Source of the DNA: Alphaproteobacteria bacterium
GTDB taxonomy: Bacteria; Pseudomonadota; Alphaproteobacteria; Sphingomonadales; Sphingomonadaceae
DNA: 41,263 nucleotides
Direction: 5' to 3'
NCBI GenBank assembly: GCA_031412175.1
Contig: JANOCM010000134.1
Span: 1-41,263 of the forward strand
Part shown: in pieces, positions 1-41,263 of the stretch
How positions within the stretch are numbered: the stretch's first letter is position 1
How the letters are laid out: each line of letters starts with the position of its first letter
The notes under the pieces: generated by a model
Seen by the model: only the letters and a program-made list of their open reading frames with translations
Told to the model about the DNA's origin: nothing
Databases searched by the model: none
Made by a program: the position numbers and the translations under genes

Positions 1-1596
1 CGCGCCCGCGAGGCGACCGGCGGCGCTATTCGCGCGCTTCTCGACCTTGCACCCAAGACGGCGCGGCGCCTGAAGCCCGACGGCTCCGACGAGGAAGTCT
101 CGCTCGGCCTTGTTGTTGCTGGCGACGCCTTGCGCGTTCGCCCGGGTGAAGCCGTGCCCGTCGATGGCACAGTCACCGACGGGCACTCGACGATCGATGA
201 ATCGATGGTCACCGGCGAATCCATGCCCGTGACCAAGAGCGTCGGCGATACCGTCATTGCCGGTACCATCAACCAGACAGGCGCCCTCGCCATGCGCGCC
301 GACAAGGTCGGCAGCGACACCATGCTGGCGCGGATCGTCCAGATGGTCGCCGATGCCCAGCGCAGCCGCGCGCCAATCCAAAGGCTTGCTGACCAGGTCG
401 CCGGTTGGTTCGTGCCCGCCGTGATCGCGGTTGCTGTGCTGGCCTTCATCGTGTGGGCGACTTTTGGTCCGGAGCCGCGCTTCACCTTCGGCTTCGTTGC
501 CGCCGTCACCGTGCTCATCATCGCTTGCCCTTGCGCGCTCGGGCTCGCCACGCCGATGTCGATCATGGTTGGTGTCGGCCGCGGTGCGGCAGCCGGCGTT
601 CTGGTCAAGAATGCCGAGGCGCTCGAGCGCATGGAAAAGGTCGACACGCTGCTGGTCGACAAGACCGGCACGCTGACCGAGGGCAAACCCAAGGTGGTCG
701 CTATCGAACTGTTCAGCGGTATGACCGAGGGTGAGTTGCTGCGCCTTGCCGCCGCCGTCGAACGGCCGAGCCAGCACCCGCTTGCTGCTGCAATCGTCAC
801 GGAAGCCGCCACACGCAAAATTGCTGTGGAGACCGCAACTGACTTTGATGCTCCCACCGGCAAGGGTGTCATCGGCACCGTCGATGGCCGGCGGGTTGCG
901 ATTGGCAATCCCGCCTATCTGTCGGAGATCGGCGTCGACACCACCGCGCTCACCGCAGCGGCCGACCGGCATCGCCGGGATGGCGCCACAGCAATCCTGG
1001 TCGCTGTCGATGGCAAGGCCGCTGGCGTCATTGCGATTGCCGATCCCGTGAAGGAGTCGACGCCCAGTGCCTTGGCCGCGCTCAAGGCTGAAGGCATCCG
1101 TGTTATCATGGTCACCGGCGATAATCGTGTCACCGCCGAAGCGGTGGCACGGCGTTTGGGCCTCGATGAAGTCGAGGCAGATGTTCTTCCCGATGCCAAA
1201 AGTGCGGTGGTTGCACGGCTAAAGGCCGAGGGCCGTGTGGTTGCGATGGCCGGTGACGGCGTCAACGACGCCCCAGCGCTGGCTGCTGCCGATGTCGGCA
1301 TTGCAATGGGTACCGGCACCGATGTAGCAATCGAAAGTGCCGGAGTGACGCTGGTCAAGGGCGACCTCAACGGCATCGTCCGCGCCCGCCGCCTCAGCCA
1401 CGCGACGGTTCGGAACATCCGCCAAAACCTGTTTCTCGCGTTCGTCTATAATGCCATCGGCGTACCGATCGCCGCAGGTGCATTGTACCCATCATTGGGG
1501 TTGTTGCTTTCACCGGCAATTGCGGCGGCAGCCATGGCGCTGTCGTCGATTTCCGTCGTTGGGAATGCCCTACGGTTGCGTAAGGCCAATCTTTGA
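1..1596 (+). CDS. copA: Cu(+)-translocating P1B-type ATPase, 5' end outside window
   Basis: Frame is open from base 1 ([20 protein letters not shown]). Motifs: [19 protein letters not shown] phosphorylation site, [10 protein letters not shown], and YN and MxxSS transmembrane copper ligands. Confidence 0.95.
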
Positions 1597-1780
1597 TAAC
1601 CTCACTTCCCCTTGCAGAAAGCGACGCCGTCGTAATTGTGATACCCGCGCATCGCTTGCCTAATTAGCCACGAATGGCCGTAAACGGGCCGTAGTCGAAC
1701 GGTCGGCTTTTCGCATTCCCAGTTTCGAAAATGAACCGCGCCGGGTTTGCCAGAGGCGTCCGCTCCTAAGTTTGCCTCGA

Positions 1781-1826
1781 GCAAGTTGATTGGAAGGTCT
1801 GAAATTGACCGAAGCGGTCTTTCGCA
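1781..1826 (+). repeat. 46-bp intergenic direct repeat, copy A
   Basis: 39/46 ungapped identity to 28143-28188. Confidence 0.85.
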
Positions 1827-1887
1827 GGCCGGATGGCAATCGGCGACAATTTGGTCGGGACCTATCGTCAGCGTATCGGGACCGCGA

Positions 1888-1947
1888 CGACCCGATGTGG
1901 GTCATTCAGCGCTCACTGACCGCTGCCCGAAACCGGACGTCCATTCA
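1888..1947 (+). repeat. 60-bp junction motif, copy 1 (alignment with copy 6 extends to 2067)
   Basis: cgacccgatgtggGTCATTCA-N17-CCCGAAACCGgacgtccaTTCA, with the same spacing as the copies at 18366, 24701 and 28548. Confidence 0.85.
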
Positions 1948-2104
1948 TCTGAATGTATCGCGCGCGCTGGCGGGCAGAGCCGGCCACTCGGAACGACTTG
2001 CCTTGGGACTTTGCAGTCGTTTCCGGCGGGGTCGCTGAACGTCAGTTCACGCTGGGGGCAGACATCCACGCATCCTAACAACTGCTCCCTCAACGCAAAT
2101 GGAC

Positions 2105-2143
2105 TTGACAGAGTGAACGTTACCATTAGAGTGAACGTTATCA
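2105..2143 (+). promoter_or_regulatory. sigma70 promoter overlapped by tandem LacI-type operators
   Basis: TTGACA (2105-2110), 16-bp spacer, TAGAGT (2127-2132). AGAGTGAACGTTA occurs at 2110-2122 and 2128-2140. The AACGTT core is typical of LacI-family operators. Confidence 0.75.
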
Positions 2144-2188
2144 AAAAGGGTATGGTGCGGGCAAACCGCGTCCACCGGGGGGTTCGTT

Positions 2189-5170
2189 ATGACGGGAATT
2201 GGATTGCGAACGCGCATAGTTTGTGGCGTTAGCGGCCTGACCTTGGCTTTGGCCACGAGCGCCCAGCCAGCGTTGGCACAGGCCGCGGCGTCTGCTGCCC
2301 CCGCTGATGAATCAGAGATTATTGTCACCGGGATCCGCGCTAGCCTTCAACAATCGTTGAGCATCAAACGCGACGCTCTGGGTATCGTCGACGCGATTTC
2401 GTCTGAAGATATCGGCAAGTTCCCCGATACCAACCTTGCTGAATCGCTGCAGCGCATCACCGGCGTGTCGATCGACCGCCAGAACGGCGAAGGCTCCAAA
2501 GTTACCGTCCGCGGCTTTGGCCCCGATTTCAATCTGGTGCTGCTGAACGGCCGCCAGATGCCGGCGTCGGGACTGGGCAGTTGCTGCGAAGCGCCGGCCT
2601 CGCGCAGCTTCGATTTCGCCAACCTCGCCGCTGAAAGCGTTGCCGGGGTGGAAGTCTACAAGTCGGGTCGCGCCACGCTGCAATCGGGCGGCATCGGTTC
2701 GGTCATCAACATCAAGACCCCGCGTCCGCTCGATCGCCCCGGTTTCAAGGGCAGCATCTCGGTCAAGGGCGTCATCGATCACACCTTTGAAAGCACGAAG
2801 ATCACCCCGGAAGTATCCGGCATCCTGTCCAAGACCTTTGCTGACGATCGCGTCGGCATCCTTGTCACCGGCGTGTATCAGCGTCGCAAGGCGAGCCTGG
2901 CGCAGTTCAACGCCGGCTGGCGTGAAGGTTATGTCGGCAATGAAAACAACTGGGGTTCGCTGCCGGTTGACGCCAACGATTGGCGCGGCAACTTTGCCAA
3001 CACCGAGAACCGGCCGGGTCCGACCGATATCTATCAGGTCACCCAAAATGCGGGCTATGATTTCACCGATATCGATCGTGAACGCATCAACGGCCAGGTC
3101 GTGCTGCAGGTGAAACCCACCGATACGCTCGACATGACGCTGGACTATACCTTCTCGCAGAACACCATCGATGCCCGCACCAGCAGCATCGGCGTGTGGT
3201 TCAACCATAACAATACCAGCAGCAGCTGGACGGATGGCCCGGTTGCCGGTGCGAACTTCTATGCCGAAGCATTCGGCCCGGGCGAAGGCAAGGATCTGGC
3301 CATCACCGGTGCGCTGGCGGCCAACCGCAACATCAACAAGTCGCTCGGCGGCAATATCAAATGGGATGGCCCGGGCGGTCTGCGCCTCGAACTCGACGCC
3401 CACCATTCAACCGCCGAAAGCAAGCCGACCTCGCCTTATGGCAGCAACAGCTCCGTGGGTAGCGCCATCTTTGGCGTCGCCAGCCAGAAGGTTGATTTCA
3501 CCACCAAGATGCCGGTGATTTCGGTTGCCATGTATCCGGGTGCGGCCATCGACGCCTCCAACATCCGCCCGGCCGGCAACAGCTTCCGCAACGCCTACAT
3601 GAAGGACACCATCAACGAGGTGTCGCTGCGCGGAGGCTATGACTTCGAGTCGGACCTGATCGACAGCCTGGATTTCGGTGCCACCTATACCGAGAACAAG
3701 GTGCGCACAGCCTTCGCCGTCATCCAGAACGACAGCTGGGGCGGCACGTTGAGCGCCGCCGACACGCCGGATGGCCTTTACGCCATCACGCCGCTGGCGA
3801 CGGACCTGAAGGGCGTGGACGGTTCGCAGGATGCGTCCATCATCCCGAATTATTTCAAGGTCGATACCGCTGGCCTGGTGGCACTGCTGCAATCACGCAT
3901 CGGCATCTGCAACGCCAGTACCGTGCAAGGCGCCTGCCTCGCCAGCTTCGAAGGCACCGGCGCTACCGACCGCCGCATCCGCGAGGAAACCTGGGCGCCC
4001 TATGTCCAGACGGTGCACAAGTTCGATCTGGGCGACATGCGCGCCAATGTGCGGCTGGGCCTGCGCTATGAACGCACCACCATCTCGTCGTCGGCGTTGG
4101 TGCCGATCCCCAGCGGTGTGGTCTGGGTGGCAAACAATGAAATGAGCCTGATCGGCGGCGGAGCGCAGAGCTTCACCACGCTCAAGGGCAAGTATGACAA
4201 CTGGCTGCCGGCCTTCGATTTCGATCTTGCGCCGATCGACAACGTGCGTCTGCGTGCTTCGTACAGCCACACCATCACCCGTCCGGACTATACCAGCATG
4301 CAGGGTGGCATCACGGTGAACCAGCCGCTGCGCCCGAACGGTGGCAGCACCGCCGGCAGCGGCAACCCGGGCCTGCTGCCCTACAAGTCGAAGAACATCG
4401 ATCTGGCGGCCGAGTGGTATTATTCGAGGGCCAGTTACATCTCGGTGGGCTTCTTCCACAAGAATGTGAGCAACTTCATCGGCAACACCACTACCCAGGG
4501 CCCGTTGTTCGATCTGCCCAACCCGGCGCAGGGTGCGGCCGTGCAGGCGGCGCGCACGGCGCTGGGCGGTAACCCCGGTTTTGCCGAAATCCTGGCTTAC
4601 CTGGCAGTCACCCAGCCGAGCGTGGTGCAGCTGACCAACGGTGTGCCGACCGGCATCATCGGCCAAGCCGGCGATCCCAAGGTGGTGTTCACCAGCACCG
4701 TTCCGAGCAACAGTGCCCAGACCGCCAAGCTGCATGGCTTCGAATTCGCCGTTCAGCACAGCTTCTGGGATACCGGCTTCGGCGCCATCCTGAACTACAC
4801 GATCGTGCGCAGCGACACCAAGTTCGACAACACGCTACGTTACACCGCCACCCAGTTTGCGGTGAACGGGATCAGCGACAGTGCCAACGCCGTGCTCTAT
4901 TACGACAAGAACGGCATCCAGGCCCGTGTCGCCTATAACTGGCGCGATGGCTTCCTGGCCAGTTACGGCTTTGATCCCTCCTACATCGATCCCTATGGCC
5001 AGTTCGACGTTTCCGCTTCGTGGGAATTCAAAAAGGGTCTGACGGCGTTCGTGGAAGGCATCAACGTCACCAATGCCGATCGCCGTGGCCACCAGCGCAG
5101 CAACCAGGCGGTGACCTTCTCGGCGCCGGGTTATGCGCGCTACACCGCCGGGGTTCGCTACGCCTTCTGA
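2189..5170 (+). CDS. TonB-dependent receptor, probably for beta-glucosides/glucan oligomers
   Basis: Signal peptide, TonB box EIIVTG, plug motif EDIGKFPDTNLAESLQRITGVSI, C-terminal Phe, 993 aa. Substrate is inferred from neighbouring genes. Confidence 0.95.
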   Translation: MTGIGLRTRIVCGVSGLTLALATSAQPALAQAAASAAPADESEIIVTGIRASLQQSLSIKRDALGIVDAISSEDIGKFPDTNLAESLQRITGVSIDRQNGEGSKVTVRGFGPDFNLVLLNGRQMPASGLGSCCEAPASRSFDFANLAAESVAGVEVYKSGRATLQSGGIGSVINIKTPRPLDRPGFKGSISVKGVIDHTFESTKITPEVSGILSKTFADDRVGILVTGVYQRRKASLAQFNAGWREGYVGNENNWGSLPVDANDWRGNFANTENRPGPTDIYQVTQNAGYDFTDIDRERINGQVVLQVKPTDTLDMTLDYTFSQNTIDARTSSIGVWFNHNNTSSSWTDGPVAGANFYAEAFGPGEGKDLAITGALAANRNINKSLGGNIKWDGPGGLRLELDAHHSTAESKPTSPYGSNSSVGSAIFGVASQKVDFTTKMPVISVAMYPGAAIDASNIRPAGNSFRNAYMKDTINEVSLRGGYDFESDLIDSLDFGATYTENKVRTAFAVIQNDSWGGTLSAADTPDGLYAITPLATDLKGVDGSQDASIIPNYFKVDTAGLVALLQSRIGICNASTVQGACLASFEGTGATDRRIREETWAPYVQTVHKFDLGDMRANVRLGLRYERTTISSSALVPIPSGVVWVANNEMSLIGGGAQSFTTLKGKYDNWLPAFDFDLAPIDNVRLRASYSHTITRPDYTSMQGGITVNQPLRPNGGSTAGSGNPGLLPYKSKNIDLAAEWYYSRASYISVGFFHKNVSNFIGNTTTQGPLFDLPNPAQGAAVQAARTALGGNPGFAEILAYLAVTQPSVVQLTNGVPTGIIGQAGDPKVVFTSTVPSNSAQTAKLHGFEFAVQHSFWDTGFGAILNYTIVRSDTKFDNTLRYTATQFAVNGISDSANAVLYYDKNGIQARVAYNWRDGFLASYGFDPSYIDPYGQFDVSASWEFKKGLTAFVEGINVTNADRRGHQRSNQAVTFSAPGYARYTAGVRYAF

Positions 5171-5194
5171 CAACGGCGCGAAGACACGGGTCGC

Positions 5195-5230
5195 AGAAGA
5201 GCCGCACGCACCCCGCGTTGCGGCTCTTCT
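5195..5230 (+). other. Intercistronic stem-loop without U-tract (mRNA stabiliser or partial terminator)
   Basis: AGAAGAGCCGCA (5195-5206) pairs with TGCGGCTCTTCT (5219-5230). Confidence 0.65.
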
Positions 5231-5267
5231 CATGCTCTGCCAGTCTAGGCGGTGGGAGACGACTTGA

Positions 5268-6791
5268 GTGACGGGTGACAAACCATTTCGGGTCGTGATT
5301 GTTGGCGGCGGCAGCGCCGGCTGGCTCACCGCCTGCGTGGTCGCTGCCCGCCAACCCGACCTGGCCATCACACTGGTCGAATCGCCCGATATCCCGACCA
5401 TCGGCGTGGGTGAAGGCACCTGGCCCACGATGCGCGAGACGCTGGCCAGCATCGGCATTGCCGAAAGCGAATTCCTCGTCGCCTGCGATGCCGCATTCAA
5501 GCAGGGTTCCCGCTTCGATGGCTGGGTGACGGGCGAAGCCGGCGATTCCTATCTTCACCCCTTCACCCTGCCACCTGCCGGCGACATGGCGGCGCTGCTG
5601 CATGCGTGGGCGGCCCATGCGCCGGGCGCGGCCTTTGCCGACGTGATGACGGCGCAGGCCGCCGCCTGTGCGCAAAGCCTGGCCCCGCGCCAGCGCGGCA
5701 TGCCGGATTATGCCGGCGCGCTGAATTACGCCTGTCATTTCGACGCCGGTAAATTCGCCCGGCTGCTTGCCCGCCATGCCACGCAGCGCCTTGGTGTCAC
5801 CCACATCGCTGCCGACGTGGTGGCCACAACGGCGGCGGCCAATGGTGATATCGCTGCGCTGTTGCTGAACGATGGGCGCGCGCTTGGGGCAGAGCTGTTC
5901 ATCGATTGCACCGGACAGGCCGCGCGGCTGATCAGCGGCCATTGCGGGGTGGAATGGATCGACCGGTCCGACGTGTCGTTCAACGATCGCGCCCTCGCCG
6001 TGCAGGTGCCGGTGCTGCCCGGCAGTCCGGTGGCCTCGCAAACCATCGGCACTGCCCACCGCGCCGGCTGGGTCTGGGATATCGCGCTGCCCACCCGGCG
6101 CGGCATCGGCTGCGTCTACGCCTCGCGCTTCATGGCCGATGACGAGGCGAATGCGGTGTTGCGCGCGTACATTGCGGCGCATGTGCCGGGCGCCGATGTT
6201 TCCACGCTGGCCCCGCGCAAGCTCAGCTTTGCCACCGGGCACAGGGCGCGCTTCTGGCAGGGAAATGTGGTCGCCGTGGGCTTGTCGGCCGGCTTCATCG
6301 AGCCGCTGGAAGCATCCGCCATCGTGTTGATCGAGCTTTCGGCGCGGGCGCTGGCCGATGCACTGCCGGCGTCCCCGGCGGTGATGGCGGTGCAGGCCAG
6401 CCGCTTCAACGCGCAGTTCCGCACCCGCTGGGATCGCATCGTCGCCTTCCTGAAACTACACTATGTGCTGAGCCGCCGCACGGAGCCGTACTGGCTGGCG
6501 CAGCGTGACCCGGCGACCATTCCGGAGCGGTTGGCCGAAAACCTGGTGCTGTGGCGCGAACACCCCCCGTCGGCGCGGGATTTCCCGCTTCACGACGAGA
6601 TGTTTCCGGCCGCCAGCCAGCACTATATCCTCTATGGCATGGGCCACGCTCTGCCACTGCCGCCGCCGGATGCGGCCGTCGCCAGCGCGGCCGCCCGCAT
6701 CGCTGAGGTGCAGGAACGCGCGCGCCGCATCGTCGCCGCGTTGCCCGAAAACCGCACCTATCTGGCCGCCGTAGCGGCCCAAGCCGCCTGA
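5268..6791 (+). CDS. Tryptophan halogenase family flavoprotein 1
   Basis: GGGSAG FAD motif, IGVGEGT, conserved Lys in [14 protein letters not shown] (variant of WxWxIP), FIEPLEAS. Confidence 0.92.
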
Positions 6792-6804
6792 GGATCGTTC
6801 AAGG

Positions 6805-7530
6805 ATGCCACCCGTGCCCGACCACCAGATCCTCAACCATTCCGATCATGCGGAATTGCGCGTGCTTGTCGGCGCTGGCGCCGGCCTGGGCGATGCGGTG
6901 ATGGCCTGCCTCGCTGTGCCGGCCGAATTCCGCCGGCTGGCCTGCGATTATCCCATCCTGTTTCGCCAGGATGATGACAGCGGCGAATTTTCAGCGCTGG
7001 CGCTGTTCGGCTTCGAGCCGGGCGAGAACCTGTTTCTCGATGGCGACCAGTGGGATGCCGTCAATCGCCCGCTGGCGATGGTGGTGCAGCCGTTCCTGGT
7101 GGGCCGCAGCCGCGACGCCGAGCGGCCGGGCCAGGTGCATATCGACATGGAGCATCCGCGCGTGTCCCGGACGGGTGAAGGCGTGAAGCTGTTCGAGCCG
7201 AGCGGCGTGCCGACGCCCTATCTCGAACAGATTGCCGACATGCTGGGCGCGCTTGATGTCAGCTACCGGGCCAGCGGTGATTTTTATGCCGCGCTCACCC
7301 GCTGTGACCTGCTCGAACCCTTTTCGATGGATGTGACGCTGGACAACGGCGCCATGCACCGGCTGGTTGGCTATCACCTGATCGCCGAGGAACGGCTGGC
7401 AGCGCTGGAACCCGCTTTGCTGGCCGAACTGCACGCCGCGGGCTATCTGCTGCCGATCTACATGGCGGTGGCCTCGGTCGGGAATCTGTCGCGGCTGGTG
7501 CGCCGCAAGAAGCGACGCGGCGATGGCTGA
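6805..7530 (+). CDS. SapC family protein
   Basis: EFRRLACDYPILF, ALFGFEPGENLFL and YMAVASVGNL motifs, in the usual position between halogenase and cupin genes. Confidence 0.88.
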   Translation: MPPVPDHQILNHSDHAELRVLVGAGAGLGDAVMACLAVPAEFRRLACDYPILFRQDDDSGEFSALALFGFEPGENLFLDGDQWDAVNRPLAMVVQPFLVGRSRDAERPGQVHIDMEHPRVSRTGEGVKLFEPSGVPTPYLEQIADMLGALDVSYRASGDFYAALTRCDLLEPFSMDVTLDNGAMHRLVGYHLIAEERLAALEPALLAELHAAGYLLPIYMAVASVGNLSRLVRRKKRRGDG

Positions 7531-8545
7531 GGCGACCGTTCTGGCGCGTCTGCAGCGCGTCGCCGAGGAACAGGTGACGCCGGCGGCGCTGGCCGATCGG
7601 CTGGCTGGTGCCACCACGCCATTCGTGGTGCGCGGGCTGGCGGCGGAATGGCCGTTGGTGAAGGCCGGTTTGCAAGGCGCAGACGCGGCGCGCGCCTATC
7701 TGGCGGCCAAGGCCCGCAATCGCAACTTCCCGGTCAGCATCGGCCAGCCAGCCGGGGGCGACCGCCTGTTCTATGACGATGCGATGGGCATGAATTTCCG
7801 CATGGCGTCGGGGCCCTTGTCCGGGCTGCTCGATGCCATCGCGGCCGCCGAAACCGACAGCGAGGCGCCGGCCATCTATCTCTCATCCATCGACATGGGC
7901 GATTATTTCGAGGGGCTGGCCGAAGCCAACGCGCTGTCGCTGGGGGCTCGCAACCCGATTGCCAGCATCTGGATCGGCACCCGCACGTGCATCGCTGCCC
8001 ATAATGACGTGCCCGACAATGTGGCGGTGTGCGCGGCCGGACGTCGCCGCTTCACGCTGTTTCCGCCCGAACAATTTGCCAATATCTACCTTGGTCCGCT
8101 GGAAAACACTCCGGCAGGCCGCCCGGTGAGCATGGTCGATGTGCGCGCCCCCGATCTGGCGGCGCACCCGCGTTTTGCAGAGGCGCTGGCCCACGCGCAG
8201 GTGGCCGAACTGGAACCGGGCGACGCGATCTTCGTGCCGTCGCTGTGGTGGCACCATGTCGAAGGCCTGGCGCCGTTCAATATCCTGGTGAATTACTGGT
8301 GGCGCGACGTACCGCGCTGGCTGGGCAACCCGGAGGATGCGCTGTTGCATGCCATTTTGGCCGTGCGCGACCTGCCGGCAGAACAGCGCGAGCGCTGGCG
8401 CGCGCTTTTTGCGCATTATGTGTTTGCAGCCACCGATGACGTGACCGCGCATCTGCCGCCCGCTGGCCGCGGAATATTGGCGCCGCTCACTGCGGCCACC
8501 GCCGGCCAGATCAAAGCCCGTTTGTTGAGAGGATTCTCGCGATGA
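7523..8545 (+). CDS. JmjC-like cupin (Cupin_8, Pass1-related) protein
   Basis: IWIG, HxD (AHNDVPDN), LEPGDAIFVPSLWWHHVE, NILVNYWW. Confidence 0.9.
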   Translation: MAEATVLARLQRVAEEQVTPAALADRLAGATTPFVVRGLAAEWPLVKAGLQGADAARAYLAAKARNRNFPVSIGQPAGGDRLFYDDAMGMNFRMASGPLSGLLDAIAAAETDSEAPAIYLSSIDMGDYFEGLAEANALSLGARNPIASIWIGTRTCIAAHNDVPDNVAVCAAGRRRFTLFPPEQFANIYLGPLENTPAGRPVSMVDVRAPDLAAHPRFAEALAHAQVAELEPGDAIFVPSLWWHHVEGLAPFNILVNYWWRDVPRWLGNPEDALLHAILAVRDLPAEQRERWRALFAHYVFAATDDVTAHLPPAGRGILAPLTAATAGQIKARLLRGFSR

Positions 8546-10038
8546 TGGACAGAAAACTGCGCGTGGTGGTGGCCGGTGGCGGCACCGCAGGCTGGATGAC
8601 CGCGGCCGCGCTGGCCCGCACGCTGGGGCCGGTGATCGATCTGACGCTGGTTGAATCCGATGCCATCGGCACCGTCGGGGTGGGCGAAAGCACCATCCCG
8701 CCGATCGTGCTGTTCAACCGCCTGCTCGGCATCAAAGAGGCCGAGTTCATGCGCGCCACACAGGCGACCTTCAAACTCGGCATCATGTTCGAAAACTGGA
8801 AGGCTGTTGGCGCGCGCTACTTCCACAGTTTCGGCAACACCGGCAAGGATCACTGGTCAGCCGGCTTCCAGCATTTCTGGCTGCACGGCCAGACGCAGGG
8901 TCATCATCAGTCCTATGACGACTATTGTCTCGAACTGAAGGCTGCCGCAGCCGGCAAGTTTGCGCATCTGCCCGAAGATCGCATGAACTATGCCTATCAG
9001 CTCGATTCCTCGCTTTACGCAGCGTTCTTGCGCCGACTGGCCGAGGCCGATGGCTGCAATCGGATCGAAGGACGGATTGCCAGCGTCGAACTGGACGGCG
9101 AAACCGGCGATATTGCTGCGCTGCGGCTCGATGGTGATCGCCATATCGAGGGGGATCTGTTCATTGATTGCACCGGGTTCCGCGCACTTTTGATCGAAGG
9201 TGCACTGCACGCCGGCTATGACGACTGGAGCCATTGGTTGGCGTGCGATGGCGCGGTCGCCATCCAGACCGCCAACGTCCGCCCGTCCGTGCCCTATACC
9301 CGCGCCATTGCACACGAAGCCGGTTGGCAGTGGCGCATCCCGCTGCAGCATCGCGCCGGCAACGGCATCGTCTATTGCAGCCGCTACATGAGCCAGGACG
9401 CGGCGCTCGAACGCCTGCTGGGCAGCATCGAGGGCAAGACGCTGACCGAACCTAACCGGATTCGCTTCACCACCGGCGCACGCCGCAAGCAATGGCATCG
9501 CAACTGCATCGCCATCGGCCTGTCGAGCGGCTTCATGGAGCCGCTTGAATCGACGAGCATTCACTTGATCCAGCGCGCCGTCTTGCGCGTGGTCCGGATG
9601 CTGCCCACCTGCCGGCCGAGCGCGCGCGACATTGCGGAATTCAATGACCAGCAGTTCACCGACATGGAGCAGATCCGCGATTTCCTGATCCTCCACTACA
9701 AGGCAACCGAGCGCCGCGATTCGCCCTTCTGGCATCATTGCGCGGCGATGGAGATTCCCGAAACACTCGCCCACAAGATCGAATTGTTCCGCGAAACCGG
9801 ACGGGTTTTCCGCCGCAATGAGGAACTGTTCGTCGAAAACAGCTGGGTGCAGGTCATGATGGGCCAAGGCATCATGCCGCAAACCTATCACCCCGTCGCT
9901 GCCAAGCTGACAGGCGCGGAACTCACCTATCTTTTGCAGTCCTTGCGCGACGGCGTGACGCGTACCGTCGATAGCTTGCCCGCGCATGGCGACTATGTCG
10001 CCCGCTATTGCGGTGTGCGGGAGGATCGCGCCGCGTGA
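8542..10038 (+). CDS. Tryptophan halogenase family flavoprotein 2
   Basis: GGGTAG, QATFKLG, WQWRIPL, FMEPLESTS. ATGA overlap with the upstream cupin gene. Confidence 0.93.
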   Translation: MMDRKLRVVVAGGGTAGWMTAAALARTLGPVIDLTLVESDAIGTVGVGESTIPPIVLFNRLLGIKEAEFMRATQATFKLGIMFENWKAVGARYFHSFGNTGKDHWSAGFQHFWLHGQTQGHHQSYDDYCLELKAAAAGKFAHLPEDRMNYAYQLDSSLYAAFLRRLAEADGCNRIEGRIASVELDGETGDIAALRLDGDRHIEGDLFIDCTGFRALLIEGALHAGYDDWSHWLACDGAVAIQTANVRPSVPYTRAIAHEAGWQWRIPLQHRAGNGIVYCSRYMSQDAALERLLGSIEGKTLTEPNRIRFTTGARRKQWHRNCIAIGLSSGFMEPLESTSIHLIQRAVLRVVRMLPTCRPSARDIAEFNDQQFTDMEQIRDFLILHYKATERRDSPFWHHCAAMEIPETLAHKIELFRETGRVFRRNEELFVENSWVQVMMGQGIMPQTYHPVAAKLTGAELTYLLQSLRDGVTRTVDSLPAHGDYVARYCGVREDRAA

Positions 10039-11015
10039 TCGCCGCCGGGTTTGCCGCCGTGTTTGCCGCCGTGCTTGCGCCTGTCCTCGCTGCTGCCATC
10101 GCCGTCGCACCGGTGCCGGCGCTGTCGCCGCCCGGCCCCGACTGGCAACTGGCCTGGGCCGACGAATTCGACGCGCCTGCGATCGATCCGACCAAATGGA
10201 CGCTTGCCGATGATTGCTGGGGCGGCGGCAACGCCGAACGCCAATGCTACACCGGCCGCGCTGCCAATGCCCGGATCGCGGATGGCCAGTTGCTAATCAT
10301 CGCGCGCCGCGAGGGCCATACCGGCCCGGCATTCCCGATCGACCAGCGCACCGGCACCGACCGGCGGGGGCAGGCCAGCCGGCCCTTCACCTCGGCGCGG
10401 CTGAGCACGCACGGCAAGGCGGCCTGGCGTCACGGCATCATCGAAGTGCGCGCCCGGTTGCCGCAGGGGCAGGGGCTGTGGCCGGCGATCTGGATGCTGC
10501 CCGAAGACAACCGTTATGGCCCATGGCCGGCTTCGGGCGAAATCGACATCACGGAGGCGGTCAATCTTGGGGAACCGTGCCGCACCGGCCAGCCCGGCTG
10601 CGTGAAGGGCCAGGAGCGCGGCGTGCTCGGCACCCTGCATTTCGGCGGCGTGCCACCGGCCAACCGCCACCGCGGCACCACTACCGCCATGCCGGCGCCG
10701 CTGGACGGCTATCATGTCTATGCGGTGGAATGGAGCCTCGACGCGATCCGCTGGCGCATCGACGGCGTCGATTATGCCGCCCAATACCCCGGTGACTGGT
10801 CAACGAGCGGGTCGAACGCTGCGGGGGCGCCGTTCGACCAGCCTTTCCACCTCGTGCTCAATCTTGCCGTCGGCGGCCATCTGCCCGAACAGCGCAACCG
10901 CGGCGGCGTGACAATGAAGGGCTTTCCCAGGACAATGGCGGTCGATTGGGTGCGCGTCTGGCAATGCACCGGCGATGGGGCTAGCAAGGCGCGTTGCGCG
11001 GCAACCGGGGACTGA
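10035..11015 (+). CDS. GH16 laminarinase-like endo-beta-1,3-glucanase, secreted
   Basis: GTG start overlaps the upstream stop. Hydrophobic N-terminus, WADEFD, GLWPAIWML, catalytic EIDITE, APFDQPFHLVLNLAVGG. Confidence 0.93.
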   Translation: MIAAGFAAVFAAVLAPVLAAAIAVAPVPALSPPGPDWQLAWADEFDAPAIDPTKWTLADDCWGGGNAERQCYTGRAANARIADGQLLIIARREGHTGPAFPIDQRTGTDRRGQASRPFTSARLSTHGKAAWRHGIIEVRARLPQGQGLWPAIWMLPEDNRYGPWPASGEIDITEAVNLGEPCRTGQPGCVKGQERGVLGTLHFGGVPPANRHRGTTTAMPAPLDGYHVYAVEWSLDAIRWRIDGVDYAAQYPGDWSTSGSNAAGAPFDQPFHLVLNLAVGGHLPEQRNRGGVTMKGFPRTMAVDWVRVWQCTGDGASKARCAATGD

Positions 11016-11023
11016 ATTTCAAC

Positions 11024-12082
11024 ATGGCGCGACGCAAGCAGGCCGTCACCATCAACCATGTCGCCGCCGAAGCCGGGGTGTCGTTGCAGACGGTCAGCCG
11101 CGTCATCAACAATGGTTCCAACGTCCGGCCCGAAATGCGGCAGCGGGTGCAGGCGGCGATCGACAAGTTGGGCTATGTACCGAGCATCGCCGCGCAGCGG
11201 ATGAGCGGTTCGCGGTCCTATCTGATCCTGGCGCTGAACGATCGCGACCGCACCATTGCCGATTGGCGCGCCCGTCAGGGAACCGACTGGGTGGACCAGA
11301 TGCTTCTCGGCGGCATGTTGAAATGCGCCGAACATGGCTATCGCCTGATCATAGAACTGGTCGACACCCATAATGACCATGTGCAGCGCGAACTGGCGGC
11401 CGCGATCGCGGCGCTGCAACCCGATGGCGTCATCCTGACGCCGCCGCACTCCGACAATCCGTTGATCACCGCGCTGTTGACCAAAAGCCGGATTCCGTTC
11501 GCGCGGATCGGCTCGCGCGCCGTCGGTGAGGGCATTGCGATGACCATGGATGATGAAGGCGCGGCGCGGCTGGCAACGCGGCACCTGCTTGACCTTGGCC
11601 ATCGCCGCATCGGCTTCGTCGCCGGATCGGTCGAATACCAGCTTTCGGGCTGGCGCGTGGACGGCTGGCGCGCCGAAATGGCCGACGCCGGGGCCGGCAC
11701 CGACGGTTTGCTGGCGGCGGGCGATTTCAGCTACGCCTCGGGCGAAGCGGCCGCCAATGCCCTGCTCGACCAGCCCGATCCGCCCAGTGCGATCATCGCC
11801 AGCAACGACCAGATGGCGCTGGCGGTGATTGCCGTGGCCGACCGGATGGGGCTCGCGATTCCGCGGCAGCTTTCGCTGGTCTGTTTCGACAATACGCCGC
11901 TCGTGCGCTTCACCCGACCGCGGTTGACCGCCATCGACCAGCCGGTGGCCGAGATCACGTCGCGCGCGGTAGAGTTCCTGATCACCGGGGCCCTTGGCGA
12001 TGAAGGCCCGCAGACGCCGGTGGTGGTGCCGGCTAGCCTGATTGTCCGGGAATCGACCGCGCCGTTGCATCATGGGGCCTGA
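11024..12082 (+). CDS. LacI-family transcriptional regulator
   Basis: HTH TINHVAAEAGVSLQTVSRVIN, periplasmic-binding-protein-like effector domain, LIVREST C-terminus. Confidence 0.95.
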   Translation: MARRKQAVTINHVAAEAGVSLQTVSRVINNGSNVRPEMRQRVQAAIDKLGYVPSIAAQRMSGSRSYLILALNDRDRTIADWRARQGTDWVDQMLLGGMLKCAEHGYRLIIELVDTHNDHVQRELAAAIAALQPDGVILTPPHSDNPLITALLTKSRIPFARIGSRAVGEGIAMTMDDEGAARLATRHLLDLGHRRIGFVAGSVEYQLSGWRVDGWRAEMADAGAGTDGLLAAGDFSYASGEAAANALLDQPDPPSAIIASNDQMALAVIAVADRMGLAIPRQLSLVCFDNTPLVRFTRPRLTAIDQPVAEITSRAVEFLITGALGDEGPQTPVVVPASLIVRESTAPLHHGA

Positions 12083-13286
12083 GCCGCCGCGCGCGCCGCC
12101 CTTGTTCCTGCCGCTTTATGCGTTGGCATGGGCAGGGACTGCCATCGCCTATATGCCGTTCCTGACCGTTTTGCTGCCGGTGCGGATCGAAGCCATTGCA
12201 GCGACGCCATCGGCACCGGACATGGCCTTGTCATGGCTGGCGGCGACCACCTTTGCCGGCGCCATCGCCGCAAGTGTCGGCAATATCCTGTTCGGCTGGG
12301 CCAGTGACTTGTTCCTGGGCCGTCGGACCTGGATCGCAATCGGCTTGGTCCTGTCGTCGGTGCTGCTGGTGACGATGCAATGGGCTACCAGCCTGGGGGC
12401 GCTGGTGGCGGTGATCATCGCCTGGCAGCTGGCGATCAACATGATGATCGGGCCGCTTTCGGCCTGGGCCGGCGATTGCGTGCCCGATGCCCAAAAGGGC
12501 CGGCTGGGCGGCCTGCTGGCGTTTGCGCCGGCCGCCGGTGCGCTCGTGGGGGCGCTGGTGACACTGCCGGGGCTTGCGGGGCCACAGGCGCGACTGGCGA
12601 TCGTCGCGCTGATGACCATCGGCTGCATCGCGCCGCTGCTGCTGTTTGGCGCGGCGAGCGCCATCGTGCCGCCCGCAGCTGGCGCGCCTGGCGCTGCCGA
12701 TCTTCGGGGTCGCGGGCTGCTCAGGCGCATGTGGCTGGCGCGCTTGCTGGTGCAGATTTCGGAAGCGACGCTGTTCGCCTATCTGTATTTCTGGCTGCGT
12801 TCGCTCGACCCTTCGTTCGGCGATGCCGCCACCGCCCGGATTTTCGGCGTGGCACTGGTGGTCGCGGCACCGCTGACGCTCGCCGTCGGCGCCTGGGCCG
12901 ATCGCCACGGTCGGGCCCTGCTGCCGCTGCGCGCCGGAGCGGCGCTGGCGGCGATCGCGCTGCTGGTCATGGGATCGGCTGCCACGCCGGCAGTTGCCAT
13001 TGCGGGGTACGCCGTCTTCAGCCTCGCCTGCAGCGTCTTTCTGGCGCTGCATTCGGCGCAGACCTTGCGGGTTCTGCCGCGCAGCGACCGGCGCGGGCGC
13101 GATCTGGGCGTGTTCAACCTGACAAATACGCTGCCGTCGCTGGTGATGCCCGGCCTGGCACTGGCGCTAGTGCCGAGCCTGGGTTTTCGCGCGCTGTTCG
13201 CCCTGCTCGCGCTGCTGGCGCTTGCCGCGGCGCTGATGCTCGTGCCGCTGCACAACCATCAAGACGCCACGCGCGACAACGGTTGA
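12072..13286 (+). CDS. MFS transporter
   Basis: About 12 hydrophobic segments. GWASD and GAWADRHGR resemble MFS motif A loops. Also RGRDLGVFN. Confidence 0.88.
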   Translation: MGPEPPRAPPLFLPLYALAWAGTAIAYMPFLTVLLPVRIEAIAATPSAPDMALSWLAATTFAGAIAASVGNILFGWASDLFLGRRTWIAIGLVLSSVLLVTMQWATSLGALVAVIIAWQLAINMMIGPLSAWAGDCVPDAQKGRLGGLLAFAPAAGALVGALVTLPGLAGPQARLAIVALMTIGCIAPLLLFGAASAIVPPAAGAPGAADLRGRGLLRRMWLARLLVQISEATLFAYLYFWLRSLDPSFGDAATARIFGVALVVAAPLTLAVGAWADRHGRALLPLRAGAALAAIALLVMGSAATPAVAIAGYAVFSLACSVFLALHSAQTLRVLPRSDRRGRDLGVFNLTNTLPSLVMPGLALALVPSLGFRALFALLALLALAAALMLVPLHNHQDATRDNG

Positions 13287-13325
13287 TCGACATCGGTTGA
13301 TTCTTCGCAAGCCACGTGCGAGGCA

Positions 13326-13345
13326 CTTGTGGTAACGTTCACAAG
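13326..13345. promoter_or_regulatory. LacI-type operator upstream of GH3
   Basis: CTTGTG-GTAACGTT-CACAAG. Bases 13330-13342 (TGGTAACGTTCAC) are the exact reverse complement of 2113-2125. Confidence 0.8.
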
Positions 13346-13362
13346 CAACGTGGGGAAGATCG

Positions 13363-15846
13363 ATGACGAAGCGGGCATGGCTGGCGATCGTGCTGGCGAC
13401 AGGCTGCTGGTCAGCAGATGCCAGCGCAGCGCCGGCGGATGCAAAATTGCTGGCAGCGCCAGCGGATCTAAAACTGGCAGCGCCAGCGGGGGCAACGATA
13501 GCGACGGCGCCGGCCGCGACCGCGCATCCTGCCCTGTGGCCGACGGCGCGCAGCCCCGGGGCGCTTGCCTCGCCTGCCGACGAGCGCCGGATCACCGCGA
13601 TCATGGCGACGATGACGCTGGAACAAAAGGTCGGTCAGCTCATCCAGGCCGATATCACCGCGATCACGCCCGATGAACTCGATCGTTATCCGGTCGGGTC
13701 GATCCTGGCTGGCGGCAACAGCGGCCCTTATGGCGACGAGCGTGCCTCGGCGGCGACATGGTTGAAGCTGGTTTCCAGTTTCCGCGACGCCTCGCGCAAG
13801 GCCGGGGCGCGCGTGCCGATCCTGTTCGGTATCGACGCCGTTCATGGTCATTCCAATGTGCCGGGCGCCACGCTGTTTCCCCATAATATCGGGCTGGGGG
13901 CGGCCCATGATCCGGCGCTGATCCGGCGGATCGGCGCGGTCACCGCGGCCGAAATTGCCGGCACCGGCATCGAATGGACCTTTGCGCCGACGCTGGCCGT
14001 ACCGCAGGACCTTCGCTGGGGCCGCAGCTATGAAGGCTATGCGGCCGATCCGGCGCTGGTCGCCGCCTATGCCAGCGCGATGGTGCTGGGGTTGCAGGGC
14101 GAACTGGTGGCCGGAAAGCCTGTCCCCGCCGATCGGGTGGCGGCGACGGCCAAGCATTTTCTCGCCGATGGCGGCACGGCCGGCGGCAAGGACCAGGGCG
14201 ATGCCGCGGTCAGCGAAACCGAACTGATTGCGCGCCACGCCCAGGGTTATCCCGCCGCGATCAATGCCGGGGCGTTGACTGTGATGGCGAGTTTTTCGAG
14301 CTGGAATGGCGCCAAGCACCATGGCAATCGATCGCTGCTGACCGATGTGCTGAAGGACCGGATGGGCTTCGCCGGGCTGGTCGTCGGTGACTGGAACGGC
14401 CATGGCCAGATCCCGGGCTGCACCGTCACCGATTGCCCGGCGGCGATAAATGCCGGGCTCGACCTGTTCATGGCGCCCGACAGCTGGAAGCAACTTTACG
14501 CCAATACGCTGCGCGAAGCCCGTGACGGTGCAATCCCGCCGGCCCGGATCGACGATGCGGTGCGCCGGATCCTGCGCATCAAGGCGCGGCTCGGCCTGCT
14601 CGATCGGAGCCCGGTGCTGCGCGGTGACATCGCTGCCGTCGGCGCGCCCGCACATCTCGCCGTGGCGCGCGAGGCGGTGGCCAAATCGCTTGTGCTTTTG
14701 AAAAATCAAGGTGGCGTGCTGCCGTTGAAGCCCGGCGCAACCATATTGGTTGCCGGCTCCGGCGCCGACGACATGGCGATGCAGGCTGGCGGCTGGACGA
14801 TCACCTGGCAGGGATCCGACACGAGCGCGGCCGATTTCCCCAATGGCCAGACGATCGGCCGGGCGCTAGCGGCGGCTGTCACCGAGGCTGGCGGCAAGGC
14901 CAGCCTGTCGCCGGACGGTTGTTTTTCAAAAGCGCCTGATGTCGCGGTGATCGTGCTGGGTGAACGCCCCTATGCTGAATTCCAGGGCGACCTGCAGGAA
15001 CTCGCCTTCCGTGTCGGCAAGGAGGATGCGGCGTTGATTGCCCGGCTAAAGGCCGCCGGCGTGCGCGTGGTGACGGTGTTCCTGTCGGGCCGGCCGATGT
15101 TCACCGGCGCGCTGATCAACCATTCCGATGCCTTCGTCGCCGCCTGGTTGCCCGGTAGCCAGGGGGCGGGGGTCGCCGATGTGCTCGTGGCGGGCGCCAA
15201 TGGCCGGTCGATGCGTGATTTTACCGGCCGCCTGCCCTTTGCCTGGCCCGATGATGCCCGCTCACCGGTTGCAAAGCCGCTGTTCCCGGTGGGCTTCGGG
15301 CTCGATTATACGCATCCTGCACGCGTCGGCGCGGTCAACGAGGATCCGCGGATCGCGTTGGCGCCGCCCACGAGCGAGGATGTCTATCTCGTGCGCGGCA
15401 AGATTCCCGATCCCTGGCGGCTGGGGCTGGACACCGCCGTCGTCGCCCGTTCGGTCGATCTTTCGGCGCAGGAAGACGCCCGCCAGTTCAGCTGGAACGG
15501 CCCCGGCGCCTTTGCCATAGATGGCCCGCCGGTCAATTTGACCCGCCAGCTTGGCGAGAGCTTCGTCCTGCTGCTCGATTGGCGGATCGATCGCGCCGTA
15601 CAGGGGCCGATCACGGTCGGCTTCGGCGGCGGCACGATCGATGTGGGGGACATCGTTCGGGCCGCAACGCCGGGGACGGTGATCCAGACCCGCATCCCGC
15701 TCAACTGCTTCCGCGATGCCGGTGCCGATCTGTCGGCGGTCGGCTCGCCGCTTCGGATCACGGCGCCGGCCGGCTTCGCCATGACGTTGCGGACGGCCCG
15801 GGCCGAGGCGGTGGGAATGACACTGCCATGCCCGGCAACGCATTGA
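13363..15846 (+). CDS. GH3 beta-glucosidase / exo-1,3/1,4-beta-glucanase with C-terminal accessory domain
   Basis: Signal peptide, GIDAVHG, RWGRSYEG, KHF, nucleophile in VVGDWNG, VLLKN, PYAE. Confidence 0.95.
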   Translation: MTKRAWLAIVLATGCWSADASAAPADAKLLAAPADLKLAAPAGATIATAPAATAHPALWPTARSPGALASPADERRITAIMATMTLEQKVGQLIQADITAITPDELDRYPVGSILAGGNSGPYGDERASAATWLKLVSSFRDASRKAGARVPILFGIDAVHGHSNVPGATLFPHNIGLGAAHDPALIRRIGAVTAAEIAGTGIEWTFAPTLAVPQDLRWGRSYEGYAADPALVAAYASAMVLGLQGELVAGKPVPADRVAATAKHFLADGGTAGGKDQGDAAVSETELIARHAQGYPAAINAGALTVMASFSSWNGAKHHGNRSLLTDVLKDRMGFAGLVVGDWNGHGQIPGCTVTDCPAAINAGLDLFMAPDSWKQLYANTLREARDGAIPPARIDDAVRRILRIKARLGLLDRSPVLRGDIAAVGAPAHLAVAREAVAKSLVLLKNQGGVLPLKPGATILVAGSGADDMAMQAGGWTITWQGSDTSAADFPNGQTIGRALAAAVTEAGGKASLSPDGCFSKAPDVAVIVLGERPYAEFQGDLQELAFRVGKEDAALIARLKAAGVRVVTVFLSGRPMFTGALINHSDAFVAAWLPGSQGAGVADVLVAGANGRSMRDFTGRLPFAWPDDARSPVAKPLFPVGFGLDYTHPARVGAVNEDPRIALAPPTSEDVYLVRGKIPDPWRLGLDTAVVARSVDLSAQEDARQFSWNGPGAFAIDGPPVNLTRQLGESFVLLLDWRIDRAVQGPITVGFGGGTIDVGDIVRAATPGTVIQTRIPLNCFRDAGADLSAVGSPLRITAPAGFAMTLRTARAEAVGMTLPCPATH

Positions 15847-15886
15847 GACGGGAAGCGTATTGAAACCGGCAGGGGGAAAGTAACCA

Positions 15887-17176
15887 ATGGCAATGGCACC
15901 GGCAGCAAGCCCGCCCGCGGGCGCGACCGCCACCGATGGCGCGAACATCAACGCGCCCGGGCTGCAGGGCTTTGTCTTTGCTCTATTCTTCATTTTCGGC
16001 GGTATCACCTCGCTCAACGACGTGATCATCCCCAAGCTCAAGGGCCTGTTCACGCTCAGCTTTACCGAAGCGATGCTGGTCCAGTTCTGCTTTTTCGCCG
16101 CCTATGCGATCATCGGCATCCCGGGGGCGCAGTTGGTCAAACGGATCGGCTATATGCGCGGTGCCGTGACCGGCCTGCTGACGATGATGGTCGGCTGCCT
16201 GCTGTTCATCCCCGCCAGCCAGAGCGCGTCCTATCCGCTGTTCCTGTTTGCGCTGTTCGTTCTCGCCAGTGGCGTCGTGGTGGTGCAGGTTGTTGCCAAT
16301 CCGTTGATTTCGTTGCTCGGCACCGCGCCGACAGCGCATAGCCGGCTCACCTTTGCCCAAGCCTTCAATTCGCTCGGCACCACGATCTTTCCGCCGATCG
16401 GCGCCGTGCTGCTGCTTGGCGGCGCCAGTGTCGTTGCCGTCGATCAATTGTCGAGCACCGCCCTCGATGCCTATCGCACTGCCGAAAGCCAGGTGATCGC
16501 CAATGCCTATGTCATCCTGGCGGTGGCGCTGGCGATCGTGGCGGCGGTGGTCTGGGCGTTTCGAAACCGGCTGAAAGGCGAACGGCATGAAGCCAGCAGC
16601 ATCCGGGCTGGGCTGTCGCTGCTCAAGCGGCCGCGCTTTGGCTTTGGGGCGTTGTGCATCTTCCTGTACGTCGGCGCCGAGGTTGCCATCGGATCGTTGA
16701 TCGTCAGCTATCTGATGCAGGCGAACGTCATGGGGCTTTCCGACCAATCGGCCGGCAAGTTGATCGGGATCTATTGGGGCGGCGCCATGATCGGGCGCTT
16801 CATCGGATCGGCGGTGCTGCGGGTGGTCAGCCCCGGACTCGCGCTTGGCAGCGTGGCGTGCGGCGCGATCCTGTTGCTGCTGGTGTCCGCCAACACGGCC
16901 GGCGCGGTTGCAGGCTACACCATGCTGGCAATCGGGTTGATGAATTCGATCATGTTCCCGACGATTTTCTCGCTCGCGTGCGAAAAACTCGGGCCCAGCG
17001 CGGCTGATGGATCCGGCATCATCAACGTCGCCATCTGCGGCGGCGCGGTCATTCCGTTGGTGACGGGGGTTCTCGCCGACGCGACGGGGTCGCTCGCGCT
17101 CTCACTGGCGATCCCCGCCCTTTGCTATGCGGTCATCGGCTGCTTCGGCTGGTATGCACGAAAGCCGGCAACCTGA
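15887..17176 (+). CDS. Glucose/galactose MFS transporter (GluP/FucP family)
   Basis: LNDVIIP, QVVANP, RLTFAQAFNSLG, FLYVGAEV, NSIMFPTIF. Confidence 0.93.
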   Translation: MAMAPAASPPAGATATDGANINAPGLQGFVFALFFIFGGITSLNDVIIPKLKGLFTLSFTEAMLVQFCFFAAYAIIGIPGAQLVKRIGYMRGAVTGLLTMMVGCLLFIPASQSASYPLFLFALFVLASGVVVVQVVANPLISLLGTAPTAHSRLTFAQAFNSLGTTIFPPIGAVLLLGGASVVAVDQLSSTALDAYRTAESQVIANAYVILAVALAIVAAVVWAFRNRLKGERHEASSIRAGLSLLKRPRFGFGALCIFLYVGAEVAIGSLIVSYLMQANVMGLSDQSAGKLIGIYWGGAMIGRFIGSAVLRVVSPGLALGSVACGAILLLLVSANTAGAVAGYTMLAIGLMNSIMFPTIFSLACEKLGPSAADGSGIINVAICGGAVIPLVTGVLADATGSLALSLAIPALCYAVIGCFGWYARKPAT

Positions 17177-17292
17177 ACTCCATTGTCGAGATTTCATCGA
17201 TTTATCGAGCGCGCACTGCATCCTCATGCAGAGCGGACCTCGTTTCGTAGATGCGCTACCCTCCAACTTTCCGAGCTGCGTTCCGCGGGGCA

Positions 17293-17352
17293 TGAACGAT
17301 CAGCAGCTTTTGGGAACGGCAACAATGCCGCAGAACGACAACAAATTAGGCG
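17293..17352 (-). repeat. 60-bp junction motif, copy 2 (inverted, degenerate)
   Basis: Plus strand reads TGAAcgatcagcaGCTTTtGGG-N17-aGAACGAC, matching the reverse complement of the consensus with exact spacing. Confidence 0.6.
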
Positions 17353-17460
17353 CGTTGCAGACGGGCGTCTCGGTTGTGCAACCGACCTTGCCGGCAATCG
17401 ACGTCAGCGCCGTCCACTTTCATGCATAGTCGGCCCGATACACGCCAACCAAACATGGAG

Positions 17461-17531
17461 CACATGAGCACGCGCCAGCATGCCTTCAGCCTCAAAAATA
17501 TGGTACCCACTCGCTTCGACGCACGAAGGTG
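17461..17531 (+). pseudogene. Relic of a tyrosine recombinase (catalytic HxxR region), internally deleted and frameshifted
   Basis: HMSTRQHA (17461-17484) is followed in another frame by LQPQKYGTHSLRRTKV (17484-17531). Confidence 0.75.
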
Positions 17532-17642
17532 CCCTCATGCTTGTGCTGGTAAGCCTGAGCGCGTTGCTGGTCATCGCAGATTATTCGACCTGATCCGCAA
17601 TCCTCATTGACTCTTACGCGCCGCGAGTAGGACAGGCCGAGA

Positions 17643-17702
17643 ACGCGCACAATTGGCCATTCCGCCTCTGTCCTGCTGTTCTCAACGTCTGCCATTCATT
17701 CA
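17643..17702 (+). repeat. 60-bp junction motif, copy 3 (degenerate)
   Basis: GCCATTCC-N17-ctcaacgtctgcCATTCATTCA. Outer boxes are at consensus spacing, but the CCCGAAA box is eroded. Confidence 0.5.
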
Positions 17703-17840
17703 GCTTCGGCGGGTGCCCGCCCTCACGCTCCGCGATTTGGCTGGCACGCCGCTAGCCGGCGACGACCAACGGGTTAGACGGCGGTTGCACAAGCGTCCGG
17801 CATGGCAGGCAATAACACCAGTTCGCGCGTTAGGATCACC

Positions 17841-18317
17841 ATGCGCCGCATTATCCAACTCGTTGTCCTGCTGCCGATGGTGTTGGCAGCTGCGCCTGCG
17901 CCCATGCCGTTGCCGGGGCTGTGGGAGCATACTGTCGTCTATGTTATTGACGAGGTGAACGGCTCCGCGCTCATCGCCGACCAGGCGCAAGGCATGCTGC
18001 CGTCCCCACCGCCCTATCGGGCGTGCTACTCGGGTTCGGATCTGGCGGATCCACGAAGCTTCGTGCTTGCCAGCAAGGCTGTCCAGTGCCGCTTTTCCCG
18101 CTACGCAATGGCAAACGGAAAGATCATGGCAGCAGGCGAATGCAAGGACAGCCGCTACCCGGCCCTCCGCGTCGATGGCTCGGGCACCTATGGAGCCAAC
18201 GGCTTCGACTTCAGCTTCTCGGGTGAGGCGCGGTCCGGTGAGGTGACCATCGGCTTCCGCGGGCGCGACAGCGGCCGCCGCATTGGTTCATGCCCGACAG
18301 GTGACGCGGGTCGCTGA
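17841..18317 (+). CDS. Secreted DUF3617-like protein
   Basis: AGGA RBS, signal peptide, PGLWE motif, paired cysteines, C-terminal GRRIGSC. Confidence 0.75.
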   Translation: MRRIIQLVVLLPMVLAAAPAPMPLPGLWEHTVVYVIDEVNGSALIADQAQGMLPSPPPYRACYSGSDLADPRSFVLASKAVQCRFSRYAMANGKIMAAGECKDSRYPALRVDGSGTYGANGFDFSFSGEARSGEVTIGFRGRDSGRRIGSCPTGDAGR

Positions 18318-18365
18318 GCATGTAAAGGTTCCTCGTTGTCGACCGACCTAAACCGCCGCCGCACG

Positions 18366-18425
18366 AGACCCAACAGGCGACGTTCACGCCCCGGTGCTCG
18401 CTTCCCGAAAGCGTCCGCCCGTTCA
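18366..18425 (+). repeat. 60-bp junction motif, copy 4
   Basis: agacccaacaggcGACGTTCA-N17-CCCGAAAGCGtccgcccgTTCA. Confidence 0.85.
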
Positions 18426-18588
18426 GACAGCGCAGCACGGCGGGAACTGGCTGCTTGCCGCTTGGCGGCTTTTGGACGAGCAGCCTGCTATAGCCGACGT
18501 CGACGTTCCGAACGTACGAGAGGCTGATCTGCTTCGGAACGTGGCGTCGGTCGAAGGGTTGTGCACAGCACGCTGCACCCGCCATTTG

Positions 18589-19941
18589 TCACGCCGCGAT
18601 CCTGTCCTGCATCGCAATTGTGCGCTGCATCGTCGCCATGGTGAACGGGCTGTCAGGCTTCGTCGCCTGGCGCTCGGCAGCGAGCGCTGTCGCTAGTGCC
18701 ACGTCGCCTGCTGCCTCGGCGGCCGCCAGCAGCGTCAACGACAGCAGGTCGCGCTGGGCATTGCTGCCACCGATGCGGTGCGCCCGCGGCCGCACCGCGA
18801 GCAGCAGTTCGGCGGCGTTGCCGGGTTCGTTGCCGGCGAATGCATAGATCGCCTTGATCAAAGGTAACCCGATTTCAGCAGCAACCGCCGCGTGGCGGCT
18901 GTTGCCGCGTGCCAGCGCCTCCACCGCAGCAAGATGGTCCGAAGCGCGATCAAGCCGCCCGGCGCCGGCAAAGGCCACCGCCGCATGGAGATCGTTGAAC
19001 ACCTGGTAGCTGGTGCCCGGCTGCCATGACAGCGACGCCTGCCAGGCGTCGGCGACGGGCAGGAACCGCGCCCGCACATCGATGCCGCGCAGGTGCAGCC
19101 GCCACAACAGCGCCGCCGCATCGACAAGCTCGAGCGCCGGAGCGCCTTCGCCCCTGGCGATGTTGCGGTCATAGATCTGCAGCACCTCGTCGATGGCGCC
19201 AATCTCGAGGTGGAACAGCGCCAGATGCCACCAATTGTGGTAAGCAAGCATGTTGTCGGGCGCCCAGTCGTCAGCGCGGCCGGTTAGAAAAGCGATGCCG
19301 TCGCCGGTGCGGCCTTCCATTTCGGCGACATGGGCGACGGCGTGGACCGCCCAGGCGTCGCCGCTGTCGCGCGCCAAGGCTTTCAGCCCGGCCTCGAGCG
19401 CCGCGGCGAACTGGTTGTTCTCCTCCAGCCCGAAGGCGAGCATGCCGTCGACAAAGCCGCGGCCGGGCATGTCGTCCGACCAGAATGGCAGTGCGCGGGC
19501 GATGCGATCGCGCAATTCGCTGGTGCGGCCGGTGAAGAAATCGACTTGCTGGCCGACCTGCAGCGCAAGCAGATCGGTTGGGAAGCGCGCCGTCAGCACG
19601 GTGTAGGCTTCGGCGGCGCCAAGGAAATCGCGGCGGGCCCAGGCCGACAGCGCCTGCAGGTGCAACCGTTCGCGCGTCGTCGCCCGATTGGATGCCGCCA
19701 TCGCCAACGCCAGCGAATGCTTGAGTTCAGGCTCGGCGGCTGGCTCGGCGGCCATCAGGAACAGCGTCGCGCGTAGCACATGCCCCATGACCAGGCCGGG
19801 ATGTTCGGCAGTCAGCGCATCGGCAGCAGCAAGCGGGTCGAGCCGGAAGGCAGCAAGCGTCAGCAGCGCACGATCGAGGCTGTCGGCCGCGGAGCGGCTG
19901 CCACCGGTGAGGCTGTTCCCCTGAGCGTCGGTAATCTTCAT
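18589..19941 (-). CDS. TTC38-like tetratricopeptide repeat protein
   Basis: GMLAFGLEE, DAWAVHAVAHVAEM, HNWWHLALF, DAAALLWRL, FNDLH and IGGSNAQRD match TTC38-family motifs as I recall them. Confidence 0.88.
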   Translation of the reverse strand: MKITDAQGNSLTGGSRSAADSLDRALLTLAAFRLDPLAAADALTAEHPGLVMGHVLRATLFLMAAEPAAEPELKHSLALAMAASNRATTRERLHLQALSAWARRDFLGAAEAYTVLTARFPTDLLALQVGQQVDFFTGRTSELRDRIARALPFWSDDMPGRGFVDGMLAFGLEENNQFAAALEAGLKALARDSGDAWAVHAVAHVAEMEGRTGDGIAFLTGRADDWAPDNMLAYHNWWHLALFHLEIGAIDEVLQIYDRNIARGEGAPALELVDAAALLWRLHLRGIDVRARFLPVADAWQASLSWQPGTSYQVFNDLHAAVAFAGAGRLDRASDHLAAVEALARGNSRHAAVAAEIGLPLIKAIYAFAGNEPGNAAELLLAVRPRAHRIGGSNAQRDLLSLTLLAAAEAAGDVALATALAAERQATKPDSPFTMATMQRTIAMQDRIAA

Positions 19942-19989
19942 CGCAGGTTTCCTTGAACGCAAGTTATCACATGGTAGCGCGCCTTGCCA

Positions 19990-20127
19990 TCAGGCGAGGC
20001 GCGCAGCAGCCGGGGCGTCGCCGCTGGCAGCGATCTCGAGCAGCGCAACGCTGCCGCCGACCGAGCCGATGCAGAGCAGCAGCGCAACGACGAACCCCAG
20101 GGTTCGGGCGTGGTTCTGGTAACACAT
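19990..20127 (-). CDS. 45-aa single-pass membrane or secreted peptide
   Basis: GGAGA RBS 6 nt before ATG. Product MCYQNHARTLGFVVALLLCIGSVGGSVALLEIAASGDAPAAARLA. Lies between the predicted promoter and the TPR gene. Confidence 0.6.
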   Translation of the reverse strand: MCYQNHARTLGFVVALLLCIGSVGGSVALLEIAASGDAPAAARLA

Positions 20128-20180
20128 GATGGTTCTCCATTTGTCAGCCGGCGGGAAAGTCCCGTTCGGCGACACTGGCA

Positions 20181-20236
20181 ATAGTAAGAAAGCGTAAACC
20201 CGGCCGCCGTCGCAGCGTGAAAATGGCGTGAAAATG
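20181..20236 (-). promoter_or_regulatory. Candidate SARP/OmpR-type direct-repeat binding site and -10 box
   Basis: GCGTGAAAATG occurs twice with 11-bp period (20215-20236). A related CGTAA lies at 20193, and minus-strand TACTAT at 20181-20186. Confidence 0.6.
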
Positions 20237-20317
20237 TGCCGTCGCCAGCGACCGTGAAATTTTTGTGCCGATCGGTTAAGAGCGACGGCACTGGCTGACC
20301 ACCGCAGGAACCCGGCG

Positions 20318-23300
20318 TTGCTCGACCTCGAAATCCTCGGCGGATTCACCCTCCGCGACTCGCAGGGCGCGCCGCTGGCGCTGCCCAAGAAAGCGCGTGC
20401 GCTGCTCGCCTATCTGGCGCTCGCCGAAGGCCGGCCGCAGCCGCGCGAACGCCTGGCGGCGCTGTTGTGGGAAGACGGCGCCGACGATCAGGCGCGCACC
20501 AACCTGCGGCAATCGTTGGCAGTGTTGCGCCGCAGCGTCCCCGGTGCCGGCTGGCTGGTAGCCGATCTCGATGCGGTCGCCATCGATCCGGCTGCCTTCC
20601 GCATCGATGCCGTTCGTTTCCAGGCGCTGGCGGCGGGTGATGCGGCGCAACAGGCGGAAGCGGCGGCGCTGTATCGCGGTGACCTGCTCGACAGCCTGCA
20701 CATCGTCGAATCGGGCTTCGAAAGCTGGCTCGCCGCCGAACGGGCGCGGTTGCGCGACACTGCGATCCGCCTGCTGGAAACAACGGCAGCGGCGGCACTC
20801 GCCGATCGCCGCACCGATGCGGCGCTGGCGCTGGCCGGGCGGCTGGTGGCGCTCGATCCGCTGCACGAGGCGGGTTGCCGGCTGGCGATGCAGGCGTGCG
20901 TGCAGGCCGGCCGCACGGGTGAGGCGCTGCGCCAGTATCGCCAGCTGCAGGCGCGCCTGCGCCGCGACCTCGGCGTGGCTCCCGAGGCGGAGACGACGGC
21001 GCTCCACCATGACATTGCCGGGCGCCGCCGCCAGCGCGCAACCCCTCGCGTGGCAGTGGGCGAGCATGACCCGGACGATGCTGCGCCGCCGGACGCCCCT
21101 GCCGAAGCGCCGGCGCGCGCTGCCGATCCGGTGCAGGCGCGGCGCGAGTTGCGGCGCATGGCGGTGCTGTCGGCCGGCATCGCCGGCTATGCGCGGCTGT
21201 CGGCCGAATGCGATCTCGAACATCTCCACCGCCTGCTCGCCGCCTGGCACGCGGCGATCGCCGAGGAAACCGCGCGCGCCGGCGGTGTCGTCCACGAAAC
21301 CATGGGCGACACCGCGCTGGCGGTGTTCGGTCGCGACCGCGCCAGCGACGACGATCCGGCGCGAGCGCTGGCGGCGGCGCTGGCGATCCACCGCCGGATG
21401 CCCGCGCTCGCCGCAGCCGTCGGCACGACGCTGCAGGCCCGCATCGGGCTCGCCGCTGGCCCGATGTTGTTGACCGAGGCCGGCACCGGCAATGCCATCA
21501 TCGGCGAGGCGATGACCGCCGCCGCCAATCTGCGGGCATTGGCCGAACCCGGCGCCACGCTGATGGCCGACGCCTTTCGCGCCGAAATCGGCGACACCTT
21601 CCGCGCCGAGATCGGCGATGCCGCGGGCGCCGCGCCGCCGCCGCTTTTTGGCCGCGCCGCCGAACAGCGCCAACTGACCGGGCTGCTGGCCATCGTATGC
21701 AGCGGCGCCGGGGCGTCGGTATGCCTGCGCGGCGAGCCCGGCATCGGCAAGTCGCGCCTCGCCGATGCCATCATTGCGGCGGCGCGCGATCGCGGTGTCG
21801 CGGTCCATTGCGCCCAGCTCGCCGATTTCGGCCCCTTGTCGACCCAGTCGCCGCGGCGGCAGCTGGCGCGCAGCCTGCTCGGCCTCGACGGCGGCGACGG
21901 GCTCGACGACGGACTCGAACGCAACCCGTTTGCCCTGGCGCTCGGCGCGGCGCGGCTGCCGTGGCTCTACCAGTTGACCGGCAGCGCTGCGCCGCGCAAG
22001 CTGGGCCACCAGGTCGAAGCTAACCTGGCTGCCGATCCGGCCGCTGCGCGCGCGGAAAGTTTCCGGCTGCTGCTCGGCACCGCCGCCGCCGAAACGCCGC
22101 TGCTGCTGGTCGTCGAGGACGTCCATTGGGCGACCCCCGACGCGCTGCGCCAGCTCGCCGACCTGACCCATGCCGTCGAGACGCTGCCGGTGCTGCTGAT
22201 GCTGACCAGCCGGTCCGAGCCCGACCAGCTCGATCTTGCCTGGCGCGCCACCGCCGGCGCGCTGATCACCATCGACTTGCGGCCGCTGGCCGAAAGCGAT
22301 TCGACGGCGCTGGCGCAGGATTTCGCCGGCGTGCCCGCGGAAGCCGCCGCCACCTGCGTGGCGCGCGCCAACGGCAATCCGCTGTTCCTCACCCAGTTGC
22401 TAGCGGCGGTCCGCGATGGCGCCAGTGCCGCGACGGCGCTGCCCGGCAGTGTCCAGAGCCTCACCCTCGGCCGCATGGATGGGCTCGGCGCCGCCGAACG
22501 CCACGCGCTGCGCGCCGCCGCGGTGCTCGGCCAACGGGTGCCGATCGCTGCCGTCGCGGCGGTCGCCGATCTCGACGGCTATGCGCCGTCGCCGGCGGTG
22601 CTCGGCACGCTCGTCACCAGCGACGGCGAACGTCTCAGGTTCGTCCATGCGCTGGTCCGCGACGCCATCTATGCCAGCCTGCTCGAATCCGAACGCGCTG
22701 CGCTGCATCGCGCCGCCGCCGCGTGGTACCACGGCCGCGACGTCGATCTCGTCGCCGAACACCTCGCCGGCGCGCGCGAGCCGGATGCCGCCGCCGCCTT
22801 TGCCGCGGCGGCGAATGCGGCGCTCGCCCGGCACCGCGCCGACAAGGCGCTGGCGGCGGTGGCGCGGGGGCTCGCGCTGGCCGGCGACGGCGCGGCGGGT
22901 GCCGCCGATCGCCACCGCCTGAAGCTCGTCGAATCGGCAGCGCGGGCGCGGGCGCTCGATCTCGCCGGCGCCGCCGATGCCGCCGTGGCCGCTGCTGCCG
23001 ACGCGCCCGATCCGCTTGGCCGCGCCCAGGCGCTGATCCTGCAGGCGACAGCACTCAGCGGCCGGCAGCAGGCCGACGCGGCGCTTGCCGTCCTTGGCGA
23101 AGCCGAGGCCGCCGCCGGCGATGTTGCCGGCAGCGGCAGCGCCACGACCGCCCATGCCGAAACGCTGGCGCGCATCCACGCGCTGCGCGGCAACATCCAC
23201 TTCCCACTCGGCCGCCTCGACGTCTGCCTCGATGCCCATCGCCAGTCGCTGCTCTGGTCGAAACGCGCCGGCACCGCGATCGCCGAGGCCGGGGCGCTCG

Positions 23301-24175
23301 TCGGCCTCGCCTGGGCGCACTACCAGCGCGGCGATTTCGCCGCCGGCGAGCGCGAGGCCAGCGCCTGCCTCGCCATCGCCGGCGACGATGCCTTCGATCG
23401 CATCCGGCTGTCGGCACTGCGCGTGCGCGCCGTCTGCCGGGTATTCCTGCTTGCCCATGCCGGCGGCCTCGACGATGCCACCGCCGCCATCGCCTTGGCG
23501 CGTGAGCAGGGCGACGTCGTCAACGAATGCCTCGCCCGTACCACCGCCGGCACTATCCATCTCGAGCAATGGCAGCATGACGCGGCGCTGGCGATGGTCG
23601 AGCCGGCGCTGCAACTTGGCGACAGGCTCGGCGCCATCGGGCTGGATGCAGCACCCCTGTGGGTCAAGGGCACCGCCGTCGGCGCGCTGGGCGACGGAGC
23701 CGCGGCACGCGCGATCCTCGAACAGGCGCGGGCGCAGGGGCTGCGCGGCAAGGCGATCCGCTTCGCAGTGCCGCGCATCATTGGCACGCTGGCGTTCTTT
23801 GTGCCCGCGGCGCGCCGCCCCGAACTCGTCGCCGAGGGCGAGGCGCTGCTCGCCCGCGCCGGTGTCGCGCATTCGGCCTTCGGCTTCTACGGCTCGCTCG
23901 TCCATATCGGCCTGCGCGATGCCGATTGGGACCTCGCCGACCGTTGCGCCGCCGGGCTGGCGCGCTACGCCGGGCCCGATCCGGCGCCTTGGGCGGCGGC
24001 GCTGGTGACCATGACGAGATTGTTCGCGGCAGTTGGCCGTGGCGAGGCCGATGCCGAAACCGCCGCCGCCGCCGCGCGCTTCCACGCCGATGCCCGCCGC
24101 AACCGCGCGCTTCACTGGCTGCGCCCGGCCATGACCGCGGTCGAGGCCCACGCGACCATCGGCGTGACGCCGTGA
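20318..24175 (+). CDS. SARP-type wHTH + BTAD + class III cyclase-like + STAND ATPase + TPR transcriptional regulator
   Basis: KARALLAYLAL, REwHTH-type RERLAALLW, ARTNLRQSL, ALYRGDLL, LDPLHE, GDTALAVFG, RIGL, Walker A GEPGIGKS, Walker B LLVVEDVHWA, GNPL, helical C-terminus. TTG start is uncertain. Confidence 0.9.
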   Translation: MLDLEILGGFTLRDSQGAPLALPKKARALLAYLALAEGRPQPRERLAALLWEDGADDQARTNLRQSLAVLRRSVPGAGWLVADLDAVAIDPAAFRIDAVRFQALAAGDAAQQAEAAALYRGDLLDSLHIVESGFESWLAAERARLRDTAIRLLETTAAAALADRRTDAALALAGRLVALDPLHEAGCRLAMQACVQAGRTGEALRQYRQLQARLRRDLGVAPEAETTALHHDIAGRRRQRATPRVAVGEHDPDDAAPPDAPAEAPARAADPVQARRELRRMAVLSAGIAGYARLSAECDLEHLHRLLAAWHAAIAEETARAGGVVHETMGDTALAVFGRDRASDDDPARALAAALAIHRRMPALAAAVGTTLQARIGLAAGPMLLTEAGTGNAIIGEAMTAAANLRALAEPGATLMADAFRAEIGDTFRAEIGDAAGAAPPPLFGRAAEQRQLTGLLAIVCSGAGASVCLRGEPGIGKSRLADAIIAAARDRGVAVHCAQLADFGPLSTQSPRRQLARSLLGLDGGDGLDDGLERNPFALALGAARLPWLYQLTGSAAPRKLGHQVEANLAADPAAARAESFRLLLGTAAAETPLLLVVEDVHWATPDALRQLADLTHAVETLPVLLMLTSRSEPDQLDLAWRATAGALITIDLRPLAESDSTALAQDFAGVPAEAAATCVARANGNPLFLTQLLAAVRDGASAATALPGSVQSLTLGRMDGLGAAERHALRAAAVLGQRVPIAAVAAVADLDGYAPSPAVLGTLVTSDGERLRFVHALVRDAIYASLLESERAALHRAAAAWYHGRDVDLVAEHLAGAREPDAAAAFAAAANAALARHRADKALAAVARGLALAGDGAAGAADRHRLKLVESAARARALDLAGAADAAVAAAADAPDPLGRAQALILQATALSGRQQADAALAVLGEAEAAAGDVAGSGSATTAHAETLARIHALRGNIHFPLGRLDVCLDAHRQSLLWSKRAGTAIAEAGALVGLAWAHYQRGDFAAGEREASACLAIAGDDAFDRIRLSALRVRAVCRVFLLAHAGGLDDATAAIALAREQGDVVNECLARTTAGTIHLEQWQHDAALAMVEPALQLGDRLGAIGLDAAPLWVKGTAVGALGDGAAARAILEQARAQGLRGKAIRFAVPRIIGTLAFFVPAARRPELVAEGEALLARAGVAHSAFGFYGSLVHIGLRDADWDLADRCAAGLARYAGPDPAPWAAALVTMTRLFAAVGRGEADAETAAAAARFHADARRNRALHWLRPAMTAVEAHATIGVTP

Positions 24176-24366
24176 CGTACACCGACCGATGATCGGCCAT
24201 GGCTTGGCCGAGGCGGCGGATGAAAACCTCGGCATTGGCAGCGGGCTGCATGTCGGGAAGTGCCGGCTCGGGCCTCAGGGTCAGTATCCAAAAGCCAACG
24301 GCAATGGGCAGCGATAGCCGGAGTTTTGCTTGGCGCTGGCGCGCGGCACGCGCGGCACCAGCCGGT

Positions 24367-24648
24367 TCACGGCGACGCGCCGGCCGTAAGGTCGAGAACG
24401 ACGATTTGAATAAGCGGGCGGCGGCTCTCCGGAATCCGCTCTGCGAGCAGCGCCCGCATCGCGTCGGCGGTCGCGGACGCCGCAACCCCGTCGGGGTGCG
24501 CCTTGAGGCACCGGTTCGTCGCGGACGGCAGGTCCCCGAACCAGAGCGCGCGATAGATACCGCGCTGCTCCGAACGCCAGCTGGTCAGGCACTGCAGGTC
24601 GAGCTGGCCGGTCGCGGCGTCCCAGGCATCCGCAAGCCACGGCCCCTT
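24367..24648 (-). pseudogene. 3' remnant resembling the C-terminal nuclease-like domain of large NACHT/STAND proteins
   Basis: KGPWLADAWDAATGQLDLQCLTSWRSEQRGIYRALWFG...IQIVVLDLT resembles a KGQW..W.AA..QL...Y..DWR....GIY.VLWFG...VVLDL pattern recalled from memory. No credible start codon. Confidence 0.55.
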
Positions 24649-24700
24649 GAACGAACGGACATCAAGCGGTGAGTGGCGCCCCAAGGCGGACGGGCCGGTT

Positions 24701-24760
24701 TACACCATATGCAGTCATTCAGAGTTGGTTATTCGTTCCCCGAAACCGGGCGTCCGTTCA
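24701..24760 (+). repeat. 60-bp junction motif, copy 5
   Basis: tacaccatatgcaGTCATTCA-N17-CCCGAAACCGggcgtccgTTCA. Confidence 0.85.
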
Positions 24761-24833
24761 TATGACGGTGTCGCTGGCTCCGCCAGGCGGTACCAGGAGC
24801 TCGGGCGGATCATCCACATCGCTGTCAGTTCGC

Positions 24834-26192
24834 TCACCCGGTAGAGACGGCACGGGCAGATGCCGGGGTCATATCCTGCCCCCATGATGTGCGCGCCATC
24901 GCCAGGACCGACGCCAGCCCATAGGCGACCAGCGCCAGCCCGATCAGCGCGAAGATCGCCCAGAGATCGGCGCCCTCGCCAAGCAACCACCAGCCGCCGC
25001 CGGCAACAACTGCCAGTCGTAGCGTGCCGGCCAGCACCATGCCGCCGACCCGTCCCGCCGGCATGGAGGCGAAGTACAGGCATATTCCGGCACCAAAGAA
25101 GCCATACGCCGGTCCCACCCAGCGGAAATACTCAGCCGTCGCGGCAAGCGTCGCGCTGTCGCTGGTGAACATCTGCGCCCATAGCGCCGGCCAGATCGCC
25201 AACACGAGCCCGATTATCGCCAAGCCGGCGCTTGCCACCGCCGCTGCTATCCACGCCGCCCGCCGCGCGCGCGCCACCATCCCCGCACCCATCGCCGTGC
25301 CGACGAGGGGCACCGATGCCACCCCGATGGCAAAGGCGATGGGCGTCAACAAAAACTCCAATCGGACGCCGATGCCGAACCCGGCCAGCGCCGTCGCACC
25401 GAAGCCCGCGACCAGTCCATTGAGGATGACGATGGTCAACACTGTCTGAAACGGCGAAATGCACGCTGTCGCCCCGACGCGCAGTATTTCGGCAAAATAG
25501 CGCCAAGCCAGCGGTACCCGCCCCAGCCTGACGCGCGCCCGGCCCGATCGCAGGTACGCAAACAGGAACAGCGCGCCGGCTGAAGCCGCCACGACTTGGC
25601 CGGCCGCGACACCGGGCATTCCCAGCCGTGGCAATGGCCCCAAGCCGAGCCCCAGCGCGCCACCGATGACGATCTGCGCCACCGCCGTGCCGAGCAGCGT
25701 CGCCGAAGGCACGGCCATGTTGCCGGCACCGCGCAGCACGGCGGCAAACAGGTTCTGCAGCCACACTCCGATTGAGCCAAGGAAGGCCACGCCGGCGAAC
25801 GCCACCGCGGCCTGGAGCGCTGGGCCGCGGCCGCCCGTTGCTGCCAGCAGCGCCGGCGCGAACACCAGCATCAACACGGTCGTGGTGCCACCAATGATGA
25901 TGCCGATCCACATGGTGTGCACCGCCAGCGCATCGGCACGCGCCGTGTCGCCTGCGCCCAAGGCGCGCGAGATTGCCGCCGATACGCCACCCCCCATGGC
26001 GCCGGCCGACAGCATCATCTGCAACATGATCAGCGGGAACACCAATGCCATGCCGGCCAACGCCGGCACGCCGAGCGCGCCGACATAGGCGGTTTCCGCG
26101 ATCGCCGCGATGGACCCGGCCAGCATTGCGCCCATGTTGGGCAACGCCAGGCGAAGCAGCGTCGGCAGGATCGGCTCCTCAAGAAGTGCCAT
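24834..26192 (-). CDS. MATE family efflux transporter
   Basis: PILPTLLRLALP, GAMGGGVSAAISRALGAG, RGAGNMAVP, AGFGIGVRLEF. The start could instead be the GTG at 26210. Confidence 0.92.
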   Translation of the reverse strand: MALLEEPILPTLLRLALPNMGAMLAGSIAAIAETAYVGALGVPALAGMALVFPLIMLQMMLSAGAMGGGVSAAISRALGAGDTARADALAVHTMWIGIIIGGTTTVLMLVFAPALLAATGGRGPALQAAVAFAGVAFLGSIGVWLQNLFAAVLRGAGNMAVPSATLLGTAVAQIVIGGALGLGLGPLPRLGMPGVAAGQVVAASAGALFLFAYLRSGRARVRLGRVPLAWRYFAEILRVGATACISPFQTVLTIVILNGLVAGFGATALAGFGIGVRLEFLLTPIAFAIGVASVPLVGTAMGAGMVARARRAAWIAAAVASAGLAIIGLVLAIWPALWAQMFTSDSATLAATAEYFRWVGPAYGFFGAGICLYFASMPAGRVGGMVLAGTLRLAVVAGGGWWLLGEGADLWAIFALIGLALVAYGLASVLAMARTSWGQDMTPASARAVSTG

Positions 26193-26339
26193 GTTGTCCG
26201 TTCGCGCCACACCGCTTCCCCGCATTGTCGCATGCATATTGGGGTGTAGAGGGCAACGAGTCGATGCGGCACCTGATGCAATTGTTTTGTCTGCCATCGA
26301 CCAGCGACTATGGCTGGCATCGATTGGGGGTATGCGACG

Positions 26340-28028
26340 ATGCGCAAGGGCTGGTGGTTGTTTCTGCTCGGGCTGGCGCTGGTCCTGGGCGGAGCGTGGC
26401 AGGCCGGCCGCATTCAGACCGCTGGCGGCATTGTGGTGCACGACGTCCGCTTTCGCTCGCCTGCCGGCACGCAGATGTGCGCGCTGCTCTATGTGCCGCC
26501 GAATGCCACGGCGGCGACGCCGGCGCCGGCCATCCTCGCCGTCCACGGCTATATCAACAGCCGCGAGACGCAGGCCGGCTTCGCCATCGAATTTGCCCGT
26601 CGCGGCTATGTCGTGCTGGCGCTCGACCAGACCGGCCATGGCTATTCAGGCGGCGCGGCGTTTTCCGAGGGCTTTGGCGGCCCGGCCGGACTGGCCTTTC
26701 TTCGCGGACTGCCGATGGTCGACAAGGCCAACATCGGCCTCGAAGGCCATAGCATGGGCGGCTGGACAGTCCTCGCTGCCGCCGCCGCCATGCCCGATGC
26801 CTACCGCGCGATGGTGCTGGAAGGGTCAGCGACCGGCAAGCCGTTTGCCGCCGATGGCACGCCGGCCTGGCCACGCAACCTGGCGCTGGTGTTCAGCCGC
26901 TACGACGAGTTCTCGAAATTGATGTGGGATGTCGACCGCGCACAGGATGTCGCGAGCAGCGCGAAATTACAGGCGCTGTTCGGCACCGCCGCCATCGCGC
27001 CGGGCCGAATCTACGGCAGCATCGCCGCCGGCACGGCCCGCCGCCTGACACAGCCGGTCGCGACCCATCCGGGCGACCACATCAGCCATGCCGCGATCGG
27101 CGATGCAATCGACTGGTTTGGCCGCACGTTGGAGGGTGGCACGCCCCTGCCCGCCGATGACCAGATCTGGTTCGGCAAGGAAGTCGCGACGGGCATCGCG
27201 CTCATCGGCTTCGTCAGCGTGCTCGTCGGCAGTTTCGACCTGTTGCTGGCGCTGCCGGTCTTCGCCGCGCTGCGCCGAGCGCCGCCGCCGGAGTTGCCGC
27301 GCCGCGACCGCCGCTGGTGGCGACAGTTCGCGCTGACGGCGCTGCTGCCGGCCGTCACCTTCTTCCCGGCGTTCATCGCGGTAACGCTGGCGTTGCCGCC
27401 GTCGGCGCTGCTGCCGCAAACGGTCACGACGCAAGTGATGTTCTGGGCTCTGATCAACGCCGGGCTGACACTGCTGCTGTCCCGGTTAGGTCCCCTGGCG
27501 CCGGCGCGTGCGACGCTTCAGTGGCTGCAGGCGGCATTCCTGGCGCTGGCGACAGCGGCCATCGGGTATCTGGCGCTGCTGGCGATGGCGGCGTGGTTCA
27601 CGGTCGATTTCCGGTTCTGGGTGGTAGCACTGAAGCCGCTCAGCCTCGACCAGTTTCGGATCGCGCTGGTCTATCTGGTGCCCATTACCTTTGCCCAGGT
27701 CGTAACGCTACGCGCGCTCGGCCGACTGGCGGTGGCAACGGACGGCTGGCTCTGGCGCTACGTCACTGCAATGCTGGCGCTGGCGGCAGGCTTCCTGCTG
27801 TTGCTTGTCGTCGACTATGGCATCTTCTTCGTGACCGGCCGACTGCCGACGGCGTTCGATCCGTTGACCACCGTCATCGCCATTCAGTTCGTACCGCTGC
27901 TGGCCACCGTTGCAGCTATCGGCACCTTTACCAGGGCACGAACAGGCAGCGCCGTGCCCGGCGGACTGCTATGCGGACTGCTGGTGACTTGGTATGTCGT
28001 TGCAGGTACCGCCACGCAGGTCCCCTGA
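26340..28028 (+). CDS. Alpha/beta hydrolase with multi-pass C-terminal membrane domain
   Basis: N-terminal anchor, HGY oxyanion region, GHSMGG nucleophile elbow, DEF and HPGDH, then several transmembrane segments. Confidence 0.88.
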   Translation: MRKGWWLFLLGLALVLGGAWQAGRIQTAGGIVVHDVRFRSPAGTQMCALLYVPPNATAATPAPAILAVHGYINSRETQAGFAIEFARRGYVVLALDQTGHGYSGGAAFSEGFGGPAGLAFLRGLPMVDKANIGLEGHSMGGWTVLAAAAAMPDAYRAMVLEGSATGKPFAADGTPAWPRNLALVFSRYDEFSKLMWDVDRAQDVASSAKLQALFGTAAIAPGRIYGSIAAGTARRLTQPVATHPGDHISHAAIGDAIDWFGRTLEGGTPLPADDQIWFGKEVATGIALIGFVSVLVGSFDLLLALPVFAALRRAPPPELPRRDRRWWRQFALTALLPAVTFFPAFIAVTLALPPSALLPQTVTTQVMFWALINAGLTLLLSRLGPLAPARATLQWLQAAFLALATAAIGYLALLAMAAWFTVDFRFWVVALKPLSLDQFRIALVYLVPITFAQVVTLRALGRLAVATDGWLWRYVTAMLALAAGFLLLLVVDYGIFFVTGRLPTAFDPLTTVIAIQFVPLLATVAAIGTFTRARTGSAVPGGLLCGLLVTWYVVAGTATQVP

Positions 28029-28142
28029 CGCTACATATTCGTCTGTGACGATGTCGTCAGGTCTTGGTGTGATCGCGTGACGTGCACTCACGTCCCCGCT
28101 TTCTTCCTGCGGCTTGAGTGCGAGTGTTCCGGCTGTGTGACC

Positions 28143-28188
28143 GCAAGTTAACTGGAAAGTCCGTAATTGCCCGAAGCGGTCGTTCGCA
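28143..28188 (+). repeat. 46-bp intergenic direct repeat, copy B
   Basis: 39/46 ungapped identity to 1781-1826. Confidence 0.85.
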
Positions 28189-28547
28189 TGCGAGGCGTCA
28201 CCGGGCACTCGCTGGAACCGCAGTCCAGATGGTCCCGATCAGCATAACGGCATTTATAACGACGATACCCGCCATCCCGAGCAACAGCCTCGCTGAGCAG
28301 GATCGGCCCGGGCCCATCAGAACGACATCCCCAATCCGAGAAGCACTTAGTGACGGACCGTTCTTGCCTCATAGTTTGAGTAGCGATATTCTAACTTCGA
28401 GTAGAAACTACCGCCCAAGCCCTGCTGAATTCCCGCACCGACCCGCAGGCTATCGGCATTGCCGGGAATAATTGTCGCAGGTCCAGCCGCCGGCGTGTAA
28501 TTTTCGCGCCAAGACGCGGAACCGGATCATTTTCCGACTGACACTCA

Positions 28548-28607
28548 CGACCCAGACCCGGACATTCATCGCCTCCGCTACCTCTCCCGAAAGCGGACAC
28601 TTGTTCA
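28548..28607 (+). repeat. 60-bp junction motif, copy 6 (alignment with copy 1 extends to 28727)
   Basis: cgacccagacccgGACATTCA-N17-CCCGAAAGCGgacacttgTTCA. Confidence 0.85.
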
Positions 28608-29126
28608 CGTCGCGCGCCCAGCGGCTCGGGCGCGCGCCGACGGGCCATCGGAAAGTCGCGAATTGGGATTCTTCAGCCGTGCCTGCCAAGCCCGCTGAAC
28701 GACGACTTCTAGCAAGAGCTGACGTTCGGGCGTTTGCTCGTGTGATGCGGCTGAGTGGCCGTGTGCGGAGCCTCGGATTTCAATCGATAACACTGTAAAG
28801 CGGCCGCTGCCGGAAACATTGACGCTCCGCTTGTGCCGAACTTCGACCAACGCAGTCCTGCGATCTGCAAACCCGGTGCCGCTCATTCGGCCCGATCGCA
28901 TGTTAATTATCAACTTCCGAAATCATAACGAGATTCGATGGCTCCGTTGCAAAATTATCACTTTGCCGCACAAAAGGTGGAACGAAATGCGTCTCGGCGC
29001 GCTGCCCGCCGCTAGCTTACCATTTGATAACTACTTCTAGGATTACAGTTGACACGCCAGACCGGTTTGCGGGGGATGGGTGCCACTCTGGTGCCCGCCG
29101 GCTGGGCGGAAGGGACAAAGTCAACC

Positions 29127-29411
29127 ATGATCTCGGTTGTTGGGTCGATGGCTCTGCCCTCGACGGCTGGACGACGTCTGCGTATTGCGGGAGCAGTTGC
29201 TGCACTTATCGACACCCCGCCATTGGCCGCATCGGCGGTGACGCAATCCTGGAATGGTTACCACCGGGCACGAACTGGTCCGCTTGCGATCGGGTTGGGC
29301 GATAATGTCAACTCTGCGTGGAACTCCTATGTTTTGACAGCAGCAACGCCGTGGTCTGCTGACCCGGTCATCCCAACGCAGACGAGTGTCGATTGGGAGT
29401 GTGTCAAATGA
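29127..29411 (+). pseudogene. Truncated N-terminus of a secreted protein
   Basis: Degraded signal-like stretch followed by SWNGYHRARTGPLAIGLGDNVNSAWNSYVLTAATPWS. The stop overlaps the next ATG. Confidence 0.4.
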
Positions 29412-31669
29412 CTGTCAGGACCATTTCGGTGGCCAACCAGGTACAGCTGGTGACGGCACTCCAGGCCTCGACGGGGGGCGAAACCATTGTCCTTGCCGCC
29501 GGCAGCTATGGCGATCTGGCGTTGTCGCGTTTCCAGTTCACCGAGCAAGTGACGATCAAGGGCGGCACGTTCAACTCGATCGCGCTCGTCGGCGTCAAGG
29601 GGCTCACGTTTGATGACTCGACGGTCAACCTGCCCCCGACAATGACGAGCAATGCCGGCACCCAGGCGATCCGGGTGTCGAACTCGAGCAACATTGCGAT
29701 CACCGATGCCAAGATCACCGGCGGGCTGGCGATCAACGGCGTCGCGCAAGATGCAACCATTCTGGACGCGTCGCGCAATGTTATCGGTCTCCCCGCCGGC
29801 GTCGGCATCTATGTCGCGTTTTCGAAGGGCGTGACGATCTCGGGCAGCGACATTTCGCTGTTCAATAAGGGCATCCTGATGGCGGGCAGCTCAGAGGTGA
29901 ATATCGCCAACAACGAGATCCACGACCTGCGGACCACGCCGATCAGCGGATCGGTGACCGCGAACCTGACGATCACTGGCAACCACACCTATAACAGCAC
30001 GCCCTGGAGCTATGGCGGCGCCGGCGATCATGGCGACCGCATCCATATCTGGACCGACACGACCGCGATCAGCGGTGTCGTCATCACCAACAATAACCTC
30101 GAGCAGGGCACCGGCGCGCCAATGCTCGGCATCTATCTCGATGACAATGGCAAGGGCCTCGGCTTTGTAAACACCGTAATCTCGGGCAATCGCCTCACCG
30201 ACGGCCAAGGACAAGGCGTGCTGCTCGAAAATGTCAGCGGCACCGTCTCCAACAACACGCTGGTCTGGTCAGGCTTTGGCACCGTCGGCAACAACACGCC
30301 GCGCTTCGACATCAAGAGCGGATCGCACGCGCTGGTGCTCGACGGTAACAGCGGCCCGGTATCGATCGACGCCGGCGCCTATGATATCAGGGTCACCAAC
30401 CAGAACGGCTCGGTAACGCTCGACAGCGCGCTGACACCAGAAGCTTTGGCCACAATCACGTCAGACTATCAAGTGGTTACGGCGCAAAACAACGTCACGC
30501 TTGCCGCCAGTTTTCATGATCTCATCTTCCGCGGCACGGGCAATTTTACCGGCATCGGCAACGCGCTGAACAACAAGATCGTCAGCGGCAACGGCAACGA
30601 CAAACTGGTCGGCAACGGCGGCGCTGATGTCCTTAACGGCGGCAATGGCAATGACAGCTACTATGTCGACAACCTGAAGCAGACGATCATCGACAGCAGC
30701 GGCATTGATATCGTTTACAGCAGCATAGGCTGGAAACTGCAGACCGGTCTCGAGAACCTGATCTATACCGGTACGACGGGCGCGACGCTCGAGGCCAATT
30801 GGGCGAGCAGCCGCATCGTCGGAGGCATCGGCAACGACAAACTGATTGGCGTCGGCAGCCAGGATACGCTCGAGGGCGGGCTGGGCAACGACACCTATAT
30901 TCTCGACACCGCAACGCACCGGGTCATCGACACGGGGGGCATCGACAGCGTCGTGGTGTCAGCCACCTATGCGCTCGGCTCAGGACTCGAAAATCTGACG
31001 CTGTCCGGGATCGGCAATCTCATCGCAACCGGCAATGAACTCAGGAACGTGCTGCGCGGCAATGCCGGTACCAACATCCTCGATGGCAAGGCGGGAGCCG
31101 ACACGATGTATGGTGGCGCCGGTGGCGACTGGTATATTGTCGACAACATCAGTGACCGCTGCATCGAGGTCGAAAACGGCGTCGACGCGGGCGGCATCGA
31201 TCTCGTCAAGGCGTCGGTCGGCAGCTACACTCTTGGCGCCGGCATCGAGAACCTCACTTTTGTAGGGATCGGCAATTTCAACGGCGTCGGCAACGATCTC
31301 AATAATGTGATCACCGGGGGCAGCGGCATCAACACCCTGACGGGCGGCGGCGGCCGCGACACACTGATCGGTGGCATCATGAACGACGCATTGAATGGCG
31401 GCGCCGGTGCCGACACCCTGTCCGGCGGCAGCGGCAACGATATCTTCGTGCTCGCCAAAGGCCAGAGCAACGGCGACATCATCACCGATTTCCGCGGCAA
31501 TGGTGCGGCCGCCGGTGATTCCATCAAGCTTATCGGTTGGGGGGCGGGTACGACCGTCACGCAGGGGACGTCGTCCAATCTGTGGGAGATCCGCGATGGC
31601 GTCGACCACAGCGTCGAAGTCGTGACAATCTATACGCCCGTCAATGTATCCGACATCATGTTCGGTTAG
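29408..31669 (+). CDS. Right-handed beta-helix (pectin-lyase-like) protein with RTX Ca-binding repeats
   Basis: GGAG RBS, GETIVLAAGSYG cap, Asn-ladder repeats, HGDRIHIW, nonapeptides GGNGND, GGLGND, GGAGAD and GGSGND. No Sec signal. Confidence 0.9.
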   Translation: MTVRTISVANQVQLVTALQASTGGETIVLAAGSYGDLALSRFQFTEQVTIKGGTFNSIALVGVKGLTFDDSTVNLPPTMTSNAGTQAIRVSNSSNIAITDAKITGGLAINGVAQDATILDASRNVIGLPAGVGIYVAFSKGVTISGSDISLFNKGILMAGSSEVNIANNEIHDLRTTPISGSVTANLTITGNHTYNSTPWSYGGAGDHGDRIHIWTDTTAISGVVITNNNLEQGTGAPMLGIYLDDNGKGLGFVNTVISGNRLTDGQGQGVLLENVSGTVSNNTLVWSGFGTVGNNTPRFDIKSGSHALVLDGNSGPVSIDAGAYDIRVTNQNGSVTLDSALTPEALATITSDYQVVTAQNNVTLAASFHDLIFRGTGNFTGIGNALNNKIVSGNGNDKLVGNGGADVLNGGNGNDSYYVDNLKQTIIDSSGIDIVYSSIGWKLQTGLENLIYTGTTGATLEANWASSRIVGGIGNDKLIGVGSQDTLEGGLGNDTYILDTATHRVIDTGGIDSVVVSATYALGSGLENLTLSGIGNLIATGNELRNVLRGNAGTNILDGKAGADTMYGGAGGDWYIVDNISDRCIEVENGVDAGGIDLVKASVGSYTLGAGIENLTFVGIGNFNGVGNDLNNVITGGSGINTLTGGGGRDTLIGGIMNDALNGGAGADTLSGGSGNDIFVLAKGQSNGDIITDFRGNGAAAGDSIKLIGWGAGTTVTQGTSSNLWEIRDGVDHSVEVVTIYTPVNVSDIMFG

Positions 31670-31783
31670 CCACCGTTTGCGATAGACCCAGACTGCAAAC
31701 CTTCGCCTGCACGTGCAACCGCGTGTCCATCAGACCGGCAGCAGCTCGGATCGGGCGACGGTGCGCAGGCGTGCAGGGCAGAT

Positions 31784-31809
31784 GGCGGCGGGCGAAATCG
31801 CCCGCCGCC
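31784..31809. terminator. GC hairpin between convergent genes
   Basis: GGCGGCGGGCG-AAAT-CGCCCGCCGCC, with no clear U-tract. Confidence 0.6.
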
Positions 31810-31842
31810 TAGTCGCAAACGCCGCGCCGCCAGTTACGGGCG

Positions 31843-32253
31843 TCAGACGAGCGTGGTCACCACGGGAATGTTGCCCTTCGTCGCCTTCGAGTAGGGGCAG
31901 GTTTCGTGAGCACGCTCGATCAGCATCTCGCCCAGCGCGCGGTCGATGCCAGGCAGAGCAACGTTAAGCCGTGCGCTCAAGGCATAGCCATCGTCGCCGA
32001 CGACGAGGTCAATCTCGGCATCGACCGCTGCATCTGCGGGCAGCCTGACCTTGTGCTCGCTGGCCGCGATGCCGATCGCGCTCAGGAAGCAGGCCGACCA
32101 GCCGGCGCCGAGAAGCTGCTCGGGGTTGGTGCCGGGTGCAGATGAGCCCGGCGACGAGAGCTTGACTGCAAGCTGTCCGTCAGAGCTTTGCGCGGCGCCG
32201 GTTCGACCGCCCGTGGTGTGGATCTTGCCGGTATAGAGGATCTTGGTGGACAT
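31843..32253 (-). CDS. ohr: Organic hydroperoxide resistance protein
   Basis: TGGR, GTNPEQL, catalytic cysteines in WSACF and ETCPYSKAT. Confidence 0.93.
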   Translation of the reverse strand: MSTKILYTGKIHTTGGRTGAAQSSDGQLAVKLSSPGSSAPGTNPEQLLGAGWSACFLSAIGIAASEHKVRLPADAAVDAEIDLVVGDDGYALSARLNVALPGIDRALGEMLIERAHETCPYSKATKGNIPVVTTLV

Positions 32254-32292
32254 TGATTTTACTCCTGTGTTGGGTGAAGCCCGCCAAGAATT

Positions 32293-33087
32293 CTAGTGCA
32301 GCCGGTAGCGGGCGGCCGGCTTTTGGGTTGAAAGCTTGTCGGCCATGCCGAGGCGGGCAGCTTCGAAGCTGTCCCACTGACCGATGTCGGCGAGGGCTGG
32401 GATGGTGACGAACTCGCCCTGGTCGAGCCCCGCCAGCGCGGCATCGACGAGATCGTCAGCGGTCATCACAATTGCTTCCGGCAGATGCGCGAGCGGGGTG
32501 CCGGCAACGTCCCAGAACTCGGTCGCAGTAGCGCCCGGAAGTACGACCTGCACCTTGACCCCGGACGCCGCGAGCTCGTGACGAAGGCTTTGGCTGAACG
32601 CGAGGACAAAGGCCTTGCTGCCGCCATAGACGCCGTTCAGCACCTCGGGAGCGATTGCCACGATCGACGCGATGTTGATGATCGTGCCCTGCCCGCGAGC
32701 TACAAAACCCGGCGCCGCGGCATAGGACAGTCGCATCAATGCCTCGACGTTCAGGGCGACCATGGCGCTCATCGCGTTGACGTCCGACCCGAGAAGAGGC
32801 GCCGTGCCGCCGACGCCGGCATTATTGACCAGCATCGTGATGGCCGGGTCGCTGGCGAGGCGCGCCTCGACGCGGGCAAGGTCGGCGCGATCCGACAAAT
32901 CGGCGACGATGGTTTCGACGTTCTGGCCGGTCTGGGCGCGAAGTCGCTCGGCTACCTTTGACAGTTTCCGTTCATTGCGAGCGACAAGGATCAGGTCATG
33001 GCCGCGCCAAGCAAGCCGATCTGCATAGATCGCACCGATGCCGGTCGAGGCTCCTGTAATCAGAGCGGTTCCTTTATTCGTGTTCAT
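32293..33087 (-). CDS. Short-chain dehydrogenase/reductase
   Basis: TGASTGIG, NNAG, YGGSK catalytic motif. Confidence 0.93.
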   Translation of the reverse strand: MNTNKGTALITGASTGIGAIYADRLAWRGHDLILVARNERKLSKVAERLRAQTGQNVETIVADLSDRADLARVEARLASDPAITMLVNNAGVGGTAPLLGSDVNAMSAMVALNVEALMRLSYAAAPGFVARGQGTIINIASIVAIAPEVLNGVYGGSKAFVLAFSQSLRHELAASGVKVQVVLPGATATEFWDVAGTPLAHLPEAIVMTADDLVDAALAGLDQGEFVTIPALADIGQWDSFEAARLGMADKLSTQKPAARYRLH

Positions 33088-33209
33088 GAGACATACCTTT
33101 CCTGGTCATCGGCAGGATTGCTCGATGGCTGTGCAGTGAAATTTGGTTGAAAGAAGCGTTCAGTTGTCCGCGTGGCCTCGCGCGGCTCAGTTGCGCGCGA
33201 TGCTGCCAA

Positions 33210-33449
33210 TCATCCGGGTTCGGCGGCGGCTCGCTTGCGGCGATACTCCATGACCGGCAGGCCGCCCCAACCCCAATCCTCGGGATCGACTTCCTGGATG
33301 ATGACCCAGGTCCAGTCGACCGGCTTGCCGAGGACATCGCGAAGCACTTCGCTCATGCCCTTGTAGATTGCGGCCTTCTGTTCGGGGGTGGTGCGGTCCG
33401 CACCCGGCGACGTGCCTTCGCGGGTCAATTGTACGGTGACGATCGGCAT
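33210..33449 (-). CDS. 4-oxalocrotonate tautomerase family protein
   Basis: N-terminal Pro (MPIVTV), TPEQKAA, VIIQEV..EDWGWGG, AGGA RBS. Confidence 0.9.
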   Translation of the reverse strand: MPIVTVQLTREGTSPGADRTTPEQKAAIYKGMSEVLRDVLGKPVDWTWVIIQEVDPEDWGWGGLPVMEYRRKRAAAEPG

Positions 33450-33465
33450 TGTCTTGTCCTTTCGA

Positions 33466-34176
33466 TTAATGGCCGGCGCTCTGGCCGCCATCGACATGCA
33501 GGATCTGGCCGGTGACGAAGCTTGCACCCTCAAGATAGAGGACCGCCTCGACGACCTCGGAAATCTCGCCCATGCGGCCCAGCGGGTGGAGCGCACCGAG
33601 AAAATCATGCGTTTCCGGCGCGTGCATCGGCGTGCTGATCACGCCTGGCGCAACCGCGTTGACCCGGATGCCGCGCTGGGCATATTCGACTGCAAGACCA
33701 CGTGTTGCTGCCTGAATGCCGCCCTTGGTCAACGACGCCAGTGCCGACGGGACCGCCGAGAGCGGTTGGTCGACCAGCGCCGTGGTGATGCTGATGACCT
33801 GGCCCGACTTTTGCGCCTCCATCACCTTCAGCGTTTCGCGGGTGATGAAGAAGAAGCCGTTGAGATTGGTCGAGGTGGCGTTGGCGTAATCGTCGTCGGA
33901 ATAGGCCGTCATCGCGTTGGCGAGGAAAATGCCGGCATTGTTGACGAGCAGGTCGATCCGGCCGAAGCGGTCGATCGCTGCCTCGACGACGCGGCGGCCG
34001 GTGGCCGGACTGCCGATATCGCCCTGCACGGTAAGGACGTCCGGGTTGCTCGACGCGGCGATCGTGCGGGACGTCGCAACGACCTGGTAGCCCTTGGCGA
34101 GCAGCGCGGTGACGACGGCGGCGCCGATGCCCTGCAATGCGCCGGTGACGACGGCGACTTTCCGGTTATCGTTCAT
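33466..34176 (-). CDS. SDR oxidoreductase lacking the canonical Tyr
   Basis: TGALQGIG, NNAG, ASLTK in place of YxxxK, RVNAVAPG, VDGG. Confidence 0.9.
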   Translation of the reverse strand: MNDNRKVAVVTGALQGIGAAVVTALLAKGYQVVATSRTIAASSNPDVLTVQGDIGSPATGRRVVEAAIDRFGRIDLLVNNAGIFLANAMTAYSDDDYANATSTNLNGFFFITRETLKVMEAQKSGQVISITTALVDQPLSAVPSALASLTKGGIQAATRGLAVEYAQRGIRVNAVAPGVISTPMHAPETHDFLGALHPLGRMGEISEVVEAVLYLEGASFVTGQILHVDGGQSAGH

Positions 34177-34302
34177 GTTGCATCTCCTATTGGCAGCGGC
34201 GCGTCCATCGCGTCCTGTGAGACCGAATTAGGCCTGCGCTGTTCTGGAGAGAATTGACGCTGTGCGAGCGTCACCCTTCCGTCTGGCGTAATAATAGATA
34301 GA

Positions 34303-35250
34303 ATGGCCGGCATGGATCGGCTCGACGCCATGAAGGTGTTCATTACCACGCTCGACGAGGGCAGCCTTGCCGGTGCCAGTCGCGTGCTGCGCCGTTCGCC
34401 CGCCGCGGTCAGCCGGGCGATCGCCTTTCTGGAAGCCCGGGTGGGCGTGGAACTGCTGCACCGGACGACGCGCTCGATCCGGCTGAGCGAAGCCGGCGAG
34501 CGTTATGCCATTGCGTGCCGCCGCATCCTGACCGAACTCGAAGAAGCCGAGCTGCAAGCGGCGGGCGAACGGTCGGCGCCGCGCGGCGTGCTGACCATCT
34601 CGGCGCCGCCACACGGCGGCGATGACATCCTGCGACCAGTTCTGGAAGCCTATCTCGCCATCTATCCAGAGGTTTCAGCGCAGCTCATGCTGCTCGACCG
34701 CCCGGTCAGCCTGATCGAAGAAGGCGTAGATATCGCGCTGCGGGTCGGCAACCTGTCCGACTCCGCTCTGATTGCGACGCGCGTCGGCGGCGACATTCGC
34801 CGCGTTGTGGTCGGCGCACCTGCCTATCTCGCCGTCGCCCCTCCGCTTTCCGAGCCGGGCGATGTATCGGCCCACCGGATCGTCGCCTTCACCAACTTCG
34901 GTGTCGACAGTTGGAGCTTCGCCCCCGCCGCCGGATCCACGGCCTCGCGCATCGTCCACTTCACCCCGCGCATCACGGTTAACACTGTCCAGGCAGCACG
35001 ACGCTCGGCGATTGCCGGGCTCGGCCTGACCCGCCTCTATTCCTATCATGTGGCCGAAGCCGTTCATGCCGGCCAACTGCAAGTCGTGCTCGCTGCAGCC
35101 GAGCACCCTGCCTTGCCCGTCCACCTGCTCACGCCGCCCGGGCGCGTGTCGATGCCGAAGGTGCGCGCGTTCCTCGATTTCGCCGCTCCGCGGCTGCGCG
35201 CCAGCTTCAGCCAGTTGGCGGTCGAGGCGATGACGCTTTCCGAGCGCTAA
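34303..35250 (+). CDS. LysR-family regulator, divergent from the SDR operon
   Basis: MDRLDAMKVF, GSLAGAS, LLHRTTRSIRLSEAG, EEGVDIALRVG. T-N11-A-type dyad TTCCG-N5-CGTAA at 34277-34291. Confidence 0.95.
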   Translation: MAGMDRLDAMKVFITTLDEGSLAGASRVLRRSPAAVSRAIAFLEARVGVELLHRTTRSIRLSEAGERYAIACRRILTELEEAELQAAGERSAPRGVLTISAPPHGGDDILRPVLEAYLAIYPEVSAQLMLLDRPVSLIEEGVDIALRVGNLSDSALIATRVGGDIRRVVVGAPAYLAVAPPLSEPGDVSAHRIVAFTNFGVDSWSFAPAAGSTASRIVHFTPRITVNTVQAARRSAIAGLGLTRLYSYHVAEAVHAGQLQVVLAAAEHPALPVHLLTPPGRVSMPKVRAFLDFAAPRLRASFSQLAVEAMTLSER

Positions 35251-35314
35251 AGGATCGCGTGCCGTTCCTAGATGCCGATCAGCAGTTGCGCAACTTGAAC
35301 AGAGCGACGGAGCG

Positions 35315-35722
35315 TCATCTGACCAGCTCGACGAGCGGGCGGCCTTTCTCGACGACGTAGGTGGCAAGTTCCGAAGCGGTGCCAGTGCCCACATTCTCGG
35401 CCGCGTGGGTCGTTTCGGCGGGAATGAACAGGACATCACCGGCTTTGAGGGTCACGGTCGGGCGCCCCTCGACCTGATACGCGAGCGCGCCGTCGAGGAC
35501 ATAGATGATCTCCTCGCCAGGGTGCCTGTGGCGCGGGAAAGCCGCACCGGGCTCGAATGAAATCCGGGCCTGGATCGTTTCACGTCCGGGGATACCGAGA
35601 TCGTGACGCTGGAGTTCAGTGCGCGTGGTCGCCGGCAAAGGCTTGGGCGCAGCGTGCAGCGCCCAAGCACCACCGACCGTCAGCGCGACTGCTGCTACGA
35701 CAGGTGTGAAGCTAAATTCCAT
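35315..35722 (-). CDS. Secreted cupin-2 domain protein
   Basis: Signal peptide, PRHRHPGEEIIYVLDG, GDVLFIP...H. Confidence 0.9.
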   Translation of the reverse strand: MEFSFTPVVAAVALTVGGAWALHAAPKPLPATTRTELQRHDLGIPGRETIQARISFEPGAAFPRHRHPGEEIIYVLDGALAYQVEGRPTVTLKAGDVLFIPAETTHAAENVGTGTASELATYVVEKGRPLVELVR

Positions 35723-35788
35723 GCGCGATCTCTCCGACCCTGATGTTGGCCGGACGGTGCAGGTCGTGCTCCGCCCGGCCATCCTGTT

Positions 35789-37114
35789 TCATCGCAAAGA
35801 CTGGAAGGCCGCCCGCAGCTCGTTCGTCAACAGTTCCGGCTGTTCGAAAGCGGCGAAGTGTCCGCCCTTGGAGAGCCGGTTGTAGTGGATGAGCTTGGGA
35901 TAAGTGCGCTCCGCCCAGCTTTTCGGCGCTTGATAAAGTTCGTCGGAGAACGCGCTCACGGCGGTGGGAACGCGCACGCCGAACGGCTCGAAGAAATGTA
36001 CATTGTTGCGCTCGATACCAAAACCCGCCGCGATGCGCGGCAAGGCTTCCCAATAGAGACGTGCCCCCCAGATCGCCGTGTTGGTCAACCAGGTGATCGT
36101 GATGTTGTCGAGCACATCGTCGCGGGAAAGTCCTTCGGTATGACCATCGAAAGCGCGGGCAATCATCTCATAGCTGAGGATGTCGTGATCAAGGAACCAG
36201 GCGGCGAGACCGATTGGCGAATCCGCGATACCATACAACGGCTGTGGTCGTTGGCCCATCTGCTGCGCATAAGCGAGACCGTGGGTGAAGAAGAGTTCAA
36301 GCCGCTTGAAAGCCTGCTGCTCGTCTACGGTAAGGCCGGCGGGCGGGCCTTCGCCGGAACGAAGCGCGTCGAAAACTTCCGACGGCGCGGTGGACGGCAT
36401 GTTCGTGTGGATAGCGATCAGCTCGGGCGGCGCCATCGCACCCAGAATCTCGGTAATCACTGCGCCCCAGTCGCCACCTTGCGCCAAGAAGCGCGCGTAA
36501 CCGAGCCGCTTCATCAGCGTTATCCAGGCTTGGGCGATGCGCGGGGGATTCCAGCCCGGCGTAGTCGGCCTGGCAGAGAAGCCGTACCCAGGTATCGAGG
36601 GTATCACGACGTCGAATGCATCGTCCGCCGTGCCGCCAAAGGCGGTCGGATCGGTCAGCGGCCCAATGATCTTGAGCTGTTCCACGACCGAACCCGGCCA
36701 ACCATGCGTGACAATGACGGGAAGGGCATTCTCGTGCTTGGAGCGAACGTGAATGAAATGGATGTCGAGCCCATCGATTTCAGTGATGAAGTTCGGCAAG
36801 CCATTGAGCCGTTTCTCGCACCGGCGCCAGTCATAGTCATTCGCCCAATAATCCGCGAGCTTGCGCATCGTCGCGAGCTGCACGCCCTGCGATGCATCGC
36901 CGACTGTCTCCTGATCGGGCCATCGGGTTGCGGCGATCCTTCGCTTGAGATCGGCCAGGTCGTCGTTGGCGGCGTGGTACTGGAATGGCCTGATCGGCTC
37001 GCCCGTGTTTGCAGATGGACCCGACGGGCCGACATCGGGAGCCGATCCCGAAGCAGGGTTAGGATTTACCATTGATGACGAAGAGTTCGCTGTCGCGTCA
37101 GTCCCTTGTGTCAT
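35789..37114 (-). CDS. Epoxide hydrolase (microsomal-type, EHN domain)
   Basis: AGGAGA RBS, IRPF, YDWR, DIHFIH, HGWP, GGDWG nucleophile, GGHFAAFEQP. Confidence 0.93.
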   Translation of the reverse strand: MTQGTDATANSSSSMVNPNPASGSAPDVGPSGPSANTGEPIRPFQYHAANDDLADLKRRIAATRWPDQETVGDASQGVQLATMRKLADYWANDYDWRRCEKRLNGLPNFITEIDGLDIHFIHVRSKHENALPVIVTHGWPGSVVEQLKIIGPLTDPTAFGGTADDAFDVVIPSIPGYGFSARPTTPGWNPPRIAQAWITLMKRLGYARFLAQGGDWGAVITEILGAMAPPELIAIHTNMPSTAPSEVFDALRSGEGPPAGLTVDEQQAFKRLELFFTHGLAYAQQMGQRPQPLYGIADSPIGLAAWFLDHDILSYEMIARAFDGHTEGLSRDDVLDNITITWLTNTAIWGARLYWEALPRIAAGFGIERNNVHFFEPFGVRVPTAVSAFSDELYQAPKSWAERTYPKLIHYNRLSKGGHFAAFEQPELLTNELRAAFQSLR

Positions 37115-38203
37115 GGTTGGTCTCCTGATCTCAGCAGGACGTGCCTTCCACGTCGCTAGCAAAGAAAAGATATGCCGGCCGGCAGGGCCGGTGCTGATCT
37201 CTCGTGAACAGCCGCGCAGCACGCAATGTGACGGTCGAGCGCGATCGACTCACTCGCGAACGAGACGCAACCGATAGCATGTGTTGGCGCTTTGCTCCAT
37301 CGTCCGCGAGCTCAACTCGGCTCAATATATTTCACATTCTGCTCGCATCCATCACGGCTTTGCCGAATGGCTCGCTCACCTCTTGGGGCAGATTAGAGCT
37401 GATGCCGCCGGCGATAAGAATGGTGTCTCTGCGTTACCCCCAATCAAAGTGCGCGACGTGTTGGAGTGTCGGGAATCAACAGTTTTCCGACAGGGCAATC
37501 GGCAGCCCTCTTCAACCGCTGGGTGCGGCAGCCGCAATCGCCTCGCAGCAACGAAGGACAAGCGAATCGATGAGACGATCCACAGAAACGGCGGCACAGC
37601 GGGTCAGCGTCTATGGTAGAATATTTTGCTCGACCCGTAGCCTGCGGTGCAAAAGCGGATGTCGGACGATGGCGATGAAGGCCGGCTGCTGCGGGTCAAC
37701 ACGCGCTTCGCAGCCGTCATCGAGCCTTTAGATGAACGCGGACGCCGAACGCTTTGGCAGCAGGCGAAGGTGGAGTTGGCAGCCGCAATGGTCGCAACGC
37801 CCAGGAAACCCCCTAGAGCGTCAAATCAAATTGTAGCGCCTTTCCCCGCAGGCGGTGCCACTCGACGGCATTTCGTGGCTGGGGAATCGACCGCTTGGTT
37901 CGATGTTGTCACGCCCGTCGCACGGCGACGCATTTGATAGCCCTCGAGAAAGCAGATCGAAGAACCGGTCCGAATCATTGGTCGTGTCAGTTAATCAACA
38001 CAGCATTCATGGGTGACTTCCTCGAGACCTGCTTCGGCTGCTATCGTCTGGAAGTCGCACCGGACTGCTCAAGATTAGGCTCGCATAGCAACATCTTGCA
38101 GTTTGCCATCATGCCGACGTAACCAGATATGGTTCCAGATTCTGCCCATTACTGATGGCAAACGACAACGAGAGCAGTTTGTCGTGTGCCCACGACACAG
38201 CGC

Positions 38204-38277
38204 TGGAGGCCCGACCGGGAATCGAACCCGGGTTCACGGATTTGCAGTCCGTTACGTCACCACTCCGCCATCGGGCC
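38204..38277 (-). tRNA. tRNA-Cys(GCA)
   Basis: Reverse complement GGCCCGATGGCGGAGTGGTGACGTAACGGACTGCAAATCCGTGAACCCGGGTTCGATTCCCGGTCGGGCCTCCA: 74 nt, GCA anticodon, TTCGA T-loop, CCA end. Confidence 0.97.
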
Positions 38278-38427
38278 GCGCAAAAGCGCTTGGGGACGCC
38301 TCCCCTAGCGAAGGTGCTTGGCGAGGGCAACCTTCATGGCTAGACGGGGACAACGATTATCAATTCGATTGCGACTCAGCTGTATTATAGATACAGAACA
38401 CTTCACAGCGCGAGAACCCCCTTGTCC

Positions 38428-39087
38428 ATGCTTGCCAGCCTTCATGATGCCGAGATGACCAGTGCCCAGCGCCGCCAGACGATGATCGACAGCCAGCTGC
38501 GCACCGTCGGTGTCATCGATGCCGATGTGCTGGCGGCGATGACGGCGATCGCGCGCGAAGATTTCTTGCCGCCGGCGCTGAAGGGTCTCGCCTACGCCGA
38601 TGCCGCGCTCGAGGTCGCACCGTGCCGCTGGCTGCTCGAGCCGATGGTGCTGGCGCTGTTGCTGCAGAACGCCCGCGTCACCGCTTCCGATAGGGTGCTG
38701 ATCGTCGGCGCCGCTGCCGGCTATTCGGCGGCGGTGGTGCGCCATATCGGGGCAACCGTGACGGCGATCGAAAACGACCCGGCGCTGCTGGCGCTGGCGG
38801 CCACTGCCCGTGCCGATATCATCGAAGCACCGCTGGCCGGCGGCTATCCGCCGAATGCGCGCTATGACGTCGTGCTGTTCGAAGGCGCCATCGAAATGGT
38901 GCCCGATGCCATCGCCGCGCAGATCGAGCCGCATGGCCGCGTGGCTGCGGTGGTGCGCGATGGCGGTATCGGCCGCGCATCGGCGGGCCCCTTGATCGCT
39001 GGCAACAGGATCGGCGGCTTGCCGTTTCTCGAAGTCGCCGCCAAACCGCTGCCCGGCTTCCTGCGCCCGCCTGCCTTTGCCTTTTGA
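38428..39087 (+). CDS. pcm: Protein-L-isoaspartate O-methyltransferase family
   Basis: MIDSQLR, AREDF, AYAD, VLIVGAAAGYSAA SAM motif. Conserved position before tolC. Start is uncertain. Confidence 0.88.
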   Translation: MLASLHDAEMTSAQRRQTMIDSQLRTVGVIDADVLAAMTAIAREDFLPPALKGLAYADAALEVAPCRWLLEPMVLALLLQNARVTASDRVLIVGAAAGYSAAVVRHIGATVTAIENDPALLALAATARADIIEAPLAGGYPPNARYDVVLFEGAIEMVPDAIAAQIEPHGRVAAVVRDGGIGRASAGPLIAGNRIGGLPFLEVAAKPLPGFLRPPAFAF

Positions 39088-39106
39088 CGCGAAAGTGCCC
39101 GATCTG

Positions 39107-40537
39107 ATGTCGTTCCGCTCCTTGCTGCTTGCTGCCGCTACCGCTGTTGCCATTGCTGCCGTCCCCGCACAGGCCGCCGACACGCTCGCCGAGGCCATTG
39201 CCGCCGCCTATGACCGCAACCCCGAACTGGCGGCGCAGCGCGATGTCGTGAAGCAGGTCGATGAAAGCGTGCCGCAGGCGCTGGCCCCCGGTCGCCCGAC
39301 GCTCGGCACGCGGCTTTCCGCCAGCCAAGCCGGCAATGAGTTCGCAGACAACGGCCGGACCTATGTTGCCGGCTTGCAGCTGTCGCAGTCGCTTTACCAG
39401 GGCGGCCGGGTCCGAACCGCGGTATCCGCAGGCGAGAACCGCATCCTGGCCGCGCGTGCCCGGCTCCGCGCTGCCGAAAATCAGGTCGTGCTCAACACCG
39501 TCACTGCCTACGCCGACGTGCTGCGCTTCCAGCGGGTCATCGAGCTCAACATCAGCCAGGTGAAGGTGCTGGAACGCGAGCTCCAGCAATCGAAAGACCG
39601 GTTCGAAGTCGGCGACCTGACACGCACCGATGTCGCGCAGTCGCAGGCGCGGTTGGCCAATGCCCAATCGAACCTTGTCGTCGCCCAGAACCAGCTTGCC
39701 GCCGCCCGCCAGGCGTATCTGCGCGTCGTTGGCCGTCTACCGGAAGATCTGGCGCCGCTGCCGCCACTGCCGATCCTGCCCGGCACCGCCGGCCAGGCCG
39801 TCGACATCGCGCGGGAAAACAACCCGTCGCTGATCGCTGCGCGCTTTGACGAAGCGGCGGCGCGCTATGACGTGAAGACGCTGCAGAAACAACGGTTGCC
39901 GTCGCTCGATGCCTCGCTCGGTGCCAATTATCAGCGCTTCGAAGGCGGCGTCAGCGCCGGCAATTTCCGGCCGAGCGGCGCCTTCTTCACCCAGGATGCA
40001 ACGATTTCGGCGACGATCCCGCTGTACCAGGCCGGGTTGGTCGGATCGCAAGTGCGGCAGGCGCAGGCGCGGCAGAGCCAGTTGCTCGAAACCATCACCG
40101 CGACCAGCCGATCGACCGAGGAAAGCGTCACCAACAGCTTCAACCAGTTGCGCGCCGCCCGCGCCGTAATCGAGGCATCGCAGGTTGCCGTCGATGCCAA
40201 CACGCTCGCCGCCGAAGGCGTAAAACAGGAGAACCAGGTCGGCACGCGCACGATCATCGAGCTGCTCAATGCCGAGCAGGAAAAGCTGACCGCGCAGGTC
40301 AATCTGGTGACCGCGCGCCGCGAGGAACAGGTCGCCGCCTATTCGCTGCTCGCCAGCGTGGGCGCCGCCGAAGCCATCGCGCTGGGCATCCCGGTCACCG
40401 AATATGACGCGGTCAGCAACGCCCGGATCGTCCGTCATCGGCTGCTCGACGACACGCCGGGCGGCCCGCCGGCACGGCCGCTGCCACCGGCGGAACGCGC
40501 CAGCCGCTCTCTGGTAATCGGGCCGCAACAGCCTTAG
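39107..40537 (+). CDS. TolC family outer membrane channel
   Basis: Signal peptide, TLAEAI..AY..NP, RFEVGDLTRTDVAQ, VGTRTIIELLNAEQE. Confidence 0.93.
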   Translation: MSFRSLLLAAATAVAIAAVPAQAADTLAEAIAAAYDRNPELAAQRDVVKQVDESVPQALAPGRPTLGTRLSASQAGNEFADNGRTYVAGLQLSQSLYQGGRVRTAVSAGENRILAARARLRAAENQVVLNTVTAYADVLRFQRVIELNISQVKVLERELQQSKDRFEVGDLTRTDVAQSQARLANAQSNLVVAQNQLAAARQAYLRVVGRLPEDLAPLPPLPILPGTAGQAVDIARENNPSLIAARFDEAAARYDVKTLQKQRLPSLDASLGANYQRFEGGVSAGNFRPSGAFFTQDATISATIPLYQAGLVGSQVRQAQARQSQLLETITATSRSTEESVTNSFNQLRAARAVIEASQVAVDANTLAAEGVKQENQVGTRTIIELLNAEQEKLTAQVNLVTARREEQVAAYSLLASVGAAEAIALGIPVTEYDAVSNARIVRHRLLDDTPGGPPARPLPPAERASRSLVIGPQQP

Positions 40538-40547
40538 TGTGGCCGCC

Positions 40548-40835
40548 ATGAGCGAACTTCCCCCGAACATCGACGCCATCCTGTCCTCGATCCGGTCGCG
40601 CATGAACGAGGAAGTGGCGCCGCCTGCCGAAGCGCCCGCGACGCCGGCGCCCGCAGCACCGCGCGTTGATCCCGGCGATGTCGGCGCCATTGCGATCGGC
40701 GAGACGATGACGCTGGAAGGGCTGATGCGCGCCATGCTCGAGCCGATGCTCAAGGATTGGCTCGACGCCCATATGCCCGAAATCGTCGAGCGCATGGCGC
40801 AGGCCGAAATCAAGCGCCTGACCGGCAAGGACTGA
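40548..40835 (+). CDS. popZ: Polar organizing protein PopZ (DUF2497), very short
   Basis: N-terminal helix IDAILSSIRSRM, C-terminal TLEGLMRAMLEPMLKDWLDAHMPEIVERMAQAEIKRL, pcm-tolC-popZ synteny. Confidence 0.85.
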   Translation: MSELPPNIDAILSSIRSRMNEEVAPPAEAPATPAPAAPRVDPGDVGAIAIGETMTLEGLMRAMLEPMLKDWLDAHMPEIVERMAQAEIKRLTGKD

Positions 40836-40855
40836 GATTCGGGTATCGAGCCGCA

Positions 40856-41263
40856 CTACTGGTGCGGAAACACCGGCTCGCCGGTGCGATCGGGCAGGAT
40901 GGTCGCCAGGTCGGTAATGCATTCCGGCGTGCCGGGCCCCGGCGCCCGGGCAACGATCGCATCGACATCGACGAGCAATCCCGCCCAGGCCGCCGCCATT
41001 TCCGGCGTCCAGTCGGGCCCGGCCGCCGTCGCCACGCTGTCGGCAACAGCGGCAAAGAAGGTCGTGAACACCGATCGCGGAATGCCATAGGCGTCGTGGG
41101 TGATGATCTCGCATTCGATCATCGCGCCGGCATAGGCGCGTGGCCCGGCAAGATCGAGGATGGTTTCGAACACGCGTGACAGCATTTCGCCGCGGATGGC
41201 GCCGCTGCGATCGCGCCAGAATTCGGCGCGCATGTCGGGCTGGCGGGCGAACAGCCGGTCATA
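40856..41263 (-). CDS. Globin-domain protein, 5' end outside window
   Basis: YDRLFARQPDMRAEF (B/C/CD region), proximal His in THDAYGI, WTPEMAAAW. Confidence 0.8.
   Translation of the reverse strand, partial: YDRLFARQPDMRAEFWRDRSGAIRGEMLSRVFETILDLAGPRAYAGAMIECEIITHDAYGIPRSVFTTFFAAVADSVATAAGPDWTPEMAAAWAGLLVDVDAIVARAPGPGTPECITDLATILPDRTGEPVFPHQ

Follow-up and report, generated by a model that had tools for sequence, protein, structure and literature searches.

Among described systems, integrons come closest to the arrays reported here: both have a tyrosine recombinase and variable modules arrayed between sites that share one orientation, and, as in CALIN, our arrays persist without an enzyme. 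The attI site of integrons has a core and an accessory direct repeat, which the core and second repeat of our 60-bp motif recall. FimB/FimE-type invertases are tyrosine recombinases of ~200 aa without the usual N-terminal domain, and TnpI-IRS of Tn4430 combines a core site with direct-repeat accessory sites; the small recombinase described below shares its size and missing N-terminal domain with the former, and the motif shares the core and accessory direct repeat of the latter. To our knowledge, the Fim type inverts one switch, TnpI-IRS resolves one cointegrate, and neither builds cargo arrays.

We found no description of the present system in the open-access literature. It behaves like integrons and dif modules, yet fails defining features of both. 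The small recombinase scores 20.2 bits on the integron integrase model TIGR02249 (cut-off 265) and has only the catalytic domain. Integrons have a fixed attI/Pc platform, whereas here there is none, and the recombinase gene lies within arrays, with 20 different left neighbours. Integron cassette genes read one way, whereas the present modules span 0.5–10 kb, often hold several genes and read in either direction. A sequence-only reading of this DNA had called the motif neither attC nor dif, and this stands: attC folds as a single-strand hairpin, whereas the motif has no attC-like fold, and its consensus differs from that of dif as generally known.

According to the available part of a survey of 243 alphaproteobacterial genomes, no integron, In0 or CALIN occurs among them, an absence termed "extremely puzzling" (PMC4889954). 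Acinetobacter pdif modules, as described in the accessible portion of one study (PMC9455709), resemble ours in that short double-stranded sites bound modules and identical modules occur in different contexts; they have their own promoters, and their sites are dif-like, inversely oriented and served by host XerCD, whereas the present motif is 60 bp long, one-sided and mostly in direct orientation, with a dedicated mobile enzyme proposed. GInts, SEs, ILEs and RIT elements also have tyrosine recombinases and variable island cargo; in the portions of their descriptions available (PMC5385486, PMC10214605, PMC4542609, PMC5737581), the recombinases form multi-gene operons, att sites are terminal only, internal repeated sites are not described, and no SE/GInt core genes turned up in Alphaproteobacteria. 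Here, in contrast, the recombinase is a single stand-alone gene, a module between sites.

The 60-bp motif and its module junctions

The window is the whole 41,263-nt stretch of the Sphingomonadaceae contig JANOCM010000134.1. All six motif copies listed by the sequence-only reading are present and intergenic (6/6; Table 1); the four main ones form a gap-free alignment with 23/60 invariant positions, and the proposed consensus pattern matches these four and nothing else in the window. With a weight matrix trained on 319 sites, all from other genomes, the six copies score 54.0, 50.8, 44.3, 43.8, 29.7 and 27.2 bits (next window position: −3.4), and the source assembly has 11 copies of at least 27 bits (reversed-genome maximum: 7.8). 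The six window copies are a real motif family, beyond chance. Rfam returned no match to the motif, tRNA-Cys being the only window RNA above the gathering threshold, and the motif was absent among the 20 largest families of a generic repeat finder. Some details of the reading did not survive: the 17-nt spacer, said to be almost free in sequence, shows a C/T bias and CGCT ahead of the second CCC; at the RTX boundary, no motif copy separates the RTX-repeat gene from tRNA-Cys; and Pfam, NCBIfam and PADLOC assign no family to the gene at 18589-19941, labelled TPR.

Table 1 Features of the window in order of position
Feature	Position	Strand	Basis or remark
Class A site, GACCC core at 1889-1894	1888..1947	+	External matrix; a 186-nt 72% match with L017 begins 4 nt before the site
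Cargo: TonB receptor, two Trp-halogenase-family genes, SapC, cupin, GH16, LacI, MFS, GH3, MFS	1948..17292	.	Pfam
Class B site, CGCC-type core, against array	17293..17352	-	External matrix (27.2), class analysis
IS3-family transposase fragment, 29 codons, one stop	17366..17452	-	tblastn with L025 IS3 ORF
Small tyrosine recombinase relic	17453..17529	+	Two catalytic-region pieces, internal deletion, frameshift
Degenerate site, start of DUF3617 module	17643..17702	+	External matrix (29.7)
Cargo: DUF3617 gene (17802-18317)	17703..18365	+	Pfam
Class A site	18366..18425	+	External matrix; contigs of runs X1 and X2 bridge site
Cargo: 450-aa gene without family, divergent SARP/BTAD-cyclase-AAA regulator; 71% G+C	18426..24700	.	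Family searches
Class A site, core slightly degenerate	24701..24760	+	External matrix; X1 contig bridges site
Cargo: MATE transporter, divergent alpha/beta hydrolase	24761..28547	.	Family searches
Class A site	28548..28607	+	External matrix
Site-free cargo: beta-helix/RTX-repeat protein, OsmC, SDRs, tautomerase, LysR, cupin, epoxide hydrolase	28608..38203	.	Family searches
tRNA-Cys, island edge; core genes begin	38204..38277	-	Same-genus genome matches start at 38200-38204

The motif family occurs in 58/149 Sphingomonadaceae-level genomes and in 0/148 other alphaproteobacterial families, and viral contigs gave no exact match to the relaxed motif pattern. Its copies are clustered in islands rather than scattered evenly through the core genome: in one complete genome 88% have a neighbour within 10 kb (15% at random), and only 8/167 copies overlap called genes in 80%-coding DNA. 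Arrays adjoin arm-domain integrases at tRNA genes in nine regions, and at G005 C5 and C2 a site lies 7–140 nt downstream of an arm-domain integrase gene.

The left edge of the site is sharp, and the right arm is conserved at positions 9–21. An asymmetric conserved core, GACCCA, occupies positions 2–7, and positions 39–60 hold a second copy of core and arm as a direct repeat 35 bp downstream. The weak left arm is a mirror image of the right arm (mirror score −11.8 vs. background −16.6) and comes from the terminal DNA of the module upstream; such a weak left arm is unusual at a tyrosine-recombinase core. By sequence comparison, each module is a site with its cargo, DNA to the right of the core moving with the downstream module and DNA to the left with the upstream one. 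Sites fall into two classes, A and B, class B having a CGCC-type core.

Homology between genomes breaks at the GACCCA core, as a check of synteny breakpoints suggested by the reading revealed. Internal homology-block ends fall within −6 to +12 of position 1 in 62/388 cases, kin and duplicate contigs included (2.2 expected; maximum 9 in 200 draws); after excluding recombinase modules, 14/77 ends fall within −6 to +22, no control having been drawn for this subset. Breakpoints are visible at base level in L004/L027 (8 kb, 99.5%), L004/L029, L012/L023 and L031/L035. Labels of "cargo" and "YR" proved unreliable, and we relied on named pairs alone. Entire site-to-site modules reappear beside new neighbours, and complete ones occur twice in one genome (480 bp, 99.8%; 3.44 kb, 95%; 2.1 kb, 92%). 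No clean empty site (A-C where another genome has A-B-C) was seen among 200 modules in a collection with a single genome for each species, and 382 partial inter-module matches point to much decay through other routes. Judged by these alignments, the motif marks the junctions of gene-module exchange in sphingomonad islands.

A small tyrosine recombinase beside the sites

The reading had also suggested looking near tyrosine recombinase genes, and one such gene is tightly linked to the motif. It encodes 205–210 aa with the catalytic domain alone (PF00589 only). We picked its loci by protein alone, ignoring the motif. A site immediately follows the recombinase stop codon in 45/56 loci at ≥84% identity (kin and duplicate contigs included), but in only 2/17 and 0/20 loci below 84% identity, and a second site lies ~170 nt upstream of the start in 23/53 loci. 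Sites around the gene number 102 on its strand and two on the opposite strand. The gene itself behaves as a module: downstream of 25 close copies, again including kin and duplicate contigs, lie 24 different modules, 20 sites upstream of it have 20 different left flanks, and the match of a 790-bp recombinase unit to two annotated plasmids begins at position 2 of one site and reaches into the next. As a control, arm-domain island integrases had a site within 300 nt in 1/23 cases, the query itself, and were rejected as the enzyme on this basis. Large serine recombinases were also rejected, with none in the source assembly and an inconsistent position in 3/5 genomes.

Among distant homologues (60–83% identity), the arm word lies upstream in 31/53 loci (~6% in shuffles), and related palindromes adjoin homologues in Methylobacterium, Pseudomonas and Pantoea plasmids; the site type varies with recombinase clade and the arm word is constant. 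Residues R56, K84, H153, R156, H179 and Y188 are conserved in 105–106/106 homologues, and the predicted structure (pLDDT 86.5) is nearest to the catalytic domains of XerA, XerH and Cre; this R-K-H-R-H-Y set with a catalytic fold places the protein in the tyrosine recombinase superfamily. Differences per codon position are 0.053/0.022/0.359. Atlas and PDB sequence searches returned generic tyrosine-recombinase names only, and a match to NF007371 was weak. Three phage records match the recombinase. No promoter or terminator consensus was found in the one recombinase module examined.

At the genome level, sites and recombinase co-occur loosely. Among the eight genomes with at least nine sites, five have any enzyme match, two an intact close copy and three none, and in the window's own genus 8/60 genomes have a match, none at ≥84%. 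Flanking alone is no proof of a cognate enzyme, because any module-borne gene is flanked by sites.

Proposed mechanism and alternatives

We consider it probable, from the sequence evidence, that the motifs serve as double-stranded sites for a cassette system driven by the small tyrosine recombinase, itself mobile. The enzyme would bind the site arms, assisted at the second repeat, an accessory site whose contribution may compensate for the enzyme's missing N-terminal DNA-binding domain, and would exchange strands across the 6–7-bp core. Two co-oriented sites could then recombine, excising a module as a circle able to re-enter at any other site, so that no fixed attI would be needed for arrays to expand and be rearranged. 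Core asymmetry would preserve module orientation, and the weak left arm may permit recombination with fortuitously similar sequences, by which a site would capture new DNA. The cassette-by-cassette island assembly put forward by the reading is supported by the core breakpoints, the recombinase tie, the island clustering and the lack of an Rfam match or consensus fold; its integron analogy is loose.

The sites might be true exchange points served by another enzyme, host XerC/XerD or an island integrase, with the small recombinase a successful passenger module. We regard this as unlikely: arrays are frequently beside arm-domain integrases at tRNA genes and many site-rich genomes have no intact small recombinase, but just 1/23 of those integrases have a site nearby, site type follows the small-recombinase clade with the arm word retained, the site is unlike the dif consensus, and the motif was not found in 148 other families although Xer is near-universal in bacteria. 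A transposon end or short MITE/REP-like element, with classes A and B as left and right ends and modules moved by one-ended or composite transposition, seems a quite unlikely identity for the motif. The sharp edge on one side and the direct repeats of binding boxes within the motif would fit such an end, as would the orientation of the classes (facing against the array in 12/16 class B but 9/204 class A sites) and the glucan locus of the window (1948..17292), bounded by inward-facing class A and class B sites. However, neighbouring pairs are direct, not inverted, in 208/238 cases, no target duplication was found, suffixes shared at consecutive junctions are at random level, the motif has neither an internal inverted repeat nor a common fold, no transposase family tracks the sites, and the avoidance of genes and the clustering within 10 kb given above also argue against it.

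A transcription-factor site or small RNA travelling with island genes would explain fixed geometry and intergenic position, and is highly improbable: Rfam has no match, 62 aligned copies give no consensus pairs and single-copy folds differ, the gene downstream is on the same strand in 75/159 cases, and the breakpoints lie on the core. The breakpoint data largely refute it.

Returning to the recombinase-driven cassette system, we lean slightly toward regarding it as a third kind of bacterial gene-cassette system beside integrons and dif modules, in which a self-mobile tyrosine recombinase of minimal size and one-sided double-stranded sites would shuffle modules and create new ones through recombination with weakly similar sites, with clade-specific site types across Proteobacteria (Methylobacterium, Pseudomonas, Pantoea), filling the integron-empty niche of Alphaproteobacteria. 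If so, sphingomonads assemble islands from modules using parts other than those of integrons, which offers a testable answer to the absence of integrons from Alphaproteobacteria and would explain the stacking and swapping of catabolic, efflux, regulatory and defence genes in sphingomonads. Arrays are detectable with a simple profile, one-sided conservation suggests a route to new cassettes, a question open for integrons too, and the recombinase, with 205 residues and tolerant sites, could serve as a compact genome-engineering tool.

History of the window array

The recombinase relic named by the reading is present, beside an IS3-family fragment that it had left unnamed. The fragment has 38% identity over 29 aa to the L025 IS3 ORF (tblastn, 400-nt search, E = 1e-5), and the relic matches intact genes at 78–94% nucleotide identity across 25–58 nt; 17353-17642 as an IS3 relic alone was rejected, the interval containing both relics. 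The source assembly (80% complete) yielded no intact recombinase copy, and none of its tyrosine recombinase matches falls inside the window. With only a relic of the enzyme gene in the window and no intact copy found in this assembly, the window array probably lies dormant or depends on an enzyme supplied in trans. Three window sites are bridged by read-derived contigs; no site-located joint was seen among 15 joints displayed of 133 (contigs from four runs vs. 14000-31000), rare circles being invisible to contigs. Runs X5 and X6 contributed a small share and were given no weight. In the source assembly, the tRNA-Cys 3′ end is not repeated as an att site.

The DUF3617 module is absent from 150 order-level genomes searched; in G213, a DUF3617 homologue is preceded by a site copy in the same register, with a different left flank. 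In G219, the MATE/hydrolase pair is present without sites, and the hydrolase and MATE genes adjoin the glucan locus with no site between them, so some window modules are not units elsewhere. An inversion of 17353-28547 between sites facing out could possibly restore the G219 gene order. Against this inversion, class B sites ordinarily face against arrays.

Site copies and anatomy

The sequence-only reading had placed six copies of a 60-bp motif in the window and had counted 23 invariant positions of 60 in an ungapped alignment of the four main ones; both the positions (see table) and the count were borne out. Within the window the strict pattern matched the four main copies and nowhere else, and each window copy was regained by the model when omitted from its building (leave-one-out). 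The weight-matrix scan proposed there was run with a matrix from 319 sites, all from genomes other than the own one; the six copies scored 27–54 bits and the next-best window position −3.4. The own assembly spans 3.3 Mb in 713 contigs and is 80% complete; in it the matrix found 11 copies, and in the reversed genome none above 7.8. The window is an island with an edge at tRNA-Cys.

Among 145 non-redundant sites, information rises steeply at position 2 and ends at 61–63. The core, GACCCA, occupies positions 2–7 and is followed by an arm at 9–21; positions 39–55 repeat 4–20 at +35 bp and end in RTTCA. Left of the core there is only a weak GNCNG, which scores best when read as a mirrored right arm with its axis at positions 4/5 (−11.8 vs. 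−16.6 background). The layout was read against the established geometry of Cre, Xer, and attI sites, and by this analogy would represent the core site of a tyrosine recombinase, poor in one of its arms and joined by an accessory repeat. Sites fall into two classes: those with a GA core run with the array (195/204), and those with a CG/GC core, including the inverted window copy, face against it in 12 of 16 cases. Five back-to-back pairs have 26–29 nt between them.

Range and clustering

In a scan of 185,579 species genomes the strict pattern hit 35 loci, of which 34 carry the name Sphingomonadales; the one remaining hit, on a MAG contig of Acidobacteriota, reflects either transfer or mis-binning. 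With a sequence-only model, copies turned up in 58/149 own-family genomes and in 0/148 other families of the class, both counts being lower bounds under strict filters. Five genomes reached via strict-pattern loci carry 4–51 copies each. In 1.26 Mb of fetched regions, picked for containing sites, a simple gene caller placed genes across 8 of 167 copies, in DNA that is 80% coding; the upstream gene is directed at the site in 126/159 cases, and the downstream gene lies on either strand (75/159 the same as the site). In 2.26 Mb of regions picked likewise the sites numbered 377, as against zero in the reversed control, with neighbouring pairs mostly direct (208, and 30 opposite) and a median spacing of 2.1 kb (5–95% range 0.5–10 kb).

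Even scatter, as of REP/MITE elements, had been named as the pattern that would contradict a cassette system; in one complete genome (G001), another copy lies within 10 kb of 88% of the 34 copies (random: 15%). No target duplication was found at the sites, no common secondary structure among the copies, and no Rfam match for the motif; that the motif is a transposon end or MITE appears quite improbable.

Exchange at the core and the small recombinase

Breakpoints inside the motif had been predicted, and between genomes inter-locus homology does end at its core. Loci L004 and L027 have 8 kb in common at 99.5%, starting at site position 2; homology also stops at the core in L004/L029, L012/L023, L023/L025, and L031/L035, and L004/L029 and L012/L023 moreover have a module end in common, after which their sites differ. 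Counted across the loci, internal block ends number 388, and 62 of these fall within −6 to +12 of position 1 (2.2 expected), many coming from related recombinase modules; with these left out, 14/77 fall within −6 to +22. Some whole modules occur twice within a single genome with differing neighbours (480 bp at 99.8%, 3.44 kb at 95%, 2.1 kb at 92%). Among 200 modules no empty-site triplet was found. In the closest pairs, position 1 tracks the left module (the same in 12/18 with the left side shared, 3/11 with the right shared), and single core variants kept company once with the left module and once with the right one, a pattern that, in these few cases, fits exchange across positions 2–7. A DUF3617 homologue in one genome is preceded by a same-register counterpart of the degenerate direct copy, with a different left flank; another genome has the homologue without a site, and in a third MATE, hydrolase, and glucan locus are contiguous and site-free. 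Compared across loci, sites are seen to mark exchange points, modules to travel from site to site, and the recombinase gene to be itself a module.

Protein clustering gave two recurring recombinase families in arrays. The small one (P0001) has a site 3–13 nt past its stop and another ~170 nt ahead of its start. The suggested link to tyrosine recombinase genes was examined in 79 metagenome loci fetched with the protein as the only query (best 80 among 542 confirmed; a few of the loci duplicated): loci at ≥84% identity had the downstream site in 45/56 and, where the flank was long enough, the upstream site in 23/53, and those below 84% in 2/17 and 0/20, respectively. Twenty-four different modules follow 25 close recombinase copies, and each of 20 upstream sites has a left flank of its own. 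Two annotated plasmids of Sphingomonas also carry the unit of recombinase and site, and on one of them six sites of the same orientation lie within 24.6 kb. More distant homologues have the arm word upstream in 31/53 loci (shuffles ~6%), and related palindromes were seen by eye beside homologues of 50–75% identity on Methylobacterium, Pseudomonas, and Pantoea plasmids.

All four genomes with a recombinase match of ≥84% over ≥100 residues have 5–12 sites. Three of eight site-rich genomes lack a match and only two have an intact close copy, a looseness that counts against a tight enzyme–site link. Another enzyme acting on the sites is unlikely; in the control, 1/23 arm-domain integrases had a site nearby. 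We consider it likely that these are the recombination sites of a cassette system run by the small recombinase. The enzyme would cleave across the core, and modules would be excised as circles and put back at whichever site. New DNA might be captured through the weak left arm, and arrays would persist beyond loss of the enzyme.

PF00589 is the sole Pfam domain of the small recombinase, which scores far under the XerC, XerD, and IntI cut-offs; its predicted model is a bare catalytic domain, nearest to XerA, XerH, and Cre. The six catalytic residues are kept in 105–106 of 106 homologues, and its sequences indicate strong purifying selection. It was matched in 65/200 family genomes and on 415 plasmids of many proteobacterial genera, and forms at least 7,995 clusters at 90%. 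The own assembly (80% complete) yielded no intact copy.

Known systems and other features

In the way it works the system resembles integrons and dif modules, but it lacks the defining features of either. The site or enzyme family is not described in the accessible parts of PMC4542609, PMC10214605, PMC5385486, and 10.1101/2024.06.12.598671, nor in those of PMC8138268, PMC4889954, PMC9455709, and PMC5737581; the supplements of all these papers could bear on this. No description of the system was found in searches of the open-access literature.

Positions of sites and associated features (window unless a locus, genome, or contig is named)
Feature	Position	Remark
Main copies (+)	1888-1947, 18366-18425, 24701-24760, 28548-28607	
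Degenerate copy (+)	17643-17702	
Degenerate copy (-)	17293-17352	
tRNA-Cys	38204	
Decayed piece of small recombinase gene	17453-17529	adjoins IS3 fragment
Inverted arm-like word, degenerate second unit	24645-24700	directly left of 24701 site; possibly a decayed CG/GC-core site
Longer element shared after some sites	1961-2085 (after copy 1888), 28621-28745 (after copy 28548); L017:8086-8175; own contigs C220, C204	hairpin, then inverted arm-like word
Back-to-back CG/GC-core/GA-core pairs	G001 regions L038, L045, L046; G003 L058, L064	recurring linker family
Sites every ~80 nt	L019:5807-5887, L156, L164	gene-free between
Tandem recombinase module	L117; G226:C7:439749-441311 (L201, L207)	
Small array	own contig C530:3751-6612	frameshifted arm-domain integrase, site 5317, dehydrogenase-like gene, site 6553
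TonB receptor, two Trp-halogenase-family genes, SapC, cupin	2189-10038	
1285-aa SARP/BTAD-cyclase-AAA regulator	20318-24175	divergent from 450-aa gene; module 71% G+C
Short intergenic repeats (80-85%)	1781-1829, 28143-28191; C443:84-132, C705:1145-1183	

The C705 copy of the short repeats lies ahead of an IS3-like ORF start, and some of these repeats are therefore probably IS-end relics.
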